Positions 1 through 64,000 of a DNA stretch of 64,000 nucleotides are shown in pieces. The stretch is from an uncultured Bacteroidales bacterium (GTDB lineage Bacteria > Bacteroidota > Bacteroidia > Bacteroidales > WCHB1-69): NCBI GenBank assembly GCA_905233585.1, contig CAJOFD010000003.1, forward strand, positions 4,201 to 68,200, in the 5' to 3' direction. Positions within the stretch are counted from its first letter, which is position 1; each line of letters opens with the position of its first letter. A program made the translations under genes and the position numbers. The notes beneath the pieces were generated by a model. The model was given only the letters and a program-made list of their open reading frames with translations, had not been told where the DNA came from and ran no database searches.

Positions 1-2978
1 ATTACGCTTGAAGTATTAACACCTCTTGTCCATATTCCATAATTGTTTTTTGTTTCTGCAAACAATATTTTATTACGAAGCACTCCGCCATCTACCCTTG
101 CCGTATATAGATATATGGCATATTTTGCAACTGCTGTATTTGTAGAAGTAATTACATTGTCTGCAATATCATCAAAACCACAATTAGGATAAGCATAGAT
201 ACCATAATTACGATAATTACTTATTGTATTGTTGGCAATTGTAATATTATTGGTATTGGCTTTTAATGTACCTGCATCTTTGTTCGCATATTTTAAATAT
301 ACTGCAGCATAACCATTATTAAAAGTATTGTTTAGTATCCGCAAAGCCCCCCATGAATTTGTCTTGGTAGAACCCACATAATAAATAGCCGAACCTGTTG
401 AAACCGTACTTGATGAAGATTGATTGAATACACAGCCATTAATTTCTACATTATAACATGGTTTAGAAAAATATACACCTTTTGCTGTTGTAGAAGCTGA
501 AGCGTCTATAGTTACATTTGATATATATACATTGTAGTTGCTATCCAATACCACAACATCTGCATTGTGAGCCAAGGTAACATCGGCGGCATTGCCACTC
601 TTAGAGGTGATAATCAAAGTATCTGCATTGGTCAATACTTCGGTTAAATAATCTATATGCACCTGCCCGTTGTAGGTTGCCGATTCCAATTCCGCTTTGA
701 ATGTACCATGGTCTGCAAGTCCACAATATTGCATAGTACGCAAGAAGGCATCCAAACTACCAAAATCAGCACTGCCCGAAGACCCAATAGTATAGGTTCC
801 TTTGGCTATAGCCCCACTGCAAGGGACTATAATTATAGACAGCGTATCATCGCTAAGGTCTGGGTCGGTTTGACCATTGGGATTTTCTACCCATACCTTG
901 AAATAGATAACATTCCCTACAGCCAAATTGAGACTCACAAGCGAAACCGTATCCACAAAATCGCAAGGCAGATTGCCACTATAATTGTACGATACCGTTG
1001 CTCCGTTGATAGAATAAACTATTCTACAACTTGTTAGATTGTTGGTACCTTTATTTCTTATCTGTACTTTTATAGTATTGTTTCCAGCGGGAACCCCTCC
1101 TGCTGGCGAAACTATTTCGTCCAAAGCCACCGCATCAGTAGGTCGAGCAACAGACTTCAACATTCTAAATTTGGCAATAGGTCTAGCGTCAAAGGTACCT
1201 CCATCTTTTTCGAATACATCATCATCTGCTTTTGCAACAGCCATATCAAGTTCATTGTCATCGTCGTCATAAACATATTCTGCATACCAACCGCCGCTAC
1301 CAAAATATTTTCCTCCTTCGTGATTATAATATACCAAGACTCCATAACCTGCAGGCACATCAAATGGGGTGTCTAAGTCTATATTAAACCATTCTCCTGC
1401 TTGCAATATAGGTAGAGTATCCGACCATACCAAAGTGGCTCCATCGCTCACGGGGTTATGATAGTTTTTGTCATCGGCACTCAAATCGGCAAGGCTTACC
1501 TTTTTAAGATAAACACTTTGGTTGCGATGTGCACCTGTCATTGCCGCTTTTCTACGGAAAGAAATACCAAAAATTGTTCCCTCTCCTATATCTGAAGCCC
1601 TATACAATATTCTTGACCAAGTATATTTAAAGTATGTGTTCATAGGAATATCCTTTGCAAAATCTGTAGTATTGGTATCTCCTATATAAAAATCTTGCTT
1701 TATTTTGTTAGGATCTATATAAGATGTTCTGCTTAAAGAGACAACATTGCCTAAATAGTCTGTTGCTTCTACTCTATAAGTTATCTTTGAGCCCAAAGGA
1801 ATTTTCGGACAAACCACACTCCAAATATTATCACCATTATTGCTCATCGCCAAGGTTTGACTGGCTCCACCACCTACCGAATAGATAAAATTGATAGACG
1901 AGATAGTCCGCCCCGTCAAAGAACGTGCTGCTATTTCAATGTTAAAAGGTCCAACGGTATAGACAGTGTCTTCTTTATCGGCATCACCTATCCATTTTCT
2001 CCACGAAAGTTGTATATCACTGGTTACATAGATTGTTTTTGTTAGGGTATCCCTTGGCGGAGTCGTTGGCGTATTAGTTCCATTTATTTTTAGTGTCCAC
2101 ACCTTAATAGTCATAGCACTATTGTTTGTGAGTGTAAATGAATTTATCGGGCATTCTACAATAGAATCGGCAGCCACATTACCAGACCAAGTAACAGACG
2201 ATTTCTGAGTATTATTCAGTTTCCATTTAAATTGAGCAGATGTTAGTGCATTTGGACCAGAATTCCAAAACTTCACCCCAAACGCTTGTGTGGTACTAGC
2301 AGGATTATACAAAATCGTATCAGCAAGTGTTAAATCCCTCAATGCTGACTTTTGTATTCCGAACTTAGTATGTGGTCTAAAAGCCAATGTTTTACCGTCT
2401 CCCGAAGAAGGGAATGAACCATCATCCGTGTTATAGATAGGATACAAATCGCTATTGGTTATCGGATGACAATACCAATCGGCATCAGCGGTGTAACTTC
2501 CATCTTTATTATCTACATATACCACCAATCCATAACCTTTTGGCAATTCAAAAGGCGTGGTCAAGGTTACATCTACCCAACCATAGGTGGTCAATGTTAT
2601 TGTTCCATTAAAAACCAAAGTAGCCCCATCTGTAGAGGGATCAATATAAATATTATCTCCATCAATATCAGGCACTGCTGTTGCTTGGGTCGCTTTAAAA
2701 TAAATAGACACATTCGTAACAGTTGAGTCATTGTCATCTACATTACCACACTTCCACGCAATATGCTCAATAGTACCTGAGGTCATCTCAGAAGCCAAAT
2801 ACAAGGTTCTTGACCATGAATAGTCATAGTAAGGTGTAAATGGAACCTCATTTTTTGTTGTAGTAAGTATCGTTGTATCACCAACACAATGAACTACATC
2901 ACCCCATTGTGCTTGACTAAATACGAGTCCTTGCACAATAAACAAAAAACTACAAATTAAAAAAATCGCTTTTTTCAT
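1..2978 (-). CDS. large secreted surface protein, incomplete (runs off left edge): signal peptide, internally duplicated ~400-aa module, then parallel-beta-helix-like repeats
   Basis: My translation of the minus strand from ATG at 2978 (MKKAIFLICSFLFIVQGLVFSQAQ...) stays open to nt 1. It is absent from the ORF track because no stop lies in the window. Motif Y-x-WSR-x-LY-x-AS...GTI occurs twice (nt ~2791-2826 and ~1590-1625). The distal part has NNTISNYRNYGIYAY-type repeats. Plus-strand track ORFs at 657-2726 are its shadows. Confidence 0.6.
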   Translation of the reverse strand, partial: MKKAIFLICSFLFIVQGLVFSQAQWGDVVHCVGDTTILTTTKNEVPFTPYYDYSWSRTLYLASEMTSGTIEHIAWKCGNVDDNDSTVTNVSIYFKATQATAVPDIDGDNIYIDPSTDGATLVFNGTITLTTYGWVDVTLTTPFELPKGYGLVVYVDNKDGSYTADADWYCHPITNSDLYPIYNTDDGSFPSSGDGKTLAFRPHTKFGIQKSALRDLTLADTILYNPASTTQAFGVKFWNSGPNALTSAQFKWKLNNTQKSSVTWSGNVAADSIVECPINSFTLTNNSAMTIKVWTLKINGTNTPTTPPRDTLTKTIYVTSDIQLSWRKWIGDADKEDTVYTVGPFNIEIAARSLTGRTISSINFIYSVGGGASQTLAMSNNGDNIWSVVCPKIPLGSKITYRVEATDYLGNVVSLSRTSYIDPNKIKQDFYIGDTNTTDFAKDIPMNTYFKYTWSRILYRASDIGEGTIFGISFRRKAAMTGAHRNQSVYLKKVSLADLSADDKNYHNPVSDGATLVWSDTLPILQAGEWFNIDLDTPFDVPAGYGVLVYYNHEGGKYFGSGGWYAEYVYDDDDNELDMAVAKADDDVFEKDGGTFDARPIAKFRMLKSVARPTDAVALDEIVSPAGGVPAGNNTIKVQIRNKGTNNLTSCRIVYSINGATVSYNYSGNLPCDFVDTVSLVSLNLAVGNVIYFKVWVENPNGQTDPDLSDDTLSIIIVPCSGAIAKGTYTIGSSGSADFGSLDAFLRTMQYCGLADHGTFKAELESATYNGQVHIDYLTEVLTNADTLIITSKSGNAADVTLAHNADVVVLDSNYNVYISNVTIDASASTTAKGVYFSKPCYNVEINGCVFNQSSSSTVSTGSAIYYVGSTKTNSWGALRILNNTFNNGYAAVYLKYANKDAGTLKANTNNITIANNTISNYRNYGIYAYPNCGFDDIADNVITSTNTAVAKYAIYLYTARVDGGVLRNKILFAETKNNYGIWTRGVNTSSV

Positions 2979-3103
2979 CTTTATTTTAATTTTATATTAT
3001 TTTTTACAAATTTTATGCTTGCCTATTAACAAATAGACATACCAATCTATTACACAAAGAATATTACTTTCTTTATGCATATTAAAAGGTTTATGGATAT
3101 TAT

Positions 3104-3137
<34 letters not shown>

Positions 3138-3511
3138 CAATCAAGCAGTTACGTTTTTTGGGGAAGCAAAAAAATGACATTTTTTGCGAAAAATGCTTTT
3201 TTGTATTCCCGATTTGCCTGTTTGTTGCCATTTCCCAAATCCTTTCTTTTGTTGCAATCCCTATATTCTCTTTGTTTACTGATTTATAACATTAACTTAT
3301 TCAATGAGATTGCAAATGTAATCATTTTTTCAATATATATTGTAAATCTGCCTCAAATTTTTTTTATTTTTGCATTGTGATTTGAATTGACAATGAAAAA
3401 ACATCTTCTATAGACGGAACAATCGGCCTGTCTATTTTTTGAGGACAAATCTTTTCTTATTTATTTTTCATGGAAAAGATATCTATTGTTGATATTTTGA
3501 GTTTTTTTTAT

Positions 3512-3519
3512 TACCTTTG
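3512..3519 (+). promoter_or_regulatory. Bacteroidetes-type -7 box (TACCTTTG) upstream of ffh
   Basis: Matches TAnnTTTG, 32 nt upstream of the ffh ATG. Confidence 0.4.
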
Positions 3520-3550
3520 CAAGATTCATTATTACAATAAATAGAAATAC

Positions 3551-4885
3551 ATGTTTCAATCATTAACTGACAATCTCGAAAGAGCCTTCAAAGTACTTAA
3601 AGGTCAAGGACATATCACAGATATTAACGTAGCGGAAACTACCAAGGCCATAAGAAAAGCCTTGCTTGATGCCGATGTTAACTACAAAATAGCCAAAGAA
3701 ATAACAGACACCATCAAACAAAAAGCGATAGGACAGAATGTTATCAATGCGGTTTCACCCGGACAATTGTTGGTAAAAATTGTTCATGACGAATTGGTTG
3801 CTCTCATGGGCAGTTCCCATTCGGAATTGAACACAAAAGCCAATCCGAGTATCATTCTTATGTCCGGATTGCAAGGTTCTGGCAAAACCACACATAGTGC
3901 CAAATTGGCCCAATATTTAAAAAGCAAACGGGCCAAGAAAGTTCTTTTGGTAGCCGGAGACGTTTACAGACCTGCCGCCATTGAGCAGTTGAAAGTGTTG
4001 GGCGAACAAATCAATGTAGATGTTTTTAGCGAAGAAGGCAACAAAAATCCTGTGGATTTGGCAAAAAAAGGTGTCGCATACGCCAAAGAAATGGGACATA
4101 ATGTTGTGATAATAGATACAGCGGGACGTTTGGCTATTGATGAAGAAATGATGACAGAGATAGGCAATATCAAAAAGGCTGTCTCCCCGCATGAAATTCT
4201 TTTTGTTGTAGATTCCATGACAGGTCAGGATGCTGTCAATACCGCAAAGGCTTTCAACGACAAATTGGATTTTGATGGTGTCATTCTTACCAAATTGGAC
4301 GGTGATACCCGTGGCGGTGCCGCTCTTACCATTCGTTATGTGGTGCAAAAACCTATCAAATTTATCGGTATCGGAGAAAAAATAGAAGACCTTTCCGAAT
4401 TTTATCCCGACAGAATGGCAGACCGTATCTTGGGCATGGGTGATATTGTCGGTTTTGTGGAAAAAGCACAAGAACAATACGATGAACAAGAAGCCAGACG
4501 TTTGCAAAAAAAATTGGTGAAAAACCAATTCAATTTCAATGATTTTTTGAACCAAATACAACAAATAAAGAAAATGGGCAATGTGAAAAACCTAATGGGA
4601 ATGTTGCCCGGCATGGGAAAAATGATCAAAGACATGGATATTGACGATGATGTCTTTAAAGATTTTGAAACCATAATAGCCTCCATGACTCCTGAAGAAC
4701 GCGAAAATCCGGATATTATCAACATCAGCCGCCGCAAACGTATTGCCAAAGGTAGCGGCAAAGATATGCAGGAAATAAACAGAATGATCAAACAATTTGA
4801 ACAAACCCGCAAAATAATGAAAATGGTGGCCACTTCAGGTGCCAAAAACGTAATGAAAAAAATACAGGACAATATAAGAAAATAA
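3551..4885 (+). CDS. ffh: signal recognition particle protein Ffh
   Basis: SRP54 hallmarks: GLQGSGKTT P-loop, DTAGR, TKLDGD, GDxxxL and a Met-rich C-terminal M domain (MGNVKNLMGMLPGMGKM). Confidence 0.97.
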   Translation: MFQSLTDNLERAFKVLKGQGHITDINVAETTKAIRKALLDADVNYKIAKEITDTIKQKAIGQNVINAVSPGQLLVKIVHDELVALMGSSHSELNTKANPSIILMSGLQGSGKTTHSAKLAQYLKSKRAKKVLLVAGDVYRPAAIEQLKVLGEQINVDVFSEEGNKNPVDLAKKGVAYAKEMGHNVVIIDTAGRLAIDEEMMTEIGNIKKAVSPHEILFVVDSMTGQDAVNTAKAFNDKLDFDGVILTKLDGDTRGGAALTIRYVVQKPIKFIGIGEKIEDLSEFYPDRMADRILGMGDIVGFVEKAQEQYDEQEARRLQKKLVKNQFNFNDFLNQIQQIKKMGNVKNLMGMLPGMGKMIKDMDIDDDVFKDFETIIASMTPEERENPDIINISRRKRIAKGSGKDMQEINRMIKQFEQTRKIMKMVATSGAKNVMKKIQDNIRK

Positions 4886-4897
4886 TAATATCAGTAT

Positions 4898-5782
4898 ATG
4901 AAAATCATCAACGGAAAAGATACGGCCAATGCCATCAAGGCAGAAATTGCAGCAGAAGTGGAACAATTGCGTTCCGATAAAGGCAGGGCTCCGCATTTGG
5001 CAGCCATTTTGGTAGGCAACGACCCTGCCAGCGAAACATACGTTGCCAACAAAGAAAAATCGTGTGCAGAAGTCGGATTTCTATCTTCTGTATATCGTTT
5101 GCCCGAAGATGTTTCGGAAGAAGAATTGATAAAAACAATTGATTTTATCAATCACGATGATGAAATAGACGGAGTGATTGTGCAATTGCCTTTACCAAAA
5201 CATATAAATGTAGACGATGTTGTTGCGACTATCAATCCGGCAAAAGACGTAGACGGCTTCCATCCGGTAAACATCGGAAAAATGGTATTGGGACAACCCT
5301 CCTATATTCCGGCAACACCGATGGGAATACTTATTCTTTTAGAACGCTCCAATATAGAAACCAAAGGCAAACATTGTGTTGTTGTCGGCAGAAGCAATAT
5401 AGTGGGAACTCCTGCAAGTATTCTCCTTTCACGCAATACTCCAAATGCCAATTGTACCGTTACTTTGTGTCACTCTAAAACTCAAAACCTAAAAGAAATT
5501 TGCCGTCAAGCCGACATCTTGATAGTAGCAACGGGACAATGCGAAATGATTACCGAAGAATATATAAAAGAAGGTGCTGTTGTTGTTGATGTGGGCATTC
5601 ACAGAGTGAAAGATGAATCAAAAAAATCAGGATTTTCTTTAAAGGGCGATGTTAAGCATGACGAAAAAGTGGAGCAGAAAGTATCTGCCATCACTCCTGT
5701 GCCGGGAGGTGTTGGACCAATGACAATACTTGGATTGTTAATCAACACATTAAAGTCTTTTAAGAAAGAATATTATCAATAA
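4898..5782 (+). CDS. folD: bifunctional methylenetetrahydrofolate dehydrogenase/cyclohydrolase
   Basis: Typical FolD sequence: MKIINGK..., LAAILVGNDPASETYV, GVIVQLPLP, VVVGRSNIVG, PVPGGVGPMT. Confidence 0.95.
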   Translation: MKIINGKDTANAIKAEIAAEVEQLRSDKGRAPHLAAILVGNDPASETYVANKEKSCAEVGFLSSVYRLPEDVSEEELIKTIDFINHDDEIDGVIVQLPLPKHINVDDVVATINPAKDVDGFHPVNIGKMVLGQPSYIPATPMGILILLERSNIETKGKHCVVVGRSNIVGTPASILLSRNTPNANCTVTLCHSKTQNLKEICRQADILIVATGQCEMITEEYIKEGAVVVDVGIHRVKDESKKSGFSLKGDVKHDEKVEQKVSAITPVPGGVGPMTILGLLINTLKSFKKEYYQ

Positions 5783-5845
5783 CTTGCCCCTAAAGGCAAA
5801 CACAAGGTTCAGATTATTCTTTTTGCTAACATAAAAAAAATTAAT

Positions 5846-7354
5846 ATGTTTACAAATCAAGATTATATTGCTATTGAACAACATGGCATTAGCCAAGAGA
5901 CCTTGCAACGACAAATTGCTGTCATTGCTCACACCAAACAAGTGGAATTGCTTCGTCCCGTGTTGAAAAACGACGGCTTGCTCGTGCTTTCCGAAGAAGA
6001 AGTTGCCCAAAAAGAGAAAAACTATGCCCAACAAATGGGATCAAGGCAGATTGTGAAGTTTGTGCCGGCTTCAGGAGCGGCAAGCAGAATGTTCAAATCT
6101 TTGTTCAATTTTCTCAACAACGATGATTTTTCCGCACCTGTAAAGGAAGTTGCCTGCAATTTATCTTCTTTTGCATTTTTTGAACCTTTGGCAGAAGTAT
6201 TAAATACCAATAACTTGGATATCTGTCAGTTGCTTGAAAATAAGGATTATAAAACAATTTTTTCTTTTTTGTTAGAAAACAAAGGCTTGAATTATGCTTC
6301 ATTGCCAAAAGCCTTATTGACATTTCATCGCTATGAGGAGCTAACAAGAACCGCTTTTGACGAACATCTGATAGAGGCTGCCGCCTATGCGTGCGGCAAT
6401 GACAAAACAGCCCATCTCCATTTTACCGTTTCTCCAGAACATTATGCTCTTTTTCAAGAACATGTAGCAAAAATATTGAAAACCTATGAATCACTATTGC
6501 AGGTTAAATTTGATATAAGTTTTTCTTTTCAAGACAAATCTACCGACACTATTGCTTTTGATTATGAAAATCAACCTTTTAGAACAGATGATGGACAGTT
6601 AGTTTTCCGTCCAGGCGGACATGGCAGTTTGATAAAGAATCTCAATAATCTGCAAGCGGATATTGCCTTTATCAAAAATATTGATAATGTTACCCTTGAC
6701 GAATTTAAAGCGGACACCATAAAATATAAAAAGGTATTGGCGTCCTTACTTGTTGATTTCCAAGAAAAAACCTTTGATATTTTGCGACAATTGCAACAAA
6801 ACAACAACGGACAAATCCTAAAAGAAGCCGAAGAATTGTTACAACAAATGTTTGTACGACTTGAAAACTCGTATCAAACATTGTCTTTGGAAGAAAAACG
6901 CCAATATTTGTTCCGTCTTTTGGACAGACCCATACGCATTTGCGGCGTGGTGAAACAAACGGGGGAACCGGGTGGCGGTCCTTTTTGGGTAAGAAATGAA
7001 AAAGGTGTGGAATCTATGCAGATTGTGGAAAGTTCGGAAATGAACCTAAAAAATCCCCGACAACAAGCAATTTTTGAACAATCCAAATTCTTCAACCCTG
7101 TAGATATAGTTTGTTCTTTGAAACATTTTGACGGTTCGCCTTTCGATTTTGAACAGTATATCGATTATGACCGTTTCTTTGTTTCTTCCAAAAGTTTGAA
7201 CGGAAAAAATTTGAAAGCCATAGAAAATCCGGGACTTTGGAACGGAGCAATGTCCGATTGGCTAACTATGTTTGTTGCCGTGCCTTTAAGCACCTTCGCT
7301 CCCGTAAAAACAGTTAACGATTTGCTTCACCACGAACATCTTAACAAAAAATAA
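5846..7354 (+). CDS. DUF4301-like conserved protein
   Basis: 502-aa ORF. N-terminal QDYIAIEQHGIS and KFVPASGAASRMFK motifs, which I recall from the DUF4301 family; not verified by HMM. Confidence 0.65.
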   Translation: MFTNQDYIAIEQHGISQETLQRQIAVIAHTKQVELLRPVLKNDGLLVLSEEEVAQKEKNYAQQMGSRQIVKFVPASGAASRMFKSLFNFLNNDDFSAPVKEVACNLSSFAFFEPLAEVLNTNNLDICQLLENKDYKTIFSFLLENKGLNYASLPKALLTFHRYEELTRTAFDEHLIEAAAYACGNDKTAHLHFTVSPEHYALFQEHVAKILKTYESLLQVKFDISFSFQDKSTDTIAFDYENQPFRTDDGQLVFRPGGHGSLIKNLNNLQADIAFIKNIDNVTLDEFKADTIKYKKVLASLLVDFQEKTFDILRQLQQNNNGQILKEAEELLQQMFVRLENSYQTLSLEEKRQYLFRLLDRPIRICGVVKQTGEPGGGPFWVRNEKGVESMQIVESSEMNLKNPRQQAIFEQSKFFNPVDIVCSLKHFDGSPFDFEQYIDYDRFFVSSKSLNGKNLKAIENPGLWNGAMSDWLTMFVAVPLSTFAPVKTVNDLLHHEHLNKK

Positions 7355-8250
7355 TGTCTTCACAGATACTATTTAAACCAGTAACATTAAGCGATAAAAA
7401 TAATATAGAATCTTTTATTCTTCAAAGCCCCTATCAAATTTGCAACTTCAGTTTTGCCAATTTGATCATTTGGGGTCCCTTATTTTTGCCTCAATATGCC
7501 GTTATAGACAATTGTTTGGTACTAAAATCACACCTGCAACAAACTTTTTATAACTTTCCCATCGGAAACGGCGACAAAAAAGCCATTATCAACCATTTGA
7601 TAGCAGAGCAAAAGCACGAGGGGAAACCTTTTGTCATGAGAAATATTACCGAAAGTATGAAAAGCGAATTGGAAACATGGTTTCCTGACAGTTTTCGCTT
7701 TTCCGCCAATAGAGATTTCGCCGATTATCTTTATCTGCGTGAAGATTTGGTGACCTTGTCGGGGAAAAAATATCAGCCCAAACGCAATCACATTCATCAG
7801 TTTGAACATTTGTATCAATATGAATACAAAAGAATTGAACCTGAAGATATTGAAGAATGTTTGGCCATGCATACTCTTTGGGTAGAAAACAACATGGGCA
7901 AAGACAACAATGTTTCTTTGCAAGAAGAAACGATGGCTGTGCATACGGCTTTTGAACATTTTGAAAATTTGGGCATGCAAGGCGGATTATTAAAAATTGA
8001 CAATGAAATAGTTGCCTTTACTTTGGGGTGTCCTATCAACCAAGATACTTTTGATGTCAATATAGAAAAAGCAAAAAAAGATGTTCATGGAGCCTATACG
8101 ATGATAAACAAATTGTTTGTTGAACACGAATTGTCCAACTACAAGTATATCAATCGAGAAGATGATTTGGGGGAATCAGGCTTGAGACAAGCCAAACTTT
8201 CTTATCACCCTTATGCGATATTGGAAAAATATACGGCTGAAAAAATATGA
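7354..8250 (+). CDS. DUF2156-like protein (lysyl-PG synthase C-terminal-domain fold)
   Basis: 298-aa ORF abutting the upstream stop. The GKKYQPKRNHIHQFE motif and size are recalled from DUF2156 proteins. Confidence 0.5.
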   Translation: MSSQILFKPVTLSDKNNIESFILQSPYQICNFSFANLIIWGPLFLPQYAVIDNCLVLKSHLQQTFYNFPIGNGDKKAIINHLIAEQKHEGKPFVMRNITESMKSELETWFPDSFRFSANRDFADYLYLREDLVTLSGKKYQPKRNHIHQFEHLYQYEYKRIEPEDIEECLAMHTLWVENNMGKDNNVSLQEETMAVHTAFEHFENLGMQGGLLKIDNEIVAFTLGCPINQDTFDVNIEKAKKDVHGAYTMINKLFVEHELSNYKYINREDDLGESGLRQAKLSYHPYAILEKYTAEKI

Positions 8251-9248
8251 TAAGATTTGCCAAAGACAATGATTTGGAACAACTTAAAAATCTTTGGAAA
8301 ATAGCATTTCCTGAAGACGATATGGATTTTATCCATTTTTATTTTTCCGAAAAAAACAAAGTGGAACATACTTTGGTACAAGATTTTGACGGAAAAATTG
8401 TTGCCATGATGGAAATGATTCCCTATAAAATGACTTTTTTTGACAAACTCGTTGATGTTTATTATATTTCCGGAGCCAACACCCTGCCCGCTTTTCAAGG
8501 GAAAGGTTTGATGAGCAATTTGATAAAACAATCGTTTCAAACAGCCTACCAACAAGGATATGCCTGTGCCGTATTGTTGCCTCAAAACAATTCGGTTATT
8601 AATTTTTACAAACAATTTGATTTTGAGCAAATTTTTGAATATCAAAAATATACACAATGCGTAAAACCATTGTATCTGCCTGTGGAAACATTGACAAACA
8701 AGAATTTGCATGAAGCCTATCAATTTTTTAACAGCCAAACTTTAAAAAGAAATTTTTGCATACAGAAAACATTCGATGATTTCAGAACGATAGTGCAGGA
8801 TTCCCATTTGTCAAAAGACTCTCCTTTCCTATTGAGAGAAAAAGGGAAAATTGTTGCCATGGTCTTCTGTCATCCCGAAAAAGAATTGATAATCAAAGAT
8901 ATATTATATGATTCCGTGGAACATAAAGAACTTGTATTGTCAGCCATCGCTCATTTTTATCGTACAGAAAAGATACAAATCATAGAACCCAATTACAATC
9001 AATCTGAAAATCAAACTTTTTCTTGGGGAATGTTAAGGGTGATTAATTACAGCCAACTTGCCAATATTTACACCGAACATCAACCCAGAAACTCGTCGTT
9101 TGGCTTTCATGACAATTTTATTGCCGAAAACAATGGATATTGGGGAACAAAACAGAGTGAAATTTTATCGTTCAAGCACTCCGATTTTTGCAATCATTTA
9201 TTTAAAAATCAAATCCAAAAACCTTTTATGAATCTGATGTTGGATTAG
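8247..9248 (+). CDS. GNAT-family N-acetyltransferase (Eis-like, two-domain)
   Basis: ATGA start/stop overlap with the upstream gene. Acetyl-CoA pocket-like AFQGKGLMSNLI; N-terminus MIRFAKDNDLEQLKNLW is typical of GNATs. Confidence 0.6.
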   Translation: MIRFAKDNDLEQLKNLWKIAFPEDDMDFIHFYFSEKNKVEHTLVQDFDGKIVAMMEMIPYKMTFFDKLVDVYYISGANTLPAFQGKGLMSNLIKQSFQTAYQQGYACAVLLPQNNSVINFYKQFDFEQIFEYQKYTQCVKPLYLPVETLTNKNLHEAYQFFNSQTLKRNFCIQKTFDDFRTIVQDSHLSKDSPFLLREKGKIVAMVFCHPEKELIIKDILYDSVEHKELVLSAIAHFYRTEKIQIIEPNYNQSENQTFSWGMLRVINYSQLANIYTEHQPRNSSFGFHDNFIAENNGYWGTKQSEILSFKHSDFCNHLFKNQIQKPFMNLMLD

Positions 9249-10735
9249 TCGTATATCATTTTTGAGATGAAAAACACAGACTTGAACGCATTTCGTTTGG
9301 TATTTCCTTTTTTGAACAAGCGTTGATAGCCGTAATAAAAAAAGTAGTTGTCATACCAATATTGGACGGCAGAAGACAAGTTTTTGCTCAACAATTCATT
9401 TTTTGATGTCAAATCTATACTTTCCGCCTGCATAGGTTGGACAATCTTATTTTTTTGATAAATAATAGAATAGGCTTTGGCATCGTAAGCAAAATAAACC
9501 AATAGTTTATCTTCTTCATCAAGAAAAGCATTCAAAATATTTTGCTCATCTCTCAACATTAAACCATTGAAATTTAATCCATTGCAAGTTTTCAAATTGC
9601 CATTCATATCCATATAAAAAATGGCGGCATGCAGATAGCGAAAGCCTACAAAACGCATGGTTGGCATAGATGTTCCCCCATAATACATATTCATTGTCTG
9701 TATATCTTGTTCATATTCAGGAACAAAAAACTCCGTAACGGCTACAAGGGCGGTATCGTTGGCAAAAGCGGTGAAATGATGGCTATACAAAGAAGCATTG
9801 CCTGCCTTTTTTTTGTCAGCAAACATTTTTTCCATTTGCAGATAATCTATAAATTTGGCTTGTTGGGGTTGGGCATTGATAATAGGAATTACAAACAAAC
9901 CGTTTGCACTTGTGGAAGAAAATATTGTTTTTTCTTGAGAAGAAAACGTTCCGCAAACCAACATTCTGCTATCCTCTCCGCCAAGTTGATGAAAATCAAA
10001 TTGTTGTATTTTATATTTATCTGATATGGAAATATTTGTTTCATTTGTTAGCGTCCCCAAAGAATCAATATCCGCCAAAAGACATGAAGTTTGTTTGTCT
10101 TGATAAACAAGGCAACCCACTTTGAGCAAATGATTTAAAGTATCAAAATGAGCCGCTTGCATGCTTGTTTGTCTTTTGTCGGCAAACAATGGCACATATT
10201 CATTTTTGCGACAATCAAATAGATACATTGTCTTTTGGCTTTTGTTCTCCTGCAATTCAAACAATATGATTTGTTCTCCGCAGGCAAGACTTGTCAGAGT
10301 CGCATTGTTGGGAATATTTAAAGCAAATACCTGTATTTTTTTTTCTATTATATTGTAAAGCAGAAAAAAAGTGTTGAAATCGGTATTTTTTTGTTGATGT
10401 TGCCACCCTGCACAAAAATAGGTATTGTCAAAAAACGTTTGCCGCAAACTCAAGTTGTAAGCCAAATCAATTTTTTTGCTTGTTTTTGTGCGTAAAAGTG
10501 AGTCATAATGCGTGATTGTCCACGATTTCCCGTCGTTGTTGTCTGTCAAGAGCAACAATCCGTCTTGTTTTAACGATTCAATATAAACAAAGGTATTAGC
10601 CGAAGACAATGGAATATCTATTCGCAAAGGAGGATTGTCTTGTGCAACAACTCTTGAAAAAGAACATATCAGCAACAAAAGCGATATGCTTATTTTACAA
10701 AATTGCGTTTTGTTATTTTTCAATTTGCGGAACAT
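9245..10735 (-). CDS. secreted hypothetical protein
   Basis: 496-aa ORF with a signal peptide (ISISLLLLICSFSRVVAQ). No recognisable catalytic motif. Confidence 0.6.
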   Translation of the reverse strand: MFRKLKNNKTQFCKISISLLLLICSFSRVVAQDNPPLRIDIPLSSANTFVYIESLKQDGLLLLTDNNDGKSWTITHYDSLLRTKTSKKIDLAYNLSLRQTFFDNTYFCAGWQHQQKNTDFNTFFLLYNIIEKKIQVFALNIPNNATLTSLACGEQIILFELQENKSQKTMYLFDCRKNEYVPLFADKRQTSMQAAHFDTLNHLLKVGCLVYQDKQTSCLLADIDSLGTLTNETNISISDKYKIQQFDFHQLGGEDSRMLVCGTFSSQEKTIFSSTSANGLFVIPIINAQPQQAKFIDYLQMEKMFADKKKAGNASLYSHHFTAFANDTALVAVTEFFVPEYEQDIQTMNMYYGGTSMPTMRFVGFRYLHAAIFYMDMNGNLKTCNGLNFNGLMLRDEQNILNAFLDEEDKLLVYFAYDAKAYSIIYQKNKIVQPMQAESIDLTSKNELLSKNLSSAVQYWYDNYFFYYGYQRLFKKGNTKRNAFKSVFFISKMIYD

Positions 10736-11723
10736 TCACAAATTCTATAACATTTAATATGGCTTCCAATTGGCGGAGCAAATCACGTTTTTTGTCGCGT
10801 GGAGCATACAAAAAAGCATCTACGGTAACAATTCTGTTTTTTGACGTGTCCAACATTGTATAGGAAACAAAAGGCCCGCCCATAAAATCGCCTACGGTTT
10901 TCCATACGCCTTCCGTTTTAACAGCATAAGGTACATTTGTTTGTATAACAGATGTTTTGGTGGGGATTCTTTGCTCTACTGCAATAAAAGAACTGTCCAC
11001 ACTACCAAAAACGTATTGTTTCGTTTTTTGGTCCCGCAAATTGATGATGTATTCATTGGAAAATTGGGCGGTATCGGTATATTCTTCCGAATATATCATC
11101 AAATTTTGTCCCCAATCTTTTGTTTCTTTTCTCAACCAAGCAAAATCCTCATTTTGAACAGCAAAGAAAAATCCTTCAGGTATGATGATATCCAATTTGT
11201 AATTTTGTTTGACAATAGCATTCAATCTGAAATCTTGTCTGCTTTTTTGGGCTTTTTCAAAACGTTGCATTTCTATTTTCAAAAAGTAATTAATAACCTC
11301 TTGAGCATTGGAAGACAATTGGGCTATTGCCTCTTGTTCTGATTTGCCCACAATGCGGATAACCAATTGCGGTTCTGCCCAAAGATTATATTTTACTGTT
11401 ATTTTAGAGGAATTTACAGCAGAATCGACAACGATTTGCAAAATATTGCGTTGCCTTTTGTATGAGCCGGTAAATTTTTGTTCCGTTACATGCAACAAGT
11501 TGAACATGGGTTCAGGTTGCGGCAATTGTACCAAAGGTTGGGATAAAATTGCCCTAAGACTATCACCCAAATCCGATTGCCAAATGGTCTCTGTACTTAT
11601 CACAATTATCTCGCCGGAACGACCGGAAGACGAAACCAAAGCATTGCCTTGAGAATTGGTGCGGTTGCAAGCAACTAAACCCAATACGAACAATCCGACA
11701 GCAAAAATACTTATTCTTTTCAT
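10713..11723 (-). CDS. lipoprotein, DUF4837-like
   Basis: Lipobox MKRISIFAVGLFVLGLVAC. The LPQPEPMFNL and RNILQI motifs are recalled from DUF4837. Confidence 0.55.
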   Translation of the reverse strand: MKRISIFAVGLFVLGLVACNRTNSQGNALVSSSGRSGEIIVISTETIWQSDLGDSLRAILSQPLVQLPQPEPMFNLLHVTEQKFTGSYKRQRNILQIVVDSAVNSSKITVKYNLWAEPQLVIRIVGKSEQEAIAQLSSNAQEVINYFLKIEMQRFEKAQKSRQDFRLNAIVKQNYKLDIIIPEGFFFAVQNEDFAWLRKETKDWGQNLMIYSEEYTDTAQFSNEYIINLRDQKTKQYVFGSVDSSFIAVEQRIPTKTSVIQTNVPYAVKTEGVWKTVGDFMGGPFVSYTMLDTSKNRIVTVDAFLYAPRDKKRDLLRQLEAILNVIEFVNVPQIEK

Positions 11724-11810
11724 TTTATCCTGAATATTTAATAAAAGAAACCCAAAAATGATATTTCGGGTTTCTTTGACTCATTATATGTTATGGTTTT
11801 ATTTCATTAA

Positions 11811-12668
11811 TTATCTTTTGGGATAAATACTGGAATCAATAGGTACCGTGAGAATTGGAATAGGTGACCTGTTCACCAATTTTTCACTAAATGGAGCCAT
11901 GATAAAAATATTTTCTCCTGCAGATTCAACTTCTTTCATCACAATAATTAGATTGATATTTCTGTCTTTCGCAATTTGTATAGTGCTACCGACCTTGTTG
12001 GAAGTATCAACATCAATAACTTCAAATCTGACGTTATTTTCAGTTAAGTACATAGTAGCTTTCTGTATGTAAGCGTCAATCACTCTTTTTATTTCGGGAT
12101 AATTGCCCGAATGAAATCCCATCAGATGTATCTTTGCTTGAAATGCTTTGGCCAGAATAGTCGCAGGTTTCAGTTTCTGCAAGGTTTCCAAAGAATCGTC
12201 TATCGGCAACAAAATATCTGTCAAATCTCTGTTGATACTGACACCTTCACGAATGGTCAGCACGGGATTGGACGCACCACTGACTGTTTTGAAAGCAGAA
12301 CTGCCCATGAAAAATTCTTCAAAACCTGTGCAGCCGTGTGTTCCCAAAACGGTGATGGCATTACCCTGATTTCTTGCTTCCGTGTTTATTTCCCGTGAAG
12401 GTTTCCCCATTCTGATTTTGTATTGGATTTTTGCATCTGCCGGCAAATATTTTTTGCAACCTGCTACAAGTTCAGTTAGTTTTTGTTCGGCAAAAGTGAT
12501 AATATCAGATTTGTCTTTGGGGGAAGCATCAATCACTAATTTTTCATCAGGAGAAACAACAAACAACAAAGTTAAAGAAGCCTTTAAGTTCGCTGCCAAG
12601 GCTACAGCATGTTTCATAGCATTCAACGAACAAGGCGAAAAATCAATTCCTACAATGACATTTTTCAT
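11811..12668 (-). CDS. universal stress protein, tandem Usp domains
   Basis: MKNVIVGIDFSPCSLNAMKHAVALA start; a second Usp-like half; GTHGCTGFEEFFMGS ATP-loop-like motif. Confidence 0.8.
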   Translation of the reverse strand: MKNVIVGIDFSPCSLNAMKHAVALAANLKASLTLLFVVSPDEKLVIDASPKDKSDIITFAEQKLTELVAGCKKYLPADAKIQYKIRMGKPSREINTEARNQGNAITVLGTHGCTGFEEFFMGSSAFKTVSGASNPVLTIREGVSINRDLTDILLPIDDSLETLQKLKPATILAKAFQAKIHLMGFHSGNYPEIKRVIDAYIQKATMYLTENNVRFEVIDVDTSNKVGSTIQIAKDRNINLIIVMKEVESAGENIFIMAPFSEKLVNRSPIPILTVPIDSSIYPKR

Positions 12669-12698
12669 ATTGTTAAATTTTAAATGTTAATATCTGTT

Positions 12699-13490
12699 TT
12701 ATATAGCCACATCTGCTTTTATATGCGGGTGGGCTTGGTAATTTGTCAAAATGAAATCTTCATATTGAAAATCGAAGATGTTTTTTACATTTCCGTTCAA
12801 CTGCATTTTCGGCAGGGCAAAGGGCTGTCTGGACACTTGTATTTTTGCCTGCTCCATATGATTGCTGTACAAATGCAAATCGCCGAAGGTATGCACAAAA
12901 TCTTTGGCTTTCAAGCCTGTAACCTGTGCTATCATCATCGTAAGCAAAGCATATGAGGCAATATTGAACGGCACTCCCAAAAAAGCATCGGCACTACGCT
13001 GGTACAACTGGCAGGACAACTCCCCGTTGCAGACATAAAACTGAAACAAGACATGACAGGGAGCCAAACGCATATACGGCAAATCCCCTACATTCCAACT
13101 GCAAACCAACAGCCTTCTTGAATCGGGATTGCTTTTTATTTCTTCTATCAGGTGGAAAATCTGGTCTATATGCCCGTCTTTGGCTGTCCATTTACGCCAC
13201 TGATGACCGTAAACAGGTCCCAAATCACCGTTTTCGTCTGCCCATTCGTCCCAAATTGACACCTTGTTGTCATGCAGATACTTGATATTGGTATCGCCTT
13301 TGAGAAACCACAACAACTCATAGATGATGGATTTCAGATGCAGTTTTTTTGTGGTCAGCAAAGGAAAACCCTCTTGCAGATTGAACCTTGTCTGATAGCC
13401 GAATACGCTGTACGTACCCGTCCCGGTACGGTCTGCCTTGTAAGAGCCATTTGCAAGAATATGATTCAGTAAATCTATATATTGTTTCAT
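12699..13490 (-). CDS. thyA: thymidylate synthase
   Basis: MKQYIDLL...DRTGTGT...FPLLTTKK...[10 protein letters not shown]...LAPCH...[16 protein letters not shown]; canonical ThyA, 263 aa. Confidence 0.97.
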
Positions 13491-13537
13491 GTCTGTCTTT
13501 GTCTGAATTTGTAAAAAACAGGATATTTCCTATTTTG

Positions 13538-13545
13538 CAAAGATA
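13538..13545 (-). promoter_or_regulatory. -7 box TATCTTTG (minus strand) upstream of thyA
   Basis: Plus-strand caaagata is the reverse complement of TAnnTTTG, 48 nt upstream of the thyA ATG. It lies inside the 32-mer repeated at 58580-58611. Confidence 0.45.
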
Positions 13546-13653
13546 CAATTTTTTAGAAAAGCAACGGCGAATTTTCAAAATTAAATTAAGCATTGGGGAC
13601 AAACAAAAAATAGCCGGCAATTACCGCTTCTGCCCGATAAATAAAAGTTCAAG

Positions 13654-14376
13654 TTGGAAAGTTATAAATTAGAGGAAAAAATAACTAAACTGCAATGGTC
13701 TCCACAACAAATAAAAGGATATTGTGATGCCAACAACATCCCGATGGTTTCCGTAGAATGGATATATCATTATATCAAATTAGACAAAGCCAATGGAGGT
13801 ACATTATATAAGCATTGTCGCCATCAATTGAAACATCGAAAGCGATATGTTGGTGCTGGGGTAAAACATATTCCTGATAGAGTGTCCATACATGAGAGGC
13901 CTGATATAGTGGAATATAGAATGGAATTTGGACATTTTAAGATGGATTTAATCCAAAATGGGAAGGATTTTATATTAGTCATAGTAGAAAGGAAGAGCAG
14001 GTATCTTTTTATGGTGCGATTACCCAAAGGGAAAAATGCAAAAGATGTGGCAAAATATGTTATAAAAATACTCAAACCCTATAAAAAATACATCAAATCT
14101 ATCACGACAGACAATGGAGGAGAATTTGCAGCCCATAAACTGATAGCCAAAGCCTTAGGCGTGCAAGTGTTCTTTACTGACTCATATAGTTCTTGGCAGA
14201 AGGGTACGGTAGAAAATACCAATAAATTAATCAGACAATATATACATAAAGATATGGATATACGTAATTTATCATATAATCAAATTATACTAATTCAAAA
14301 TAAGTTAAACTATAGACCAAGAAAAGTGCTTTTTTTCGATAAGCCTGCTAATATTTTTTATAACTTTGTTTGTTGA
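13654..14376 (+). pseudogene. IS30-family DDE transposase, 5'-truncated remnant
   Basis: Catalytic core is present: GHFKMDLI (D), ITTDNGGEF (D), SWQKGTVENTNKLIRQYI (E). The N-terminal HTH (~80-100 aa) is missing. The frame is closed by a stop at 13642 and only a TTG start is available. Confidence 0.8.
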
Positions 14377-14401
14377 ATCTATATTTTGAAAAAAATCATA
14401 T

Positions 14402-14440
14402 AAAAAAGCATTTGTATTGCTTTTTTGTTTACTTTTGCAG
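14402..14440 (+). promoter_or_regulatory. conserved precursor-peptide promoter block (TTTG -33-like plus TACTTTTG -7 box)
   Basis: aaaaaagcatttgtattgcttttttgtttacttttgca. By hand alignment, ~34 of 39 nt are identical to 54807-54845, upstream of the second precursor. Confidence 0.55.
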
Positions 14441-14471
14441 AAAAATAAAAAATGAATTATTCATTATTCTT

Positions 14472-14754
14472 ATGAGCAAAAAATTAAATTTAGAAATTAT
14501 AGAAAAAAGGAAGCAATGTAGAATTCTCCACAATAACAGGAGAGGATATGAATCAAATAAGAGGAGGTGCTAACCGTTGTGATTGCAAGAATCGTTGTGA
14601 TAACAAAAAATGTTGTTATACTATTTCGAGTAGTTTGACTGGGGATAAAACGATAAAAACGGATATCCCTGTTAATATTCCTATAAATATGCCAGATACA
14701 ACGAGTACAGATTCTACCTCAACTACATCTATTATTGGAATATTTGGATTTTAA
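14472..14754 (+). pseudogene. GG-leader RiPP precursor peptide 1; the leader is interrupted by a +1 frameshift in an A6 tract
   Basis: Frame A reads MSKKLNLEIIEK and then runs out of frame. Frame B (track ORF 14548-14754) reads ...GSNVEFSTITGEDMNQIRGG-ANRCDCKNRCDNKKCCYT.... Removing one A from the 14503-14508 run joins them into a typical Bacteroidetes double-glycine leader. Confidence 0.6.
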
Positions 14755-14759
14755 ATATT

Positions 14760-14797
14760 ATGGATGTCTCATTTAAATGAGAGCATATCCATTTTTT
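14760..14797 (+). terminator. hairpin plus T-run immediately after the precursor gene (attenuator/terminator)
   Basis: atggatgtctcattt/aaatgagagcatatccat imperfect hairpin followed by tttttt, ending just before ATG 14798. Confidence 0.5.
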
Positions 14798-16231
14798 ATG
14801 AAATCAAGATTTATATTTATATTTTTACTATTTTTTCATTCTCTTTGGGCACAAAACACGGAAACGAGTTCCTTATACATAAAGGGCTTCTTGTACCTAT
14901 GTGACAAATTAGAGGCTGTACACCCTAATATATATGCCAATTTGTCTGGTTTGGAGTATGAGAAATGGAAAAAAACATGTGAAGCGGAAGTTTCATTAAC
15001 CAAAAACGAAGTTGATTTTAAACTATTACTTGCAAAGTTTTTGGCTAAAATAGGAGATTCGCATACTCGTGTTATTATAAGTGAAAACAAGCATTTCCCT
15101 GTTACAATTCGTTTATTTAACGGAAAATATTACGTGGTAGCAGCGGAAAATCGCGATAGTATAGGTTTTGCTATTGATTATATAAATGGTGTGTCCATTG
15201 CACAAGTTCAGCTTATTTTAAGTGAATATATAAGTGCAGAAAATGAAGATTGTAAAATGTTTTATTTAACGGAATGCCTGCGTTCTCCTACTTGGCTTTC
15301 TCTCATTAATAACGGAAGAATCTTGGATACGCTTTCCATTACTATGAATAATGATAAAACAATTTCTATGAAAGCGATGGAAAAATGCACCGTATATTTA
15401 GATACTGCCTATAGTGAAATCTATCGTAAAAAACAGAGTAGTTTTTTTTATCGTATTGATACTTTGAACAATCTATGTATCTTGTATTTTAATGCAATGG
15501 AAGACAGAGCTTGTTTGTGTCGCACAAAGAAACAATTGTATAGCCGAAAATATTTAAAACAACCTTTGTTTTCTGAATTTTTAACTCAAATGTTTCAAGA
15601 AATGCGATGGCATAATATTCAAAATTTAGTTATAGATTTGCGGAACAATCAGGGGGGGAATAGTATGTTAGGCGACCAACTGCTTTATTTTATTGCAGAC
15701 AAAAAAGAAGTGGCAAACAAAATTACTATGAATACAAAAACACGTATATCAAAAGATTACAAAAAACAACGTTCATCTTCTCCTCATATCAGATACATAT
15801 ATGAGGAGAATAAATCTTTTGATAATTATACACATACTAATGAGAAATGGTTTTGGGAATTGGAAAATCCGAAAAGTATATGGTATATAAAAGATACAAC
15901 TTGTCGGTTTCATGGACAAGCCTATGTATTGGTGAGCAATTCCACCTATAGTGCAGCTTCGGATTTAGCATGGTATATGTCCTGTTTAAATATTCCTTTG
16001 ATAGGTGAACGTACAGCACAAGCCATTAATTGTTTTGGGGATTATTTGGAATTTGTTATGCCTAATTCAAAAATACCATTTACTGTAAGTTGCAAATATT
16101 TTTATGATAAAAATGCCAATACTGAGAATAGGGTTAATCCCACTATCCCCGTTTTATACGATTATGAAGATTTGCGACATGGATATGATAAACCAATGGA
16201 AAAAGTATTGGAAATAATAAGGAAAAACTAA
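14798..16231 (+). CDS. S41-family (tail-specific-like) serine peptidase, secreted
   Basis: LVIDLRNNQGGNS, NSTYSAASDLA (Ser nucleophile context) and LIGERTAQ motifs. Signal peptide MKSRFIFIFLLFFHSLWAQ. I prefer the start at 14798 over the track start 14777, which lies inside the hairpin. Confidence 0.8.
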   Translation: MKSRFIFIFLLFFHSLWAQNTETSSLYIKGFLYLCDKLEAVHPNIYANLSGLEYEKWKKTCEAEVSLTKNEVDFKLLLAKFLAKIGDSHTRVIISENKHFPVTIRLFNGKYYVVAAENRDSIGFAIDYINGVSIAQVQLILSEYISAENEDCKMFYLTECLRSPTWLSLINNGRILDTLSITMNNDKTISMKAMEKCTVYLDTAYSEIYRKKQSSFFYRIDTLNNLCILYFNAMEDRACLCRTKKQLYSRKYLKQPLFSEFLTQMFQEMRWHNIQNLVIDLRNNQGGNSMLGDQLLYFIADKKEVANKITMNTKTRISKDYKKQRSSSPHIRYIYEENKSFDNYTHTNEKWFWELENPKSIWYIKDTTCRFHGQAYVLVSNSTYSAASDLAWYMSCLNIPLIGERTAQAINCFGDYLEFVMPNSKIPFTVSCKYFYDKNANTENRVNPTIPVLYDYEDLRHGYDKPMEKVLEIIRKN

Positions 16232-16233
16232 AT

Positions 16234-17538
16234 ATGATTTGGTCTAGGTATAATTATTTGTTTAAATCGGAAAAATATGGATATTTGTTATATAACTCTT
16301 TGAGTAATGCTTTTTTGCACATTCCAGATAAAAGCATTGGATTTATTAAAGAAATACAAAATAATCCAAATTTAATAAATGAATATGACGAAAAAGAATA
16401 TTTTCAAGAAAACAAAATTATAGTAGAAAATGACGATGATGAAATCGCTGTATTAAAAGTTTGTGAATCTATAAATCGTTATACATCAAATTCACTAGGT
16501 TTAACAATAGCACCAACTTTGGGCTGTAATTTTCGTTGTTCTTATTGTTTTGAACTGAATAAACAAGGTTCACGAATGAGCACCGAAATACAACAAGCTA
16601 TTGTCAAATATGTAAAGAAACGAGATTTTATTACAGATTTGAGTGTAACTTGGTATGGGGGAGAACCATTGCTATGTATGGATATTATTGAACATTTAAC
16701 AAAAGAATTTTTGTCTTTAGGAAAAAGATATAATGCTGATATTGTTACAAACGGCTACCTGTTATCTATAGATGTTTTTAGACAATTACAAAAATTAAAA
16801 GTTTACACAATTCAAATTACTTTGGATGGATTAGCAGAAACACATAATAAACGCAGACCTCATGCTAATACAAATAATTCTTTTGAACAAATAATAAATA
16901 ATTTAGATACTATTATTCCCATTAAAGAAAATACAGATATTTCCATCCGTGTAAATATTGATAAAAAAAATAAAAATGAATTTCCTGAATTATATTTCTT
17001 TTTACAAAAACGATACAAAAATTCTGTTTTTGTTTACCCTGCTTTTGTAGAAAATCTTAATGGCACTTGTAAAACAAGTGATTGTATGCAAGATGTAGAT
17101 ACTATGACCCAATATTTAATAGAATTATATAATAATTATGGAATTTATGATCAGAAATTTTTTCCCAAATTAACATATTCAAGTTGTATGGTACGAGATT
17201 TGCGGTCTTATGTGGTGGACCCATTAGGAAAAATGTACAAATGTTGGAATGACATTGGCATTAAGGGAAAAGAAGTTGCCGATATTACTGAAGATAAAAT
17301 TATTAATCAAAATCTATTGGCTCGATATTTAAAAGGTGCAGATAAAATGGATTCGTCTGAATGTGCTGTATGTCATTTATATCCTGTTTGTAGCGGAGGT
17401 TGTCCATATCATCGTTTATTGTATGTATATAATAAGAAACAAGTGAATTTTTGCCATATAGGCAAACATTATTTAGAAAAATTGTTGGAAATACACTATG
17501 ATTGGAAAATGAAGCAACAAAATTCATACAAAAAATAA
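16234..17538 (+). CDS. radical SAM / SPASM-domain peptide maturase
   Basis: GCNFRCSYCFE (CX3CX2C). C-terminal SPASM cysteines CMVRDLRSYVVDPLGKMYKCWND...SECAVCHLYPVCSGGCPY. Confidence 0.9.
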   Translation: MIWSRYNYLFKSEKYGYLLYNSLSNAFLHIPDKSIGFIKEIQNNPNLINEYDEKEYFQENKIIVENDDDEIAVLKVCESINRYTSNSLGLTIAPTLGCNFRCSYCFELNKQGSRMSTEIQQAIVKYVKKRDFITDLSVTWYGGEPLLCMDIIEHLTKEFLSLGKRYNADIVTNGYLLSIDVFRQLQKLKVYTIQITLDGLAETHNKRRPHANTNNSFEQIINNLDTIIPIKENTDISIRVNIDKKNKNEFPELYFFLQKRYKNSVFVYPAFVENLNGTCKTSDCMQDVDTMTQYLIELYNNYGIYDQKFFPKLTYSSCMVRDLRSYVVDPLGKMYKCWNDIGIKGKEVADITEDKIINQNLLARYLKGADKMDSSECAVCHLYPVCSGGCPYHRLLYVYNKKQVNFCHIGKHYLEKLLEIHYDWKMKQQNSYKK

Positions 17539-17554
17539 ATTCAATCTTATTTAT

Positions 17555-18832
17555 ATGCCACAAATGTACCCGAATACTAATCAGTCTTATTATTCCGAAC
17601 CAGTTCAAGAGATATTGGGTCGTCCTCCACGTTGGATAATTAGAGCGGGTATCACGGTGATATTTGTTGTAGTGGCGTTGTTGTTTATCGGAAGTTATTT
17701 TATCAAATATCCGGATGTATTACAAGCCCCCATTACCGTAACTACCGCCCACTTGCCCGCTGGTGTTATGGCTCGGACAACGGGACGGATTGATACGATT
17801 TTTGTGAAAGAAAAACAATCTGTCCAAACCGGTGATTTATTGGCTGTAATGGAAAATGCTGCCCATTGGCAAGATGTACTTTGGCTGAAAAACAACGTGG
17901 ATTCAGCCGAGCGAAACACTTCTCTGCAATTAGGAGAGATTCAATCATACTATTTTGCCTATCTGAAAGCCAAAGAAGATTATGCCTATTTTTTACGGAT
18001 GGACTATCATCGCAGAAAAATAAAAGTATTGGAAAAACAGATACGTACCCAAAAGAATATGTTACAAAATGTACGAAAACAATTAGCGATACAAGAGCAA
18101 CAATTGGACATTTCGCGGGAAGTATTTTACATGGATTCCTCTTTGTATGCCCAAGACTTGATTTCCAAATTGGAATATGAAACCGCCCGAAGCAAATATT
18201 TGCAACAGCAACAAAATTACGATAATACCAAATTAGGGTTCCATAGTGAAGAAATGAGTATTTTGCAATTGGAACAAGATATTTTTGATTTGGAACAAGC
18301 ATGTATAGACGAGGAAAACACTCTTTCGTTGGCATTGAATGGAGCCAAAGACCAATTGCAAGCCCAATTGGCAGATTGGGAAAAGGCTTATCTGTTGTAT
18401 GCTCCATGCAATGGTATTGCCACCTTTACCAAATATTGGCAAAGAAATCAGAATGTTTCAGCAGGCGAAATATTAGTAACGGTTGTTCCTCAAGAGCAAA
18501 GTCATATTATTGGAAAGATATTGCTTCCTCCTCAAGGAGCAGGCAAAGTGGAAGTAGGACAAACCGTGAATGTCAAATTAGACAATTTTCCTTATATGGA
18601 ATATGGTATGGTCAAAGTCAATATTCAGCATATTTCTTTGGTTCCGGTTCAATTAACAGATGGAAGTCAGGCTTATATGTTAGAGGTTGAATTTCCTGAT
18701 AAATTGCAAACAACATATCACAAAGATTTGGTTTTTAGTCAAGAAATGACAGGTACCGCTGAAGTTATCACCAAAGATTTACGATTATTGGACAAATTTC
18801 TCAATCCCATTCGTTATGTTTTTCAGCGATAG
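17555..18832 (+). CDS. HlyD-family membrane fusion / secretion protein
   Basis: N-terminal TM (AGITVIFVVVALLFIGSYF), a long coiled-coil middle and a beta-barrel-like C-terminus. Sits directly upstream of the C39 ABC exporter. Confidence 0.8.
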   Translation: MPQMYPNTNQSYYSEPVQEILGRPPRWIIRAGITVIFVVVALLFIGSYFIKYPDVLQAPITVTTAHLPAGVMARTTGRIDTIFVKEKQSVQTGDLLAVMENAAHWQDVLWLKNNVDSAERNTSLQLGEIQSYYFAYLKAKEDYAYFLRMDYHRRKIKVLEKQIRTQKNMLQNVRKQLAIQEQQLDISREVFYMDSSLYAQDLISKLEYETARSKYLQQQQNYDNTKLGFHSEEMSILQLEQDIFDLEQACIDEENTLSLALNGAKDQLQAQLADWEKAYLLYAPCNGIATFTKYWQRNQNVSAGEILVTVVPQEQSHIIGKILLPPQGAGKVEVGQTVNVKLDNFPYMEYGMVKVNIQHISLVPVQLTDGSQAYMLEVEFPDKLQTTYHKDLVFSQEMTGTAEVITKDLRLLDKFLNPIRYVFQR

Positions 18833-18868
18833 TAAATTAGAATCAACACAGAATAGTTAGCCGTTAGC

Positions 18869-21025
18869 GTGAAAAAAGAATTTCCTTTTTATAAACAATT
18901 AGATGCAATGGATTGCGGTCCTACTTGTCTGCGAATGATAGCCAAGCATTATGGCAAACATTATTCATTAGACACCTTACGACAAAAAAGTTTCATCGGA
19001 CGTGATGGCGTAAGTCTGTTGGGTATAGGAAAAGCAGCAGAAAGCATAGGCTTCCGTTCTTTAGGGGTAAAAATTTCTTTTTCCCAACTATGCGAAGCCC
19101 CATTGCCATGCATTGTACATTGGAAACAAAATCATTTTGTTGTAGTATATGACATTCGCTTAAACAAGCGGAAAAATGGAACGGCAGATGGTTGGGTTTA
19201 TGTGGCAGATCCCGCGACAGGAAAAATCAAATACCGTATTTCTGAATTTCTTCAAAATTGGTTGAGCATACAAAACGGCATGGAAAAAGAAGGGATTGCC
19301 ATGTTGTTGGAAGCTACCCCTGATTTTTATGCCGCTGAAGGTGAAAAAACGGACAAAACGCGTCTCCGTTTTGTATTGCAATATCTTAAACCTTACAAAA
19401 AACTGATAGTCCAACTTTTCTTGGGTATGTTGTTGGGAACTATCCTGCAACTGATTTTTCCGTTTTTAACTCAAACCATCGTTGATTATGGTATCGGTAA
19501 TGATAATTTGAGTTTCATTACTTTGATTTTAATAGCCCAATTAACACTTTATGTGGCACAAACTTCGGTAGAATTTATCCGTTCGTGGATATTGTTACAT
19601 ATCAGTACCAGAATCAATATATCCATTATTTCCGATTTTTTGTTGAAATTGATGAAATTGCCCATAGGATTTTTTGATACCAAAATGATAGGCGACCTTA
19701 TGCAACGCATAGGTGACCACAGCCGTATTGAGTCGTTTTTGACCTCCTCCACATTAAATACCTTGTTTTCTTTTGTTAATCTGATAGTTTTCAGTGTGGT
19801 TTTGGCTGCATATAATTGGAAATTGTTTTTCGTATTTTTATTTGCCAGCATCATTTATGTTTTGTGGATAAGTTTATTCTTGAAAAAACGAAAAGAATTG
19901 GACTATAAACGTTTTGCACAAGCATCTGCCGAGCAAAGCAATCTATATCAAATGATAACGGGTATGCAGGAAATTAAACTCAACAATTGTGAAAAACAAA
20001 AACGTTGGGAATGGGAAAATATACAGGCAAATTTATTCAAAGTAAGTGTAAAAGGATTGGCCTTGAGCCAATACCAGCAAACAGGTGCTTTTTTTATCAA
20101 TGAGACCAAAAATATTTTGATTTCTTTTTTATCAGCGGCAGCAGTTATCAAGGGTGATATGACTTTAGGTATGATGACTGCTGTACAATATATTATTGGA
20201 CAGTTAAATTCTCCTATAAATCAAATGATTGGATTTATTCAGTCTGCCCAAGATGCCAAAATCAGTTTGGAACGTTTGGGCGAAATTCACAACAAAGAAG
20301 ATGAGGATGAACACACAGAAGCAAGGATAATTGCCTTGCCCGAACATCATAGTATAAGTTTTCAAAACGTAAGTTTCCGTTATGATGTTTTGGGCAAAAA
20401 TGTTTTGGAGGATATTTGTTTGCAGATTCCTCAAGGCAAGATTACAGCCATTGTAGGTATGAGTGGAAGTGGTAAAACAACCTTAGTCAAACTGATGTTA
20501 GGTTTTTATCCTCCAACACAAGGAGAAATCAGGGTGGGACAAACCGCCTTGCAAAATATAGACCCGCATTGGTGGAGGCAGCGTTGCGGAGCCGTTATGC
20601 AAGATGGCTTTATATTTTCGGATTCCATTGCCAAAAATATTGCTATCGGAGAGGATATTATCGACAATCATCGATTGCTTCATGCCGCTGAAGTTGCCAA
20701 TATTCAAGAGATGGTTTCATCTCTGCCTTTAGGCTTTCAAACCAAAATCGGACAAGAAGGAAAAGGAATATCCCAAGGTCAGAAACAACGGATTTTGATA
20801 GCACGAGCCGTTTACAAAAATCCCGATTTTATCTTCTTCGATGAAGCGACAAATGCCTTGGATGCCAACAATGAACGCATTATCATGGATAATCTTCAAC
20901 AGTTTTTTAAAGGCAAAACGGTTGTCATTGTTGCTCATCGTTTAAGTACTGTTAAAAATGCGGATAATATTCTTGTTATCAATAACGGTAGAATTTCCGA
21001 ACAGGGAACCCACGAATATTTATAA
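18869..21025 (+). CDS. peptidase-C39-domain ABC transporter (bacteriocin/RiPP exporter), 3'-truncated by prophage insertion
   Basis: C39 motif QLDAMDCGPTCLRMIAKHYG; six-TM domain; Walker A GMSGSGKTT; signature ISQGQKQR; Walker B FIFFDEATNALD; H-loop VAHRLST. The ORF ends at ...EQGTHEYL* exactly at the phage junction, and the rest of the C-terminus is at 54724-54790. Confidence 0.9.
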   Translation: MKKEFPFYKQLDAMDCGPTCLRMIAKHYGKHYSLDTLRQKSFIGRDGVSLLGIGKAAESIGFRSLGVKISFSQLCEAPLPCIVHWKQNHFVVVYDIRLNKRKNGTADGWVYVADPATGKIKYRISEFLQNWLSIQNGMEKEGIAMLLEATPDFYAAEGEKTDKTRLRFVLQYLKPYKKLIVQLFLGMLLGTILQLIFPFLTQTIVDYGIGNDNLSFITLILIAQLTLYVAQTSVEFIRSWILLHISTRINISIISDFLLKLMKLPIGFFDTKMIGDLMQRIGDHSRIESFLTSSTLNTLFSFVNLIVFSVVLAAYNWKLFFVFLFASIIYVLWISLFLKKRKELDYKRFAQASAEQSNLYQMITGMQEIKLNNCEKQKRWEWENIQANLFKVSVKGLALSQYQQTGAFFINETKNILISFLSAAAVIKGDMTLGMMTAVQYIIGQLNSPINQMIGFIQSAQDAKISLERLGEIHNKEDEDEHTEARIIALPEHHSISFQNVSFRYDVLGKNVLEDICLQIPQGKITAIVGMSGSGKTTLVKLMLGFYPPTQGEIRVGQTALQNIDPHWWRQRCGAVMQDGFIFSDSIAKNIAIGEDIIDNHRLLHAAEVANIQEMVSSLPLGFQTKIGQEGKGISQGQKQRILIARAVYKNPDFIFFDEATNALDANNERIIMDNLQQFFKGKTVVIVAHRLSTVKNADNILVINNGRISEQGTHEYL

Positions 21026-21029
21026 TCCG

Positions 21030-21074
21030 TAAAACGAAATGTGCAACTTTTTAAAACGAAATGTGCAACTTTTT
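21030..21074. repeat. prophage late-end transposase-binding repeats (2 tandem copies, 22-bp period)
   Basis: taaaacgaaatgtgcaacttttt occurs twice in tandem. It is the reverse complement of the sites at 54632-54649 and 54698-54715. Confidence 0.8.
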
Positions 21075-21174
21075 ACATTTTGAAGATTTATTTGTTTTTG
21101 TCTTGAGCTAATATCTTGCAACATGCGTAAATCGACAAAATGCCAATTATCCCGCAGAAAATAGTTTCCATATT

Positions 21175-21681
21175 TTATTCTTTTAAGATGACAGGCGAAA
21201 GACTGACTTGTTGTTTATGTTGCACCGCGGAAGTATCCACAATATTGCAGATGTATTCCTCAATGGAATCGACATAACGTCCGTGGTCGTGGTTGGGAAT
21301 GGATTGGGTCCGCATCCACTGATTGGAGTTGGAGGGAGCGAAGTTCTGCATGGCGGCCACGACTTTGTCGATAGTGTCCAAATAGCAGACCGCCTGCTGT
21401 TGGAACTCGTCGGGGACATAGTCGGCGGTATCGCTAAACCACGGCGTAACAATGTGCAACCTAATGGTTAGGTCGGCACATTGTTTTCTGTTGCCGAGGG
21501 TCTGCCAAGAGTGAGGCAAAAACTCAATAAAAACCGCCGGCAGATTAAAGGGGGTTTCTTCTTCGAGAAAATCGACCTGCCGGTTCCAGAGGTCGAAATG
21601 TTGGAAGAGTTGGATTCCGTTTTCGTCTTTTATCGTTTTGAGATGATTGACGATGTCGAGATATAATTGTTTTTTCATCAT
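21175..21681 (-). CDS. phage hypothetical protein (last gene of late operon)
   Basis: 168-aa ORF, tightly packed with the upstream gene; no recognisable motif. Confidence 0.5.
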   Translation of the reverse strand: MMKKQLYLDIVNHLKTIKDENGIQLFQHFDLWNRQVDFLEEETPFNLPAVFIEFLPHSWQTLGNRKQCADLTIRLHIVTPWFSDTADYVPDEFQQQAVCYLDTIDKVVAAMQNFAPSNSNQWMRTQSIPNHDHGRYVDSIEEYICNIVDTSAVQHKQQVSLSPVILKE

Positions 21682-21682
21682 G

Positions 21683-22777
21683 TTATTCTCCTATTAGTTC
21701 AGCGATAAACTGTTTTGTCGCAATATTCAAAGACCCTACCTTATTCCCGTCATCGTAGGTAACACACTCCAGCACCGTTGCGGGCTGTGGAAAATCGGGA
21801 ACGTATGTTCCCTCCTTTAGTCCATATTCATATATTACGCCATTTCTTACATCTTGCTCGTGTGGGAGTTGTTGATAGTCATTCATATCCTTGTCTGATA
21901 TTATAACATACGGATTAGTTCGTATTATAGAACTATCTTTCCAAACAAAAGTGTCCGGATTCGTTGTAGTTACACTTGCAAAACACGCTCCCAAAGAACC
22001 GTTATTTGACTGATAATCAATATTACTTGCAATAGATAAATTATAACCTAATAGTACAGCATTGTTTCGAAATACGAGATTTCCGCTTATAATTGCATCC
22101 TTTACATATGTTATTCCACCTGAAAGGGTTAGATTTCCGTTTACTGTTAAACTCATCGTTCGAAAGGGCTGGTAAGAGGTTTCATCCGTAGAAGATAATG
22201 CACCATTCCATATAACGTTACCGTTTATGATTACCGTTCTCCACGCTCTATATAATACCGCATTTATTTGTACGTTTGAAACTATATTACCGTTGATAGT
22301 GAGTGTATTACCGTAAAACGAAGAATCGTTTGCTAAAGATGCATTTATATTATTGCAATACACGTTACCGTTTATCGTATATGTATAACCCATATTTGAG
22401 CCTGATTTGTAAATTGCCGCACCGGAGCCGTTAAGATAAAAGTTACCATTGAAAAACGAATTATTATATGCATTTACAAATAAATAACTATCACCAACAT
22501 AATAATTCTTGAATGTAAGATTTAGAATTTTATAGGAGGTTGTTATTTGCCCACCATTTTTATTTGTGTACGGATTAATTTCATTTGAAATTGACGAATT
22601 ACTTAAATTTAATACTGTGTTAGCAGAAAAATTTATAATATAACCATCGAGGTATATATTATCACCATCTTGGGGAACTTGACCATAATCTTCAACTTGC
22701 TGTGTGTTTTCGTTGTAAAACTGCCAGATGGCTACATCTGACCAGTCACCGTTTTGTTTCGGAAAAACTATATTCAT
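21683..22777 (-). CDS. putative tail fibre / receptor-binding protein with beta-helix-like repeats
   Basis: Repeats TINGNIVSN, IINGNVIWNG, LTVNGNLTLSGG, ISGNLVFRNN. Located at the distal end of the tail module. Confidence 0.5.
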   Translation of the reverse strand: MNIVFPKQNGDWSDVAIWQFYNENTQQVEDYGQVPQDGDNIYLDGYIINFSANTVLNLSNSSISNEINPYTNKNGGQITTSYKILNLTFKNYYVGDSYLFVNAYNNSFFNGNFYLNGSGAAIYKSGSNMGYTYTINGNVYCNNINASLANDSSFYGNTLTINGNIVSNVQINAVLYRAWRTVIINGNVIWNGALSSTDETSYQPFRTMSLTVNGNLTLSGGITYVKDAIISGNLVFRNNAVLLGYNLSIASNIDYQSNNGSLGACFASVTTTNPDTFVWKDSSIIRTNPYVIISDKDMNDYQQLPHEQDVRNGVIYEYGLKEGTYVPDFPQPATVLECVTYDDGNKVGSLNIATKQFIAELIGE

Positions 22778-22781
22778 ACCA

Positions 22782-22937
22782 CTACAAGTCTTTAATTATT
22801 TGTTTGAGTTGTTCAACTATCGCTTGTGCTTCTTCGCTGTCTGTGTTGAACACCTTTGTCTTACCTAAACCATTTATGCACAACATAAAGTTGTTTGTTT
22901 CTTCGTTCTCTGTGTAATTGATTAAAATCTGTTTCAT
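22782..22937 (-). CDS. small phage hypothetical protein (51 aa)
   Basis: Found by my own translation (below the track cutoff): MKQILINYTENEETNNFMLCINGLGKTKVFNTDSEEAQAIVEQLKQIIKDL. It fills the gap between two minus-strand genes. Confidence 0.3.
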   Translation of the reverse strand: MKQILINYTENEETNNFMLCINGLGKTKVFNTDSEEAQAIVEQLKQIIKDL

Positions 22938-22950
22938 AATAATAATATTT

Positions 22951-23637
22951 TTATTGATTGTTAGTTACTAAGTTATATCTGTCGTTCCATGCTACGTTGT
23001 TAAATCTGTGTATTGTAAGAATATTATTGACATACCAAAGCACCTTAATAGACCACGTTTCATCGCTCGTTTGTGCCGCCTTGTTATTGCGACCTATAAA
23101 AGTGCAGTCGCCCTCGTTGTTGAAATTAGGCTGCCAGTCTGTCAGCACTTTCAGTTGCCACATGTCTGACAACGCTTCGTTTAAGCCTGTAATGGCGGAT
23201 ATTGTGTGCTGGTCTGGGTCGTTGCGGTGGGTGGCGGCATTGTGGTCGAAAAGCAATATGGTGCTGACATTTTCCACAATCGTGTAAGAGGCATTGTTGC
23301 CACCCATTGCCACGAGTTCCACCTGCGTAAGTTCCCTTATTCGGATATGCTGAGTATTGTCGGGAAAACGATTGTTATCTACAAAAAATGTTGCAGTTCT
23401 TGTAAGTGTCCCGGGTGCTAATTTATGTTCTGCAAATGTAACATGCAACTTGCTATTGTCGTCTTCATCTATGTAGCAGTTGTTGCCCTGTCCGTTACGG
23501 AATGAGGCGGAAAAAGATGTGTATTTATCCGTTTGGTAACACAGTTCTATGTTGAGCGTGTTGATGTCTATCGGCTCGCCGTTGGCATCAAGGAACTGCT
23601 CGATGAGTTCAAAGTCGGATTTAAAATATATTTTCAT
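22951..23637 (-). CDS. phage hypothetical protein (tail-fibre region)
   Basis: 228-aa ORF with a 4-nt overlap with the upstream gene. Confidence 0.45.
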   Translation of the reverse strand: MKIYFKSDFELIEQFLDANGEPIDINTLNIELCYQTDKYTSFSASFRNGQGNNCYIDEDDNSKLHVTFAEHKLAPGTLTRTATFFVDNNRFPDNTQHIRIRELTQVELVAMGGNNASYTIVENVSTILLFDHNAATHRNDPDQHTISAITGLNEALSDMWQLKVLTDWQPNFNNEGDCTFIGRNNKAAQTSDETWSIKVLWYVNNILTIHRFNNVAWNDRYNLVTNNQ

Positions 23638-24125
23638 TTTTTAAATAATTGGTTTAATTTTCTTTCTATTTCATTGATGATAAGTTCGTTTAAATCATCT
23701 GATTCTCCCATAAACTGTCGTTTGGGCATAATAAAACCTTTACCTCTACCTGCCTTAAGTCCTTCATTATGGACACGCCCGTAAGGTTCTTTGGAACGAA
23801 AAACAGAGGGTGAAGTCCATACCACAACTTGTCCTTTGGTAACAGATTTTACTTCTATCGACCTGCCAAGGTCGCCGGTCTCTGTTAATATGGGATGTTC
23901 TGTCCGTGCCGGATTGTGTTTTGCGGCATATTTGTATGCTTTGCTGCCGGCAGTCCTGCGCTGCACCTCTTTCCATTTTGTTCTTCCCCATGCCTCATTC
24001 TGGAAATTCTGTTTGAAATACGAAACCGCTGTATTGCCGGCGATTTTGGGTGCGTGTTTATCAAAAAGGTCTTTAAAATCCCTTTCAAGCCTTTTTAGTT
24101 CCTTGTTAAAACCTTCAGGTGTCAT
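23634..24125 (-). CDS. virion morphogenesis protein (Mu gpG-like)
   Basis: I moved the start to MTPEGFNKELK (ATG 24125), abutting the upstream stop at 24127. The C-terminal GRGKGFIMPKRQFMG resembles the gpG/Phage_tail_S family as I recall it. Confidence 0.45.
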   Translation of the reverse strand: MTPEGFNKELKRLERDFKDLFDKHAPKIAGNTAVSYFKQNFQNEAWGRTKWKEVQRRTAGSKAYKYAAKHNPARTEHPILTETGDLGRSIEVKSVTKGQVVVWTSPSVFRSKEPYGRVHNEGLKAGRGKGFIMPKRQFMGESDDLNELIINEIERKLNQLFKK

Positions 24126-24126
24126 A

Positions 24127-24543
24127 TTAATATTGATTATTACGTTTATTGTTACCGCCAAAAGAAACATAGGAAGAAGTTCCGGTGGTACCGGTGAGAC
24201 GTGTAAGACCATCGATAGAAGCTCTTTCGGCCTGCACTTCTTTCAGAAATGCAATTGCATCTTTGTAAGCGTCTCTTCTGCTGTCTGGCATGTTGACTGG
24301 GTTTGAAATCTGATAGCAGTTATAAATTGCGATGTCCCTTACAAGTTTTATGACCATCGTATTTCTGTCTGTTCCTGTTTTAGTCCACTCCGCTCGTATA
24401 TCATATCTTGCAGTCAAATAGGATTCGACTTCGGCCTGAGCCTCGGCAATGGCTTGTAGGGCGTTGTCTTCGTTGCGGGTGATAACTGCCAAAATTTCGC
24501 GGTGTATGCCTTTGGAAAGGTCTTGTAAAGTAAGGTATGCCAT
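24127..24543 (-). CDS. DUF1320 / Mu gp36-like head-tail connector protein
   Basis: MAYLTLQDLSKGIHREILAVITRNEDNALQAIAEAQAEVESYLTARYDI is the characteristic DUF1320 N-terminus. Confidence 0.65.
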   Translation of the reverse strand: MAYLTLQDLSKGIHREILAVITRNEDNALQAIAEAQAEVESYLTARYDIRAEWTKTGTDRNTMVIKLVRDIAIYNCYQISNPVNMPDSRRDAYKDAIAFLKEVQAERASIDGLTRLTGTTGTSSYVSFGGNNKRNNQY

Positions 24544-24547
24544 ATTT

Positions 24548-24850
24548 CTAAATATTTATTGTTAATATATAATGTCCATCGTTGCTCATCAGGATATAAT
24601 TCCCGTCGTTGCTGGTGATTTGTGTTTCTTCGCTTTTGTCTGAAGCGGTTGCGGGTGTGATGCCATTGTCGGCAAAATAATCTGCAACTTTCTGGTTGCT
24701 CTTTTCCGGAACATCTATTTCTATTCCTGACAGTTCTACTGTTAGGGACAGGTCATTGTTCTCGGCAATCTCAAAAACAGCCTCAACATCTCCGCATGAC
24801 GATACGGCTATATCCATCAACGTCTGTCTGTCTTTTGCTTTCATAGCCAA
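24548..24850 (-). CDS. phage hypothetical protein
   Basis: 100-aa ORF in the late operon. Confidence 0.45.
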   Translation of the reverse strand: MAMKAKDRQTLMDIAVSSCGDVEAVFEIAENNDLSLTVELSGIEIDVPEKSNQKVADYFADNGITPATASDKSEETQITSNDGNYILMSNDGHYILTINI

Positions 24851-25665
24851 ATATCTCCCGCTATCTGTATTTTTTGTGCGGCCGTATTCTCAACAACACT
24901 ATGATTATTACAAATGATATTGGTTATTGTGTCGCCATAATCTTGTGTAATATATCCGGAAGCAACAGAGCCAAACATTGATACTTGCAATGGGTGAGTG
25001 TAGTTGCCACTTGTACCCAATAAAGCATTAATACTATCTACGATTTCGCCCGCCATGCTTATCGTGCGTGTTTTACCTTGAACCAATTGGCTTCTTGACA
25101 ATTCCAAATCTATATGAAAATGCTTTTTCCCAACCATGGGACGGACAAAACATTTGTTCTTTGTTATATTCCAATTGCTGTCCGGCAGTATGAATACGCT
25201 GTCGACAATATTTGTTGTTTTTATACCCAACACTTCTTCCAAAGTGTAGTATTTCCAAAACATGTTGCCGCCAGCCGAATATGTCAGGGTATATTTTTCC
25301 TCAACAATACAGTCTGCATATTCCGTTACGCCGTCAGTGCCGATGATGGTGGTACTTACATTGGCTGGAGTCAGAACAAAGTTTTGCGGATTTGCCTGCA
25401 AATTGGCCATGTTTGATATTTGATTTGTCGGCACCAATGTTCCTGTTCCGGCAACCTTGACTATTTCACTTCTGCTATTGCCATAATATAAAAACATATA
25501 CGCTGACAATGCAGTTGTTCCGCTCATTTGCACTGCCGTTCCGTTGGGCAATCCTAATCCGTCCAACACTCTGACTATCATCTGAAAGTTGTCCTCAATG
25601 GCCAGCAAAGTTTCTTTCGTTACCGGATAAATTCCGTTCCTATTTATATCATTCAATCTGTTCAT
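24841..25665 (-). CDS. putative tail fibre / distal baseplate protein
   Basis: 274-aa ORF directly after the gpI-position gene (Mu S position). Confidence 0.4.
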   Translation of the reverse strand: MNRLNDINRNGIYPVTKETLLAIEDNFQMIVRVLDGLGLPNGTAVQMSGTTALSAYMFLYYGNSRSEIVKVAGTGTLVPTNQISNMANLQANPQNFVLTPANVSTTIIGTDGVTEYADCIVEEKYTLTYSAGGNMFWKYYTLEEVLGIKTTNIVDSVFILPDSNWNITKNKCFVRPMVGKKHFHIDLELSRSQLVQGKTRTISMAGEIVDSINALLGTSGNYTHPLQVSMFGSVASGYITQDYGDTITNIICNNHSVVENTAAQKIQIAGDIWL

Positions 25666-25677
25666 ATCTGTTATTTT

Positions 25678-26130
25678 TTAGTTGTAAATTACTATCCTGT
25701 ATGTTGTTCCTGCCAATTTATATCTGTCAACAAGAGCTTTTATGATGTTCGTTTTGCCGGCAAGTCCGCTCGGAACATACACCACAAAACCGTTGTATCC
25801 GATGTCGGCTGCCGCCAACAACCCCCAAAAGCCTATTTCTTTCGGTTTGTACTCTGCATTTTCCCATACACCATCAACAACATTGTATGGAGAATCTTCT
25901 ATGTATATGCCGCCAGTTTCAAGTTTGTCGTTCAACAATTTTTGCAATTTGGGCATTTGGGCATTGTAGGAAAGTGCCTTTTCTTCTTCTTGCTTAAATA
26001 TCTGAAATTTATAATACAATTTCTTCAACGGCTTTATGAGAACCTCTATTAAATCCACCACATTGCCACGCAACCGTATCGGCAACGACTGAACGATAAA
26101 CTTCCTGAAATTCAAATCATACTTGCTCAT
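25678..26130 (-). CDS. baseplate/tail protein (Mu gp48 / P2 gpI position)
   Basis: 150-aa ORF following the J-like gene; called by synteny only. Confidence 0.4.
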   Translation of the reverse strand: MSKYDLNFRKFIVQSLPIRLRGNVVDLIEVLIKPLKKLYYKFQIFKQEEEKALSYNAQMPKLQKLLNDKLETGGIYIEDSPYNVVDGVWENAEYKPKEIGFWGLLAAADIGYNGFVVYVPSGLAGKTNIIKALVDRYKLAGTTYRIVIYN

Positions 26131-26132
26131 TG

Positions 26133-27032
26133 TTAATTATCAATTATCACTTCCAAATTAGTTAATGTCAAATACCCTGACTGCGGGGTGTAATAGGTGT
26201 TTCCCGTAATATCTTCTGCTGGATGTCCCGCATGGGTGGCCAGCAGACTGTTCACCTGTGCTATCTCTATCCCTTCTACTGTCTGAAGGTGGTCTATCAT
26301 GGTCATGCCTACAAATTGCCCGTTGAATTCAATGCTGTTTAAATACTTTTTAATCGCTGTTTCAATGGCATTTTCCACATCAGCCCGTGTCCCGAATATA
26401 AGAGGGTTGTAAACAACCTTCACCGACACATCTAAACTGTCGGCAGGCTCATTGATAACAGTAATCGGAATGCCTGCCGGTTTTATCCGGTTAATATACG
26501 TTTCTGCCATGCTTGCTTCCGCAGAACTTAACGGAGTGGGTATCCCATTGCCGTCATCTTTGGCTATCTTTATCAATACGCTGTGACCATTGTCTGTTGC
26601 ACTTGCATATTTGATTATTTGCAAATCTTCTATTTCCTGTGGTGTTAAACCGGTATCGGCATATTCCGTGCCTTCGGCAAAATCCGCATCGCTATGGCTA
26701 TAGTCATTTTCTATATCCTGACCGTAACGAAAGGCTTTCATCTTCTTGGCATACCATCCCGCATACCCATAGCGTTCTTTGTCCACCACGTGCTGTACAT
26801 CGCTTTTGAACCAATCCATCATGTTCTCCAACGCTGCCATACAGGTGGCCACCACAAAAATAAGACAACTTTCCACACTTACCTTGCTGAAGTTGTATTC
26901 ATAGTATGCCAATTGCGTTGCTTCATCACCATCGGCGTCATATCCTGTCAAACCGTATGCTGACCGCAATGTTTCATTCCTGACGAATGCCACTTTTATC
27001 TCTTCTGCTGTTTCTTTTATTGTTCTTGCCAT
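26133..27032 (-). CDS. baseplate J-like protein (Mu gp47 position)
   Basis: 299 aa. Size and synteny (V-like, W-like, J-like, I-like order). Confidence 0.5.
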   Translation of the reverse strand: MARTIKETAEEIKVAFVRNETLRSAYGLTGYDADGDEATQLAYYEYNFSKVSVESCLIFVVATCMAALENMMDWFKSDVQHVVDKERYGYAGWYAKKMKAFRYGQDIENDYSHSDADFAEGTEYADTGLTPQEIEDLQIIKYASATDNGHSVLIKIAKDDGNGIPTPLSSAEASMAETYINRIKPAGIPITVINEPADSLDVSVKVVYNPLIFGTRADVENAIETAIKKYLNSIEFNGQFVGMTMIDHLQTVEGIEIAQVNSLLATHAGHPAEDITGNTYYTPQSGYLTLTNLEVIIDN

Positions 27033-27034
27033 AT

Positions 27035-27310
27035 CTATTTCAATTCTATTTCTATATCGTCATCAACTACTTTTATTCTTTCTACTTCAACCTTGCAATA
27101 CTTCAATTGATTCTTTACATTTCCCGCCCAAAAACTATCAGGACGGCCGGCGATCATGTTTTTTGCATTCCCGCCAAGGGTCGGCTCGTGTTTGTATTCT
27201 CCTGTAAAGGCTCGTGTCAGATGTTCCGCCACCTGTGCTTTCACTTCGCCTATAACAAGGCTGCCTCCTTTTATCTGCAAATCTCCGTCTTCTACTATTA
27301 TTCCTCGCAT
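27035..27310 (-). CDS. small baseplate protein (Mu gp46 / gp25-W position)
   Basis: 91 aa, between the spike-like and J-like genes. Confidence 0.4.
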   Translation of the reverse strand: MRGIIVEDGDLQIKGGSLVIGEVKAQVAEHLTRAFTGEYKHEPTLGGNAKNMIAGRPDSFWAGNVKNQLKYCKVEVERIKVVDDDIEIELK

Positions 27311-27314
27311 TTTT

Positions 27315-27821
27315 CTAATGTTTTATTTTGTCATCTTGATAATCATTGATATTAAATTTCTCTGCTTGATTAGTTGTTACTGCAGCAGTACCGGATTGTG
27401 CTACTGCAGAGCCTTCCGTGCTGACTGCATGTGTGTGATTATTGAAGGTATCTACTAAAGCATTTAATTGCTTTGTCAGGTCTTTTATGTTTATCAGTCC
27501 GCCATTGTCGCCGCCGTTGATGGTGATTTTGTCGCATTGTATGTCCACACTGTCTATTTCGCTGTACAGGCTGACATAGTAATTAAAATCGTCTATTCTT
27601 GCCACCAATACAAAACTGTCTGCTTTGGGTTTTATCACCATGCCGACGCTCTCGTCCGACAGCTCGTTCAAGCGTACTCCTGCTATTTTCAAATTATCAC
27701 CTTGACGCACCACGGTACAGGTGGCTCCGTCCACCTTTTGCACTTGGGCGACAAAGCAGTTTTGAGGTATTTTCCCCATAATGGCTTTTAGCAAATTCGC
27801 ACATTCTCTTTCTTTACTCAT
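27315..27821 (-). CDS. baseplate spike / assembly protein V-like (Mu gp45 position)
   Basis: Start reassigned to MSKERECANLL (ATG 27821), giving an ATGA overlap with the upstream stop. OB-fold-like N-terminal half; C-terminal HTH-free spike-like NHTHAVSTEGSAV segment. Confidence 0.5.
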   Translation of the reverse strand: MSKERECANLLKAIMGKIPQNCFVAQVQKVDGATCTVVRQGDNLKIAGVRLNELSDESVGMVIKPKADSFVLVARIDDFNYYVSLYSEIDSVDIQCDKITINGGDNGGLINIKDLTKQLNALVDTFNNHTHAVSTEGSAVAQSGTAAVTTNQAEKFNINDYQDDKIKH

Positions 27822-28831
27822 TTTATTGCGTATCCTAAGGTTATCACTTGTCTGTATCCTGATGTCCCGAACTTGTATTCCACTGCATCCACCCAAAATT
27901 TTCGTCCGTCTCTTTCTTTGCGTAGCTTGTCTTGCAGTCTGACAATATCGCCTTTTCGCACGTAAGGAACTCCGAATCCGGTGATGTTTCCTGTCATTTT
28001 GTCACAAGCATATTCATTGTATATTTTTTCCGCTGCAGCTTTCAGTTCCGTCTGGGTTTTCATGCCGGAAAAGTAAAAATGTCGCTGCTCATAGTCGCTT
28101 TTGACCGATTTGCCGCTCACATCTATTGCCTCTTGGGGAACTATACATTCCAACTTCGTGTTGTCTGTTTGTATGCTGGTGGCTTTTACGGCTATTTTCA
28201 CATCATCTTTCGTGGTGTATTTCAAACTGTCGCTTATCTGATTCCTTTCGGGGTCAAAAGTCAATATTCTTCCATTGGCCAATGCCTTGTGGGTGGTGAT
28301 GCCGTAAAACACGCCCTCTCTGAAAAAGCCTTTCAGCCACGGATAGGTGGATATCAATTTGTCCAATGCTTGGGCAAGTGTCTGCTGGTCTATTTTTACT
28401 TGACCGAAATTTACTTCGTCCGGCAGTTCGATCCAGAGCTCCGGAACATATTTCTTCATCCATTTTTTGAAGTCAAAATGCTCAATAATTTCCGCATCCA
28501 CATTGATGGACTTAAACAACCTCATCTCGTTTTCGCAATAGATGACTATTTCCTTGATGGTGTTTTCCACGCTTTTGATATAGCCTTTAAACACCATTTC
28601 CATGTTTCCCATTTCCGCATAGCCGAGTTTTATGATTATGGCATCATCCACATTTACAAAGTCTGTCAAGGCTTTTCCTTGCCATTGCATCTTGCGTGGA
28701 ACCTTCAATACCGCCGTATCGGTAAGGTTTTTGCATGATGTTTTTATTAAAATATCATTGCAATAGTCAAACGTAATAGTTTTTTTACTATCTTTGCACT
28801 TGATTTCTATGTCACACTTTAAACTTAACAT
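27818..28831 (-). CDS. baseplate hub protein (Mu gpP / late-control-D-like position)
   Basis: 337 aa, downstream of the tape measure and the gp43-position gene. Confidence 0.45.
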   Translation of the reverse strand: MLSLKCDIEIKCKDSKKTITFDYCNDILIKTSCKNLTDTAVLKVPRKMQWQGKALTDFVNVDDAIIIKLGYAEMGNMEMVFKGYIKSVENTIKEIVIYCENEMRLFKSINVDAEIIEHFDFKKWMKKYVPELWIELPDEVNFGQVKIDQQTLAQALDKLISTYPWLKGFFREGVFYGITTHKALANGRILTFDPERNQISDSLKYTTKDDVKIAVKATSIQTDNTKLECIVPQEAIDVSGKSVKSDYEQRHFYFSGMKTQTELKAAAEKIYNEYACDKMTGNITGFGVPYVRKGDIVRLQDKLRKERDGRKFWVDAVEYKFGTSGYRQVITLGYAIK

Positions 28832-28834
28832 ACT

Positions 28835-29170
28835 ATGAAACGTTTATCATTAATCCTGTTAGCCATTTGCACACTGCTGGTATGTTCTTCATCTACTACG
28901 GACCCAACTTTCAATAAGGAAAATAAAACCTGCAAAGGCATTTCATTGGATGGAAGAGTGAAATTTGTAGAGCATAATGCTACATTTAAAGTATATGTTG
29001 CACCATCTGGAGGAAGTGCTGATATTATAGTACTTTTAAATACCAGTAGATACCTTTCGGATTGTGCAAATTGGAAGACTGCAGAAGAAGAACGTAATTC
29101 TGACTTTACCATCCAATTTGTCGGTAGTAGTGATGATGCTGACTTCTCCATTTGGTTTCTTGATTACTAA
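28835..29170 (+). CDS. prophage-encoded lipoprotein, antisense moron
   Basis: MKRLSLILLAICTLLVCSSS lipobox. It exactly fills the gap between two minus-strand tail genes. Its own TATCTTTG -7 box lies at 28789-28796. Confidence 0.7.
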   Translation: MKRLSLILLAICTLLVCSSSTTDPTFNKENKTCKGISLDGRVKFVEHNATFKVYVAPSGGSADIIVLLNTSRYLSDCANWKTAEEERNSDFTIQFVGSSDDADFSIWFLDY

Positions 29171-29739
29171 TCTTCTACTAAAAAATCATAATTTGTATCA
29201 CTCCACAATGTAATGGAATAGGGCATTACATTAAAATAATTCATGCCGTTTTGCAGAAAATCCGCATTTTTTACTACCACTTGTGTAATGTCATAAATGC
29301 CGTTCAAAAACTTGCTGCTGACATACATTTTTTTGTTAATCGCCAAAATTTGCTGTAAAAACCACAAGTCTTCGTAAGGAAATCCCTGCACACCTTCTTT
29401 TCTAATCGTGCCTTTGAGGGTAATCACATAGTCTTTGGTATAGATGTATTCTTTTACGCTGCCATTTCGATTTACCAATAAAGTTTGTTCTATTTGTTTG
29501 TCAAGTTTTACATCAATTTTGCAGTCGTCAAACACCACATTTACGCCGCTTTGCGGATTCACATTTTCATGCAATATCACCTCATTGATGGTTTGGCTCC
29601 TTTCGTTGAGCAACTTTTCTTCGTTGGTGGTCTCTATCACTATGTCGCTTAATGCTGTCCGGTAGAGTTTTTCCTTTATTGCACTCACCGCTGCACTTTC
29701 TACGCCTGTTCTGCTCGGTATGATTATCTTTATTGCCAT
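29167..29739 (-). CDS. tail protein (Mu gp43 position)
   Basis: 190-aa ORF directly after the tape measure gene. Confidence 0.35.
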   Translation of the reverse strand: MAIKIIIPSRTGVESAAVSAIKEKLYRTALSDIVIETTNEEKLLNERSQTINEVILHENVNPQSGVNVVFDDCKIDVKLDKQIEQTLLVNRNGSVKEYIYTKDYVITLKGTIRKEGVQGFPYEDLWFLQQILAINKKMYVSSKFLNGIYDITQVVVKNADFLQNGMNYFNVMPYSITLWSDTNYDFLVED

Positions 29740-29791
29740 AATTCCACTAATTATTCATTGTTAATTGTACATTGTCAATTGTTAATTTTCA

Positions 29792-31393
29792 TTATTCTGC
29801 TGCGTAATTTACATCATTGACTATCATTTGCAAGGCCATAGAGAGCTTCTCCATAAAGTCTCCGGCCGTCTCCGGACTGTCTTGGCTGCTTTGGAACATA
29901 TTCGTGTTTTCTCCTATCAGGCTGCCTATCGTGATATTGAAATTCTTGATATTCTTACCCCCGGCACTGATGGTTTCACTTGAGGTGCTCAAGTCGTTGT
30001 TGATGGTTTTTGTGTTGTCGGTGATTCCCAAACCCAAACTTGCCTGTAAATCCTTGCTCACACCTTTCAATGTCTTGCTCTTGTCAAAACTCAAGCTCAC
30101 TCCCTTCCATGCGTTGGCGGCGGCTTGGGCGTGTTTGGCCACTTCTTTTGCTCCTCCGCTTATCGCTTTTTTCCTCCGCTCTATGTCATCGCTTATTTCT
30201 TTCAGTGCCCGGTTGTTTTCTATTTCATCACCTTTGCCTAACAGCAGTTTTAACTTATACCATGCCTCTCTGAGTTTGTCTATGCCTATCATTATGCCGT
30301 TAATCATGGTGGTATATTTCAGTTTTACAACCTCTACAAACATCGCAAAGGTCTCTTTGGCAAAGGTTACTACGGCATCCCACAAGGTACCCCAACCTTT
30401 TATCTTCACGCACAAAAACACCACAATGGCTATCAAGGCAACTATACCCGCTATGACCAAACCAATGGGATTAAGAGACATGACTACATTTAATATTCCT
30501 TGTACTGTTATCCAACCTTTAATGGCCAATATTACAGCACCTATTCCAATGGATAAGATTTCAAACAATCCTTTATGGTCTTCAATAAAACCAACAACGG
30601 CCGTGCTTATCTCCAACAAACGTTCTACGATTGGAGCAAGGGAGGATTTTAGGTCTGTAACTAATTTGCCAATACGTTCTTTCAAATCCCCAATATTATT
30701 ACTTACTTGTTTCATGGCTCCTTCTGGTGTATTGGCCAGTGCTTCGTTCACTCCGCCAACGGCACTGCTCACCACTTCGGCCAAGGTGGCAGCACGTTGT
30801 TCTTCTGTGCCGAATTTCAGTATTTTCTCTTGGTTTTCGTCAAACTTGTAGCCGTAACGACTCAAGGCTCCCACCTGTCCGTCCATCACTTTCCCCATCA
30901 TGGTGGCTATATTCACGGCACTTTCTTGACTGGCGTTCATACCGTATTGTTGGGCTACCATGTCGTTCATCACCGGCATCAACTTCTTCAAAGTGTCGGC
31001 TTTGGTCAGATAAGTTCCCAATTCTTGAGCTCCTGCCAATTGAACCTCGTCGCCGATAACCCCCAATTTTTGTTGTGCCGATGCCAAGTCAAGTATGCTT
31101 TGCATTTCCTCCCGGCTCGCTCCCATGGTGTTCCGCATCACCTGTGCCAATTTTGTCTCCGCCTCCACCTGGGCATAACTCAAAGCTTCAAATCCCGACA
31201 ACTTACTTGTCAAGCCACTTATGGCATGGCTGATGGTTTCAAAGGCAAAGCCTACGTCACGTATTTTTGTTATCGTATTGGTGAAGTTAGTTACATGGCT
31301 TGTTGCTGTTTGTACACCCTGCGAAATGGCAGCAATGTTTTCTTGAGCGTTGCCTGTAATATTTATTGCAAATTGTACTGTATTATTTGACAT
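29792..31393 (-). CDS. tail tape measure protein
   Basis: 533 aa, Ala/Gly/Ile-rich, with central hydrophobic helices (ILSIGIGAVILAIKGWITVQGIL..., GLVIAGIVALIAIVVFLCV). Located after the sheath/tube/chaperone genes. Confidence 0.8.
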   Translation of the reverse strand: MSNNTVQFAINITGNAQENIAAISQGVQTATSHVTNFTNTITKIRDVGFAFETISHAISGLTSKLSGFEALSYAQVEAETKLAQVMRNTMGASREEMQSILDLASAQQKLGVIGDEVQLAGAQELGTYLTKADTLKKLMPVMNDMVAQQYGMNASQESAVNIATMMGKVMDGQVGALSRYGYKFDENQEKILKFGTEEQRAATLAEVVSSAVGGVNEALANTPEGAMKQVSNNIGDLKERIGKLVTDLKSSLAPIVERLLEISTAVVGFIEDHKGLFEILSIGIGAVILAIKGWITVQGILNVVMSLNPIGLVIAGIVALIAIVVFLCVKIKGWGTLWDAVVTFAKETFAMFVEVVKLKYTTMINGIMIGIDKLREAWYKLKLLLGKGDEIENNRALKEISDDIERRKKAISGGAKEVAKHAQAAANAWKGVSLSFDKSKTLKGVSKDLQASLGLGITDNTKTINNDLSTSSETISAGGKNIKNFNITIGSLIGENTNMFQSSQDSPETAGDFMEKLSMALQMIVNDVNYAAE

Positions 31394-31428
31394 TTTTTTA
31401 TATCTTTGCAGTCTAAAACTATTTGACG

Positions 31429-31575
31429 ATGTTTACTATTGTTATTTTTCTTTTATTAGTGATATTGGTGCCTATTGTTAGCATCTATCGTATTGTTACG
31501 TATTTTAGAGCGAAAAAGAAAAAAAAGGAGAAAGATACGATACAAATTGTCATCAATATCCACAAACAAGACTAA
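31429..31575 (+). CDS. 48-aa single-pass membrane peptide, antisense moron
   Basis: My translation: MFTIVIFLLLVILVPIVSIYRIVTYFRAKKKKKEKDTIQIVINIHKQD. A TATCTTTG -7 box at 31401-31408 lies 20 nt upstream. The ORF exactly fills the gap between the tape-measure start and the chaperone frameshift product. Confidence 0.45.
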   Translation: MFTIVIFLLLVILVPIVSIYRIVTYFRAKKKKKEKDTIQIVINIHKQD

Positions 31576-32039
31576 TTACTTCCTTTTTTCTCCGCTTTCT
31601 TCTTTCCTGATTTTTTCCAAGGCGGCTATCGCTATGGCCCATTCTTCGTCGTCCAATTTATCCGGATTGATGCCGAAATGGTATCGCAATTGGTAATCCA
31701 CATTCACAAATCCGTTGTGTTTTACCACCTCCTTGGCACGGGCTATAACTTTTTTAGTTCTGCCTCCTTTATCTCCACCAAATTCGCCAATTGGGCACTC
31801 ACACCAAAAAATTTCTCGTCTTCTTCTTTGATGCTTTCATCTCCACCCAACCAACAGTTGGCCAACAACACTTCGTTGGCTCTAATCGGGTCTGTGGTGC
31901 CTATGCTTGCAATGGCTTTCATCGTATTGCGGTCCGGCTTGTGCAAATAGCATACGCTGTCACCGACTACTATCTGGAACACTTCTTTGTGTTTTGCTTT
32001 CCATGCTTCTATTTGTTCTTTTGTTGCTTCTCCTGTCAT
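31576..32039 (-). CDS. tail assembly chaperone with programmed -1 frameshift extension (G/GT-type)
   Basis: The zero-frame ORF 31743-32039 ends ...AELKKL*. The slippery heptamer A-AAA-AAG (plus coordinates 31749-31755) lies 2 codons before the stop. The -1 frame continues open for 59 codons (VIARAKEVVKHNGFVNVDYQLRYHFGINPDKLDDEEWAIAIAALEKIRKEESGEKRK*) with no start codon of its own. Confidence 0.7.
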
Positions 32040-32108
32040 ATCTTTTTACTTTCTTGTTTTTAAAACTTAGTTAAAGGAGTAAGTGAAATTTCACTTACTC
32101 CATGATGA

Positions 32109-32543
32109 TTACTTCCATTCTATGTGTGACAATATCATTTCTATTTCTGCCGTGTTGCTGGTGTCGCCTTCGCTTATTTCCACGCCGTCTGTCTTGAACT
32201 GACAGTTACGCAAGCGGTGCGTTACTATCTTTTGACCGTTCACAGGCAAAAATTGAACGATAATATCAAAGGGTGCTATATCTTGCAGTCTTCTGGTGGT
32301 GCTGCTGTCTCTCAATGCTTCTATTTCACTGCGAAGCAGGGTCATCGATGCACTGCATTCTATTTTCCCGTAGCCTCTCGCAACAGGTCGCTGGCCAAGT
32401 CCGTAGATGTTTTCCATCGTCTGGCTGTCACTATAGCTTATTTTGGTGATGCCCACTACCGGAACTCCGCCTATGTTTACTTGTAAATTAGCCCAGCTGT
32501 GTGCCACTCCGTTTATTTCAGGTATTGTTCTTAATCCGTTCAT
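32109..32543 (-). CDS. tail tube protein
   Basis: 144 aa, immediately downstream of the sheath-size gene and upstream of the chaperone. Confidence 0.6.
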   Translation of the reverse strand: MNGLRTIPEINGVAHSWANLQVNIGGVPVVGITKISYSDSQTMENIYGLGQRPVARGYGKIECSASMTLLRSEIEALRDSSTTRRLQDIAPFDIIVQFLPVNGQKIVTHRLRNCQFKTDGVEISEGDTSNTAEIEMILSHIEWK

Positions 32544-32554
32544 CTTACTGCCTC

Positions 32555-33910
32555 CTATAATTTAGTTGTATAACCTATTTTTATCAGAACATGTCTCATC
32601 ACGCCAACAGGAACTTGTTTTATCACAATTTCCACTTCAGAGGTGGAAAGAACATTTTGTTCCGGGTCTATTTCCACTTTAAAGCCGCTCAGTTCTCCGG
32701 CCTTTTCCATGTCTTCCAAGGCTTTGTTGGCTGTTGTCTCCAAAAAGGCAACTGTATCCGATGCCAATTGGCCGCTTGTGGCATCCACCCGCAGCGGACT
32801 GTTCAAATACGGCAATAAATTGGCTCGAACTCCACGGCATGCCTTGTCAATAGTACGAACATTTTCTATATACGCATAGTCGCTCGTAGCCTCATCCAAG
32901 GTAAAACTGTCGTTGAAGTAATTGTCGGCATTGCCTACATGGGTGCGGACAAACAGGTAGCGATTGTCGTTTATCTTTTCCAGATTGGCAACTGTGGTGT
33001 CTTTTATCAATTCACCGGTTACCAATCCCGGACTGGCCAATCCTAACGGAAATTTTCCTACCCATGCTATGCTTTCATGAACTCCTGCTTTGCTAATGGT
33101 TCCCATACAGGCTCCTATACATCCGTAATAGGCGTAATGACCTAAACTTTGCACCAATTCGCTGGCCAAATCCAATCCTACCAACAAACTCACATTGCAG
33201 CGTCCGGCCAATACAGAATTGGGGGTGCCTGTCAATGTCGTAAATGTAAATCCGCTTACTGCTGCAGTAGTTACCGACATAGCCGTACCGCTTACTGCTA
33301 CCGTTACCGTTTTACCGGTTACCGTTACCACTACGCTCATCGGTTGGTGGGCTGCCTCCATCGCAGTGCACGCACTTTGATATTCGGCAAGTACGGAAAC
33401 CGTACTTCCTCCTGAAGTGTAGCTCAGTGATGGCGTAAACACTCCGCATTGGCGGATGCTGCCACCGGCATAGTTCTGCATCGCTTGCAGGTCTCCGCCG
33501 TTCACTTGGCTGCTGGCTGCAAACTTCACTCCCAAATACAAGGTGCCGCCGGCATGTTGGCGGAAAAATTCCTTCACATGATATACCAAAGCATTCACTG
33601 CAGCTATCTTTTGAAACTCTGCAACTTCACTGCCTGACGTATAAGCAGATTTCAACATTGATAGCTCCTGTGCTTTCAATCCCAAATCTTCCAATTCTTC
33701 TACATATCTCAGTTTGAAAACATACAAATCATTGCTTCCGTCTGTATCTTCCAACTTGTCGAATTGTAGTGCATTGTTTGAATTGATTAAGTCTGCTTCT
33801 GCTAATTCCGGCAAATACATCACCAAGCCGCTAATGGGGTCTTCGCTGGCTGCAGTTCTGCCCATACCGCCGTTTTGCTTGCTAAATCTTATGTCATTCA
33901 TCTTTCCCAT
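32555..33910 (-). CDS. contractile tail sheath protein
   Basis: 451 aa. Size and synteny (sheath-tube-chaperone-tape measure). Confidence 0.6.
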   Translation of the reverse strand: MGKMNDIRFSKQNGGMGRTAASEDPISGLVMYLPELAEADLINSNNALQFDKLEDTDGSNDLYVFKLRYVEELEDLGLKAQELSMLKSAYTSGSEVAEFQKIAAVNALVYHVKEFFRQHAGGTLYLGVKFAASSQVNGGDLQAMQNYAGGSIRQCGVFTPSLSYTSGGSTVSVLAEYQSACTAMEAAHQPMSVVVTVTGKTVTVAVSGTAMSVTTAAVSGFTFTTLTGTPNSVLAGRCNVSLLVGLDLASELVQSLGHYAYYGCIGACMGTISKAGVHESIAWVGKFPLGLASPGLVTGELIKDTTVANLEKINDNRYLFVRTHVGNADNYFNDSFTLDEATSDYAYIENVRTIDKACRGVRANLLPYLNSPLRVDATSGQLASDTVAFLETTANKALEDMEKAGELSGFKVEIDPEQNVLSTSEVEIVIKQVPVGVMRHVLIKIGYTTKL

Positions 33911-34097
33911 CGTTAATTTTTTTTGTTAATACTTTTTCTTGTGCTTCTATAGCGGTGCCTGAGTTTGTCGAAGGCACCTTATTTACATGCTTTATCGCTT
34001 TATCCATGGTATTAAAACACATGCCGTCAGGTGTTTTCCATTTGCCGTTTTCCAATACTATGGCATCTTCCGTTGTTTGCTTTTTGCTTCTTCCCAT
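33894..34097 (-). CDS. phage hypothetical protein
   Basis: 67-aa ORF overlapping the sheath start by 17 nt. Confidence 0.4.
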   Translation of the reverse strand: MGRSKKQTTEDAIVLENGKWKTPDGMCFNTMDKAIKHVNKVPSTNSGTAIEAQEKVLTKKINDGKDE

Positions 34098-34116
34098 TTT
34101 AAAAATTATTTAAAAT

Positions 34117-34416
34117 TTATTTCAACGCTATTGAAACACTGTCCACTTCTAAGTGGTAGGTTTTTTCCTGAGGCATGGTGATGGTGCCTTTGTTGTAGCG
34201 GCCATATATGGTGTTTTTGCTCTTGTCGGTTACATAGAGTTGCACATCCATCACCGTCATTCGCCTGTTCAGCAAGCTGTCTATCACCATGTGCTGCTCT
34301 TTCACATGATTTTGCAAGCTTCTCACATGCTTATGTTGCAAGCCCACTGCCGTGATCAATATTCCTATGGCACACAAGGCAGCTGCCCGTAATGCCCATT
34401 TCATCCATGTTTTCAT
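34117..34416 (-). CDS. membrane-anchored phage protein (lysis cassette, spanin-like position)
   Basis: Start reassigned to MKTWMKWALRAAALCAIGILITAVGL (ATG 34416), giving an ATGA overlap with the upstream stop. Single N-terminal TM. Confidence 0.4.
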   Translation of the reverse strand: MKTWMKWALRAAALCAIGILITAVGLQHKHVRSLQNHVKEQHMVIDSLLNRRMTVMDVQLYVTDKSKNTIYGRYNKGTITMPQEKTYHLEVDSVSIALK

Positions 34417-34727
34417 AGGCTGTCTTCGTGTTTGCGTTTTAACTCTACATTCACAGGGCATTCTTGTGCCATCGGACAGGTAGGTATCTTTTCCACCGCT
34501 TTCCGGAATCGCTGAACCTCTCTTCGCAATGAGTTCATCTCCTTTTTCAGTGGTTCCACCACATATTCCATCACTATTTTGCTGGCTTTTTCTTCATTGT
34601 CCAACTCTTTGCCCCTTATATCGGCCTGCATTTGCTCCTTCGTCTGTCTTAATTTCAACAAACTTATCAGCAATCCGCTGCCAAATACTACATTCAATAT
34701 CACGCTAATCAATTCCAATACGTTCAT
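34413..34727 (-). CDS. membrane protein with coiled coil (holin/spanin-like)
   Basis: N-terminal TM MNVLELISVILNVVFGSGLLISLL followed by a charged helical region. Confidence 0.4.
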   Translation of the reverse strand: MNVLELISVILNVVFGSGLLISLLKLRQTKEQMQADIRGKELDNEEKASKIVMEYVVEPLKKEMNSLRREVQRFRKAVEKIPTCPMAQECPVNVELKRKHEDSL

Positions 34728-35134
34728 AGCTTTATCTTGTTTTGTAGGTTAAATCCTGCTTTCACTTGCTCCATGTCGGCATCAACTCCGTTTTCCGACC
34801 GGCTCATGGCAGCAACTATTTTTATATAGTCGCTGCCGCTTCGCTCAGTCAGTGTCCGGTACCTGTCAACGCCACTACGCCTTTCCACATGGGATATGTA
34901 ATTGGCGGTATTGTTCCCATCATTGGCAGGTGCCCAACTTCTTATTATCCTATCTACAGTGTTTTTTCCTTGTTGTAGGTAAGTGTAGAGAATTACGAAT
35001 GCCGCCCTGTATCCGTACGCCATACTTACAAATTGCTTGAATGCTGAATCCGTTGATTCCTTTTCACCTTGAAACTTATCTTTGCTCTTGCGGATATTCA
35101 AGGGATTGTTGTTTCGTAATCCTCTGCTTACCAT
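34724..35134 (-). CDS. putative cell-wall-active / lysis-associated protein (RNNNPLNIR motif family)
   Basis: GLRNNNPLNIRKSKDKFQGE...AYGYRAAFVIL...SWAP.NDGNNT..YI is a conserved phage family I recognise but cannot name. Sits upstream of two TM proteins. Confidence 0.4.
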   Translation of the reverse strand: MVSRGLRNNNPLNIRKSKDKFQGEKESTDSAFKQFVSMAYGYRAAFVILYTYLQQGKNTVDRIIRSWAPANDGNNTANYISHVERRSGVDRYRTLTERSGSDYIKIVAAMSRSENGVDADMEQVKAGFNLQNKIKL

Positions 35135-35150
35135 CTTTCTTCTATTTTAA

Positions 35151-36269
35151 TTATGATGCGTGATATTCCTGGATTAAACCCAACACACCTTTACCATCAG
35201 CTCTGCGAGCTCGGCCGCCTAATCTTTGCAAGAAGGAATAAATATCTCCGTAATAGGTCGGGTCGCCTTCGTTGGTGTACATCACCGTGTTGCCCAAGGC
35301 TCTCGCCACACAGCTCTTGTGCCAGAATATGCCGTAGCAACAATCAGTTGTTCCGGCTGCCTTGCTGCCGTTTTCTATGTTGATATAATCCTCTACGCTA
35401 TAAGTTAAGTCGTTGCCGCTTGTCCATTTGAAATATTGCGTTCCGCTTACTTGGCTCAAAGTGCTGTTAGATGCCATCAAGGTAGTGCTGCGTTCCAATA
35501 TGGTAAATCCTTCCAATGCTTTCAGTCTGCCCGTTACATTGTCATATACTGCTCCTAATACATCGTTGGAAGCATTGCGTACTTCAGAACACAATTGCTC
35601 ATACATCTCCGAATTTAAGATAACGTATCTGTCAGCTTTTGGTAAATTCCATTTGTTGAATATCACTTTGGCTTTGGCAAAGTCGGCTATTGATACGCCG
35701 GTTCTAAGGTTGCTGCCATGAATGGTATTGTTGGCATGTTTAGTAGCACTTGCTTTGATAAAATAGGTGGGTCGCCAGTTGTATAGCATCGCTTCTGCCA
35801 CCACTTCGTGCAAGTTGGCCATGTCTTCATACATACAGCTTTCCATCTTGTCGTAGCTGAGTTCTACTTTGTCGGCATTGGGGATAAATCTCGGGTCGGT
35901 AGTAAATTCGTCCAAAGCATAGGTGATGTCTATATCTCTTCTGCGAGTAACACTTGCCGGCAACGATGTTCTGTTTCTTTGCACACCGCTGGCAGCTCCT
36001 GCCTGTGGAATGTGTACCACTGTGCCGCCTATCACATATTGTGATTCATCCACCGATTCCAACAAAAATTCGTTGTTTTTAAACAAATTACCGATAATGT
36101 AATCTGTCCATATCTCCGGTGTAACGGCCATACCGAAACTTCCTGCCGGTATTTTCACAAAATTGGAGGCGACAAAAGTAGCCGCTCCTACTACGGGGCT
36201 GAACATCGCCCCGACAACTGCGGCAAACAATGCCGCTAACATTACTCTTAAAATTAAACTTCTTTTCAT
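35151..36269 (-). CDS. putative major capsid protein
   Basis: 372 aa, downstream of the protease/scaffold gene and a small head protein; called by synteny. Confidence 0.55.
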   Translation of the reverse strand: MKRSLILRVMLAALFAAVVGAMFSPVVGAATFVASNFVKIPAGSFGMAVTPEIWTDYIIGNLFKNNEFLLESVDESQYVIGGTVVHIPQAGAASGVQRNRTSLPASVTRRRDIDITYALDEFTTDPRFIPNADKVELSYDKMESCMYEDMANLHEVVAEAMLYNWRPTYFIKASATKHANNTIHGSNLRTGVSIADFAKAKVIFNKWNLPKADRYVILNSEMYEQLCSEVRNASNDVLGAVYDNVTGRLKALEGFTILERSTTLMASNSTLSQVSGTQYFKWTSGNDLTYSVEDYINIENGSKAAGTTDCCYGIFWHKSCVARALGNTVMYTNEGDPTYYGDIYSFLQRLGGRARRADGKGVLGLIQEYHAS

Positions 36270-36315
36270 TTCTTTCTTTTTTTTAATTTTTTAATTCTCA
36301 ATTTTCATTTTTCAA

Positions 36316-36708
36316 TTATCCGACAAGTATCCACGCACTGCCGTCCCACACTATCATTTTCACAACTGTGGTGCTCGCTGTTCCGGCTATCGTGCCTACC
36401 GTGGTGTCTGTATCTTGTTTCACCGTTACGTTTCTTGCCGTGCCGTCACTGGTAGATTTTACCACCACTTTCGCTCCGGTGCCCAAATTATCTGTAGGCG
36501 TCAATGTCAGCGTTGCAGCGGCACTCAAAGTGCCCAAATCCACGATGGTCGTGTCTCGGTTCACTTCTACCGTCGCAGCATTGCTGCTCAATGTCGGGCT
36601 TACTTTTTCAACGGTTGGAAACATCACTTCTACTTTCTTGCCTTCATCGGCTCCTATACTCGGTGCCTTGAAGTTGTAACTTGAATTCTTTTCTTTATCT
36701 ATCCACAT
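36316..36708 (-). CDS. small head protein (decoration-like), Thr/Val-rich
   Basis: 130-aa ORF between the protease-scaffold and capsid genes. Confidence 0.4.
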   Translation of the reverse strand: MWIDKEKNSSYNFKAPSIGADEGKKVEVMFPTVEKVSPTLSSNAATVEVNRDTTIVDLGTLSAAATLTLTPTDNLGTGAKVVVKSTSDGTARNVTVKQDTDTTVGTIAGTASTTVVKMIVWDGSAWILVG

Positions 36709-36714
36709 ATACTC

Positions 36715-37884
36715 TTAATTTTTGGGTTCGAAACCGAACTTCGCTTTGAAAAGTTCTTCGTATCTCTCCGGGTTATTCTTTTTTAAATTTTCCAATTTGC
36801 CGCTGCGGTGATATTCGTCAAAGCCCCATTTTTCTTCACCTTTTGGCAATTTTTCCTCTTGTGCAAGACCGGCCTTTACTCTCGGTACGGCTGCTAACTT
36901 GTTCAACACTTTTTCTGTGTTCTCATAGTCCTGCTCTGCCAACTTGGTATAGGTGGCTCTGTCGTCTTCGCCTATACGTTTGTCTGCTATGGCAGCATCT
37001 ATCAAGTTTTTAACCTTGCTTTTCTCCATCGCTTCTATTTTCGCGGAGAGTTCTTCGTTTTTCTTTTGCTCTGCCTGCAAGGAATTTTGCAGAGTCTGTT
37101 CCTTCTCGCTCAACGCTTTAACACGTGCCAATACTTCTTGCTCTGTGGAATTGGCCATGTTCAAAACGCCGGCGACTTTCTTTAATACTTCGTCCATAAT
37201 TTTATTATTTTTATTTAAATTAATTATTTGATTGTTATAATAGTTGAATGCACTCCGTGCATCTGTAATCTTTTTCAGTTCTTTTATCTGATTGTTACGG
37301 GTGATAATTTCGTCGCACAAGCCCGCTTGCTTCGCTTCTTCCGCACTCAGCCAGTGGTCTATACCGTCAAAATAGGCATTCCGTGTTTCCTCTACGCTCT
37401 TGCCGATACGCTCTGACATCATCTCTATCAGCGTCCCCTCAAAATTGTCCATCATCGCCGCTGATGCACGTATCTCATCGCTGTTGCCATACGTATAGCC
37501 GCTTACCCTGTGATACATAAACTTAGCATGCTTGGCAGCACATACCTTGTGCTTCTTGTTCGTCATCAGCACTGCCATCATGCTCGCCGCTATCCCGTCA
37601 ACCACCCATGTCACCTCTATGTCTGTCCGGTCAAGGTAATTGTACAAGGCACTCCCTTGTGCAACCTCCCCCCCGTCGCTGTTCACGTAGAAGGTAAACT
37701 TCTTCACTCCTTCTTTCCGCTTTTGCTCTATTTCTGCTATCAGTACGTTCGTGTCTATGTCCATCATCCTGCCAATAATACCGTACAGGTAAATTTCACA
37801 ACTGTCTTTTTTTGCCATTGCTTTTTCTATCTTTTTTTCAAATTCCGCTGCAAAGATAATTGCTTTTTTTATGCCTTTTTTCAT
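36715..37884 (-). CDS. ClpP-like head maturation protease fused to coiled-coil scaffold
   Basis: YVNSDGGEVAQGSALYNYL, GIAASMMAVL (Ser) and FMYHRVSG (His). The C-terminal half is a charged coiled coil. Confidence 0.75.
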   Translation of the reverse strand: MKKGIKKAIIFAAEFEKKIEKAMAKKDSCEIYLYGIIGRMMDIDTNVLIAEIEQKRKEGVKKFTFYVNSDGGEVAQGSALYNYLDRTDIEVTWVVDGIAASMMAVLMTNKKHKVCAAKHAKFMYHRVSGYTYGNSDEIRASAAMMDNFEGTLIEMMSERIGKSVEETRNAYFDGIDHWLSAEEAKQAGLCDEIITRNNQIKELKKITDARSAFNYYNNQIINLNKNNKIMDEVLKKVAGVLNMANSTEQEVLARVKALSEKEQTLQNSLQAEQKKNEELSAKIEAMEKSKVKNLIDAAIADKRIGEDDRATYTKLAEQDYENTEKVLNKLAAVPRVKAGLAQEEKLPKGEEKWGFDEYHRSGKLENLKKNNPERYEELFKAKFGFEPKN

Positions 37885-37990
37885 TTGTATATAGTTGTAG
37901 TATAATTATATATATATTATTTACATTTAAAAAAATTAGAGGTAAAACATGGTACTTTTGCAGCAGTTTTAAAACAAAAAAAAGCGAATT

Positions 37991-38437
37991 ATGACAAACC
38001 TGACAATCGAACAAAAAAAGGATTACGCCCGTCAGCTCTACCTCAACGATTCCGGCATCACGCAGGCCGAAATCGCCGACCGTGTCGGCGTTTCAAAGGT
38101 TACCCTCTGCAAATGGGTCAAAGACGGCAAATGGCAGGAACTGCAAACCTCTTTGCTTGTCGGCAAAGAAGAACAATTGGCTCGCCTATATAGACAGTTG
38201 CGGTTGCTCAACGATGCCATCGAAAGCAAAGAAGACCAAAAATTCGCTACCTCCAAGGAAGCCGATGCCATTCTAAAACTTACCGTGGCTATCAAAAACT
38301 TGGAGACCGAAACCAATATCGCAGAAAAAATGGCTACAGGCAAAGAGTTTTTGGCATACGTAAGAAAAACCGCTGGTTTTGACACCAGCAAAGATGTCGC
38401 TAAATTGTTCAACGCTTATATCAAATCTTGTTTATAA
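37991..38437 (+). CDS. terminase small subunit-like HTH protein
   Basis: HTH ITQAEIADRVGVSKVTLCKWVKDGKW. Overlaps the terminase large subunit start. Confidence 0.55.
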   Translation: MTNLTIEQKKDYARQLYLNDSGITQAEIADRVGVSKVTLCKWVKDGKWQELQTSLLVGKEEQLARLYRQLRLLNDAIESKEDQKFATSKEADAILKLTVAIKNLETETNIAEKMATGKEFLAYVRKTAGFDTSKDVAKLFNAYIKSCL

Positions 38438-39972
38438 TGGCCAAAATAAGAAAACCTACCGACAAGCAACTCCTTCAAGACTGGGAAGCCTACTACAATC
38501 AGTTTATTGCCGATGTGGAAGTTGACTCTTCCGAAACCGAATTCCAGAAGCAGCAACGCATCGCCCGCTTGGAAGCATCTCCCGAAGACTGGTTCAAGTA
38601 TTATTTCCCCAAATATTGCACGGCAGAACCTGCTAATTTTCACACAGCCGCCACCAAGCGTCTGCTCGCTCATCCACGCTGGTACGAAGTCCGTGCGTGG
38701 AGTAGGGAACTTGCCAAATCGGCTCGCTCCATGTTCGAAGTCTTGTATCTTGCCTTAACCGGAAAAGTATGCAATTTCCTCCTCGTCTCCAACAGCTTCG
38801 ACAATGCCTGCAGACTGCTCTTGCCATTTATGATACAATTAGAAAAAAACTTACGAATTATAAACGATTACGGTGAACAGGAAACAATAGGACATTGGGA
38901 AGCCTCTGAATTTATTGCCAAATGCGGTTGCTCATTCCGGGCATTGGGAGCAGGTCAGTCGCCCCGTGGTACCCGCAACGAAGCCAAACGCCCTGATTTC
39001 ATTCTCATTGACGATATTGACACTGACGAGGAATGCCGCAATCCCGACCGTATCAAACAAAAATGGGATTGGATAGAACAGGCTTTAATCCCTACAATAT
39101 CCGTCTCTGGTGATGCACGAATATTGTTCAACGGAAACATCATCGCCAAAGACTGCTGTATAGCACGTGCCGGAAAAGTCGCCGACAAGTTCGACATTGT
39201 CAACATCCGCGACAAACACGGCAAGAGCTCTTGGAGCAAAAACACCGAAGAGGATATCGACTTTATCCTTTCCAAAATCTCCACCCGTGCAGCACAGCAG
39301 GAATATTTCAACAACCCCCTCTCCGAAGGCGATGTCTTCAAAGAACTGACTGTTGGGAAAATACCGCCTCTGCACAGATTTAAGCAAATAATAGTTTATG
39401 GCGACCCTTCTCCGTCCAACTCCAAAAACAAAGCCGGCTCCATGAAAGCCATTGCCGCCATCGGTGTCTTGGACAATATTTACTATGTAATAAAATGCCG
39501 TGTCGACAGGGCGACAAATGCCGAGTTTGTAGATTGGTTCTACGATATTAACGAAACACTGACCGCTCCGCAAACGCAAATCTACAACCTTATCGAAAAC
39601 AACAAACTTCAAGACCCCTTTTATCAACAGGTCTTTATCCCTTTGTTTGTTGCCAAAGCCAAAGAAAAAGGCTATTATCTCAATATTGTTCCCGATACAA
39701 GAATTAAGCCCGACAAATTCAGCCGTATTGAAGGCAACCTTGAACCTCTCAACCGCAATGGACGACTAATCTTTAACGAGGCAGAAAAAGCCAACCCTCA
39801 CATGCAGCGGCTTGAGGAACAGTTTCTCCTCATCACCCCGCAACTAAAAGCTCCTGCCGACGGCGTAGATGCTGTTGAAGGAGGAGTTTATATCGCAACC
39901 CAAAAACTACGGCAATTTTCCGCCGAACAACTTGTGCTTGTAAAAAGACCGCTAAACAAACGAAGAGTATGA
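38428..39972 (+). CDS. terminase large subunit
   Basis: 514 aa. ATPase Walker-B-like PDFILIDDIDTDEE and a C-terminal nuclease-size domain. Located next to the small-subunit-like gene. Confidence 0.75.
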   Translation: MFIMAKIRKPTDKQLLQDWEAYYNQFIADVEVDSSETEFQKQQRIARLEASPEDWFKYYFPKYCTAEPANFHTAATKRLLAHPRWYEVRAWSRELAKSARSMFEVLYLALTGKVCNFLLVSNSFDNACRLLLPFMIQLEKNLRIINDYGEQETIGHWEASEFIAKCGCSFRALGAGQSPRGTRNEAKRPDFILIDDIDTDEECRNPDRIKQKWDWIEQALIPTISVSGDARILFNGNIIAKDCCIARAGKVADKFDIVNIRDKHGKSSWSKNTEEDIDFILSKISTRAAQQEYFNNPLSEGDVFKELTVGKIPPLHRFKQIIVYGDPSPSNSKNKAGSMKAIAAIGVLDNIYYVIKCRVDRATNAEFVDWFYDINETLTAPQTQIYNLIENNKLQDPFYQQVFIPLFVAKAKEKGYYLNIVPDTRIKPDKFSRIEGNLEPLNRNGRLIFNEAEKANPHMQRLEEQFLLITPQLKAPADGVDAVEGGVYIATQKLRQFSAEQLVLVKRPLNKRRV

Positions 39973-40057
39973 TAGATATGTACGGACGATGTTCACATCG
40001 TCCCCATAATGACAAAATAAAACACTAAATAATAACAATTTAAACAATAATTAAAAA

Positions 40058-40291
40058 ATGATTAAAGTATGGAAACGATTTTTCAGATACATGCGGGTAC
40101 GCAACGCAATCCGGCATGCAGACAGGATGAAAAAATTAACAGGAAAACGACACTATGTTATACAAGTCAACAACAGAATAAGGGTTTACGACCGCTCTCA
40201 CATCAATTGGCTCATCGCAAAGGGCGTCTTCTACAAAAAACTCAAAAATAACTTCGAACTCACCAAAATTTGCATCTATTACACCAAATAA
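40058..40291 (+). CDS. phage hypothetical protein, basic
   Basis: 77-aa ORF. Confidence 0.35.
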   Translation: MIKVWKRFFRYMRVRNAIRHADRMKKLTGKRHYVIQVNNRIRVYDRSHINWLIAKGVFYKKLKNNFELTKICIYYTK

Positions 40292-40299
40292 AAAAGATT

Positions 40300-40878
40300 A
40301 TGGCATTAATAAAAAGATTCAAGGATTTTTTGCTGCGTAACAGCATTCAAAATCAAGATTATATTGTCGGATACGACAGTGATACAGGTGAAGAAATAAG
40401 GATAAAGGCAAGTGCCTTGCAAGGTGCTGCCGGCAAAAGTGCAGACATCCAATTTTCGGCAGAAGGCGACAGCTGGCACTATCCCATTACAGACGGCGAC
40501 CTCTATATCCGCATCCGCATAGGCAGCGGAGCATGGAATGTGGCAAGATTTGTAGCGGAACAGCCCGAAGTTGGCTCTCTATCATTCAGCGATGAAAGTC
40601 AGGAACTGCCAATAGATTCAGAAAGTTTTTCTGAAGAAATCACACTGCATCAAGTTGCCAAAACAGGTAGCTACGATGACTTAGCCGACAAACCGACACT
40701 GCTAACCGATATACAGGAAGATATAAGCCCGTCTGATTTCGGAGCATTGTCTTTAAATGCAGATGAAATTGAAAGTGTAAATTCGGGAGAAACCGTTGAT
40801 TATCTACTCGCAGACATAAATGGACAAATCGTTAAAATCAGCCTGTCAGACTTAGCAGATTTGCTTAACAATATGTAA
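40300..40878 (+). CDS. phage hypothetical protein, acidic
   Basis: Start moved to MALIKRFKDF (ATG 40300). Followed by a bidirectional terminator. Confidence 0.45.
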   Translation: MALIKRFKDFLLRNSIQNQDYIVGYDSDTGEEIRIKASALQGAAGKSADIQFSAEGDSWHYPITDGDLYIRIRIGSGAWNVARFVAEQPEVGSLSFSDESQELPIDSESFSEEITLHQVAKTGSYDDLADKPTLLTDIQEDISPSDFGALSLNADEIESVNSGETVDYLLADINGQIVKISLSDLADLLNNM

Positions 40879-40901
40879 TCATTTTGCCTTCGGGGGCAGG
40901 C

Positions 40902-40932
40902 AAAAAAAAGCCACCAAAAAGGTGGCTTTTTT
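40902..40932. terminator. bidirectional intrinsic terminator
   Basis: aaaaaaaAGCCACCaaaaaGGTGGCTttttt: a 7-bp GC-rich stem flanked by an A-run and a T-run, between convergent genes. Confidence 0.8.
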
Positions 40933-40943
40933 GATTATTCGCA

Positions 40944-41141
40944 CTATTTGAGTGCTGTGATGAGTTCCTGTACTATAAGAATATTAGAATCTGTTTTGTC
41001 GCTGCCGTAGCGGTCTTGGTCACGAAGAATATAGTGAATATATTCGTCAACTATCGTACTTAAGGCTTCTAACAATTCCTCTGGATAGACAGTATATGTC
41101 GCGTCTTTTATTGCTTGTTTTAGTTGTTCTTGTTCGCTCAT
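40944..41141 (-). CDS. phage hypothetical protein
   Basis: 65-aa ORF with a 4-nt overlap with the Bro-N gene. Confidence 0.45.
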   Translation of the reverse strand: MSEQEQLKQAIKDATYTVYPEELLEALSTIVDEYIHYILRDQDRYGSDKTDSNILIVQELITALK

Positions 41142-41662
41142 AGCTCACCTCCTTCCACCATCTCTTTGCAGCCTTCTAAGCGGAACCTTCGATAGGCTGA
41201 CTCTTCTGCTCTTGCTAACCATTGCTTTTTCACATGTTCGGGAATAACAACATACTCCCCATGTTGCCTTACGCTGTAGCTACCAGTCTTGCGGATGCTC
41301 GGCAATACCTCGCCTGTGACCCACTTCCGGAATACCTTCGCCTCCTGCTTGTTGCTACGAATAATGAGTGAATACATACCACTCTCTGATACAAGAAGCG
41401 TCTCTTGTTGTCTGCCAAGAGAATCGGTGAGGTAAACTTTTCTTACCTCATCTTCGTCCAGTGGTTGGATAGCTACTTTGTGATTGGAATGTTTCAATAT
41501 GTCGCAAAGGTCTTTTACGACAAACCAAGGCTCTCCGCCTATGATTTCCACCCTTACCGGCTGGTTACCCGGATTGAAGGTGAAAGTTTGCAGTGCGGTC
41601 TCTCCCGCCACCCCCTGTACGGACGCGCCATGGCACGTCCCTTTGTTAATTTCTTCGTTCAT
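41138..41662 (-). CDS. BRO-N domain protein (antirepressor-like)
   Basis: FNPGNQPVRVEIIGGEPWFVVKDLCDIL...SESGMYSLIIRSNKQEAKVFRKWVTGEVLPSIRKTG; classic Bro-N motif set. Confidence 0.8.
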   Translation of the reverse strand: MNEEINKGTCHGASVQGVAGETALQTFTFNPGNQPVRVEIIGGEPWFVVKDLCDILKHSNHKVAIQPLDEDEVRKVYLTDSLGRQQETLLVSESGMYSLIIRSNKQEAKVFRKWVTGEVLPSIRKTGSYSVRQHGEYVVIPEHVKKQWLARAEESAYRRFRLEGCKEMVEGGEL

Positions 41663-42051
41663 TTTGCGATTTTTTTAGAACGTTTAACAAAAATGCCCGG
41701 TACGTGTTGTTCAGGATAAAATCGCTAATCCTTGCGGGCATTACTGTTGCCGCACACGCCGAGCATAACTCTTTACTTACTTATTATAGGGTATAAAAAA
41801 AGCTGTCAATTGCCTTTTGCAACGCCAGCGGTCTTCATACCGCGATTTTATTTGAACGCTGCAAAGGTAACACATTTTTTTTATTCAAAGAACGTTTTTC
41901 AAAAATTTTTTTCATTTTTTTCGGTGGCTGAGCCTGCCGAAGCCACCTGTTTTTCTTACAAAGATACTAAAAATTAAGCAATTAAGCGGTATTTTTCAGG
42001 TAATTTTTATCAACATTTTTTTTGTTTTTTTCAACATTTTTCTTTATTTTT

Positions 42052-43203
42052 TCAACATTTTTTCTCAAGATAAGGACATGTGTTTTTTATTGTTTTCTTA
42101 AAAAGTTTTTCAAAAAAAATAGAGAGTCCTTTTATTATATATGAATCTGGAATATTTATTTGTCGCAAAATATCAAAATATTCTATAAAAGACGTGCAGT
42201 TTTGCAATTCGTTCTCTTTCAGTATTGTATTGAGAGCCACCAATTGTTCGCCATTTAACACTTCTGGAATATACGCAACTCGATGCCATAGCCATCCATC
42301 TTCATCAAAATGAGGTGTATTGCTATACAATAAAATGCCTCTCTCAAGCTCATGTTTGCCGTCAAACATTAACCATGCGATAATTTCGACTAAATGGGCA
42401 TAAAAGTTTTTTCTATCTTCTTGCATATTATTACTTTTGCTGTTATTCATATTATTTTTTCCTTTATTAATCAACTCTATAATCTCAGATTTACGAAGAG
42501 GTTTTTTATTCAACTGCATAACTAACTCCAACATCTCACTATCCGTAAATGAAAAAGTATAGGGATTGTTTGTATCACTCTTTTTATCTATCCTAAAAAT
42601 GTCTTTATAGATGGTTTGTATTGTTCCAAAAGGAACATTTCTTTTTAATTTAATCAACTCGTCAAAGGCTTTTGCATTGATAAACCATGCTTCGTGTTTT
42701 CCAATGGGTAATTTACAATAATTGCAGGGTTCTAAATGTGAAAGAAAGTAGGTTGGGGCTGATTCATAACCTAAATATCTGGCAATCGGAGCAAATTTTG
42801 CAAATATCTCTCCTTTGTTCACATATACTTGATTGGACAATCTCCCCATTTTTACTGTAATTACTGTATTTTCAGGAAACGGCATGCCGCTTTTTTCTTC
42901 GAGTTGTAATTTATTCAAACTTTCTTTTTCGAGTTCAAACCACCTCATGATAAGTTTTGCTCTGTCTTTATCATTAAATTTGGTGGCAACATATAAACTT
43001 TCAAGCATTGAGAGCTCAAACATAGGATTTTTCTTGCCCGAAGCATCAATGTATTCACTGAAACCAAATTTGGTTCCAGTGATGAAATACCATGCTTTTT
43101 CCATATTGCGAATGTCCCGTAATATGTGCGAATGTGTTTTCCCTGTAATTTCTGCTAATTGTAAACTTGTTAATTTGTTTTGTTTTAGAATAATTTCATT
43201 CAT
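42052..43203 (-). CDS. Rha-family phage regulatory protein with long C-terminal extension
   Basis: N-terminus LTSLQLAEITGKTHSHILRDIRNM matches the Phage_pRha motif. The 383-aa gene is clearly more AT-rich than neighbouring phage genes. Confidence 0.7.
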   Translation of the reverse strand: MNEIILKQNKLTSLQLAEITGKTHSHILRDIRNMEKAWYFITGTKFGFSEYIDASGKKNPMFELSMLESLYVATKFNDKDRAKLIMRWFELEKESLNKLQLEEKSGMPFPENTVITVKMGRLSNQVYVNKGEIFAKFAPIARYLGYESAPTYFLSHLEPCNYCKLPIGKHEAWFINAKAFDELIKLKRNVPFGTIQTIYKDIFRIDKKSDTNNPYTFSFTDSEMLELVMQLNKKPLRKSEIIELINKGKNNMNNSKSNNMQEDRKNFYAHLVEIIAWLMFDGKHELERGILLYSNTPHFDEDGWLWHRVAYIPEVLNGEQLVALNTILKENELQNCTSFIEYFDILRQINIPDSYIIKGLSIFFEKLFKKTIKNTCPYLEKKC

Positions 43204-43328
43204 ATTATTTTTTAATTTTTTTTCGTTTTTTTTAATCTGTTTTGCTGTTATTTAATTTTTTTGTTGTACTTTTGCAGATGGAAAGTCGAGTGTGAAAGAA
43301 TTCCTTGTTCTTCTGCGACTTTCTTTTT

Positions 43329-44420
43329 TTATTCGGGTTCTGTAATTGAATATAAATCTAATGTTCCATTTTCAAATTCCCCTAATTTTACCTGAAACTC
43401 GTATTGGTTTATTTTTAACTTGTAAACTTTCATGTGTTTAAATAGTTTTTTACGCTGGTAAAATATGCTTCTATGATTATTGTGGGACAAATCAATATCC
43501 TCATCTCCGATGAATTCTAATTTTTCAACATATTGGTCAAAATGTTGGGCAATTTCCTGTTTGTAGAAATATGATTTGTCAGATTTGGCACCTTTGCTTA
43601 TTTCTTTTACTGTAATGCCGTCATAAAGAATTTTTCCAATCCCGGTTTCAAACACCTTTTTGTCATCTTTGTGGTTTGCTCTAAATATTTCACGTTCGGT
43701 ACGGATAACGTAAGTGCCCGTTTCTTTCGGCAATCTTCTGAAATATGAACACTTGTCCGTAAAAATTTCACCAGTTTTTGCGGGGTTGCCTTCCAGACCT
43801 TGGGAGTAGATGTCTTTGGGTCGGTAGGAGGAAGGCTTATCGTCTGTCTCTTCCCAGTCGCATTTACAGTTCCACAGGTTGCCCGGCTGGTTGTGTTGCC
43901 AGAACTCATCTGTCTTGGGCAATACCAAACCGTAAAATGCCACGTGTTCTTCCCTGCGGGTGGCAGAGCGTGAGGGCAACCATTTCAGGTTGGGATAGAG
44001 CATATTACTTGTCGAGTCGGAGGTAAAATCCATCCATTGCTTGGCGGTTCTTGCTCTGGCCACAGCCGTATTGTATTCCGCCGCTTGATAACGGTTGAAA
44101 GTGTTGATAATAATAGTGGCGGCATTGTCAAATTTATCTGGCTTTTCGGCATAATATTGTTTCAATTGCTCGGTAAGCATATAGGCCTTGTAGGCGGCAA
44201 AACGGCTTACATTGGCATTGAATTGTGCCTGTATATCGGCATATTTTTCGTTTTTAGAAAAAACTCCGCTCACAGCATTGCGAAAGTTTTCTGCGTATGC
44301 CTTATACGCATCAGGGTGAATATTTCCTGCTTGTCCTGCTTTTACATCAGAGAGGATTTTTTTGTACAGTTCCTTTTTGGAAAGGTTGTACAAAATAGGA
44401 AAACTGCTCACTGCTTCCAC
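43329..44420 (-). CDS. Mu F-like / SPP1 gp7-family head morphogenesis protein
   Basis: Directly follows the portal-size gene. HNQPGNLWNCKCDWEE is a Cys-pair motif typical of this family. Confidence 0.65.
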   Translation of the reverse strand: MEAVSSFPILYNLSKKELYKKILSDVKAGQAGNIHPDAYKAYAENFRNAVSGVFSKNEKYADIQAQFNANVSRFAAYKAYMLTEQLKQYYAEKPDKFDNAATIIINTFNRYQAAEYNTAVARARTAKQWMDFTSDSTSNMLYPNLKWLPSRSATRREEHVAFYGLVLPKTDEFWQHNQPGNLWNCKCDWEETDDKPSSYRPKDIYSQGLEGNPAKTGEIFTDKCSYFRRLPKETGTYVIRTEREIFRANHKDDKKVFETGIGKILYDGITVKEISKGAKSDKSYFYKQEIAQHFDQYVEKLEFIGDEDIDLSHNNHRSIFYQRKKLFKHMKVYKLKINQYEFQVKLGEFENGTLDLYSITEPE

Positions 44421-44500
44421 AACAGCAAGCGGACTGTTGTGGAAATAGAGTTTGTCAAGGTTGGCAAGAACTTGGCGGACGGACAGGTCAGAGCCTGTCC

Positions 44501-45811
44501 TTATAAAAAAAAACTTTTCAAACGGTTCAACAGGTTGTTAGCTTTGCTTGGCTTGCTATGTTGCTCCTCATTGAAAGGGTTTTGCAAAGCGTTTTCAAAG
44601 GGATTAAAAGAGGCTTGCATTCTCATTTCCTCTTTCAATTCTTCGTAATTCTCCGGCTTGGGAATGTCAAATTCTTCATATATATAATCGTCATCAACGG
44701 GAACTCTGTCTGCAATGGAGTTGATGATATTCCATTTTGTCTGCAGTTCGTTCCAGTCTTTGTCGGCAGAGCGGTACCAGATGTCTCCGTCTGTAACATT
44801 GAAGCCGAAGCGTTTCAAAATGGCTCTGAACTTAGTATTTAGAATAGACAATATAAATTGTTTGTCATTCGCGGTTTTGGCATCTTCCACTTCCTTATGA
44901 ACTTCGCCAAGCGAACGTGCACCTGTTTCGCCTTGTTCTGTTGTGAGTGTGTTGCCGAGTATTGTTTTAGAAATGGAAGCGTCGCAAGCGGCTATAAGGC
45001 TGTTGTAAACATCGTTAGAGCCTGTCGAGCCACCTGTTTGGTGTATTTTAAGTTCTGCAGAGCGAGGGTGAAGCGAATACCCTGCTGCTCCCCATTCCTG
45101 TAAGCCTTGTTCGAGTTTCGCACGTGTTGCTTCATCATAATCATCGTAAACCATCTCACGGAATGGCATGCCGAACATCTCTGCAAATTGTGACCAGTCT
45201 CCGAAGCCGCCACGCTTGTATATTACATATTGTGCTGCTTTTGCAAACAACCCCTTATCGGTTTTGTCGCCCGCCCACAGCATATAGTTGGCCAACGGAG
45301 GCTCCATATACATCCAGTCTTTGGTCGCCATGGATTGTTGCCGGCTGATGCACTCAAATCCCTCTTCCGGATGCACGTGCTTCCTCGGTATCAGGTCAAA
45401 GTCTATCTTGTAGCTTTCTTCTGTTTCATCGTACCAAATGTTGTTCACCTGTATCAGCGTATATCCCCATGCAATGGAGTTGTGCAGTTCTTTGATAAGG
45501 ATACGCATATCTGGTGAGTTTAGCAACTTGCAAATTTGCTCATCTTCGACGCCGTCTTTAACGAATATCAATTCTTGGTTGAGTACGGCATCCTGTCGCT
45601 TGCCCCATGTGGCTTCTATTTGCCCGTCCAACAGTATGTCTTCATACAAGTCATACAAAGCGGTTCTGCTGGGATTGACAAGGTTTTCAAAGGCTTTGAC
45701 AGCCGTTTTCCAATTCTGAATATCCTGCGTATTGTGCGAAGCATTCTGAATATTGATATTGTTGACAATTACATTGTCGGGTTTCTTCTTTTTTTCGTAT
45801 TTTACTGCCAT
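44501..45811 (-). CDS. portal protein (Mu gp29 / DUF935-like)
   Basis: 436 aa; size and position upstream of the MuF-like gene. Confidence 0.6.
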   Translation of the reverse strand: MAVKYEKKKKPDNVIVNNINIQNASHNTQDIQNWKTAVKAFENLVNPSRTALYDLYEDILLDGQIEATWGKRQDAVLNQELIFVKDGVEDEQICKLLNSPDMRILIKELHNSIAWGYTLIQVNNIWYDETEESYKIDFDLIPRKHVHPEEGFECISRQQSMATKDWMYMEPPLANYMLWAGDKTDKGLFAKAAQYVIYKRGGFGDWSQFAEMFGMPFREMVYDDYDEATRAKLEQGLQEWGAAGYSLHPRSAELKIHQTGGSTGSNDVYNSLIAACDASISKTILGNTLTTEQGETGARSLGEVHKEVEDAKTANDKQFILSILNTKFRAILKRFGFNVTDGDIWYRSADKDWNELQTKWNIINSIADRVPVDDDYIYEEFDIPKPENYEELKEEMRMQASFNPFENALQNPFNEEQHSKPSKANNLLNRLKSFFL

Positions 45812-45824
45812 TGTTTATATTTTT

Positions 45825-46112
45825 TTAATTATACTTTTTTCTACTTAATTCATAAAAAATTTCCTCATCTTGAACAAACAAGTCTTCATTATTCAATAGA
45901 AATAATTTATTATGAGGGAATAATCTTGTAAATTCTTTCCAAATGTTGCTTTTCCGAACAAAATGTTCACCGTATTCGGCAAAAATAAATTTAGGTGTTA
46001 TTTCAATACAATAATCACCGTTTTTATAGCATCCACATCTTATTTTAGTAATGCCTTCATAAGCATTAAATATTAGATTTGCAACGTCTATCATAAATTC
46101 TCTGGCTTTCAT
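45825..46112 (-). CDS. small hypothetical protein (AT-rich cassette)
   Basis: 95-aa ORF, one of three consecutive AT-rich small genes. Confidence 0.45.
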   Translation of the reverse strand: MKAREFMIDVANLIFNAYEGITKIRCGCYKNGDYCIEITPKFIFAEYGEHFVRKSNIWKEFTRLFPHNKLFLLNNEDLFVQDEEIFYELSRKKYN

Positions 46113-46117
46113 AAAAA

Positions 46118-46372
46118 TTATTTATTTTTTTTAAGTTTCCATACCTTACAAGTTCTCCATTTTTTTATATATTGACTTCCTACATAATCTATGCAAACAT
46201 AAGAAGGCTTTCCAGAATTTGAATATTCAACAAACTTTATTGCCAGTTCGCATTCTGTTTTATGTTTGCACACTTCTGTTTTTCCTGTTTTTGCATTGTA
46301 GCGTGTAGCCCAACACATCCCTTGTTCCACTTGTTTAATTTCTTTATCATTCAATAACATCATAACCTTCAT
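46118..46372 (-). CDS. small hypothetical protein, Cys-containing (AT-rich cassette)
   Basis: 84-aa ORF. Confidence 0.45.
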   Translation of the reverse strand: MKVMMLLNDKEIKQVEQGMCWATRYNAKTGKTEVCKHKTECELAIKFVEYSNSGKPSYVCIDYVGSQYIKKWRTCKVWKLKKNK

Positions 46373-46619
46373 TTCTCAATTTTTCTAATTCATCATGTAA
46401 GTATCCTCCTTTAAGAATAGGGTATTTGGCATCAAAAGATAACATTGGAAACATATATGTATGTTTTATCGCATGATATTTTATGTATATTTCATTTCCT
46501 ACCTGCTCAAAATAATAGAGCCGTCTGCCGCTATCCTTTTTATACCTTATTCTTTGACCAAGAGAATAAATTAATCCGTCTGAGCAGATTATCATAATAG
46601 GTTGTTTTATTTGTTTCAT
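46347..46619 (-). CDS. small hypothetical protein (AT-rich cassette)
   Basis: 90-aa ORF. Confidence 0.45.
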   Translation of the reverse strand: MKQIKQPIMIICSDGLIYSLGQRIRYKKDSGRRLYYFEQVGNEIYIKYHAIKHTYMFPMLSFDAKYPILKGGYLHDELEKLRNEGYDVIE

Positions 46620-46654
46620 TTTTTCTATTTTTTTAATTTTTGTTGGTTTTTTCT

Positions 46655-46966
46655 TTATTTTTCATCGTCAAACAAGTTCAGTTGTCCGGGCAAGGCGTCT
46701 TCCGGTATTTTCCTTTTTGGATATACCAGCCGCCTGTTTTCGGGTGTTGCGGCAGCGGCTTTCGCTTCCGCTATCTGTCTGTCCAAGTTCGGCATATTGA
46801 TAATATTAATAAATTTCTGATAACTCATCGGATACACAGGATTGACATATCTGCGCCATACCGCCGCATAGGTGGTAAAACCCTCTTCATAGTACTCGTT
46901 AACTATCTTGATTACATTCTTGCAATAGAGCAGATAATTAAGTCTTCTTTTACGTTTTGTTTCCAT
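46655..46966 (-). CDS. phage early hypothetical protein
   Basis: 103-aa ORF. Confidence 0.45.
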   Translation of the reverse strand: METKRKRRLNYLLYCKNVIKIVNEYYEEGFTTYAAVWRRYVNPVYPMSYQKFINIINMPNLDRQIAEAKAAAATPENRRLVYPKRKIPEDALPGQLNLFDDEK

Positions 46967-46978
46967 TTTTTCATATTA

Positions 46979-47374
46979 TTATTCAATTCCCAATTCTCCA
47001 TTGTTCATTTTGCGGGACAGGTTGCCCATCATCAGGCACACGTGCCGCTCTTTCTGGTAGTCTATTTCAGCCAATATCCAATATGCCAATGCTTTTTCGT
47101 AGGGAGAAAAAAACGCTGCCAAATTGCCCAGCATGTCCGCGATGGACAAGGTTTCCATATCGGTCAGGGTGATATTGTTTTTGTCTTTCAACTGCCAGAA
47201 ACGGCTTTGTAGTTTCACTTGCAAACTAAAGAGAGCATCTCTGTATTGTACGCTTTTCAGGTCGGTGCCTGTAAGCGTGTTTAAACAGTTTTTAATCACC
47301 GTTAAAAAGCTCTCGTATTGCATTCTGTTCAACTTCAAATGTGCTTTCATTTCTTCTAAAATTCGTTTTCCCAA
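46979..47374 (-). CDS. phage early hypothetical protein
   Basis: 131-aa ORF. Confidence 0.45.
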   Translation of the reverse strand: MGKRILEEMKAHLKLNRMQYESFLTVIKNCLNTLTGTDLKSVQYRDALFSLQVKLQSRFWQLKDKNNITLTDMETLSIADMLGNLAAFFSPYEKALAYWILAEIDYQKERHVCLMMGNLSRKMNNGELGIE

Positions 47375-47874
47375 CGGCGTTGGTCTATGTATGTTTCCGG
47401 ATATACCCGCTCAATACGCTTGCTTTCTGCAAACCTCTTATAGCGGGCAATGGCTCCGATGGCGAGTATTCTTTCCTTTTCCGGCAACAGATTCCATTTT
47501 TTCTGCACTCTCGCTTTGTTGCCCACCTTGTATGCGTAGGTGTCCCAAAAATTGGCAAAAGAGGTATCTATTTGGCTAATCTCTTTGATTTCGCAGCCCA
47601 CTTGCAACCAGTGCTGAAACTCTTTTACAGGACATAGGGCTTGGTAGGTGATGACAACAGGTGTTTCTTTTAGCCACAGTTGCTTGAACTTGGCTGGGCA
47701 TTGTTCCGCCCATTGCACCTGTGTAAGTTCGTAGGAGTTTGGCGTGGCCGTAGGACAGTAGGTGAGCAACAAGGCTCGCTCTCTAAATCTGCTCGGTTCT
47801 ATGCTGAATTTTATTTCGTTCATATTTTTGTTCTTAAAAAATGGACGGGGACAGAGCCCCGTCCGGTGATACAT
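47356..47874 (-). CDS. phage early protein with FxxFWxxY...RRWENE-type C-terminal motif
   Basis: FANFWDTYAYKVGNKARVQKKWNLL...YPETYIDQRRWENE resembles a widespread phage/plasmid replication-associated motif. The true start is probably MNEIKF (~47823). Confidence 0.45.
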   Translation of the reverse strand: MYHRTGLCPRPFFKNKNMNEIKFSIEPSRFRERALLLTYCPTATPNSYELTQVQWAEQCPAKFKQLWLKETPVVITYQALCPVKEFQHWLQVGCEIKEISQIDTSFANFWDTYAYKVGNKARVQKKWNLLPEKERILAIGAIARYKRFAESKRIERVYPETYIDQRRWENEF

Positions 47875-48167
47875 TACATTGAAAGCAATTCACAATTAAA
47901 TTGTTTTGCAAAAAAATATTCTATATTGGCACCGTTGCTTTGTTCCCAGCCAGGAAGCATACAAATAGCATCGCAAAACCGCAAGGCGACAATGTCTATT
48001 ATCATGCACAATCCCCATGGCAGCCAAGCAGGACACAAGCGAGTCGGGTTCACCGTCTTGTAACCCATCTCACGTAGTTTTGTCTCACACAATCCAAACT
48101 CCAAACGGACACTAAGGATGTTCCGCCCGCTTATCGCCCCGCTAATATATACGCTTTTTGCTTTCAT
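47874..48167 (-). CDS. DUF4406-like (nucleoside 2-deoxyribosyltransferase-like fold) protein
   Basis: VYISGAISGRN...TVNPTRL...DAICMLPGWEQSNGANIEYFFAKQ matches the DUF4406 pattern as I recall it. Confidence 0.65.
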   Translation of the reverse strand: MKAKSVYISGAISGRNILSVRLEFGLCETKLREMGYKTVNPTRLCPAWLPWGLCMIIDIVALRFCDAICMLPGWEQSNGANIEYFFAKQFNCELLSM

Positions 48168-48835
48168 TACACCTCCGATAAACTCAATGCCAAATCTTCC
48201 CAGCCCTTTTCATCGCTTGTCTTTGTAGAACAGCGAACAAACAACCTGCTGCGGGTAGGGCGGTATGCTTCTCTGATAATTCTTATTCCTTCCATAAATT
48301 CTTCATTCCCGCTCTTTTCCGCTATCTGTCCCAATTGGATTACACGGCTGGCTTTCAGGTTGCCTTTTTGGTCTCTTGCCAACAATCGCAAAACAAGACC
48401 TATCAGTTCCTCGCTTTGTTCGTCTTTTGCAAGACTTTGCAAGTAATCTTTTACCTTTGCAATGCCCTCTTCAACTTGACAAAGATAATTGTCGTTCATG
48501 TTGTAGCCAATGCGAATGCGTTGTGTGCCTTCGCTGTTGGTAAACATAAAGCTGTCTTGTTCTTTCTTGCCTTCGCTTTCGTTTACTTCTTTCCGCAACT
48601 CCATCAGCGTGGAAAAAGTGTCGATTATCTTCTTCTTACATTCTGCTAACTTAGCATTACAAGACTGCAGTTCCTGCACAGCCTCTTCCATCACATCGTC
48701 GGTCATCGCTTGCAATTGCTTTCTTTGTTCTCTTCTTGATAGCATTCGAGCTTGTCGTTCCTGTTCGGCTTTAAATGCTTCAAATTTTGCTTTTTCTTCC
48801 TCGGTCATTGCGACCATTGTTTTTTCTTCGCTCAT
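48167..48835 (-). CDS. phage early coiled-coil protein
   Basis: 222-aa ORF at the position of Mu-like conserved early genes. Confidence 0.45.
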   Translation of the reverse strand: MSEEKTMVAMTEEEKAKFEAFKAEQERQARMLSRREQRKQLQAMTDDVMEEAVQELQSCNAKLAECKKKIIDTFSTLMELRKEVNESEGKKEQDSFMFTNSEGTQRIRIGYNMNDNYLCQVEEGIAKVKDYLQSLAKDEQSEELIGLVLRLLARDQKGNLKASRVIQLGQIAEKSGNEEFMEGIRIIREAYRPTRSRLFVRCSTKTSDEKGWEDLALSLSEV

Positions 48836-48862
48836 TGTTAATATTGTTTTGTTGTTAATATT

Positions 48863-49336
48863 TTAGTTTAAATAAATTCCTTGTTTAATTGATTTTTTTA
48901 CGCACGCCACTCTTTGTTTTTTACAGAACTCAGCGTATATTCTGCTAAGTTCTGCCGGCGACAGCTTATTGAAGTCGTCTTTTCCAGCAGCACGGCAGGC
49001 AATGGCTTTTACATATTCCATAGTCGGCTGCATACCTTGTTGTTCCAAATGGGCGAAAATGGCTTTTATCACCCCTTTACGCTTGCGGTCTATTGTCATC
49101 ACATCGGCACGACCCGCTGCCGTTCTTCTTTCGCGATTCGGATTCGCTGTTTCGCTCAAGAAATCAATAAGAGATTGACATTCGTGCTTGTACATCTCTT
49201 TTGAACGGGTTGTTCTTTGTGCGGTATAGTTCCACACCATGGTCTGCAATGTCTCTTTGTCGATACCCAAGCGACTGCACAGGTAGTGCAACTTTCTGTT
49301 CTGCTCCGGTGTCCGTAAATCGTTATTTTTCATCAT
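48863..49336 (-). CDS. phage early protein, possibly GemA/gp16-like
   Basis: 157 aa. Weak recollection of DUF1018-like features, plus position after the B-like region. Confidence 0.35.
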   Translation of the reverse strand: MMKNNDLRTPEQNRKLHYLCSRLGIDKETLQTMVWNYTAQRTTRSKEMYKHECQSLIDFLSETANPNRERRTAAGRADVMTIDRKRKGVIKAIFAHLEQQGMQPTMEYVKAIACRAAGKDDFNKLSPAELSRIYAEFCKKQRVACVKKSIKQGIYLN

Positions 49337-49946
49337 TTAATCCCCAATACTTTAACGCCAAATCTTCATTTATATCAATATATTTTCCTCCGCCATATCG
49401 ACCCACAGGGAAGCCCCTAAAACCCTCAACACGAATATAAACATTGCTATCTCTCCATATTTTCTGAGCAACGCTTCCTTCAGGTTTGTTGCCATCTATG
49501 TGACTTATATAGATAAATAGTTTGTTGGGGAAACTGTCCTTCAATTGCTTATACTCGCTCCATTTTAACCCTAAAAACTGCACGCTATCGATTATAACCA
49601 CATCTGGACTACTTCGACGAATTAATCGCTCTTCCATTTCTTTCACATCCTCTTTGTCTAAGAGTATAAATCGTCTGCGAACATCTTCCATGTCTGTGCG
49701 TTGAATCGCAGCACGAATACTAAGAGATAAACCCTCTTCGACACTGTTATATGCCACTTTTGCGAATTTGCACATATACTTAGCCATCTGCATTGCAAGA
49801 GTTGTTTTACCATTCTTGGGAGCACCGTAAATTAGCCAGCTCCCTCCCAATTGTGGACAACCAATAGCGTCCAACCACTGCCCATCAAACTGCAGGGTCT
49901 TAAATTTCGCATTAATAACATTTTGAACGCTGTATGCCCTTTTCAT
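49323..49946 (-). CDS. RecA-superfamily P-loop ATPase (KaiC/DnaB-C-like)
   Basis: Walker A YGAPKNGKTT; Walker B VVIIDSVQFL. Confidence 0.6.
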   Translation of the reverse strand: MKRAYSVQNVINAKFKTLQFDGQWLDAIGCPQLGGSWLIYGAPKNGKTTLAMQMAKYMCKFAKVAYNSVEEGLSLSIRAAIQRTDMEDVRRRFILLDKEDVKEMEERLIRRSSPDVVIIDSVQFLGLKWSEYKQLKDSFPNKLFIYISHIDGNKPEGSVAQKIWRDSNVYIRVEGFRGFPVGRYGGGKYIDINEDLALKYWGLNDEK

Positions 49947-50824
49947 TACGCTCTATTTTTGCAGATTTCTTTATATATTCTCCTCAAGCTCGGCATTCCG
50001 TCATCGCCCATTGTCTTACGCAACAACCTGTTAATATCATCTCCGCCATTCGCTTTGATTATCATAGAAGCCGTTGTCTTCATCATTTCCTTGCCGGATT
50101 CGCCGTCTGCGACAACATTGCCATATCTTTTCCCAAATCGTGAGAATATTTCAGTATATCCAACCTTCTTATTATTAATGCTTCTTTGTATCTTTGCCTT
50201 TAATCCGTCTGCCCCCATCATGTACCAGCCACATGCACCCTCTGTTGCGTTCCAGAGTGCCTTTATTTCAAGCCACGCCTCGTAGTGTAAATCGCCAGCC
50301 TCGTCTAATATTATTAAAGGTTTTTCTAATTGCTTTAAATAATATATTGTGTTCGCCTCAACATCGTTTAGTCTTCCAGAACTGTCAAGTCCGAACGCTT
50401 TTGCAATAGTTCTTATTAGCTGTGTTTTCCCTTTTGCAAGACTACAATCTATATAGGCAACATTTTTGTGTGTTTTTGCATAGATTTTAGCTGTCCATGT
50501 TTTACCTATGTCGCTCAAATCGCACAACAAACTACTCAGAGCCTCGTTTTGACATATCTCTAACTGTGTAGTGATAAAATCAAAAATTGGCGTTCTTGCT
50601 GTCTGCCACACTGGAGCATTTCCGATATTAACTTCCAACTGTCTTGCAATCGCAATCCAATTAGTGTCCGATAACACCTGTTCTACGTCGCCATTCTTTA
50701 CCCTGCTGTATTGTGAGCCGCTAATACCTAACCATTTGGCGAACTTGCTGTCGCTGCCACCGAACATGGGGCGATGCTCTTGCATCGCATCAACTATTTT
50801 GTGTTTTAGTTCTTTTGTAATCAT
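49946..50824 (-). CDS. MuB-like AAA+ transposition ATPase with N-terminal HTH
   Basis: HTH FAKWLGISGSQYSRVKNG; Walker A-like LSDIGKTWT; Walker B LIILDEAGD. Immediately downstream of the transposase. Confidence 0.75.
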   Translation of the reverse strand: MITKELKHKIVDAMQEHRPMFGGSDSKFAKWLGISGSQYSRVKNGDVEQVLSDTNWIAIARQLEVNIGNAPVWQTARTPIFDFITTQLEICQNEALSSLLCDLSDIGKTWTAKIYAKTHKNVAYIDCSLAKGKTQLIRTIAKAFGLDSSGRLNDVEANTIYYLKQLEKPLIILDEAGDLHYEAWLEIKALWNATEGACGWYMMGADGLKAKIQRSINNKKVGYTEIFSRFGKRYGNVVADGESGKEMMKTTASMIIKANGGDDINRLLRKTMGDDGMPSLRRIYKEICKNRA

Positions 50825-50848
50825 TGTAAATTGCTATATATATAATTG

Positions 50849-52837
50849 TTATAATAATTCTCGTGCCAATGTTGCAAAATCCGCAGTCTCAAATTCGTCA
50901 CCATCATAATTTAAAGGCTGTTGTGTCTCTACTATCTCAACATCTTCGACGATGTGGTGTCTTTTGTTCATTGTTTTCACTTCAGTTCCGCCAACATGGG
51001 GCAATTGGGAACGTCTTTCTCTTATCATTTTGTCGAATTTTGCAACTCTCTTCTGCTGATGCAGCATCGCTGCTTCGTCTTCTTCTGTACGTTCTATTGC
51101 AAATTCATTGTACCTGTATTGTTCCATATTAAATGCTTCGCCGATGTAGGTATCGCCTTGATATAGATATGCTGTTGTAATGCCACCGTCTTCGTTGGGT
51201 AGCCAATATGCCTCAACTTTTTTTGAATTCGATTTCATTCGTTCAAGGCTCGCAAAATCAGCCAATTCAAAATGCTCGCCTTGCACCATCAGCCTGTTGT
51301 TATTAACTATGCTCGTCGCCGTCTTGTTGCCGATAAAATGGTACAAATACCATGACTCAATAGCCTTCAAGTTCGGATTCGCACGACTCAACAACACGTC
51401 TTTTCTCGTCATACCCGGATACAACTTCTGTTGAGGATGTAATTCGTTGTTGTGTCGTTCGATGTCTTCAATGTCGTCAACGATTATTGTACGCTCAGAT
51501 TGACTTGCTACTGTATAATCGCCGTCAATTTTAGCACGTACACTCTTGTACGCCTCGTGCTTAGCATACCAACGACCGAACGTGTGTCCTGCTTTCTTTG
51601 CACTTCCATACTTCAACGACCTGATATTATGCTCCGCTCTCTTTTCAGTCGCCGAAGAGCAGAATCGAACGAATGGGAACACTGCGTTCAACCAGTCTAT
51701 ATGCTCCATCAAGTGATGTTCCACTTCCAATTCGCCTGGTGTTGGTAAGCCTAATTCAATCAACTCGCAGAACATGTTTCTAAAAGCCTCCAATACGGTG
51801 TCTTCGTTGGGTTTTCCTACTATGTAGGCAGGACGGAAGTAGTAGCCGCTCAACACGTCAACGGCAATGTACTTGTACACCCATTTGCCGTCCTTTGTTT
51901 TGCGTGAAAGAGCCACGTCGTCCATGCTTATCTTGCTTAAGCTGTATTGTCCGAGTTTGCGAACATGTTTTGGTCGGCGACTATTTTGATAGTCAAAATT
52001 GCCGTTTCTGTCCGCATATACCGCTGTACAGTTCACAACATCTTTCAGGTAACCCCATACTGTCGCCTTACTTATAGACAGACTTCTGCCTTTATGTCTA
52101 AAATCTTCAGGTCTGAACAATTCTCCCGTTTCTTTATCGTACAGTTCTCTATCTCCGCTGATAAACTCATTGTACAACTCCCAAACTCGGTCGATAAATG
52201 GTTTATCGTTCGTTCTCCACAACGAAAGTAGTAGATTTTCCATACTAACAGAAACTTTCCTTGTGTTATCGTTTCCAATTTTTCCGCTTATAATACTATT
52301 GTAACCCATTTTTAAAAAAGCTTTAAATATTCTTTCAAAACTTCTTACATTGGTAATTTCGGCACATGGGAACATTCCTCTTTGCTCATTGTACCATTTT
52401 AATGCCTGTGCGTACCATTCTCCGGTTTTGATACGTTTGCCGGTCTTAGCACGCTCTGTTTGTTGTATTTCTAATCCTTTTTTCAACGCCTCCAATAGGC
52501 TTGCTCGGTTAGTATATTGTTCTATTAAATTATGTTCCAACGGAGTTCCATCATTCTTTCTATAAGATATATAGTAAGATTTTGCTTCTTGGCTAATTTT
52601 TGCATTGTAATTAGACGGTTTACTCTCTTCTATAACACCATACGCCGCCTCGATAGCTCTACGCCTATCTGAGCGTCTTATGCTCTTAACATCAATCAAG
52701 GTATTACCACGAATTGACCGATAAGCGATTTTCAACATCCCCCTCTTGCTGTCATGTTCGAACATACTTTTTGTCAACCCGGCAGCCATCCAATCGTTTA
52801 CGCTTATTACTACTGTTCCTCCTACGTTCTTATACAT
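50849..52837 (-). CDS. MuA-like DDE transposase
   Basis: 662 aa. rve-like core ISMDDVAL...YIAVDVLSGYYFRP...KRAEHNIRSLKY. Located between the Ner-like and MuB-like genes next to a phage end. Confidence 0.7.
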   Translation of the reverse strand: MYKNVGGTVVISVNDWMAAGLTKSMFEHDSKRGMLKIAYRSIRGNTLIDVKSIRRSDRRRAIEAAYGVIEESKPSNYNAKISQEAKSYYISYRKNDGTPLEHNLIEQYTNRASLLEALKKGLEIQQTERAKTGKRIKTGEWYAQALKWYNEQRGMFPCAEITNVRSFERIFKAFLKMGYNSIISGKIGNDNTRKVSVSMENLLLSLWRTNDKPFIDRVWELYNEFISGDRELYDKETGELFRPEDFRHKGRSLSISKATVWGYLKDVVNCTAVYADRNGNFDYQNSRRPKHVRKLGQYSLSKISMDDVALSRKTKDGKWVYKYIAVDVLSGYYFRPAYIVGKPNEDTVLEAFRNMFCELIELGLPTPGELEVEHHLMEHIDWLNAVFPFVRFCSSATEKRAEHNIRSLKYGSAKKAGHTFGRWYAKHEAYKSVRAKIDGDYTVASQSERTIIVDDIEDIERHNNELHPQQKLYPGMTRKDVLLSRANPNLKAIESWYLYHFIGNKTATSIVNNNRLMVQGEHFELADFASLERMKSNSKKVEAYWLPNEDGGITTAYLYQGDTYIGEAFNMEQYRYNEFAIERTEEDEAAMLHQQKRVAKFDKMIRERRSQLPHVGGTEVKTMNKRHHIVEDVEIVETQQPLNYDGDEFETADFATLARELL

Positions 52838-52863
52838 ATATATTATTGTTTATTGTGAATTTT

Positions 52864-53034
52864 CTATATGCTTTTTACTTCTACGCCGCCAAGTTGCAAT
52901 GCTCTTTGTCTAATTCGTTTTGCCTTGTCCGTATGTGTCTCATATTTCAATGCTGCAATAATGGTGGGTGTTGTTACACCTACATCCTTCATTATTTGTT
53001 TCATAACACCTCTTTTTACTAATATTTGTCTCAT
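52864..53034 (-). CDS. Ner/Cro-like small HTH regulator (56 aa)
   Basis: My translation (below the track cutoff): MRQILVKRGVMKQIMKDVGVTTPTIIAALKYETHTDKAKRIRQRALQLGGVEVKSI. Divergent from the repressor gene. Confidence 0.55.
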   Translation of the reverse strand: MRQILVKRGVMKQIMKDVGVTTPTIIAALKYETHTDKAKRIRQRALQLGGVEVKSI

Positions 53035-53056
53035 TTTTTTACTTTATTTTTTTTAG

Positions 53057-53092
53057 TATCTTTGTAAGAAATTTTATATTATAAAAATTTCT
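53057..53092. promoter_or_regulatory. divergent immunity-region promoter/operator: TATCTTTG -7 box plus a 9-bp inverted repeat
   Basis: tatctttg at 53057-53064. AGAAATTTT (53067-53075) and AAAATTTCT (53084-53092) form a perfect inverted repeat between the Ner-like and repressor genes. Confidence 0.45.
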
Positions 53093-53149
53093 GCAAATAT
53101 AGTAAAACTTTTCGAGTTTACAAGTATTTTTCGTAATTTTTTTTGAACA

Positions 53150-53503
53150 ATGAAAGATAGATTAAAGAAAATTATTGATTATTATAATATTACACCCAAT
53201 AATTTTTCGCAAAAAATTGGTGTGTCGGAGGGTACTATACGCAAAGTTCTATCGCATAACACCACTTTGAGGAGTGATACCTTGGATAAAATATCGCAAA
53301 ATTTTACGGATATTAGTATTGACTGGCTGGTCTCGGGGCGTGGCGAAATGTTGCGAAAACCCGACAATACAACTAATGAAAATACACTTACAGCCACCAC
53401 AAATGACAACTTGCAGTCTCTTATAGATATGCTTAATCGTACACTTATAGAAAAAGATAAACAAATAGATAGATTATTAACTATAATAGAAAAATTTAAA
53501 TAA
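53150..53503 (+). CDS. phage repressor-like XRE-family HTH protein
   Basis: ITPNNFSQKIGVSEGTIRKVLSHNTTLRSDTLDKISQNF...IDWLVSGRG. Transcribed toward the phage end, like Mu c. Confidence 0.7.
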   Translation: MKDRLKKIIDYYNITPNNFSQKIGVSEGTIRKVLSHNTTLRSDTLDKISQNFTDISIDWLVSGRGEMLRKPDNTTNENTLTATTNDNLQSLIDMLNRTLIEKDKQIDRLLTIIEKFK

Positions 53504-53504
53504 T

Positions 53505-54167
53505 ATGTTAACAGCAAATCCAACAAAAAAAGGTATAGGAATTGAAATTTGGGGAGACTATAATGATTTAGAATGCCTTTACGATGTTATGAGCGTACTA
53601 TCTTTATCTAAATCAGCAACAAACGAAGCAGATTTTGAGCGTAATGAAAGACTGCTCACGATTGTTCCTTATGAAATCAGACATGCATTTCAGGGAGAAC
53701 GGTTAAAGAATAAACATATAGGAAATGGGCATAGTTGCGAAACTTTATATTATGGATTCCGCACTGACTGGATTACTATTCTTTTTACATATTCTGCTTT
53801 ACGATTTAATGCTGCACATACACCAACAGATGCTTTTATTCAAGGATGGTTATATCTGCTTAAACATCAAATAAATAATGCTTTATATATGTATGATGAG
53901 TTGGGGGCAATTGCTATAGAACCTCTGATTGAGCAAGGTCTCAATGTCTCTACAAAATATGTTTACCTACTTCATCAAAACTATGTAGCAAAATACCTCT
54001 CAATGAAATCGGGGAAAAAGCGATTTCGTTCCATACCATTATTATTAACAGACAAAGTACTTGAAAAAGAAATAATCAATAGTATTGATGAATGTATGAT
54101 ATTAGAAAACTGTCCAATTAGTGAAATTGAAAGCACAAGCGAAAATCGTTATCCAGAAAGATGGTAA
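53505..54167 (+). CDS. unknown protein co-transcribed with the repressor (lysogeny cargo)
   Basis: 220-aa ORF starting 2 nt after the repressor stop. AT-rich, with no motif I recognise. Confidence 0.6.
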   Translation: MLTANPTKKGIGIEIWGDYNDLECLYDVMSVLSLSKSATNEADFERNERLLTIVPYEIRHAFQGERLKNKHIGNGHSCETLYYGFRTDWITILFTYSALRFNAAHTPTDAFIQGWLYLLKHQINNALYMYDELGAIAIEPLIEQGLNVSTKYVYLLHQNYVAKYLSMKSGKKRFRSIPLLLTDKVLEKEIINSIDECMILENCPISEIESTSENRYPERW

Positions 54168-54597
54168 TTTTTTTATTAAGTTTTAGATGTTTTTTTACAT
54201 AAAGTATTGAAATATAACGATATAATTATATATTAATATGTCAATTATATGTCAATTATATTCAATTAAAGGGTATCAAACTCGCAAAAAAAGCCGTTTT
54301 TTTGTGCGTTTTTTGCAACTATACCCATATGAACTACACACAAATGACGTAGTTTTTGCCGTAGTTTTGCCGTAACTCGTATTTTTTTTTAATTTTTTTT
54401 AATTTTTCATTTTCGCAGTAATGCGTCTTTATGTGCGTCTGTCTTTCGTTTTTAATGCTTGTTTTTTCTATTTTTTTACGTAAACAAAAACGCACAAAAC
54501 CCCGCAAATACAGTCGTTTGTACGCAATTAAACAAAAATATAAGATTGTTCTAATCCAATTAAAAAAGTCTTTAAAAAAAGCGTTTAAAATCTGCCA

Positions 54598-54630
54598 AAA
54601 ATTAAAGCAAAATTAAAGCAAAATTAAAGA
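54598..54630. repeat. 11-bp tandem repeat x3 (aaaattaaagc) abutting the inner transposase-binding site
   Basis: Read directly; two perfect copies plus one with a single change. Confidence 0.85.
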
Positions 54631-54631
54631 A

Positions 54632-54715
54632 GTTGTACATTTCGTTTTAAATCGGCAAAATGTAACTAATTGTTTTTTAGGCAAAAAATATTTACTACTT
54701 GTACATTTCGTTTTA
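54632..54715. repeat. prophage c-end transposase-binding repeats (2 copies, 66-bp spacing)
   Basis: gttgtacatttcgtttta (54632-54649) and cttgtacatttcgtttta (54698-54715) are reverse complements of the 21030-21074 repeats. Confidence 0.8.
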
Positions 54716-54723
54716 TACCCCAT

Positions 54724-54790
54724 ATATTTGACCAACTTTAAAGGAGAATATTTTAATTTGGTAAAAAATCAATTGGAATTGGGAATTTAA
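54724..54790 (+). pseudogene. displaced 3' end of the C39 ABC exporter gene
   Basis: Joining ...GTHEY at 21019 to 54728 onward reads in frame as GTHEYLTNFKGEYFNLVKNQLELGI*. This is the canonical C-terminus of this exporter family. Confidence 0.8.
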
Positions 54791-54806
54791 ACTAAATAAT
54801 TTTTTC

Positions 54807-54845
54807 AAAAAAGAATTTGTATTATTTTTTTGATTACTTTTGCGA
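54807..54845 (+). promoter_or_regulatory. conserved precursor-peptide promoter block, copy 2 (TACTTTTG -7 box at 54835-54842)
   Basis: aaaaaagaatttgtattatttttttgattacttttgcg; ~34/39 identical to 14402-14440. Confidence 0.55.
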
Positions 54846-54899
54846 TGTTTTTTCATAAAAACAAGCAAACAAAAATTTGATAATTTAAATGTATAACAA

Positions 54900-55186
54900 A
54901 TGGAAAAAATAGATAAATAGATAAATATAAAAATGCAAAATTAGAAAACATGGATGCCATTATAGGTGGGAGGGAAGTTAGAAAATCTTATAATAGCAAT
55001 ACAGACATTCATCATGTTTTGCAAGATAAAACTATTTATAATAATAATGGTTGTATTGTTAAAGTCAAATTATGGGATGAGGGCGTAAAATATGTAGCTA
55101 CATATGCAGGAGATTGTCAGAATGGTTATGACGGCTCTATTCCAAAGGACGGAAATAAAGCAACGAGGGAATATTTTAGTATTTAA
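54900..55186 (+). pseudogene. GG-leader RiPP precursor peptide 2; the leader is interrupted by a perfect 8-bp tandem duplication
   Basis: ATG 54900 reads MEKIDK*. The track ORF frame reads IDKYKNAKLENMDAIIGG-REVRKSYNS.... ATAGATAA is duplicated at 54909-54916 and 54917-54924. Deleting one copy gives MEKIDKYKNAKLENMDAIIGG plus a 71-aa core. Confidence 0.6.
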
Positions 55187-55228
55187 CATAAATTTAATGT
55201 TTTTATTATAAACAGATAGAAGGTAATA

Positions 55229-56131
55229 ATGAGAATATTATTCTTGTCATTATTTTTCTTTATCTTGTGTTTAAAAGATGGACTTTCCCAGTCGGATTAC
55301 CTTACCTATTTCCGATTAAAAAATAAAGCGGAAGTTGCTATTTGTCAAGATCAATATGCCAATGCCTTAAATTACTACAAATTGGCATTTCAAGTAGTGG
55401 ATTTCCCATTATATAAGGAGTTAAACAATGCTTTTATTTGCTCTTTATTAGTGGGGGATACTGTTTATTTATATGATTCCCTATCCATTTATTCGGGACG
55501 CATAGATTTAAATCGTATTGAAAATCAATATTATATTCAATCCTATTCCAATACACAAACATGGAAGCAATTTGTGAAACAAGCAAATATTTATAGAACT
55601 ATTGCAACAAACAGCATCAATAATAATTATATACGGTTATTGGATTCTTTAGATAAAGAGGACCAAAAACCACGTCAGATAGGCATTACGAAAAGAAACA
55701 AAATAGCAAAAATAGATAGTTTAATTGCTATTGCTACAGATCAATTAATGCATTGTTGGGATTATCCTAATGAACGAAATACAGGTCTAAAATATGTAAC
55801 AAACTCTCCGATATGTATTTGGCATAGAATTGATACGACATTCATTAATTATGAATATCAAATGTTGTGTGAGGGGAAAATGGAGCCAGAACTTTATGTA
55901 AGAAAAAAAAGTTATGCTTCCTCAATACAAGTTGTCATGAAAAAATCAATAATAGAGAAAGACAAATATTGTAGACTTTCATTTTCAAAACTGACAACAA
56001 TGGAATTAGAAGAAGTGAATAAAAATCGTTCAGCTATAGGTTTCCCCACTACAGAAGAGTGGAAAATTTTATGCAAAGCACGGAAAGAAAAAACAGAAAT
56101 GGGTTTTATCTTTCATATATTTATACTATGA
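55229..56131 (+). CDS. secreted protein of unknown function in RiPP module 2
   Basis: Signal peptide MRILFLSLFFFILCLKDGLSQ. 300 aa. ATGA-coupled to the ATP-grasp gene. Confidence 0.6.
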   Translation: MRILFLSLFFFILCLKDGLSQSDYLTYFRLKNKAEVAICQDQYANALNYYKLAFQVVDFPLYKELNNAFICSLLVGDTVYLYDSLSIYSGRIDLNRIENQYYIQSYSNTQTWKQFVKQANIYRTIATNSINNNYIRLLDSLDKEDQKPRQIGITKRNKIAKIDSLIAIATDQLMHCWDYPNERNTGLKYVTNSPICIWHRIDTTFINYEYQMLCEGKMEPELYVRKKSYASSIQVVMKKSIIEKDKYCRLSFSKLTTMELEEVNKNRSAIGFPTTEEWKILCKARKEKTEMGFIFHIFIL

Positions 56132-57099
56132 TTGTTATTGTTTCTCAAGAAAACGATAGTTCTACAAATGATGTAATGGATTGGTTATACGCATGGAATA
56201 AAAAAGTTGTGCGAATCAATGAAACCGATACAATTAATTCATTCTCTTTACAAATAGATGATAATGATCTGTCTTTAATTTTTCGTTGTGGAAACAAAGA
56301 ATTTAAAATATCTGACGTAGATTATTTTTGGTTTCGAAGAGGAGGCTTTGTGTTTGATGTGTCATTTCTAACAAAAATAGAACCGCATTTTTATACGTAT
56401 TTAAAAGAACACTTATCAGATGAGTGTAACACAATGAAGGATTTTTTAGTTTATTTATTAAATAAGAAACCTTCTTTGGGTAATTATTATCAGGGAAATG
56501 CAAATAAATTAATAAGTTTATATGTTGCTCAAAAAGTTGGAATGGAAATACCCAATACCATAATTTCTTCTGCCAAGGAAGATTTACTACATTTTTACAA
56601 AAATCAGAAATCGAGTATAACAAAATTTATACAAGATGTTTTATGTTTTAATTATCAAGGATATAGATATTATACAAATACTTCCCTTGTTGAAAAAAAC
56701 GACATAAAAAAAATGAGGGGAACCTTTTTCCCATCCCTTTTACAAAAGGAAATACATAAACGTTATGAATTGAGAATTTTTTATTTAAAGGGGAAATGTT
56801 ATTCTATGGCAATATTTTCACAAGAAGATAAACAAACAGTTATTGATTTTCGAAACTATAATGACCAAATTCCTAATCGTTATGTTCCTTATAAACTACC
56901 TCATAATATTGAAGATAAAATAGATAAGTTTATGCATAAAATGAATTTAGATACAGGTTCTATAGATATGATTGTTACGCCTGATTTAAAATATATTTTT
57001 TTAGAAGTTAATCCTGTTGGACAATATGATATGGTATCTGTTCCATGCAATTATTATCTACATAAAAAAATAGCACAAACAATTAGTAACAATGAATAA
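56128..57099 (+). CDS. ATP-grasp peptide ligase (RiPP maturase, MvdC/D-like)
   Basis: Start reassigned to MIVIVSQENDSST (ATG 56128). Motifs NKLISLYVAQKVGMEIPNT, ELRIFYLKGKCYSMAIFS, VIDFRNY and GSIDMIVTPDLKYIFLEVNPVGQY. Confidence 0.8.
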   Translation: MIVIVSQENDSSTNDVMDWLYAWNKKVVRINETDTINSFSLQIDDNDLSLIFRCGNKEFKISDVDYFWFRRGGFVFDVSFLTKIEPHFYTYLKEHLSDECNTMKDFLVYLLNKKPSLGNYYQGNANKLISLYVAQKVGMEIPNTIISSAKEDLLHFYKNQKSSITKFIQDVLCFNYQGYRYYTNTSLVEKNDIKKMRGTFFPSLLQKEIHKRYELRIFYLKGKCYSMAIFSQEDKQTVIDFRNYNDQIPNRYVPYKLPHNIEDKIDKFMHKMNLDTGSIDMIVTPDLKYIFLEVNPVGQYDMVSVPCNYYLHKKIAQTISNNE

Positions 57100-57280
57100 A
57101 AAAAAATTTATAGAGATTATTCATGATCAGGGAGATAGAGCATATCCTCTTCATTATAAGGATGTTAAAATGCGAAAAAATCGAATTGGGAAATTTCAAC
57201 AAAATATTTTTGTTGAAATGTTTCAATCTAAATGTTGTGAATCCTTTTGTTATTATAAACCTATTTCTAAAATATTGTGA
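57092..57280 (+). CDS. small Cys-rich ORF between the ATP-grasp and SPASM genes (candidate substrate or accessory peptide)
   Basis: 62 aa, MNKKKFIEIIHDQGD...FQSKCCESFCYYKPISKIL. Its start overlaps the ATP-grasp stop and its stop overlaps the next gene. Confidence 0.4.
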   Translation: MNKKKFIEIIHDQGDRAYPLHYKDVKMRKNRIGKFQQNIFVEMFQSKCCESFCYYKPISKIL

Positions 57281-58398
57281 GTAATTTTGTGCAGATGTAT
57301 GCTTGTTGTATTCCAGTAAAAGGATACAAAAGGTCTCTAATTTATGATTTACAGCGACCGCAAAATTCAAATTTTATTCCTAACGACATGTATGATATAA
57401 TAGTCGATTTTAGAAATAAAAGCATAGAGGAAATAAAAAGATTATATCAATATCAATACAATGAAGAAATTGACTCTTATTTTCATTTTTTGTTGGAGAA
57501 TAATTTTGCTTTTGTATTGCAGAAAAATGAGTTAAACAATTTTCCTCCTTTGGAAAACATATGGGAATCACCATCTGAAATAACCAATAGCATTATATAT
57601 GTATCCAAGAAAAACATTAAATATCTTAATTTACTATTAAAACAATTGTCAGATTTGCGATGTGATGCAGTGCAATTCTGTTTTACAGACAACATAACTA
57701 TTGAACATATTCATATATTAGGAAAACAATTGGAATTGTTACGCATTCTTTCAGTAGAAATATTATTTAACTACAATGATTTATTAAACATATCTGACAT
57801 GTTATCTGTCATAGATAAATATCCTAGAATTCGTCGAGTAGGAATAGGAAATTGTCCCCAAGAGTTTTCTTGTACAGATAAGAGATTATATTGCACCATA
57901 AATCAAATTGATTGGGAAAATGGATGTGGAAATATTTCCTCTCAATATTTTTCCATTGGAATGGAAATGTTTTTTGAATCACAACATCATAATACATGCC
58001 TCAATAGAAAAATATGTATTGATATGAATGGAAATATTAAAAATTGTCCGTTTATGAAGCAAAGTTTTGGTAATATTAAAAATACAACTTTAAAAGAAGC
58101 AATAGTAAAACAGGGATTTAAAGATTTCTGGTTCATTTGCAAAGATAATATTGAAGTATGTAAGAATTGTGAATTTCGTTATATGTGTACAGATTGTCGT
58201 TGTTATATCAAACAACCAGCAAATATCTATTCTCCGCCATCTAAATGTACATACAATCCATATATAACTTTGTGGAAACATCAAAAGCATTATGTTCCCA
58301 TAGAAGAATGTGGTTATTTTGATAAATCATTTCGATTTGTTCCGGATTATGAAAAAATAGATATGTTAAACAAGACTATTTGGGGAGATAAAGAATGA
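57277..58398 (+). CDS. SPASM-domain protein lacking the radical-SAM CX3CX2C motif (grasp-with-SPASM-type partner)
   Basis: C-terminal SPASM cysteines CLNRKICIDMNGNIKNCPF...VCKNCEFRYMCTDCRCY. No CX3CX2C anywhere in the N-terminal 230 aa. The likely true start is MYACCIPVKGYKRSLIYDLQR (ATG 57295). Confidence 0.75.
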   Translation: MSNFVQMYACCIPVKGYKRSLIYDLQRPQNSNFIPNDMYDIIVDFRNKSIEEIKRLYQYQYNEEIDSYFHFLLENNFAFVLQKNELNNFPPLENIWESPSEITNSIIYVSKKNIKYLNLLLKQLSDLRCDAVQFCFTDNITIEHIHILGKQLELLRILSVEILFNYNDLLNISDMLSVIDKYPRIRRVGIGNCPQEFSCTDKRLYCTINQIDWENGCGNISSQYFSIGMEMFFESQHHNTCLNRKICIDMNGNIKNCPFMKQSFGNIKNTTLKEAIVKQGFKDFWFICKDNIEVCKNCEFRYMCTDCRCYIKQPANIYSPPSKCTYNPYITLWKHQKHYVPIEECGYFDKSFRFVPDYEKIDMLNKTIWGDKE

Positions 58399-58410
58399 TT
58401 TTTATTAGGA

Positions 58411-58611
58411 AAAATTCAAGTTGGAATTTATAAAATTTTAGTGAAATTTTTACTGTCTTAATTCTGCCAACAGATTGTGCATGGATTCTATACATGAGAA
58501 CACCAAAATATAGCCGTCTGTAATTTTAAAATAAAAATCCGCCAAGGAGGAAAAATGCGAAACAACCCCTCTGTGTGGAATATTTCCTATTTTGCAAAGA
58601 TACAATTTTTT
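58411..58611. repeat. mosaic junction scar made of three short paralogous fragments
   Basis: Three fragments by hand alignment:
- 58411-58446 resembles the start of the IS30 remnant (13644-13676), sharing the 12-mer ttcaagttggaa.
- 58496-58557 is 54/62 identical to the PPTase 3' end at 60130-60191.
- 58580-58611 is 32/32 identical to 13523-13554. Confidence 0.7.
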
Positions 58612-58691
58612 TTAATTCAACACCAAAATGTATTTCTATGGTAGTAGAAAATATTTTTTCAAAAACATTCTGTATTTTGAAAAAAATATAC

Positions 58692-58699
58692 TATCTTTG
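58692..58699 (+). promoter_or_regulatory. -7 box TATCTTTG preceding the candidate RNA
   Basis: Exact TAnnTTTG match ~190 nt upstream of a strong terminator. Confidence 0.4.
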
Positions 58700-58705
58700 C
58701 ATTTG

Positions 58706-58896
58706 CATTGAGCGATACTCTTTGCAAACATATAACAATTCGCGTTTGCGATTTATTCGGTGCCTCTGAAATGTAGGAAGTTTCGATAGTGTACTCAAGA
58801 ATAAGTCAGCAAACGTCTGCGTGTAAGCGTGGGCGTGACTTATCAGTACATGGGCATTTCCTACAGCCTCAGAGGGATAGGGAACGCCCATTTTTT
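58706..58896 (+). ncRNA. candidate structured RNA or 5' leader (~190 nt), class unknown
   Basis: Promoter-to-terminator unit with internal helices: ataagtca (58801-08) pairs with tgacttat (58836-43), and cctctga (58763-69) pairs with tcagagg (58869-75). The overlapping minus-strand track ORF has no support. Confidence 0.4.
58852..58896 (+). terminator. intrinsic terminator
   Basis: gggcatttccta...tagggaacgccc long hairpin followed by tttttt, 23 nt before ATG 58919. Confidence 0.65.
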
Positions 58897-58918
58897 ATGT
58901 CTATAAGTTAAATAAATA

Positions 58919-60067
58919 ATGTATAAATTTAAAACCAAAGAAAAAATGAAAAAAGTAATTGTATTTATGAGTTGTCTGCTGACAACATTGTTGACTTTTG
59001 CGAAGTCAGTACAAATCACAGTAAAACCCGTTGAAGCACAAGCATCAGCACAAGTATTTGAAAAAGGGAGTCAAGTATCAGGTTCTAATGGAGTTTTTAG
59101 AGTAGAACTAGGTTTTTTGCAAGAAAAAACTCTAACAATCAAAGCGGATGGTTTTGATTCAGAACAACTCTTTATTAGTTACAAGCATAAGCAAGATGCT
59201 TATGAAGTAATTTTGAAACCTAATAGAAAAAAAGCAGTAGTATCCACAAATATTACTGATGCTACAATATATATTGATGGAGAAGAACAAGGGAAAGGTT
59301 CTGCATCGTTCAATATATTTAAAAACACAAAAAAAAATATTAAAATTGTAGCGGATGGATACGATACATATCAAGGGACAATTGGGTTCACTGATGCTTC
59401 TGGGTTGGTAATCAATAAAGAATGTCCATTAAGTCCTAATCGTAAAGATATATATATATCTGTTGCACAAGTAGGAGCAAAAGTTTTTGCAGATGGAAAA
59501 CTTGCTGGGGTAATGGCTAAAGAAACGCCTGTAAAAGTTACAATAAAAAAAGGAAATCCAGTGGAAATTCGGGTTACTTGTGAAGGATTTATGGATGTGT
59601 CTGGTAGTGTTAATTTTAGTGATAAAGATGTAAATTATAATCTTGGAAGTATGCCTGAAGATGAAGCATATAATGCTACAGATCATCAATCAAGTCATAT
59701 TGCAAATACAATCATTCCCATTAAGGTGCGTCCTGATATGAATAGAGATGCCGCTCTTAGGGCAATGATGTATTATATTACAAATCAATTTCGAAATTTA
59801 GATGTAAATAATTACGAAGCGGGCTGGATTAGAACAAAATGGAATGTAGACAAATTCGCCACAATGCAAGTCAGAACACGTATAGAATTAAAACAAGCCC
59901 CTTCAGATGGGGACGGATTATTAAAATTTGATTTATTAGTAGAAAGTCAAAAGGCTGACCCAGAAGTGGGAACTGATGATCAGAATTTTAAAGAATGGAA
60001 TTTAGTATTAAAAAAGTACAAAAAAATGTCTGAAGATGTTAGAAAATCGGTGGAGGCATTTAAGTAA
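58919..60067 (+). CDS. PEGA-domain lipoprotein/secreted protein
   Basis: MKKVIVFMSCLL signal/lipobox (alternative start 58946). PEGA-like repeats ATIYIDGEEQGKG and AKVFADGKLAGV. Confidence 0.55.
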   Translation: MYKFKTKEKMKKVIVFMSCLLTTLLTFAKSVQITVKPVEAQASAQVFEKGSQVSGSNGVFRVELGFLQEKTLTIKADGFDSEQLFISYKHKQDAYEVILKPNRKKAVVSTNITDATIYIDGEEQGKGSASFNIFKNTKKNIKIVADGYDTYQGTIGFTDASGLVINKECPLSPNRKDIYISVAQVGAKVFADGKLAGVMAKETPVKVTIKKGNPVEIRVTCEGFMDVSGSVNFSDKDVNYNLGSMPEDEAYNATDHQSSHIANTIIPIKVRPDMNRDAALRAMMYYITNQFRNLDVNNYEAGWIRTKWNVDKFATMQVRTRIELKQAPSDGDGLLKFDLLVESQKADPEVGTDDQNFKEWNLVLKKYKKMSEDVRKSVEAFK

Positions 60068-60746
60068 TTTTTAATTTTCTAAAAGTGTAAAAGAGATTTT
60101 TTATATGAATGTTTTTTTCTTCTTCATACGAGAACACTAAAAGATAGCCATCTATTATTTTAAAATAGAAATTCACCAAGGAGGAAAAATGAGGGTTGGA
60201 CACCTTTATTTTTCCTCTTTTTTGTTCAAAGTCTATGCTTTGCAGGGCAATGTCTTCAAAAAAACTGATACCCTGTTCGTAATATTGCTTGTACACGGCT
60301 TCTTTTGCCCCCCAAACAATATGCAGGGCAATATTGTCAATATGCGGCAATATTTTCCGTTCGCTGTCAAGCAGTATTTTGTCCTGTATCCTTAGTATCT
60401 TCTCCCCTATTTTTTCAATGTCAATACCTATAGGTGCCGTCTTGGAAACCGCCACAGCAACAGAATCAAAACTGTGGCTGATGGACAGAAAATATTCCGG
60501 CTCAATCAGAACAGGCTTTTCGTTGTTGAAATATGCAAGACGGTAATCGCTGCCAAGCATTTTTTTCAGCAGATACCTGCTCCACAACCATTGCAAACGC
60601 CTGTTTCTGTGTTTGAAATTTTGCAACAACAATCTATCTTGTTCGCTTAAAGTGATATTGTTAAGCAACATTTGTTCGTCATCTGTCATTTTTGTCCAGA
60701 CAATTTGAATGTTTCTGTCAAGATTATTCCACGTTTCCAAAGGCAC
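60060..60746 (-). CDS. 4'-phosphopantetheinyl transferase (Sfp-type)
   Basis: GIDIEKI and WGAKEAVYK motifs; 228 aa. Confidence 0.8.
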   Translation of the reverse strand: MPLETWNNLDRNIQIVWTKMTDDEQMLLNNITLSEQDRLLLQNFKHRNRRLQWLWSRYLLKKMLGSDYRLAYFNNEKPVLIEPEYFLSISHSFDSVAVAVSKTAPIGIDIEKIGEKILRIQDKILLDSERKILPHIDNIALHIVWGAKEAVYKQYYEQGISFFEDIALQSIDFEQKRGKIKVSNPHFSSLVNFYFKIIDGYLLVFSYEEEKNIHIKNLFYTFRKLKIT

Positions 60747-60919
60747 AAATTCTAAAAACCGTCAAATACAAAAATAACACTTTTCGTTGAAAGGAAATCC
60801 TTTTTGGCGGAAAAATTGCAGACAAGCATTTTTCACAAATAAATATATGATAAAAAATGCTATTTTTGCAGTTTAGGTTTGAACAGATACAATTCGGGCA
60901 AAAAAAATATAAAAATAAG

Positions 60920-61651
60920 ATGTATAGTTTGTATATCAAAGAGATAAAAGTTTTTCTGCATTCCATTATCGGGTATATTGTAATGGGTGTATTTTTAAGT
61001 CTGACGGGTTTGTTTTTGTGGGTTTTCCCGATGTCATATAATATCTTGGACAGAGGTTATGCCGATTTGGGATCGTTTTTCGGTTTGGCTCCCATTGTTT
61101 TTTTGCTGCTCATACCCGCCATTACCATGCGTAGTTTTGCCGAAGAAAAAAGAGTAGGCACCATGGAACTTTTGCTGACAATGCCATTGGGCAACCGGCA
61201 GATTGTTTTGGCCAAATATCTGGCGGCCGTAACCCTGTTGTTCATCGCCCTGCTTCCGACATTGATTTATGTTTTTTCCATTAATGCCTTGGGCTATCCG
61301 CAAGGCAATATGGATATGGGAGCCACATGGGGTTCTTATTTGGGTTTGTTGTTTTTGGGGGCAAGTTTTGCTGCCATCGGGCTTTTTGCCTCTTTGATAA
61401 CCGACAGCCAAATTGTTTCGTTTATCGTAGCCGTACTGTTGTGTTTTGTCATTTGGTTGGGATTCGATTTTATTTATTCTTTTAATATTTTTGGTTCTTT
61501 TGGGTTAATTATTAAATCGTTGGGCATAGAACATCACTATTCTTCCATTAGCAGAGGTGTGATAGACACAAGAGATGTAATTTATTTTTTGAGTGTCATT
61601 GTTCTCTTTTTAGAAATTTCCCATCTGAAATTACAAAGTAGAAAGTGGTAG
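60920..61651 (+). CDS. gldF: gliding motility ABC transporter permease GldF
   Basis: Start at MYSLYIKEIKVFLHS (ATG 60920). ABC-2-type permease of ~243 aa, immediately upstream of gldG. Confidence 0.75.
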   Translation: MYSLYIKEIKVFLHSIIGYIVMGVFLSLTGLFLWVFPMSYNILDRGYADLGSFFGLAPIVFLLLIPAITMRSFAEEKRVGTMELLLTMPLGNRQIVLAKYLAAVTLLFIALLPTLIYVFSINALGYPQGNMDMGATWGSYLGLLFLGASFAAIGLFASLITDSQIVSFIVAVLLCFVIWLGFDFIYSFNIFGSFGLIIKSLGIEHHYSSISRGVIDTRDVIYFLSVIVLFLEISHLKLQSRKW

Positions 61652-61689
61652 GACTTATGAGCGGAAAAGATAAAAAAGAAACGTTGAAT

Positions 61690-63423
61690 ATGAAGAAAAA
61701 TAATCTAATCGTCTTTTTGATGATTATAATAGTAGTGATAGCCTTGAATATCATTTCTTCATTTGTATTTACCCGAATAGATTTAACGGCAGAAAAGCGT
61801 TATACCATTTCCAATTCCACGCGAACAATGTTGAAAAATCTTGACGATATTGTTTATATAAAAGTTTACTTGGACGGCAAGGGTTTGCCTGCCGATTTTG
61901 CCGAATTGTCATTGAAAACAAGAGAATTGTTGGACGAAATGCGTGCATATTCCGACAATATCGAATATGAATTCATTGACCCGTCTAAAAATGTCAGCAC
62001 CGAGGAGTTGCGTGCCATTTATGGAGAATTGTACTCCAAAGGATTAAGACCACAACCCATACAAACCATGGAAGCCGATGGTGTCAGCACCCACTACATT
62101 GTTCCCGGTGCCTTGGTGTATTACAAACAGTTTGAAATACCGCTGCAATTGGTAGATTCAGACGACGGTCTGTTGGCACAACGGGATGATATTGTCAAAT
62201 ATTCCATAGAAAAATTGGAATACAATGTGGGCAATGCCATTCGGAGAATTACCCATCAACAAAAAGCCAAGGTTGCTTTTTTGAAAGGTCATGGCGAACT
62301 GACCAATGCGGAAGTTTTTAAAGCCGCCGTGGCTATTGCCCAATTTTATGAAGTGGATTCCGTAATTTTGGACAACAGAATTACAACGGGCATTTTCAAC
62401 GTGGTGGTAACAGACACGGTCAATGGAGATTTTAATATCAAAGGAAATAAATACGACCTATTAATCATTGCCAAACCGACTAAACCTTTTTCCGATTACG
62501 AAAAATTTATGTTGGACCAATTTGTTATGCGAGGAGGAAAACTCCTATGGTATATTGACCCTGTGATGGCCGAAATAGACAGCATGTACAATTTGCCCGA
62601 AATGCCCTGTTTGCCGCAAAATCTGAATCTGGAAGATATGTTTTTCCGTTACGGAGTAAGGTTTAATACCAATTTGCTGCAAGACATCAATGCCTTGTCT
62701 ATACCTGTCAGCAGCGGAGAAAATGTGGCGGGACAGGCCCAATACAAAATGATTCCATTCTATTATTTCCCTGTTATCACTCCTTTTGTTGACCACCCTA
62801 TCGTTAAGAATTTAAGTTGGTTGCGTACAGAATTTGTCAGTTCTATCGACACCGTGGGAACATCGAACAGCAATTTGAAAAAAACGGTGCTTTTAACGTC
62901 TTCACAAACAACCAAAGTAGTGAACACGCCTGCTATTATCAGTTTGGATGTCCTCAAAAAAAGAGCCGATTTGCGACAATTTAATAAACAATATTTGCCT
63001 ATCAGTGTTTTAGTGGAAGGAGAATTCTCTTCCTTATATACCGATTTACAAGGCGAGAATGTAGAACAACTCAATGTTATCCACAAAAGCAAACCTACAA
63101 AAATGATTTTTGTCGCTGATGGCGATATGATAAAAAATCAATTCGGAAAAGATAATTTTATCTATCCTTTGGGATATGACAAACATACGGCTACCGCTTT
63201 TGCCAACAAAAATTTCTTGCTCAATGCGGTTAATTATCTTTGTGAAGATGAAGATATTTTGCAAGTTCGTTCCAAAGATTTTAAAATGAGAATTTTGGAT
63301 AAAAACAAAATACTTAAAAATCGCGGATTTTGGCAAAGCGTCAATCTTGTTTTGCCCTTGTTGCTTATCTTGATAATGGGTGTTATTTTATTAACAATGA
63401 GATATTTTAAATATAAAAAATAG
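61690..63423 (+). CDS. gldG: gliding motility-associated ABC transporter component GldG
   Basis: MKKNNLIVFLMIIIVVIALNIISSFVFTRIDLTAEKRYTIS N-terminus and a C-terminal TM. Upstream alternative starts at 61645 and 61657 are possible. Confidence 0.75.
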   Translation: MKKNNLIVFLMIIIVVIALNIISSFVFTRIDLTAEKRYTISNSTRTMLKNLDDIVYIKVYLDGKGLPADFAELSLKTRELLDEMRAYSDNIEYEFIDPSKNVSTEELRAIYGELYSKGLRPQPIQTMEADGVSTHYIVPGALVYYKQFEIPLQLVDSDDGLLAQRDDIVKYSIEKLEYNVGNAIRRITHQQKAKVAFLKGHGELTNAEVFKAAVAIAQFYEVDSVILDNRITTGIFNVVVTDTVNGDFNIKGNKYDLLIIAKPTKPFSDYEKFMLDQFVMRGGKLLWYIDPVMAEIDSMYNLPEMPCLPQNLNLEDMFFRYGVRFNTNLLQDINALSIPVSSGENVAGQAQYKMIPFYYFPVITPFVDHPIVKNLSWLRTEFVSSIDTVGTSNSNLKKTVLLTSSQTTKVVNTPAIISLDVLKKRADLRQFNKQYLPISVLVEGEFSSLYTDLQGENVEQLNVIHKSKPTKMIFVADGDMIKNQFGKDNFIYPLGYDKHTATAFANKNFLLNAVNYLCEDEDILQVRSKDFKMRILDKNKILKNRGFWQSVNLVLPLLLILIMGVILLTMRYFKYKK

Positions 63424-64000
63424 ATGAAAGCGAACAAAAAAAATACAATAATTGCCATTGTGGCAATTGTCTTGTTATTAATTGCCGTCATATTATTGTT
63501 TTCCAGACAATCAGGAACCATAGACAAAGATGTAAAAAGTTTTTCCATTGAAGATACGGCTGCAGTGTATCAAATATTTATGGCCGATGCCAATCAACAT
63601 CAAGTATTGTTGCAACGTCAAGAAGACAATTCTTGGCTTGTAAACAAAATGTATCCCGCCATGCAACCCAACGTAGAAGATTTGTTGGCTTGTATGACCA
63701 ATGTAGTAGTGAAGGCTCCCGTGGCCAAAAAAGCCAGAGAAAACATAAACAAACAAATGGCTGTCGGTTCGGTTAAAGTAGAAATATATTATACTGATTA
63801 TCATATAAATATAGGAAAAATAAAAACTTGGAAATACAAAAACAAAAAAGTATATTACATCGGTCAGCAAACAATGGACAATTTAGGCAATTATGCCTTG
63901 TTGGAAGGTGCAAAGGTACCATGTGTAATATACTTGCCCGGTTTTAGGGGTTTTGTCCGTCCTAAATATTCCCCATTGGAAGACAATTGGCGTTCCCATA
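63424..64000 (+). CDS. DUF4340-like membrane-anchored protein, incomplete (runs off right edge)
   Basis: My translation from ATG 63424 (MKANKKNTIIAIVAIVLLLIAVILLF...) stays open to the window end. This is the usual partner downstream of gldG. The minus-strand track ORFs here are shadows. Confidence 0.55.
   Translation, partial: MKANKKNTIIAIVAIVLLLIAVILLFSRQSGTIDKDVKSFSIEDTAAVYQIFMADANQHQVLLQRQEDNSWLVNKMYPAMQPNVEDLLACMTNVVVKAPVAKKARENINKQMAVGSVKVEIYYTDYHINIGKIKTWKYKNKKVYYIGQQTMDNLGNYALLEGAKVPCVIYLPGFRGFVRPKYSPLEDNWRSH

Follow-up and report, generated by a model that had tools for sequence, protein, structure and literature searches.

The window, which is the whole 64,000-nt stretch analysed, contains a RiPP island of roughly 10-13 kb in an uncultured Bacteroidales genome. 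We consider it probable that this island combines two precursors, two enzyme sets and one exporter, and that the copy present here is most likely off. With the intervening prophage removed in silico, the restored locus spans ~10.3 kb and falls into two parts (Table 1). Module 1 comprises, in order, a Cys-rich double-glycine precursor, an S41 peptidase, a radical-SAM/SPASM maturase, a HlyD adaptor and a C39-ABC exporter. Module 2 comprises a 92-aa double-glycine precursor, a 300-aa protein, an ATP-grasp ligase, a small LPL protein and a SPASM-only protein. The initial annotation had assigned these genes without database searches, and HMM searches found all of the expected ATP-grasp, SPASM, radical-SAM, S41, C39, ABC and HlyD domains.

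Table 1. Coordinates of the RiPP island and its prophage in the window
Feature	Position	Strand	Details
Promoter block copy 1	14410..14438	+	ATTTGTATTGCTTTTTTGTTTACTTTTGC; contains TACTTTTG
Precursor 1 pseudogene	14472..14754	+	Extra A in A6 run 14503-14508
Hairpin and U-tract 3′ of precursor 1	14760..14798	+	Overlaps S41 start codon; fold -11.5 kcal/mol, z = -2.85
S41-family peptidase	14777..16231	+	N-terminal signal-like segment; Pfam Peptidase_S41 52 bits, cutoff 24
Radical-SAM/SPASM peptide maturase, unnamed subfamily	16234..17538	+	Radical_SAM and SPASM domains
HlyD-family membrane-fusion adaptor	17555..18832	+	TIGR01843 and Pfam HlyD_3
C39-peptidase/ABC exporter, 3′-truncated	18869..21025	+	Last 19 codons lost to prophage; Peptidase_C39, ABC_membrane, ABC_tran
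Mu-like transposable prophage, 33,702 bp	21022..54723		PHROG matches, terminal inverted repeats, empty sites; ATATTT flanks
Displaced 3′ end of ABC exporter gene	54724..54790	+	In-frame ...YLTNFKGEYFNLVKNQLELGI*; 54724-54729 is the second ATATTT copy
Promoter block copy 2	54815..54843	+	Same 29-nt block as copy 1
Precursor 2 (graspetide-type) pseudogene	54900..55186	+	Frameshift by TAGATAAA tandem duplication
300-aa protein	55229..56131	+	N-terminal signal-like segment; homologues at same position in L011, L014, L178
Grasp-with-SPASM ATP-grasp peptide ligase (GwsG)	56131..57099	+	TIGR04192 335.8 bits, cutoff 230
LPL-family accessory protein, 62 aa	57092..57280	+	..RAYPLHYKDVK...YYKPISKIL; overlaps both neighbour genes
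SPASM-only protein (GwsS)	57277..58398	+	TIGR04193 284 bits, cutoff 175; lacks CX3CX2C
72-nt repeat	58486..58557	+	From 3′ end of phosphopantetheinyl-transferase gene; right island edge

A single contiguous locus interrupted by a prophage had been proposed, and this is borne out by six metagenome contigs (L002, L003, L004, L006, L007 and L009) of 99.6-99.9% identity to the window, all of which lack the prophage and join window position 21021 directly to 54724. Since these empty-site contigs join with a 6-nt overlap, the ATATTT at 21016-21021 and 54724-54729 is a duplication. The insertion point lies within the final 19 codons of the exporter gene (Peptidase_C39 112 bits, ABC_membrane 113 bits, ABC_tran 104 bits); the open reading frame ends as ...THEYL* at 21025 in the window and, as the initial annotation had read it, resumes beyond the prophage. 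The gene is intact in L002-L006. The two modules share a strand, precursor 2 lies about 110 nt beyond the ABC stop codon, and this is the only C39 exporter of the locus. In L003, copies of the 72-nt direct repeat (492-563 and 13258-13329) flank an entire island of 12.8 kb. From the shared strand, the single exporter, these repeats and an analogous locus in the relative L011 (described below), the two modules appear to behave as a unit.

On sequence evidence, the module 1 genes form a conserved cassette that includes an exporter of its own. In L176, where the maturase is 62% identical, a precursor, a hairpin, the S41 gene, the radical-SAM gene and then the first part of a C39-ABC gene follow in the same order, and many other homologues of the maturase sit downstream of Cys-rich double-glycine peptides. 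The enzyme carries the motif CNFRCSYC at residues 98-105, with C98, C102 and C105 invariant, and scores 54.7 bits for Radical_SAM and 53.3 bits for SPASM (TIGR04085, cutoff 27). It shares the CX3CX2C motif, the SPASM domain and an adjoining Cys-rich precursor with thioether-forming maturases of the ranthipeptide/sactipeptide type (PapB, CteB, Clo7bot, CefB), families that also give its best HMM matches. Unlike these, it falls below every named equivalog cutoff (best TIGR04334, 232 bits against 600), its presumed substrate has a double-glycine leader with predicted export through a C39-ABC transporter, and it is paired with an S41 gene in both of the closest relatives that were examined, against just 4 of 83 wider relatives. 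The adaptor scores 42.6 bits for HlyD_3 (cutoff 22.2) and 112 bits for TIGR01843, short of the curated cutoff of 208.65. The GG-Bacteroidales system (TIGR04148/04149/04150), which the initial annotation had named, likewise pairs a Bacteroidetes double-glycine leader peptide with an adjoining radical-SAM/SPASM enzyme and has the concept of a pseudo-rSAM partner in common. The best matches listed for the maturase are to other families, however, and neither window precursor matches TIGR04149, a model for which a related L091 precursor scores 19.8 bits (cutoff 25).

Module 2 belongs to the grasp-with-SPASM clusters (TIGR04192/TIGR04193) that the initial annotation had named for it, with both proteins above the curated cutoffs. 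As in these clusters, the SPASM gene is immediately preceded by that for the LPL protein, a double-glycine precursor is encoded upstream, one cassette protein begins with a signal-like segment, and the locus includes HlyD and C39-ABC. To call the system undescribed was therefore too strong, as module 2 with HlyD/C39-ABC has been described in silico as ‘branch 5’, consisting of a double-glycine precursor, a secreted protein, an ATP-grasp, a small ORF and a SPASM protein that are mostly accompanied by C39-ABC and HlyD genes (Makarova et al., 2022; PMC8939145). The type is also graspetide ‘group 14’ of RODEO (PMC13097080), and the names gwsG and gwsS were given in a 2026 preprint. We found no reported chemistry for it in the literature, in line with the initial annotation. 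The window differs from other such clusters in its tiny precursor core family (2 representative clusters in a set of 1.84 billion proteins), its disrupted copy, and an exporter operonic with an extra radical-SAM/S41 module. Among characterised graspetides, the microviridin ligases MvdC/MvdD share the ATP-grasp fold, and a leader-dependent RiPP logic is expected in both; the HMM likeness is partial (TIGR04184 148.9 bits, TIGR04185 146 bits), far below the cutoffs of 475 and 425. Microviridins also differ from the window, which has the SPASM partner, the LPL protein and a leader without a microviridin-type recognition motif, as do ‘branch 5’ leaders (Makarova et al., 2022; PMC8939145).

At E ≤ 1e-10 the ATP-grasp ligase has 2265 homologues. 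CX3CX2C is found in none of 73 members of the SPASM-only family, and the conserved cysteines of GwsS are residues 11, 129, 217, 241, 257, 295, 298, 304, 307 and 324. What had been called a small Cys-rich ORF proved to be a member of the LPL family (described in PMC8939145): the motifs [LFY]P[LIV]xY and C-terminal KPISK recur in the same-position ORF of most of 72 related loci, across which the cysteines are not conserved. The 300-aa protein has no match in Pfam or NCBIfam, and its predicted structure, like that of GwsS, is of poor quality. It always follows this precursor type; in L019 and L057 the position is filled by weaker single-sequence matches (27-35 bits). We regard it as a candidate for a ‘cluster 23’ protein or for an immunity factor.

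The two precursors have unlike leaders except for the final eight residues, DMNQIRGG and NMDAIIGG, which fit the M-x-x-I-x-GG pattern noted earlier alongside the single exporter. Likewise, the near-identical promoter block reported before both genes is an exact 29-nt copy: the window has ATTTGTATTnnTTTTTTGnTTACTTTTGC once upstream of each precursor and nowhere else, with 0 copies expected by chance, and the stretch shared by the second copy starts some 17 nt past the ABC stop codon, as had been stated. The TACTTTTG within the block fits the Bacteroidetes -7 element, TAnnTTTG. With one A deleted from the A6 run, precursor 1 reads MSKKLNLEIIEKGSNVEFSTITGEDMNQIRGG/ANRCDCKNRCDNKKCCYTISSSLTGDKT... 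(the slash follows the double glycine), a reading supported by the intact homologue upstream of S41-rSAM in L176, MKLEIIES...DMRNIEGG/LDSCTKSGCTKSCTKCGCYTTTSSLTGDKT; a precursor in L093 gives a weak tblastn match (E 0.004). The hairpin behind precursor 1 is probably a leaky terminator. At the same position in L176, an inverted repeat judged by eye, without folding, forms a stronger-looking hairpin.

Precursor 2 is frameshifted by an 8-bp tandem duplication of TAGATAAA at 54910-54925 that is absent in L002-L007, where an intact 92-aa peptide is encoded, MEKIDKYKNAKLENMDAIIGG/REVRK...REYFSI. L011, L014 and P0248 retain both its leader and its core; the leader, ME(K/S)I..(Y/F)KN.K(I/L).(D/N)M....GG, is conserved alongside the ATP-grasp in L011, L012, L014 and L019.

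In working alleles, each precursor would be matured by its own enzyme set and both would leave through one exporter. The chemistry suggested here for both modules is drawn from family membership. Precursor 1 may be cross-linked by the radical-SAM/SPASM enzyme, putatively with thioether-type links, and probably has its long Ser/Thr-rich tail trimmed by the S41 peptidase, which carries a signal-like segment; these genes lie in one tight operon together with HlyD and the C39-ABC transporter. Module 2 is a standard grasp-with-SPASM graspetide cassette, in which the ATP-grasp ligase is predicted to read the conserved leader and form side-chain ester or amide macrocycles. The LPL protein and the SPASM-only Fe-S protein are a putative accessory or second-modification pair, and the 300-aa protein may serve in immunity or extracellular processing. 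Motif and domain suggest that C39 cleaves both leaders after GG on export, and the duplicated promoter block may co-regulate the two precursors.

We compared 80 neighbourhoods around ATP-grasp homologues and 83 around homologues of the maturase. The window-type radical-SAM or S41 gene occurs in 0 of the 80, and the ATP-grasp in 0 of the 83, so the linkage is as unusual as the initial annotation had held; in these sets, the two modules never occur together outside this lineage. These counts would suit two independent adjacent clusters, in which HlyD/C39-ABC serves rSAM/S41 only, the graspetide cassette arrived next to it and works separately, and the shared block simply reflects a common strong promoter that was carried along with the precursor genes. 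The operonic spacing of HlyD and ABC with S41 and rSAM (gaps of 3-36 nt) points the same way, as does L176, where the C39-ABC gene directly follows rSAM and no ATP-grasp appears in the 3.2 kb seen. We nevertheless consider such independence unlikely. The leader of the graspetide precursor is of the canonical double-glycine kind, yet the locus offers no second C39 exporter, and an ABC-transporter match lies within 10 kb in 44 of 80 grasp-with-SPASM loci (about 35 with strong, C39-ABC-like scores), of which 79 of 80 have a SPASM partner and 28 of 80 a HlyD gene. The repeats in L003 enclose the island as one unit. In L011, the closest relative (ATP-grasp 70% identical), a graspetide module is joined by a Cys-rich double-glycine precursor, a non-orthologous radical-SAM/SPASM enzyme, an HExxH protein that begins with a signal-like segment, and then HlyD and C39-ABC; here too, two precursor types accompany a single exporter, and a near-identical stretch of ~75 nt lies upstream of both precursors.

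It is very unlikely that the radical-SAM/SPASM enzyme and the S41 proteins act on the graspetide precursor itself, giving macrocycles and radical-SAM cross-links in one peptide with precursor 1 as an optional extra substrate. In prophage-free strains the rSAM gene is indeed intact and three S41 genes are present, and on their contigs (16-18 kb examined) the graspetide-type 92-aa peptide is the only double-glycine precursor, with no obvious nearby rSAM substrate. The core also has a C-x21-C pair that is conserved among the close homologues, being present in the window, L011, L014 and P0248 (C-x20-C in P0249), which the homologue alignment shows to be missing from L012 and L019. However, the peptides that adjoin homologues of the maturase are Cys-rich like precursor 1 and do not have graspetide-type cores, L011 has a separate Cys-rich precursor for its own rSAM enzyme, and the leaders diverge as described above.

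Returning to the two-precursor island with one exporter, its window copy is probably dead or off, because a Mu-like phage occupies the 3′ end of the exporter gene, which is truncated, and both precursors are frameshifted. On sister contigs the rSAM gene is frameshifted too. Precursor 1 is absent from prophage-free strains, where two extra S41 paralogues occupy its place, and none of the contigs examined has it together with an uninterrupted exporter. The ancestral ~11-kb locus envisaged initially thus holds for contiguity and not for gene set, being a chimera of two haplotypes. That the island is a non-functional relic species-wide, beyond the prophage-bearing lineage, is highly improbable: frameshifts at three sites in that lineage, the IS30 transposase fragment and recombination scars flanking the island, and the failure to see an intact precursor 1 in the window species would fit, but prophage-free contigs from several samples carry the genes present of both modules intact at 99.6-99.9% identity, the 92-aa precursor included, and all lesions found are limited to contigs of the prophage-type haplotype.

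None of 50,697 phage records matches the prophage at the nucleotide level, and IMG/VR has no close relative of its transposase. Its genes lie mainly on the minus strand, at a GC content of about 0.42 against 0.27-0.36 in the RiPP locus, and PHROG matches include transposase, MuB-like transposition protein, portal, terminase, head protease, major head protein, sheath and tape measure; Phage_Mu_Gp36 is listed in the gene table of L094. Shared with Mu and Mu-like phages are a DDE transposase and MuB-like protein close to one end, inverted repeats of the transposase-binding type at both ends (here TAAAACGAAATGTRCAAC, two at each end), a short target duplication and a contractile-tail virion module. 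The duplication is up to 6 bp (ATATTT) against 5 bp in Mu, a difference of one base that could be coincidence.

The exporter gene of this locus is interrupted by a prophage. In the window, the open reading frame of the C39-ABC exporter ends at 21025, directly after ...GTHEYL, and the exporter frame continues at 54724–54790, reading ...YLTNFKGEYFNLVKNQLELGI to a stop codon. Nine metagenome contigs were retrieved by exact match to the 300-aa protein. Six of the nine (L002, L003, L004, L006, L007, and L009) are 99.6–99.9% identical to the window, and in all six of them window position 21021 abuts 54724, with a 6-nt overlap. Since these contigs join 21021 to 54724, the insert can be placed at 21022–54723 (33,702 bp), with ATATTT duplicated at its flanks. 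The exporter gene is uninterrupted in the empty-site sequence, and the GC content of 0.27–0.36 in the locus versus ~0.42 in the insert agrees with insertion. The initial annotation had read the region as one locus split by a prophage, with the exporter gene continuing in frame beyond it. That reading is confirmed by the frame at 54724–54790 and by the six empty-site contigs, which give a contiguous join.

The insert is a Mu-like transposable prophage. It carries virion genes, genes for a transposase and a MuB-like ATPase near one end, and terminal inverted repeats (TAAAACGAAATGTRCAAC occurs twice per prophage end, in inverted orientation), and its target site is duplicated. This duplication is up to 6 bp long, compared with 5 bp in Mu. 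A precomputed Pfam match to Phage_Mu_Gp36 was found in sister contig L094 of the same species. Megablast against 50,697 phage records returned no nucleotide match to the prophage, and no close relative of its transposase was found in IMG/VR. The only Rfam match in the window, to c4-2 antisense RNA, lies inside the prophage.

Features of the locus, the prophage and the flanking regions (window coordinates unless a contig is named)
Feature	Position	Strand	Profile match
IS30-family transposase, N-terminally truncated	13654-14376	+	NF033563, 231.6 bits, profile positions 47-267
S41 peptidase	14777-16231	+	Pfam PF03572, 52 bits (gathering score 24)
rSAM/SPASM enzyme	16234-17538	+	SPASM TIGR04085, 53.3 bits (cutoff 27); Radical_SAM, 54.7 bits (cutoff 29.5)
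HlyD adaptor	17555-18832	+	TIGR01843, 112 bits (below cutoff 208.65); Pfam HlyD_3, 42.6 bits (cutoff 22.2)
C39-ABC exporter	18869-21025	+	Pfam Peptidase_C39, 112 bits; ABC_membrane, 113 bits; ABC_tran, 104 bits
Tape measure	29792-31393	-	PHROG profile
Tail sheath	32555-33910	-	PHROG profile
Major head protein	35151-36269	-	PHROG profile
Head protease	36715-37884	-	PHROG profile
Terminase	38428-39972	+	PHROG profile
c4-2 antisense RNA	41691-41766	-	Rfam RF02944, 48.3 bits (gathering 41)
Portal	44501-45811	-	PHROG profile
MuB-like transposition protein	49946-50824	-	PHROG profile
Transposase	50849-52837	-	PHROG profile
300-aa protein	55229-56131	+	
ATP-grasp (GwsG)	56131-57099	+	TIGR04192, 335.8 bits (cutoff 230), full-length, 1-317/318
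62-aa LPL protein	57092-57280	+	
SPASM-only protein (GwsS)	57277-58398	+	TIGR04193, 284 bits (cutoff 175)
Phosphopantetheinyl-transferase 3'-end copies	58486-58557, 60142-60319; L003 492-563, 13258-13329, 14892-14963		

Gene families were assigned by NCBIfam and Pfam scans. The ATP-grasp protein and the SPASM protein, whose gene adjoins the ATP-grasp module, both score above cutoff for the two "grasp-with-spasm" families, as the initial annotation had proposed. Its description of the SPASM partner as lacking the SAM-binding triad also holds: the CX3CX2C motif occurs in none of 73 family members drawn from related loci, while ten cysteines are conserved across them, including C295-x2-C298-x5-C304-x2-C307 and C324, so the protein is truly SPASM-only. 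A sequence search against solved structures found no relative of this protein, and a model folded from its single sequence was too poor to use (mean pLDDT 37.8).

The suggestion that the system was undescribed was not borne out. In Makarova et al. (2022; PMC8939145), "branch 5" is the largest uncharacterized graspetide group and is specific to Bacteroidetes. It comprises an ATP-grasp enzyme, the TIGR04193 SPASM protein, diverse double-glycine precursors, a "cluster 23" protein that is often secreted or lipidated, and a small "LPL family" protein always encoded immediately upstream of the SPASM gene; C39-ABC and HlyD genes are commonly present (Makarova et al., 2022). The window matches this description in its ATP-grasp enzyme, SPASM partner, LPL ORF, and double-glycine precursor, the last being intact in same-species contigs L002–L007. 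Graspetide "group 14" likewise always co-occurs with a SPASM protein (Carter et al., 2026; PMC13097080), and in a 2026 preprint the two genes are called gwsG and gwsS and are located on Porphyromonas ICEs, adjoining a type I-like exporter. No product of a grasp-with-SPASM cluster was reported in the literature searched. The graspetide half is a member of a described family for which we found no reported product.

Two small proteins accompany these enzymes. The 62-aa ORF, which overlaps its neighbours on both sides, had been taken for a small Cys-rich ORF. It carries the motifs YPLHY and, at its C-terminus, YKPISKIL, which are common to the ORF in the same position in most related loci, and its cysteines are not conserved; it is the LPL accessory protein. 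A role as a third precursor was rejected, as there is no double-glycine leader, the cysteines are not conserved, and the C-terminal KPISK is family-wide. The ORF is accordingly better annotated as an LPL accessory protein than as a precursor. Among the LPL-family proteins encoded between the ATP-grasp and SPASM genes in the surveyed loci (L011–L090), a C-terminal (Y/H)KPISK(I/L/C) is strongly conserved; we found no mention of this motif in the passages of PMC8939145 consulted. The 300-aa protein, a candidate member of the "cluster 23" family, begins with a signal-like segment, keeps its position in the loci of relatives, and gave no Pfam or NCBIfam match; an AlphaFold model built from a five-sequence alignment was too poor to interpret (mean pLDDT 49.5). 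In the related locus L178 (475–3075), whose ATP-grasp enzyme is 63% identical, two pairs lie one after the other, each with a homologue of the 300-aa protein behind a graspetide-type precursor. This paired arrangement suggests that the 300-aa protein belongs with its particular precursor, as expected of an immunity protein.

The other half, the rSAM module, is an unnamed representative of a familiar type. Its rSAM enzyme combines a CX3CX2C motif (CNFRCSYC, with C98, C102, and C105 invariant) with a SPASM domain. The cutoffs of the named rSAM equivalogs examined were not reached (score/cutoff: Clo7bot TIGR04334, 232/600; TIGR04463, 214/525; CefB, 186/600; PapB, 111/340; SCIFF maturase, 77/425), and the enzyme represents an unnamed subfamily. 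Membership of the GG-Bacteroidales rSAM group was rejected, since TIGR04149 gave no match to either window precursor at E ≤ 1. In the S41 peptidase, a TYSAAS motif can be seen by eye, the usual catalytic Lys could not be placed, and a sequence search against solved structures found no relative. The exporter has an N-terminal C39 domain with its catalytic Cys as well as ABC membrane and ATPase domains, with QLDAMDCGP and HFVVV motifs in its translation; in the window, its ATPase domain lacks the last 19 residues. The C39, S41, and rSAM assignments were all upheld by the profile scans.

Precursor 1 becomes readable in the window once one A is removed from the A6 run at 14503–14508, giving MSKKLNLEIIEKGSNVEFSTITGEDMNQIRGG|ANRCDCKNRCDNKKCCYTISSSLTGDKT..., where the bar marks the end of the double-glycine leader. 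An intact counterpart, MKLEIIES...DMRNIEGG|LDSCTKSGCTKSCTKCGCYTTTSSLTGDKT..., is found in the related locus L176, where the genes downstream of it are, in order, one for an S41 protein, one for an rSAM enzyme with 62% identity to that of the window, and the beginning of one for a C39-ABC protein. Cys-rich double-glycine peptides also precede more distant rSAM homologues. Precursor 2 is intact in L002–L007 as a 92-aa peptide, MEKIDKYKNAKLENMDAIIGG|REVRK...REYFSI, and its leader is broken in the window and in same-species contigs L008 and L010 by an 8-bp tandem duplication of TAGATAAA (54910–54925). The leader is conserved together with the ATP-grasp enzyme in four relatives (L011, L012, L014, and L019). 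L011, L014, and P0248 share the 71-residue core, in which Asp-Lys, Gly, and Trp positions are invariant, and its cysteine pair is conserved among closer homologues only. When 1.84 billion representatives were searched exhaustively, only two clusters related to precursor 2 were recovered.

Both window leaders end in M-x-x-I-x-GG, and both precursors are preceded by a near-identical promoter block, as had been proposed: the window contains exactly two copies of the 29-nt pattern, against zero expected by chance, and the pattern is retained in all contigs of the species. The block contains TACTTTTG, a candidate match to the Bacteroidetes -7 element, TAnnTTTG. A sigma-70 promoter scan, which is uninformative for Bacteroidetes, gave counts at or below chance. 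Downstream of precursor 1 lie a hairpin and U-tract that overlap the start of the S41 gene (-11.5 kcal/mol, z = -2.85), and RNA folding downstream of precursor 2 gave no hairpin. An Rfam scan of the regions upstream of the precursors found no known RNA family.

The linkage of a grasp-with-SPASM cluster to a second rSAM enzyme and an S41 peptidase, which had been considered unusual, is indeed so. ATP-grasp homologues numbered 2265 at E ≤ 1e-10, with 519 loci among GTDB species representatives, of which 80 were surveyed. A SPASM partner was found in 79 of these 80 loci, an ABC-transporter match in 44 (~35 of them strong, with C39-ABC-like scores), HlyD in 28, and the window-type rSAM enzyme and S41 peptidase in none. 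A single-sequence phmmer search with the window rSAM missed a clear rSAM gene in L011, and a CX3CX2C motif scan with Pfam confirmation was used instead; it recovered a maturase-like rSAM gene in L011 only. Conversely, among 83 loci around rSAM homologues (31–44% identity), ATP-grasp was absent, ABC was found in 16, and S41 in four. As the two modules co-occur in 0/80 and 0/83 loci, their pairing is lineage-specific.

The closest relative, the Bacteroidales MAG L011, has an ATP-grasp enzyme that is 70% identical. There, a graspetide cassette is followed by a Cys-rich double-glycine precursor, a different rSAM/SPASM enzyme, an HExxH protein bearing a signal-like segment at its N-terminus, HlyD, and C39-ABC. 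Its graspetide and Cys-rich precursors share ~75 nt of near-identical upstream sequence, up to the start codon (1–90 and 4150–4250), which parallels the duplicated promoter block of the window. The same design has thus been assembled on two occasions from non-orthologous parts, the most interesting point to emerge. As a variant, the repeated coupling of the two halves is modestly novel. That a second rSAM module recurs beside the graspetide genes hints that two different peptides are co-produced through one exporter.

By analogy with their families, the ATP-grasp enzyme would close rings on precursor 2 through side-chain ester or amide bonds, the rSAM enzyme would cross-link the cysteines of precursor 1, and the C39 domain would cleave behind GG as the peptides leave through ABC and HlyD. 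More speculatively, the Ser/Thr-rich tail of precursor 1 might be trimmed by the S41 peptidase, the 300-aa protein might serve in immunity or processing, and LPL and GwsS might act as a chaperone or redox pair. A further reading, which we regard as improbable, is that the two modules form a deliberately coupled pair rather than being neighbours. Graspetide/Cys-rich-rSAM coupling has arisen in two related Bacteroidales lineages whose rSAM enzymes and peptidases are not orthologous, in each case alongside a single exporter and a duplicated precursor promoter. Were the reading true, the coupled pair would be either a two-peptide weapon whose halves need joint production or, in the haplotype without precursor 1, a genuine hybrid peptide combining ATP-grasp rings with rSAM or SPASM-only Fe-S chemistry. 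In both cases there would be a first handle on the role of the GwsS/LPL pair; grasp-with-SPASM clusters are common in Bacteroidota, and their SPASM protein cannot bind SAM.

The copy of the locus in the window is broken and should be annotated as disrupted in this genome. In the prophage-bearing lineage, the exporter is short by 19 codons, precursor 1 is frameshifted in every copy, and the window, L008, and L010 carry a frameshift in precursor 2 that L005 lacks. Two independent assemblies of this lineage (L094 10001–11306 and L095 1936–3241) also have an rSAM gene split by an extra A (A8 to A9, window ~16963). This pattern would fit relaxed selection after the exporter was hit. With its natural intact and broken alleles, compact gene set, and well-conserved precursor 2 core with a cysteine pair in the closest homologues, the species is experimentally useful.

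Haplotypes differ upstream. Homology of the window to the prophage-free contigs begins only at 14898, within the S41 gene. In the window, L001, L094, and L095, an IS30-family transposase fragment precedes the promoter block and precursor 1, and this fragment, which in the window lies right before the precursor 1 promoter, marks the point of haplotype divergence in the species. Precursor 1 is absent from L003 and L004, where two further S41 paralogues (~25% identical to the main one) take its place; none of the contigs examined carries both precursor 1 and an uninterrupted exporter. In L003 (713–3249), a recent tandem partial duplication of a second S41 paralogue has left three S41 genes in a row, and the 290-aa copy matches the C-terminal part of the 506-aa copy at 90% identity. 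The whole 12.8-kb island in L003 is bracketed by a 72-nt repeat from the 3′-end of the nearby phosphopantetheinyl-transferase gene, and the copies of this repeat look like a recombination or integration scar. L006 apparently lacks the PEGA-domain gene that sits between two of these 3′-end copies.

Follow-up and report, generated by a model that had tools for sequence, protein, structure and literature searches.

The gene for a double-glycine peptide precursor that heads an operon for an S41 peptidase, a radical-SAM/SPASM enzyme, a HlyD adaptor and a C39 ABC exporter is split in its leader into two reading frames. We consider it likely that this is a recent, inactivating +1-nt frameshift in the leader of the precursor for a radical-SAM-modified, double-glycine-exported peptide, and that the gene is now a non-functional relic. 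The window (the whole stretch of 64,000 nt that was analysed) belongs to an uncultured Bacteroidales species, whose habitat would be the rumen judging from the names of the records.

The precursor gene is split between two frames

The gene as written comprises the following elements:

14472–14573, forward strand: frame-0 ORF as written, MSKKLNLEIIEK followed by 21 out-of-frame residues
14503–14508, forward strand: A6 run, the likeliest site of the extra base, with A6 in the window and in six further contigs (L001–L006)
14509–14568, forward strand: second part of the leader in the +1 frame, GSNVEFSTITGEDMNQIRGG, which ends in a double-glycine cleavage motif
14548–14754, forward strand: gene-caller ORF P0001 of 68 aa, made up of the stub MNQIRGG and a 61-aa core (14569–14751)

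A preliminary description of this DNA had stated that the ATG at 14472 opens MSKKLNLEIIEK and then leaves the productive frame, and that the +1 frame carries the remainder of the leader and a 61-aa core; both statements are borne out by the sequence. Frame 0 from ATG 14472 reads MSKKLNLEIIEKRKQCRILHNNRRGYESNKRRC, the part past the A6 run being RKQCRILHNNRRGYESNKRRC, and ends at the stop TAA 14571–14573. The +1 frame is open from 14503, with KKGSNVEFSTITGEDMNQIRGG followed by 61 residues (ANRCDCKNRCDNKKCCYT...IIGIFGF) and a stop at 14752–14754. The core contains a Cys-rich N-terminal part, a TGDK motif, a Ser/Thr-rich stretch and a C-terminal GF, and is homologous to the cores of four of the intact relatives described below (L015, L011, L014 and L018). 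Codons 1–12 (14472–14507) are a genuine leader N-terminus, which could be aligned with MNTKKLNLTCIEN, MEKKRLNLVSVEA and MKLEIIES of the relatives. Removal of one A from the run yields, as had been proposed, a 32-aa double-glycine leader, the product being of 93 aa; in this repaired leader, the hydrophobic residues I-4, M-7, I-12 and F-15 stand before G-2 and G-1.

As written, the earliest ATG, GTG or TTG codon of the +1 frame is ATG 14548, which gives the 68-aa ORF and lies 7 residues ahead of the GG cleavage site, in agreement with the earlier claim that only the 7-aa leader MNQIRGG can be translated. This ORF retains only leader positions -4 and -7, and is missing -12, -15 and everything farther upstream. 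We regard the gene as a non-functional relic because ribosomes initiating at ATG 14472 in frame 0 would halt after 33 residues, and because the core can be reached only from ATG 14548, with the 7-residue stub. Against this, the core ORF of 61 codons is still open, and the four genes that follow it have their full length in the window. The open core and the full-length neighbors fit a very recent lesion, although continued use of the gene would also fit.

Genes for maturation and export

The four genes downstream of the precursor are:

14777–16231, forward strand: S41-family peptidase (PF03572, 52 bits, cut-off 24), with a signal-peptide-like N-terminus
16234–17538, forward strand: radical-SAM/SPASM peptide maturase, with a predicted N-terminal leader-binding (RRE-like) domain
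17555–18832, forward strand: HlyD-type membrane-fusion (adaptor) protein (TIGR01843, 112 bits, cut-off 208.65; PF13437, 42.6, cut-off 22.2)
18869–21025, forward strand: ABC exporter with an N-terminal C39 peptidase domain (PF03412, 112 bits, cut-off 22)

The real start of the S41 gene may be ATG 14798, and homologues of this gene are found 3' of the intact precursors in L011, L012, L014, L015 and L018. The C39 domain of the exporter has the DCGPTC Cys motif, and its HlyD partner is adjacent.

The maturase scores 54.7 with PF04055 (cut-off 29.5) and 53.3 with TIGR04085, for the SPASM domain (cut-off 27), and 36 homologues all retain the cysteines of its CxxxCxxC motif (C98, C102 and C105). It falls far below the cut-offs of all the named equivalogs, scoring best with TIGR04334 for Clo7bot (232.6, cut-off 600), followed by lower scores of 214 with TIGR04463 (cut-off 525) and 77.4 with TIGR03974 for SCIFF (cut-off 425). 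A search of solved structures with the single sequence of the radical-SAM protein gave no match at E up to 1e-5, and a profile was needed; the closest solved structure is CteB (5wgg/5why), matched by profile with E = 6.6e-39 and, over the full length, by fold with E = 9e-19. In the AlphaFold model (pLDDT 90) there are strands at residues 7–12, 16–21 and 26–30, and then helices at 32–59, and this modeled N-terminal domain of three strands and three helices appears to resemble the leader-binding domain of CteB. The enzyme is like the CteB/SCIFF-type thioether (ranthipeptide) maturases in its CxxxCxxC motif, in a SPASM score above cut-off and in an N-terminal domain of the leader-binding type, whereas its identity to CteB is just 16–17% and its chemistry is one that we infer.

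In an intact system, the leader of roughly 32 aa would dock the precursor on the N-terminal domain of the CteB-like enzyme, and the radical-SAM/SPASM enzyme would then cross-link the Cys-rich core. The C39-peptidase ABC exporter, with HlyD, would cut after the GG and export the peptide, and the secreted S41 peptidase would probably trim the conserved C-terminal tail. We presume this chemistry, the requirement for a full leader and the loss of function of the split gene.

Intact relatives keep the leader in a single frame

A word-indexed protein search with the repaired peptide returned the identical 68-aa ORF alone, NCBIfam and Pfam scans of the same peptide gave nothing useful (the sole match was to ComC, E = 0.18), and no second copy of the precursor was found in the window by tblastn. 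Because this direct search gave no relatives, they were reached via homologues of the adjoining S41 peptidase and radical-SAM genes. Scans with the S41 alignment yielded two loci in genomes and one locus in metagenomes; the species' own locus was absent among the GTDB representatives in that scan. The precursor family is rare: in a full HMMER scan with the 68-aa ORF as query, 1.84 billion representatives yielded only the ORF itself and two true relatives. The relatives, with their neighboring genes in order, are:

L011/L012: precursor of 91 aa; precursor, S41
L014: precursor of 90 aa; precursor, S41
L015: precursor of 102 aa; precursor, S41, radical SAM, HlyD, arranged as in the window
L018/L019: precursor of 74 aa; precursor, S41, radical SAM
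L020: precursor of 85 aa; precursor, radical SAM
L022: precursor of 85 aa; precursor, radical SAM

All six distinct relatives come from other organisms and have a leader of 28–40 aa, ending in GG, that runs in a single frame across the site of the shift. The comparison of orthologous precursors, proposed earlier as a check, thus found a short start of the MNQIRGG type conserved in none of the six. Across the shift site, the repaired window sequence KKLNLEIIEK-GSNVEFSTITGEDMNQIRGG aligns with KKLNLTCIEN-GKNISFSTLSQNEMNQIAGG from L011, KRLNLVSVEA-GKQICFSTLSEKEMNQITGG from L015 and KLEIIES-AKSIHFASLSDNDMRNIEGG from L018. The match of the repaired peptide to the intact 91-aa precursor of L011 spans the shift site (BLASTP E = 5e-18), and against a profile made exclusively from the six relatives, the repaired peptide reaches 84.0 bits and the 68-aa ORF as written 46.2 bits. 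Given the single frame in the relatives and these alignment and profile scores, the split leader is a derived lesion and not a chance arrangement. Other features conserved in the family are the TGDK/FGDN motif and a Thr-rich stretch, as well as the C-terminal GF in the S41-linked branch.

Position of the extra base

Single-base deletions at positions from 14503 to about 14523 score alike, and the comparison localises the extra base to 14503–14523. Deletion in the A run gave the top profile score (84.0 bits, followed by 83.5 bits for deletion of T 14517) and restores an E-x-G motif that is present in five of the six relatives; moreover, the A run is the sole homopolymer within this interval. 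The relatives read GAA AAC GGA (L011) or GAG GCT GGG (L015) at the site, without an A run. The event was most likely a change from A5 to A6, with a small margin in the sequence comparison and a position that is not uniquely fixed by it, and replication slippage would be its most likely origin.

The A6 run is found in all copies

The preliminary description had offered three possible causes for the broken leader: a homopolymer sequencing error, a true inactivating mutation, or on/off switching by slippage. The evidence favors the true mutation, the first being practically excluded by A6 in all seven copies and the last lacking support, given a tract without polymorphism and a gene absent from a sister haplotype. 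The A6 run is identical in the window and in L001–L006, which are six contigs from six assemblies and three accession series, all of them consensus assemblies that would not display minority A5 reads. These contigs are 99.87–100% identical to the window and, being nearly clonal (divergence of up to 0.13%), attest to the reality of the base and not to a long persistence. Seven contigs carry the broken 68-aa ORF.

That the sixth A is an error of homopolymer sequencing or assembly, the true genome having A5 and an intact gene, is almost certainly not the case. Homopolymers are classic sites of error and a single A deletion does restore a well-formed leader; yet the same A6 occurs in the six other contigs, which were produced with different assemblers (k141, k87, scaffolds) and deposited in three accession series, and some of these contigs have SNPs relative to the window elsewhere and are thus not copies of one record. 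As for the refutation proposed earlier, by A5 in raw reads, no assembly has A5, and an exact search of about 15 billion public proteins returned neither the A5 (93 aa) nor the A8 (94 aa) product.

We also consider it very unlikely that the run is a contingency tract undergoing DNA-level phase variation by slipped-strand mispairing, ON with A5 or A8 and OFF with A6. Homopolymer length does vary in the population, since two contigs have A9 in place of the A8 run of the radical-SAM gene, and one has T6 in place of a T7 run at 9450. However, the A6 tract is invariant in all seven copies, whereas the A8 run of the radical-SAM gene is A9 in two of six contigs, and the ON product is absent from public data. 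Six bases are also short for a contingency tract, there being 94 A/T runs of this length in 47 other genes of the window, and the relatives have no run at the site; furthermore, the gene has been lost from the sister haplotype. The A8/A9 and T7/T6 variants were separately considered as a sign of error-prone assemblies, and this was rejected in view of the occurrence of A9 in two contigs of different accession series.

Flanking signals and a second haplotype without the gene

Three elements flank the precursor gene:

13642–14376, forward strand: remnant of an IS30-family transposase gene with its 5' part missing (ORF 13654–14376, 240 aa)
14411–14438, forward strand: promoter-like element TTTGTATTGCTTTTTTGTTTACTTTTGC, with TTTG at 14411–14414 and TACTTTTG at 14430–14437
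14760–14798, forward strand: hairpin and then a U run, 3' of the precursor stop, a putative terminator or attenuator

The IS30 remnant matches NF033563 with 231.6 bits over profile positions 47–267 of 267, as well as Pfam rve, and abuts the promoter region of the precursor. Gene thyA also lies upstream of the precursor. The promoter-like element combines TTTG with TAnnTTTG, which we take to be the Bacteroides -33/-7 promoter consensus, and a near-identical 28-nt copy of it lies at 54816–54843, ahead of a second precursor gene; this 28-nt element would then be the precursor's own promoter. The hairpin has a folding energy of -11.5 kcal/mol (z = -2.6) in the window and of -17.1 to -17.3 kcal/mol (z = -4.5 to -7.0) in L011, L014 and L015. 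It is probably a terminator or attenuator that is kept in the relatives and is weaker in the window.

A second haplotype of the same species is represented by four contigs (L023, L024, L025 and L027), whose radical-SAM protein is 100% identical to that of the window. Their DNA is 99.7% identical to window positions 14875–21021 and from 54724 onward, and window positions 13642–14874 are replaced by a 4.5-kb segment. This segment encodes a 432-aa protein and two additional S41 peptidases and gives the S41 gene another 5' end, and no homologue of the precursor was found in it. The left breakpoint (13641/13642) coincides with the left edge of the IS30 remnant: positions 1–141 of L023 correspond to window positions 13501–13641, and homology ends there. 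The right breakpoint is at 14874/14875, the first 98 nt of the S41 gene falling within the haplotype-specific segment. Among the 11 assemblies of the species, seven have the frameshifted copy, four are without the gene and none has it intact. The existence of the sister haplotype and this tally indicate that the gene is dispensable in the species.

Damage elsewhere in the locus

Downstream of the S41, radical-SAM and HlyD genes, the locus contains:

21022–54723: prophage (about 33.7 kb) that entered the 3' end of the exporter gene by transposition
54730–54792, forward strand: displaced 3' end of the exporter gene, TNFKGEYFNLVKNQLELGI plus a stop, corresponding to the last 19 codons
54900–55186, forward strand: second double-glycine precursor gene, disrupted by a tandem duplication of 8 bp (ATAGATAA, present twice at 54909–54924)

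A 6-bp duplication, ATATTT, borders the prophage at 21016–21021 and 54724–54729. The end motifs of the prophage are repeated at 21033 and 21055 and inverted at 54627, and its genes match PHROG families for tail sheath, tape measure, head and protease. The insertion shortened the exporter by 19 residues, its stop (TAA 21023–21025) being supplied by the prophage. The shortened form matches TIGR03796 over positions 5–698 of 710 and the rejoined form over 5–710 of 710, with a higher score; uninterrupted exporters (724/737 aa) occur in the other haplotype and as MBO4738395.1. The prophage site is empty in L023–L027, and several contigs end exactly at 21021 and 54724.

The second precursor gene is located upstream of a grasp-with-spasm maturase pair, with TIGR04192 and TIGR04193 above their cut-offs, and its unduplicated form of 92 aa (P0136) is found on seven contigs and in L023–L027. 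Additionally, the A8 run of the radical-SAM gene (16963–16970) is A9 in L001 and L005, where the gene is frameshifted. Five independent lesions thus affect one RiPP island: the leader frameshift, the IS30 remnant, the prophage, the 8-bp duplication and the A9 allele of the radical-SAM gene. The last of these, a knock-out allele, is segregating, and the locus is decaying in the lineage of the window.

Possible recoding at the shift site

The cluster might still be functional if compensatory recoding provided enough full-length precursor, either by a +1 slip of tRNA-Lys on AAA 14505–14507 with AGG in the A site, or by slippage of RNA polymerase on the A run; we hold this to be quite unlikely. 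The re-pairing from AAA (14505–14507) to AAA (14506–14508) would be perfect and would yield EKGSNVEF, with the conserved Gly, and the window has intact downstream genes. A single Arg codon is rarer here than AGG, itself only moderately rare at 4.1 per 1000 codons, and rare AGG codons and 'corrective' frameshifting have been documented (PMC5009743); non-programmed frameshift suppression, or error frameshifting, has been measured at 1–10% in E. coli (PMC10861913). On the other side, the shift site is conserved in none of the six relatives, all with a single frame and no A run, and there is no stimulatory structure, the search for RNA structure near the site having found none (z = +1.1). The run has 6 nt, as opposed to the about 9 nt at which selection against slippage-prone A/T runs is evident in many bacteria (PMC1088944), and in-frame AAA-AGG pairs occur four more times in the 47 other genes of the window. 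The same strain also has a damaged exporter and a damaged second precursor, and the sister haplotype is without the gene.

Leaky, unprogrammed suppression at around one percent could still produce some full-length precursor, of the use of which there is no sign. A related reading, in which the frameshift is tolerated or even useful and a trickle of full-length precursor comes from low-level +1 decoding at GAA-AAA-AGG, or from slippage of RNA polymerase on the A6 run, seems to us very improbable. If true, the indel would throttle a costly or self-toxic peptide instead of knocking it out, and a RiPP gene of the Bacteroidales would offer a natural example of compensatory recoding. Known slippage sites that are utilised differ from this one in being longer (about 9 A/T) or in consisting of conserved heptamers with stimulators, while here the site is neither conserved nor stimulated. 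The closer likeness is to frameshift pseudogenes at short homopolymers, where a single-base indel in or beside a mononucleotide run splits a conserved ORF (PMC5009743; PMC1088944), and leaky decoding is possible in principle as in low-level 'corrective' frameshifting (PMC5009743); the present case differs from these in that the gene is missing from a sister haplotype. The gene is most likely an ordinary recent pseudogene, not a sequencing error or a genetic switch, and nothing was found that marks the site as programmed.

The short leader

It is extremely unlikely, in our judgement, that the 68-aa ORF from ATG 14548 is itself a functional precursor for which the minimal leader MNQIRGG is enough. 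The stub does retain GG, I-4 and M-7, and the ORF is annotated by gene callers; a purine-rich stretch, AGGAGAGG, lies ahead of ATG 14548, and the frame-0 stop is 25 nt downstream of this ATG, making reinitiation conceivable. However, the purine-rich stretch merely corresponds to the codons for T-G-E-D, and Bacteroidetes generally do not depend on Shine-Dalgarno pairing. The relatives all have leaders of 28–40 aa, and the remains of a long leader can still be read across two frames. Furthermore, the structure predicted for the maturase has a leader-binding domain, and the C39 protease LahT150 needs about 13 leader residues, its recognition motif lying within the last 13 (PMC6363468). By analogy with LahT150 and from the predicted leader-binding domain, the 68-aa product would escape recognition by the modifying enzyme and would not be cleaved and exported efficiently, which supports the earlier suggestion that a 7-aa leader is probably too short for the enzyme and the exporter.

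Relationship to known precursor families and significance

The likely inactivated precursor and its family are similar to the Bacteroidetes double-glycine precursors of radical-SAM RiPPs (TIGR04149, 'GG_sam_targ_CFB', and TIGR01847, bacteriocin_sig) in that they are short, have a GG leader with hydrophobic residues at -4, -7, -12 and -15, and have a Cys-rich core. Five of the six relatives match these models weakly, with best E-values of 5.2e-4 for TIGR04149 and 3.8e-4 for TIGR01847; the repaired window peptide gave no match to either model at E up to 10. Differences lie in the TGDK/FGDN motif, the Thr-rich tail, the C-terminal GF and the adjacent S41 peptidase of the window family, and in the frameshift of the window copy. 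The operon, with its radical-SAM/SPASM enzyme, C39 ABC exporter and HlyD, is like the Bacteroidales RiPP clusters surveyed in PMC10352776. Judging from sequence, it would be in kind a Bacteroidales radical-SAM and C39-exporter RiPP cluster with a rare, uncurated and ranthipeptide-like precursor family.

For annotation, the 68-aa ORF should be labelled as a frameshifted pseudogene of a 93-aa precursor and not as a short-leader bacteriocin. In biological terms, this is the ordinary loss of a gene for a peptide toxin or signal, with unusually complete documentation: two haplotypes of one rumen species, five lesions, and the exact breakpoints of a rearrangement and of a prophage. The intact relatives define a rare family with a GG leader, a Cys-rich core, TGDK and a C-terminal GF, whose partners are a CteB-like maturase and an S41 peptidase. 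The family could be of use for natural-product mining, with L015 or L018 as the template and not the broken copy of the window.

Haplotypes at the precursor 1 locus

Two haplotypes occur in the species, differing between 13642-14874 of the window and 142-4631 of L023, a contig from the haplotype that lacks precursor 1. In the window, this segment carries precursor 1, the IS30 remnant upstream of it and 98 nt from the start of the S41 gene; in the other haplotype its place is taken by 4.5 kb containing a gene for a 432-aa product and two additional S41 genes. The 5′ end of the S41 gene also differs in this 4.5 kb, where it is a match to the P0002 type of a TonB-receptor/S41/S41 array in a buffalo-rumen MAG (L007, L008, L013). 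The IS30 remnant also varies at its 3′ end: five SNPs fall within 41 bp (14246-14286) between the window and L003, a contig of the same species that carries precursor 1, with almost identical flanking DNA, a pattern resembling gene conversion with a different IS30 copy as donor.

Homopolymer variation in the population

The radical-SAM gene contains an A8 run (16963-16970) that reads A9 in two conspecific contigs from different accession series (position 10416 of L001 and 2665 of L005). The A9 allele splits the gene into pieces of 246 and 150/193 aa, and is a knock-out allele of the radical-SAM maturase segregating in the population. Homopolymer length in the population also varies at 9450, where a T7 run is T6 in one contig (L003, position 2904), splitting a hypothetical gene of 496 aa (9245-10735, minus strand) into pieces of 62 and 420 aa.

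The S41 peptidase

S41 enzymes are C-terminal processing proteases. A conserved hydrophobic C-terminus, ...(F/L)GF, is present in the S41-linked precursors of the window (14746-14751) and of loci L010, L011, L014 and L015 and, because S41 enzymes process C-termini, this tail may be what the S41 enzyme recognises. Precursors of the radical-SAM-only relatives, L020 and L022, have other C-terminal endings and no adjoining S41 gene, and the precursor of L018/L019 lacks the GF ending (…KLSIL) despite the S41 gene there. As for the S41 gene itself, the listed start of the ORF, ATG 14777, falls within a terminator hairpin; translation from a second ATG, at 14798, gives MKSRFIFIFLLFFHSLWAQ, a better match to the signal peptides of the relatives, and this ATG is probably the real start.

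A prophage in the exporter gene

The C39-ABC exporter gene carries a prophage inserted in its 3′ end:

21022-54723, prophage, ca. 33.7 kb, junctions at 21021/21022 and 54723/54724

The element is apparently of the transposable type. It is flanked on both sides by a 6-bp duplication (ATATTT), and its end motif, AACGAAATGTGCAACTTTTT, occurs in two copies at 21033 and 21055 and in one inverted copy at 54627. Through this insertion the exporter is deprived of its last 19 residues, whose codons survive at 54730-54789; the empty site is present in the other haplotype.

A second precursor and its maturases

Two further features lie beyond the prophage:

54900-55186, second double-glycine precursor, broken by an 8-bp tandem duplication at 54909-54924
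56059-58398, grasp-with-spasm maturase pair, downstream of the second precursor

The duplicated unit is ATAGATAA, and removal of one of its two copies yields MEKIDKYKNAKLENMDAIIGG followed by a 71-aa core. We found this intact form, of 92 aa, in seven public contigs and also in L023-L027. Near-identical 28-nt promoter-like elements (TTTGTATTnnTTTTTTGnTTACTTTTGC) are situated upstream of each precursor gene, at 14411-14438 and 54816-54843, suggesting that the two genes share a promoter type or regulation. The ATP-grasp enzyme of the maturase pair scored 335 bits against TIGR04192 (cut-off 230) and the SPASM protein 284 bits against TIGR04193 (cut-off 175). The island thus contains two RiPP systems of different kinds, with one exporter common to both.

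Follow-up and report, generated by a model that had tools for sequence, protein, structure and literature searches.

A peptide-exporter gene in this gut Bacteroidales genome breaks off near its 3′ end and resumes far downstream, which raises the questions of what interrupts it, where the interrupting DNA begins and ends, and how it arrived. Within the window, the 64,000-nucleotide stretch of DNA that was analysed, the intervening segment is best read as a transposable (Mu-type) temperate prophage inserted in the last 60 nt of the gene for a peptidase-containing ABC exporter (PCAT) of a RiPP locus, a reading to which we assign a probability of roughly 0.88. The G+C content of the insert is 40.5% vs. 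32–36% in the flanks, and its early genes and most of its late genes lie on the minus strand (Table 1).

The hexamer ATATTT stands on both sides of the insert (21016–21021 and 54724–54729), as a preliminary description of the locus had noticed when it proposed a Mu-like prophage in the 3′ end of a RiPP exporter gene. That placement agrees with the transposable-phage genes, the neighbouring maturase gene, and the empty site. Joining 21021 to 54730, which excises the insert and one ATATTT copy, restores a 737-aa exporter ORF ending in GTHEYLTNFKGEYFNLVKNQLELGI and a stop, and a protein with 100% identity to it (P0001) is encoded on four independent metagenome contigs that lack the prophage (L001–L004). 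The comparison with prophage-free relatives that the description had recommended thus gives an exact match: the predicted 80-nt empty-site junction is present in 4 of 4 contigs, the left and right flank alignments overlap by exactly 6 nt, and GAATATTTGACC occurs once. The exporter DNA is identical between the window and these contigs, and the 5.9-kb left flank (15098–21021) differs from them by one SNP. Because the phage–host junctions recur with 100% identity in three further, independent assemblies (L005–L007), an assembly chimera is ruled out. The stop codon of the interrupted gene (TAA, 21023–21025) is supplied by the insert, as the description had noted, and the junction runs through the final Leu codon and the stop. 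The truncation costs the exporter 19 residues, however, not the 23 originally counted.

Table 1. Features of the interrupted exporter gene and of the inserted prophage (positions in the window).
Feature	Coordinates	Strand	Details
Truncated PCAT exporter	18869..21025	+	718 aa from GTG start; ends ...GTHEYL and stop
Left copy of inferred 4-bp target duplication, TATT	21017..21020		within ATATTT 21016-21021
Transposable (Mu-like) prophage	21021..54724	-	33,704 bp; 5′-TATAATCC...CCCCATA-3′; most likely ends
Tail-gene end	21021..21069	+	9-nt terminus TATAATCCG, then two 18-nt putative transposase sites TAAAACGAAATGTGCAAC
Head and contractile-tail gene block	23634..37884	-	Pfam/PHROGs; Pfam families of L007 genes
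Tail completion	23634-24212	-	Phage_tail_S on identical L007 gene
Gp36 adaptor	24127-24543	-	Phage_Mu_Gp36 on identical L007 gene
Baseplate	26133-28831	-	contractile-tail block
Tape measure	29792-31393	-	contractile-tail block
Tail tube	32109-32543	-	contractile-tail block
Tail sheath	32555-33910	-	contractile-tail block
Lysin-like	34724-35134	-	head/tail block
Major capsid	35151-36269	-	head block
Protease	36715-37884	-	head block
Small-terminase-like DNA-binding protein	37991-38437	+	phrog_4151, small-terminase families
Large terminase	38428-39972	+	phrog_38, E 5.9e-62
Rha/Ant anti-repressor-like genes	42052-43203 and 41138-41662	-	PHROGs matches
Mu F-like head protein	43329-44420	-	PF04233, E 5.6e-05, weak, below cutoff
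Mu-type portal	44501-45811	-	PF06074 Portal_Mu, E 7.4e-69
Mu-like-phage early-region genes	48167..49946	-	RadA/Sak4-like ATPase, GemA, DUF3164
DUF3164 protein	48167-48835	-	E 7.1e-11
GemA	48863-49336	-	E 6.2e-06
RadA/Sak4-like ATPase	49323-49946	-	early region
MuB-like AAA+ transposition ATPase	49946..50824	-	PF13401 AAA_22, E 9.4e-11; phrog_296 'DNA transposition protein', E 1.5e-27
Transposase, MuA/TnsB-like predicted fold	50849..52837	-	662 aa; phrog_310 transposase, E 6e-18; AlphaFold2 model
Helix-turn-helix repressor candidate	53150-53503	+	within 53150..54167
DUF6904 protein	53505-54167	+	within 53150..54167
Repressor end	54632..54724	-	minus-strand order: TATGGGGTA, TAAAACGAAATGTACAAG (54698-54715), TAAAACGAAATGTACAAC (54632-54649)
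Right copy of inferred 4-bp target duplication, TATT	54725..54728		same basis as left copy
Orphaned exporter 3′ end	54730..54790	+	G (54730) is third base of split Leu codon; 54731-54790, 19 codons (TNFKGEYFNLVKNQLELGI) and stop

Searches by sequence with the transposase returned no match in Pfam, NCBIfam or the PDB, and a 12-sequence profile likewise gave nothing usable, so the protein was placed by its predicted structure alone, at the level of fold. The structures closest to the AlphaFold2 model (pLDDT 71.8, pTM 0.43, medium confidence) are TnsB 7svw (1.8e-12), MuA 4fcy (5.5e-11) and the MuA core 1bco, and the structural matches to TnsB/MuA transpososome chains and 1bco range from E 1.8e-12 to 7e-07. 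Five of 12 relatives of the transposase match the Pfam rve domain. The predicted fold puts the protein in the RNase H-like DDE class of transposases to which MuA belongs; invariant alignment columns and model strands suggest D306/D307, E371/E373 and E402 as candidate catalytic residues. The gene adjoins that of the MuB-like ATPase. The repressor candidate and the DUF6904 gene read away from the transposase operon, toward the phage end, and no terminator-like sites were found between them and that end; a sigma-70 promoter scan was set aside as uninformative for Bacteroidales. The two terminase genes are encoded on the other strand from the remaining structural genes, among which those for a sheath and a tube indicate a contractile tail. 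By gene content, the insert is a complete-looking transposable phage.

Each phage end carries two copies of an inverted 18-nt motif, TAAAACGAAATGTRCAAC, as putative transposase sites; four matches were reached in 0 of 100 shuffles. At the tail-gene end the sites occupy 21030–21047 and 21052–21069, with a spacing of 22 nt, and at the repressor end, in minus-strand reading, TTTAATT-type repeats come after the TAAAACGAAATGTACAAC site. The preliminary description was also right that the termini do not have the form TG...CA. More than 100 insertions, spread over Bacteroidales and Flavobacteriales genomes and viral contigs, have this end motif next to unrelated flanks; the tail-end terminus TATAATC(C/G)NN-AAAACGAAATGT recurs in more than 65 other insertions, and the repressor-end terminus TAYGGG in more than 35.

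Through this end motif we reached relatives of the phage in more than 100 different flanks. One relative occupies two sites (L267 and L268), and at a different host site (L271) there is a phage whose transposase has 94% identity to the present one and whose 26-nt end is identical. Transposase homologues number 630, all unnamed in the sources searched; close relatives of the transposase were not found in IMG/VR. A genome scan for the paired ends of relatives, which returned 8-kb blocks, gave zero same-contig pairs, and homologues of the terminal 168-aa gene had no contig in common with the listed transposase homologues. This exact phage was found at one site only, L005–L007 included. Such a single insertion site, together with the defective particles that Hankyphage gives in the laboratory (PMC12135933), would suit a transposable phage that has decayed into a fixed, defective remnant, unable to move or form particles. 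Every expected module, however, is present as long open reading frames, the paired sites are intact at both ends, and the flanks are almost identical to those of empty-site strains, so the insertion is recent. A remnant is on these grounds unlikely, if still a serious contender, and the transposable prophage in the exporter gene may well be active at present.

The exact ends of the prophage were set by comparison with its relatives. All of about 100 independent insertions begin with 5′-TA, and both ends always keep a terminal T, whereas the base before it varies. The T before ATAATCC and the A after CCCCAT therefore belong to the phage, which leaves a most likely target duplication of 4 bp, TATT; the apparent 6-bp match would then most likely be TATT plus one host base per side that coincides with the terminal A and T of the phage. 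Related Porphyromonas gingivalis transposable phages are described as having “short 4 bp bounding repeats” (PMC10367356). In the complete relative L260, which reads TCTT/TATAATCC...CCCTTTA/TCTT, the flanking repeat is likewise 4 bp. Of 2000 bootstraps on the target profile of 103 distinct flanks, 1871 favoured self-complementarity at n = 4, 114 at n = 5 and 14 at n = 6.

The preliminary description had read the duplication directly as 5 or 6 bp, and the same prophage could indeed be bounded by ATATTT, or by TATTT or ATATT, with its ends at 21022 and/or 54723. ATATTT is identical on both sides and single in the empty site, and both insertions for which two flanks are readable (n = 2; this prophage and L260) permit 5 bp if one terminal base is assigned to the host, L260 then showing a repeat of ATCTT. 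Mu itself generates 5-bp target duplications. For Hankyphage, 5-bp direct repeats have been stated (PMC6199706). A 5- or 6-bp reading, however, demands A first and/or T last in every duplication, and the 103 flanks vary there, with A at flank position –5 in only 23–39%; the symmetry of the target profile and the published 4-bp repeats also tell against it. The terminal position is not perfectly clean, one end reading TAAAGGGG in L268 vs. TAAGGGG in L267. Overall, a duplication longer than TATT is improbable. A Hankyphage relative in Phocaeicola massiliensis (L270, OY726001.1) was set aside, since its flanks do not match at all, probably through rearrangement between copies or assembly. OY726006.1 and MT836083.1, which carry the closest transposase in curated collections (38% identity), have a different end repeat (GTAACCCCTAA) and are hence uninformative on the ends.

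A site-specific temperate phage that used an integrase to enter the exporter gene at a short attachment core, ATATTT, would fit the short flanking repeat and the one site shared by all copies of this exact phage found so far. This reading is rejected as next to impossible: the ORFs scanned contained no integrase or recombinase domain, the element encodes a MuA/TnsB-fold transposase together with a MuB-like ATPase, near-identical ends occur at other sites, and repeated inverted subterminal sites are a transposon feature. For the transpositional insertion that we propose instead, the 662-aa transposase would bind the two 18-nt sites at each phage end and pair the ends, and the adjacent MuB-like ATPase would bring in target DNA. 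The two 3′-TA ends would attack the target 4 bp apart, and gap repair would duplicate TATT; with this spacing and the terminal TA, the phage would extend from 21021 to 54724.

Like Mu of Escherichia coli, the phage would integrate by transposition, with a transposase of MuA-class fold and, after it, a MuB-like ATPase, with several inverted (here putative) transposase sites near both ends, and a repressor gene at one end that reads outward, as does Mu c. The two also share GemA, DUF3164, a Mu-type portal, F, protease, Gp36 and tail-completion proteins, and a contractile tail. The phage differs from Mu in its termini (5′-TA...TA-3′ vs. TG...CA), its duplication (most likely 4 bp vs. 5), its Bacteroidales host, the opposite strand of its terminase genes, and the position of its adaptor and tail-completion genes at the far end, beyond the tail genes; its transposase is missed by the Pfam rve, Mu-transpos_C and DDE models. 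TnsB of Tn7 and of type V-K CRISPR-associated transposons provides, alongside MuA, the best structural matches to the predicted transposase, at fold-level similarity only (11–14% identity). TnsB systems likewise have AAA+ target-selecting ATPase partners, but the present element is a phage, without TnsA, TnsC, TnsD or Cas genes.

The phage falls in a known group of Bacteroidota transposable phages, that of Hankyphage p00 (BK010646). With Hankyphage and the proposed family Alisviridae of P. gingivalis transposable phages (PMC6199706, PMC10367356) it shares Bacteroidales hosts, packaging genes that run on the inverted strand and, probably, non-site-specific transposition; for the P. gingivalis phages, bounding repeats of 4 bp have been reported (PMC10367356). 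TA also stands at both termini of the Hankyphage record, which contains AAACGA-type end sites. Identity to Hankyphage is 55% for TerL, 46% for TerS, 38% for the portal, 33% for the protease, 32% for F and 26% for MuB; a packaging/head module and TA termini are common to this phage and the group. Against BK010646, tblastn found no counterpart of the tail genes or, at E 1e-3, of the transposase, which is too diverged. In place of the sheath and tube (myovirus type) of this phage, Hankyphage has a siphovirus (long tape-measure) tail, and it is larger (42.8 vs. 33.7 kb); the type phage carries a diversity-generating retroelement, whereas no reverse transcriptase or diversity-generating cassette was noticed in this phage.

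It is conceivable, at somewhat less than even odds, that the transposition module represents a distinct branch of the MuA/TnsB superfamily, a family invisible to Pfam and NCBIfam with 3′-TA termini, a 4-bp stagger and a AAAACGAAATGT end site, common to otherwise different Bacteroidales and Flavobacteriales phages with contractile and long non-contractile tails. For such a branch, the published duplication lengths conflict (4 vs. 5 bp). The locus offers, with ends exact to the base, a clean natural comparison of a site before and after entry of a Bacteroidales transposable phage, and a rule for setting the ends of such phages: 5′-TA, 9 nt, then the AAAACGAAATGT site. It also suggests how a 4-bp duplication can come to be misread as 5 or 6 bp, and it draws attention to a large transposase family with no match among the Pfam-A and NCBIfam models in these scans and no informative name in the sources searched. 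The insertion itself is well documented but ordinary, and current understanding is not overturned.

For the host, the insertion affects a gene whose product resembles PCAT1/ComA-type transporters (PDB 4RY2, 8HF4), with the same C39 peptidase, transmembrane and ATPase domains in a near full-length alignment (PCAT1 4RY2, E 1.8e-102, residues 2–717 of 724). The identical protein P0001 contains Pfam C39 (PF03412), ABC_membrane (PF00664) and ABC_tran (PF00005), and the exporter matches NCBIfam bacteriocin/NHLP export ABC families. Its neighbours encode an HlyD-type adaptor and a radical-SAM/SPASM maturase (NCBIfam, 6.7e-69, below the equivalog cutoff). These domains and adjoining genes indicate a PCAT of a RiPP locus; in the empty-site contigs, a GG-leader peptide gene lies just downstream of the exporter. 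Unlike the solved transporters, the lysogen exporter lacks the last 19 residues of its ATPase domain, a conserved stretch whose counterpart in solved homologues falls inside the ATPase domains, and export is probably impaired. The genes downstream are now 33.7 kb away from the exporter. The peptide locus of the same strain has two more lesions, an IS30-linked deletion and a frameshifted candidate precursor gene; together with the prophage, they suggest that in one strain lineage this locus for peptide export is in decay.

The hexamer ATATTT stands on both sides of the insert (21016-21021 and 54724-54729), as the preliminary description had it. The insert has a G+C content of 40.5%, whereas the DNA on either side has 35.7% and 32.4%. 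The exporter ORF (18869-21025) ends in ...GTHEYL followed by TAA at 21023-21025, so the immediate stop does come from within the insert. With 21021 joined to 54730, the ORF again runs uninterrupted for 737 aa, ending in GTHEYLTNFKGEYFNLVKNQLELGI and a stop codon; the segment missing from the lysogen exporter is TNFKGEYFNLVKNQLELGI, 19 residues rather than the 23 first counted. The reconstructed protein, used as a query, matched an intact exporter of 724 aa (P0001), 100% identical from Met14 through the last residue and encoded by four independent metagenome contigs (L001-L004). These prophage-free sequences match the reconstruction exactly: the predicted 80-nt junction is present in all four, and on these contigs the left and right flanks of the window align with an overlap of exactly six bases. 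Exporter homologues of ~79% identity end in ...GTHEELTARKGEYYELVKNQLELGN, indicating that the full-length C-terminus is conserved; among the 120 matches listed, none is short enough to stop at the lysogen's stop (shortest, 723 aa). The exporter DNA is identical in the lysogen and the empty-site contigs, with a single SNP across 15098-21021, pointing to an evolutionarily recent insertion.

An assembly chimera is ruled out, since the phage-host junctions recur at 100% identity in three more assemblies (L005-L007). One of these, L006 (k=87 contig; window 54724-54810), ends 86 nt past the phage end, which is k-1, and L005 (window 54724-54778) ends 54 nt past it, which is k-1 if k is 55, a value assumed by us rather than read from the record. 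Such overhangs are expected of a de Bruijn graph when a flank is common to two upstream paths, and we infer that both samples contain lysogen as well as non-lysogen alleles.

Profile searches describe the insert as a complete-looking transposable phage (table), with the repressor candidate and the DUF6904 gene oriented outwards to the phage end and no integrase or recombinase domain in any ORF scanned. A plus-strand block (37991-40878) holds the small-terminase-like and large-terminase genes along with two small ORFs, all other structural genes lying on the opposite strand.

Predicted genes of the prophage (window coordinates)
Feature	Position	Strand	Evidence
Helix-turn-helix repressor candidate	53150-53503	+	profile search
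DUF6904 protein	53505-54167	+	profile search
Transposase	50849-52837	-	profile search
MuB-like AAA+ ATPase	49946-50824	-	profile search
RadA/Sak4-like ATPase	49323-49946	-	profile search
GemA	48863-49336	-	profile search
DUF3164	48167-48835	-	profile search
Mu-type portal	44501-45811	-	E 7e-69
Mu F-like protein	43329-44420	-	profile search
Two Rha/Ant-type genes	42052-43203 and 41138-41662	-	profile search
Small-terminase-like protein and large terminase	37991-39972	+	profile search
Head protease	36715-37884	-	profile search
Major capsid protein	35151-36269	-	profile search
Lysin-like protein	34724-35134	-	profile search
Tail sheath	32555-33910	-	profile search
Tail tube	32109-32543	-	profile search
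Tape measure	29792-31393	-	profile search
Baseplate	26133-28831	-	profile search
Gp36 adaptor	24127-24543	-	Pfam, genes called on identical contig L007
Tail-completion protein	23634-24212	-	Phage_tail_S Pfam, genes called on identical contig L007

Sequence searches with the transposase against Pfam, NCBIfam and PDB gave no match, and of its 630 homologues, the 120 listed have neither a Pfam domain nor a name that is informative; 5 of 12 relatives match the rve integrase-core domain. An AlphaFold2 model (pLDDT 71.8, alignment of 37 homologues) found its best matches among solved structures in TnsB strand-transfer complexes (E 1.8e-12), with the Mu transpososome 4FCY (E 5.5e-11) and the MuA core 1BCO also among the best. 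The predicted fold, together with the MuB-like ATPase, the Mu-type portal and the rest of the gene repertoire, supports the earlier Mu-like assignment as to mechanism class and gene content.

Compared with the Bacteroides transposable phage Hankyphage p00, the window phage shares 55% identity in TerL, 46% in TerS, 38% in the portal, 33% in the protease, 32% in F and 26% in MuB, and the packaging genes are inverted in both, as they also are in L260, a complete Hankyphage-like prophage of Segatella hominis (NZ_CP137560.1). In contrast, the transposase and tail genes of the window phage have no tblastn match in Hankyphage p00, and the window phage, unlike Hankyphage p00, has sheath and tube genes and no reverse transcriptase that we noticed. 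Across curated phage and plasmid collections, the nearest transposases (MT836083.1 and Phocaeicola massiliensis OY726006.1) are 38% identical and belong to phage with a different end repeat. The window phage is best classed within the Bacteroidota transposable-phage group, as a new member with a contractile tail, and is a mosaic that includes the Hankyphage packaging and head module.

The window's exact phage was found at one site only. A relative with a 94% identical transposase and an identical 26-nt end, TATGGGGTATAAAACGAAATGTACAA, adjoins unrelated host DNA (L271); another, at 60% identity, occupies two different sites (L267 and L268), and one at 69% identity adjoins a transcription-repair coupling factor gene (L264, L265). 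Judged by these placements, relatives of the phage are clearly mobile.

Two copies of an 18-nt motif, TAAAACGAAATGTRCAAC, lie just inside each junction in inverted orientation, and four matches to it occurred in 0 of 100 shuffles. Searching with the phage end motif located relatives. IMG/VR viral contigs gave 12 insertions with unrelated flanks and the repressor-side end 5'-TAYGGGCAY-[G/T]AAAACGAAATGTACAA, one contig having exactly TATGGGC as its first bases. A looser IMG/VR search, with terminal bases unconstrained, turned up 15 or more examples of the other end, 5'-TATAATC(C/G)NN-AAAACGAAATGT, with a second site ~22 nt further. A scan of one genome per species, with the leading TA built into the pattern, added >60 TATAATC-type and >30 TAYGGG-type ends, all with different flanks, in hosts including Prevotella, Phocaeicola, Parabacteroides, Alistipes, Muribaculaceae, Capnocytophaga and Riemerella. 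In the two IMG/VR searches, where terminal bases were free, the first T is invariant and the preceding base variable. The ends thus read TA...TA and, as had been remarked, not TG...CA. In OY726006.1 (L261, about 19900-20300), GTAACCCCTAA repeats stand near the repressor end in place of the AAAACGAAATGT site, so members of this transposase family have come to differ in end-site specificity.

These flanks bear on the duplication, for which 5 or 6 bp had been proposed. Were the terminal T, or its counterpart, duplicated target, every flank would need an A five bases upstream of the opposite end; only 23-39% of flanks have one, which argues that the terminal T and A are phage bases. The phage would then span 21021-54724 (33,704 bp; 5'-TATAATCCG...TACCCCATA-3'), and we put at roughly 0.8 the probability that the duplicated host sequence is TATT (21017-21020 and 54725-54728). 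Host A21016 and T54729 would coincide with the phage's terminal A and T, giving the apparent 6-bp repeat. A 4-bp repeat, TCTT, also flanks L260 (...GGTCATCTT/TATAATCCGC...GTGCCCTTTA/TCTTCTTC, junctions marked by slashes). Across 103 distinct flanks, the target profile (C/T, A, T, G/A at -4 to -1) is self-complementary around the midpoint that a 4-bp stagger predicts, n=4 being best in 1871 of 2000 bootstraps of this symmetry.

Published lengths for Bacteroidales transposable phages conflict. Matrishin et al. (PMC10367356) give 4 bp repeats for P. gingivalis phages; counting against 4 bp, Benler et al. 2018 (PMC6199706) describe the direct repeats of Hankyphage as 5 bp long, yet its record, BK010646, has TA termini as well, starting TAAGGGG and ending, in reverse complement, TAAATCCGG. 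A host base equal to the phage terminal base, as here, shows how a 4-bp repeat can be over-read. L260 itself (82000-128000) carries a reverse transcriptase and lies in a 317 kb replicon, with a short DUF4138 (TraN-like) fragment on one side and traM of a conjugative element on the other. In Phocaeicola massiliensis, a Hankyphage relative (L270, OY726001.1 1204-43327) has flanks without any repeat (...gtagg/TAAATCC ... CCCTTA/catgt), as expected if transposed copies have recombined or if the assembly is broken up into many 'plasmids'.

The interrupted gene encodes a peptidase-containing ABC transporter (Pfam C39, ABC_membrane and ABC_tran) that matches PCAT1 (4RY2; E 1.8e-102, residues 2-717 of 724) and likewise ComA. 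Upstream lie genes for an S41 peptidase, a radical-SAM/SPASM peptide maturase (6.7e-69 to the Clo7bot family, under the model's equivalog cutoff) and an HlyD-type adaptor. With these domains and neighbours, RiPP exporter is a fair name. The lost 19 residues align inside the ATPase domains of solved homologues, e.g. ABCB4 ...GTHDELMERKGIYHSLVNMQM, so exporter function is likely lost in the lysogen. The repressor operon points at the host genes downstream, from which no terminator-like site separates it, and read-through into them is possible, though speculative.

The lysogen lineage carries three lesions in this one peptide locus. At 13642-14897, a region with an IS30-family transposase gene (13654-14376, E 1.4e-68) stands in place of ~4.5 kb (L001:142-4654) holding an Lcl_C-like gene and two S41 peptidase genes, kept in all empty-site contigs that extend that far. 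An 8-nt tandem duplication, AAATAGAT (54907-54914), missing from all four empty-site contigs, frameshifts the 92-aa gene directly after the exporter (54899-55186; L001:10949-11227). Double-glycine leaders are of the kind cleaved by C39 domains, and in the empty-site contigs this gene encodes one, MEKIDKYKNAKLENMDAIIGG/REV...; in the window it reads MEKIDK and a stop, the ORF restarting only at Met15 (54950). The peptide locus is probably already non-functional or decaying in this lineage. A SNP cluster (14902-15097) adjoins the IS30 boundary. In the prophage-free form of the locus, an upstream stretch of 178 nt (L001:1783-1960) is 94% identical to window 60142-60319, a partial duplicate of the downstream phosphopantetheinyl-transferase gene region.

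Follow-up and report, generated by a model that had tools for sequence, protein, structure and literature searches.

An eight-base tandem duplication frameshifts a putative grasp-with-spasm graspetide precursor gene in an uncultured Bacteroidales bacterium

A double-glycine (GG) leader that is interrupted after six codons by a perfect eight-base tandem repeat raises the question of whether the gene is a true peptide precursor that has been broken and, if so, whether the break reflects decay or a reversible means of turning a costly product off. This arrangement is found in precursor 2, the second of two putative precursor genes in a 64,000-nucleotide stretch of contig CAJOFD010000003.1 from an uncultured Bacteroidales bacterium (assembly GCA_905233585.1), hereafter called the window. 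The original prediction on this DNA held that both precursors are disabled in their leaders, that their shared exporter is clipped by a phage, and that decay and switching are equally good accounts of the duplication.

The repeat is present as first described: the octamer ATAGATAA occurs twice in tandem, at 54909-54916 and 54917-54924, and the duplication can also be parsed as AAATAGAT AAATAGAT AAATA, a perfect period-8 run covering 54907-54927. Read from 54900, the window gives ATG GAA AAA ATA GAT AAA TAG, which encodes MEKIDK before a TAG stop, and deletion of one octamer in silico yields the leader MEKIDKYKNAKLENMDAIIGG followed by a 71-residue core ending at 55186, in agreement with both translations originally proposed. 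The largest open reading frame left in the two-copy allele is one of 78 residues from an internal ATG at 54950. The gene and its remnants are as follows:

54900-55186, + strand: putative precursor 2 gene, frameshifted in the window; 92 residues with one octamer (21-residue GG leader plus 71-residue core with two conserved Cys), found as protein P0003 on seven contigs and 58% identical to the homolog P0002 over the full length, leader included
54900-54920, + strand: leftover six-codon frame MEKIDK-TAG, from reading of the sequence
54907-54927, + strand: perfect period-8 run with two copies of ATAGATAA inside, aligned to an 8-base gap in contigs L003, L004, L006, L015, L017, L023, and L026
54950-55186, + strand: leftover 78-residue frame from the leader Met at -7 (MDAIIGG...), which is the gene-caller annotation in two-copy genomes (protein P0001, three contigs)

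By itself the octamer duplication is statistically unremarkable (six perfect 8-bp tandem duplications in the window versus about 1.6 expected, with a maximum of seven, in first-order Markov simulations), and its status as a mutation rests on comparison of the locus. In the one-copy allele two AAATA pentamers lie 8 nt apart, as would be expected if the duplication arose by replication slippage, and the leader DNA around the octamer is quasi-periodic, with a period of 8 over 54905-54948 (5.5 copies, 77% match). Rescue of the two-copy allele by ribosomal frameshifting was considered and rejected: with TAA at 54914-54916 in the target frame and TAG at 54918-54920 in the zero frame, the stops leave an opening of a single codon and would require a -1 slip of tRNA-Lys onto UAA.

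Exact-protein look-ups found the locus in about ten metagenome assemblies. One octamer is present in seven to eight metagenome contigs and two octamers in three contigs:

One octamer, 92-residue gene called: contigs L003/L014, L004/L016/L028, L006, L015/L027, L017/L024, L023, and L026; samples ERZ28573572, ERZ28573591, ERZ27234818, ERZ1667812, ERZ28573570, ERZ27234820, and ERR3525317
Two octamers: contigs L001/L005/L025 and L002 and the window; samples ERZ1667847 and ERR3525319 and the NCBI genome

Copy numbers of one and two are the only ones found across these assemblies. Alleles compared over 3.4-4.4 kb differ by the 8-base gap and zero to two substitutions, and the protein collection holds the 92-residue form on seven contigs versus the 78-residue form on three. 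The two-copy form occurs in the NCBI genome, an ENA MEGAHIT-type k87 assembly, and a Logan assembly, three sources whose independence is uncertain, as ERZ1667847 and ERR3525319 may represent one sample or study and the NCBI genome may be a bin from it. When contigs are compared, the two-copy allele is restricted to a haplotype free of SNPs, on which one-copy alleles are found too, and its presence on this haplotype alone fits a single recent origin. The outgroup locus (contig L013, encoding P0002) has the one-octamer length and no repeat at the octamer position, which makes one copy the ancestral state and two copies a derived frameshift. Relatives do not all share the two-copy form but are mostly one-copy by contig count, and the natural one-copy alleles uphold the view that the duplication is a genuine lesion of a GG-leader precursor beside ATP-grasp and SPASM maturases. 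An exact-pattern scan of JGI metagenome contigs with the leader DNA gave no match, and the sample accessions had no match in the literature. The octamer duplication is very probably a recent, ordinary loss-of-function frameshift allele in one lineage, and most other sampled members of the same population keep an intact gene.

The precursor family to which this allele belongs has only two members in a database of 5.8 billion proteins, precursor 2 and P0002, a 95-residue protein of another species (assembly GCA_045534635.1) whose leader MESIENFKNHKIDDMHSVVGG aligns to that of precursor 2 from residue 1. Leader residues 1-14 are conserved between the two, and the precursor 2 core holds two conserved Cys and the conserved block KVK-WDEGVKYV-TYAGDCQNGY. 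No curated precursor model matched precursor 2, and no Pfam or NCBIfam family matched either precursor. In this leader, GG marks the predicted cleavage site, positions -4 and -7 are hydrophobic, and position -9 is acidic; the GG leaders of relatives are 21-28 residues long. These traits, together with an adjacent C39-domain exporter, resemble those of class II bacteriocins and PCAT substrates; unlike C39-ABC export substrates, the two-copy allele would translate only the last seven leader residues, and the exporter is 19 residues short at its C-terminus. Double-glycine leaders conserve a hydrophobic residue at -7. The intact homolog P0002 has Met there (MHSVVGG) and a Flavobacterium relative has Leu, and the internal Met seven residues before GG, which had been read as an oddity shared by the two precursors, is therefore a normal feature of such leaders. 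The automatically called 78-residue protein in the window is a truncated remnant and the true precursor has 92 residues; the lesson for genome mining is to take precursors from one-copy relatives and to distrust the annotated short open reading frame.

Directly downstream of precursor 2 are four genes:

55229-56131, + strand: 300-residue protein with a signal-like N-terminus and a conserved position next to the precursor (304-residue counterpart in L013)
56128-57099, + strand: putative GwsG ATP-grasp peptide maturase, intact (TIGR04192, 335.5 bits, cutoff 230, profile positions 1-317 of 318)
57092-57280, + strand: small LPL-like protein of 62 residues with a conserved PL-Y motif, encoded immediately before the SPASM gene (comparison with L013 and L021; PMC8939145)
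57277-58398, + strand: putative GwsS SPASM-domain peptide maturase, intact (TIGR04193, 284 bits, cutoff 175, profile positions 3-333 of 342)

Because both maturases score above curated cutoffs and the layout is that of branch 5 in PMC8939145, the locus is, as judged from its sequence, of a known type, a Bacteroidota grasp-with-spasm (branch 5) graspetide cluster. Branch 5 loci are described as Bacteroidetes-specific (Makarova et al. 2022, PMC8939145) and as combining an ATP-grasp enzyme and a TIGR04193 SPASM enzyme with a small "LPL" protein encoded in every case immediately before the SPASM gene, an uncharacterised protein termed "cluster 23", and hyperdiverse precursors with a GG motif (PMC8939145). 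Grasp-with-spasm clusters are also treated in a P. gingivalis ICE preprint (10.64898/2026.08.04.741601), and no characterised product of branch 5 was found in the literature on these clusters. Like other branch 5 clusters, the window locus has a GG-leader precursor beside the ATP-grasp gene and a C39-ABC exporter and HlyD protein nearby, and its tiny, divergent precursor family matches the reported precursor hyperdiversity; the small PL-motif protein encoded just before its SPASM gene is a candidate LPL protein. Unlike them, it has a precursor that is broken by an 8-bp duplication and that matches no curated model.

The LPL-like assignment of the 62-residue protein comes from a comparison of position and motif, with no LPL profile: its position is kept in L013 and L021, and P19, L20, and Y22 (P-L-x-Y) are invariant. 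Neither this protein nor the 300-residue protein has a Pfam or NCBIfam family match, and BLASTP of the latter against its positional counterpart in L021 gave no support for a cluster 23 identity. A scan of species-representative genomes with GwsG returned only two distant relatives, with 37-44% identity; GldF and GldG indicate that the host belongs to Bacteroidota. The 62-residue gene starts ATG AAT AAA AAA AAA, with a slippage-prone A9 run at 57098-57106 (codons 3-5) that is invariant among the contigs compared.

A second module lies at some distance upstream in the window:

14472-14754, + strand: putative precursor 1, Cys-rich, its GG leader split between two frames at an A6 run (14503-14508); an internal Met at 14548 opens a 68-residue frame
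14777-16231, + strand: peptidase S41-like protein of the radical SAM module (PF03572 listed; weak S41 matches)
16234-17538, + strand: putative radical SAM/SPASM peptide maturase, intact in the window; in L009 and L012 the A8 run at 16963-16970 is A9, which breaks the frame
17555-18832, + strand: HlyD-family membrane fusion protein (TIGR01843, 1e-32, below the curated cutoff)
18908-21025, + strand: C39-peptidase ABC exporter without its last 19 residues (alignments end 12-16 positions before the model ends; C-termini compared)

In its intact form the exporter has 724 residues and a Peptidase_C39 domain (PF03412), and it matches bacteriocin ABC models strongly at scores below their equivalog cutoffs. 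Contigs free of the phage run from this 724-residue exporter across a gap of about 110 bp into precursor 2, and both modules also occur together in the relative L013, arranged in another order. Directly upstream of precursor 1, a truncated rve-type integrase (an IS fragment with a TTG start, 13654-14376) is present in all samples; in L007, five substitutions cluster at 14246-14286, at the 3' end of this fragment.

Precursor 1 was proposed to be disabled in parallel with precursor 2. A frameshift at its A6 run is indeed present, with the leader reading MSKKLNLEIIEK in one frame and (K)KGSNVEFSTITGEDMNQIRGG in the +1 frame, and this part of the claim stands. The parallel itself is only formal: the single-base offset is identical in all seven sequences available (the window and six contigs), including samples in which the rest of the island is intact, and no homolog other than precursor 1 itself, and thus no intact relative, was found in the database, which makes the resemblance to precursor 2 superficial. 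The precursor 1 offset is fixed among these sequences, unlike the polymorphic lesion of precursor 2, and need not be a lesion. At the frame break (14496-14515) the zero frame reads GAA AAA AGG, in which AGG is among the rarest codons of the window's host genes (2.5 per 1000), and a +1 slip of a Lys-tRNA on the A run would shift translation into the frame of the remaining leader. Programmed +1 frameshifting in precursor 1 is a possibility, and these data would fit equally well a pseudogene that became fixed in a nearly clonal population.

The two precursor genes share an upstream element:

54815-54843, + strand: 29-nt element before precursor 2 with a TAnnTTTG-type box, spared by the phage (two matches in the window, 0 expected)
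14410-14438, + strand: second copy of the element, 26 of 29 positions identical, 34 nt before the precursor 1 ATG

This element, ATTTGTATTnnTTTTTTGnTTACTTTTGC, is found in the window only upstream of the two precursor genes, and it is kept in all same-species loci that cover either site. Its spacing from TTTG to TAnnTTTG is 15 nt, shorter than in the canonical Bacteroidetes promoter; the canonical pattern TTTG-N17-21-TAnnTTTG had no match upstream of either precursor, and a sigma-70 scan was uninformative. The element probably serves both genes as a promoter or regulatory site; its presence before both precursors points to co-regulation and favors the upstream ATGs as true start codons.

Both precursors retain a short open frame. 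The two-copy allele of precursor 2 could be imagined as a version of lowered or retuned output, in which initiation or restart at the Met at -7 (54950) gives a 78-residue peptide whose seven-residue leader, MDAIIGG, is still modified and cleaved. Initiation in Bacteroidota does not depend on a Shine-Dalgarno sequence. As the DNA upstream of the internal ATG is A-rich, some 78-residue product could be made, and the frame is uninterrupted and retains the GG-motif residues at -7, -4, -2, and -1. For precursor 1, too, all seven sequences show nothing but a comparable short form, among them samples with intact radical SAM, peptidase, HlyD, and ABC genes, which could mean that short leaders are tolerated in this organism. 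Set against this, all intact relatives keep a leader of 21-28 residues, the conservation between the two family members falls on leader residues 1-14, the majority allele encodes the full leader, and the ATP-grasp enzymes of graspetides are considered to rely on conserved parts of the leader (PMC8939145). We consider a functional short form of precursor 2 unlikely, and retain the reading of the duplication as a null allele.

What separates the two modules in the window is a phage:

21022-54723, unstranded: Mu-like transposable prophage of 33.7 kb, flanked by a 6-bp target duplication, ATATTT (21016-21021 and 54724-54729)

The element is a Mu-like transposable prophage by its transposase and MuB-like protein, its target duplication, its end sites, and its tailed-phage genes. 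PHROGs identified the transposase (phrog_310), which Pfam missed, and a MuB-like DNA transposition protein (phrog_296), along with portal, protease, major head, sheath, and tape measure genes. The terminal inverted repeats hold repeated AAAACGAAATGT(G/A)CAA sites, and the GC content is 40.5% versus 32-36% in the host flanks. Mu itself generates a target duplication of 5 bp, compared with 6 bp for the prophage in the window. The prophage looks complete and of the myovirus type; megablast of its DNA against a collection of 50,697 phage records gave no match. Tandem repeats lie in its non-coding right arm, just inside the terminal transposase sites, at 54236-54268, 54383-54407, and 54598-54629 (an 11-bp unit in 3.1 copies, a 10-bp unit in 2.5 copies, and AAAATTAAAGC in 2.9 copies).

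Comparison of C-termini bears out the claim that the phage clips the exporter: the intact protein ends in ...GTHEYLTNFKGEYFNLVKNQLELGI and the window protein in ...GTHEYL, and the 19 residues removed, TNFKGEYFNLVKNQLELGI, fall within the conserved part of the family models. We assume that this loss impairs the exporter. The prophage also separates the precursor 2 module from the rest of the island, and its junction with the host DNA is only 185 bp away from the octamer. The insertion is found in the window and in L020 (ERZ27234821), with junction reads in ERZ1667847 and ERZ28573570, and its linkage to the duplication is physically seen in the window only. Sample ERZ28573570 holds a phage junction (L018) alongside a one-copy contig (L017) that starts exactly at the junction, and could represent a phage-positive one-copy genome or a mixed population. 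Contigs of ERZ28573570 and ERZ1667847 break at the phage junction, a pattern that mixtures of lysogens and non-lysogens, or active transposition, may explain.

Further lesions are present elsewhere in the island. The radical SAM gene is split into two open reading frames by the A8 to A9 change in L009 and L012 (ERZ27234821 and ERZ1667847), and the ATP-grasp gene of L015/L027 (ERZ1667812) has a 43-bp deletion, corresponding to window positions 56679-56721, that leaves frames of 219 and 97 residues. At the start of the same contig lies an inverted 171-bp segment of the ABC gene, the product of either a rearrangement or chimeric assembly. Five of the six substitutions in cluster genes are non-synonymous, six being too few for a test of selection. 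Several independent disabling events in a nearly clonal population point to erosion of the island, and the lesions and substitutions together fit relaxed or negative selection. Against this reading, the downstream maturase genes are fully intact in the window, so that any decay of this module began with the duplication at the earliest.

Taking these observations together, a spontaneous slipped-strand duplication that created a recent frameshift null allele of a branch 5 graspetide precursor is very probably the correct explanation. The ancestral one-octamer gene would encode a 92-residue peptide whose 21-residue GG leader is bound by the maturases and removed by the neighboring C39-ABC exporter, and the conserved Lys, Asp, Glu, and Thr residues and two Cys of the core would be those modified by the ATP-grasp and SPASM enzymes, perhaps through the ester or amide cross-links originally proposed. 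Misalignment during replication between the AAATA copies would duplicate the intervening 8 nt, placing a stop after codon 6 so that two thirds of the leader would be missing from any product. The duplication would have arisen on a genome that also carried the exporter-truncating Mu-like prophage, and, if the island is dispensable, its erosion may be neutral, or may be favored once export is impaired. Pseudogenization of bacteriocin and RiPP loci by mobile elements and small indels is the known pattern that fits the data best: here too a prophage in the exporter is combined with frameshifts and deletions in precursor and maturase genes in a nearly clonal population, and nothing notable differs.

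A less ordinary outcome would be that the octamer forms a minimal reversible on/off switch, or that the disabling allele was positively selected after the prophage crippled the exporter; taken together we regard these as quite unlikely. If selection did act, cells with a silenced precursor would escape a build-up of unexported modified peptide, and under either selection or switching, both states would persist in natural populations as a balanced graspetide polymorphism. For the switch alone, in which slippage between one and two octamers would turn a costly or toxic peptide on and off, some features are compatible. As at contingency loci of Neisseria, Haemophilus, and Campylobacter, the repeat lies in the first codons of the gene, the usual place of on/off switches, and its copy number sets the frame, one copy in and two out. 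The surrounding leader DNA has a quasi-period of 8, another slippage-prone site of the island is polymorphic too (the radical SAM A8/A9 run), and both alleles apparently occur within the same study series (ERR3525317 with one octamer and ERR3525319 with two; ERZ1667812 with one and ERZ1667847 with two). Known repeat-based phase variation uses long tracts, and compared with these, two copies of an 8-nt unit make a poor slippage substrate. Unlike contingency loci, the octamer has two states only, with one or two copies and no long multi-state tract, and would slip rarely; among the assembled contigs compared, the two-copy allele sits on one haplotype with no sign of recurrence on others. The outgroup leader is without a repeat at this position, the phage insertion and the 43-bp deletion in the same island are irreversible, and the window's five other perfect 8-bp tandem duplications have no such role suggested for them. 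We therefore depart from the original view that decay and switching are equally likely, and place the switch by itself as very unlikely. A sequencing or assembly artefact is extremely improbable, as originally judged, even in this AT-rich and quasi-repetitive region, as the two-copy sequence recurs in three assemblies made by different pipelines and an 8-base insertion is atypical of read error.

The octamer duplication itself reveals no new mechanism. Read as a slippage-born null allele, it provides a natural allele pair, intact versus frameshifted and otherwise identical over 3.4 kb, for an uncharacterised grasp-with-spasm precursor, and the case shows a two-module peptide-biosynthesis island of a nearly clonal population being worn down by a Mu-like prophage and small indels. 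Elsewhere in the window, a perfect (AG)15.5 microsatellite at 3105-3135, about 415 bp upstream of ffh and inside a 101-residue open reading frame (3075-3380), is unusually long for a bacterial genome and would be slippage-prone.
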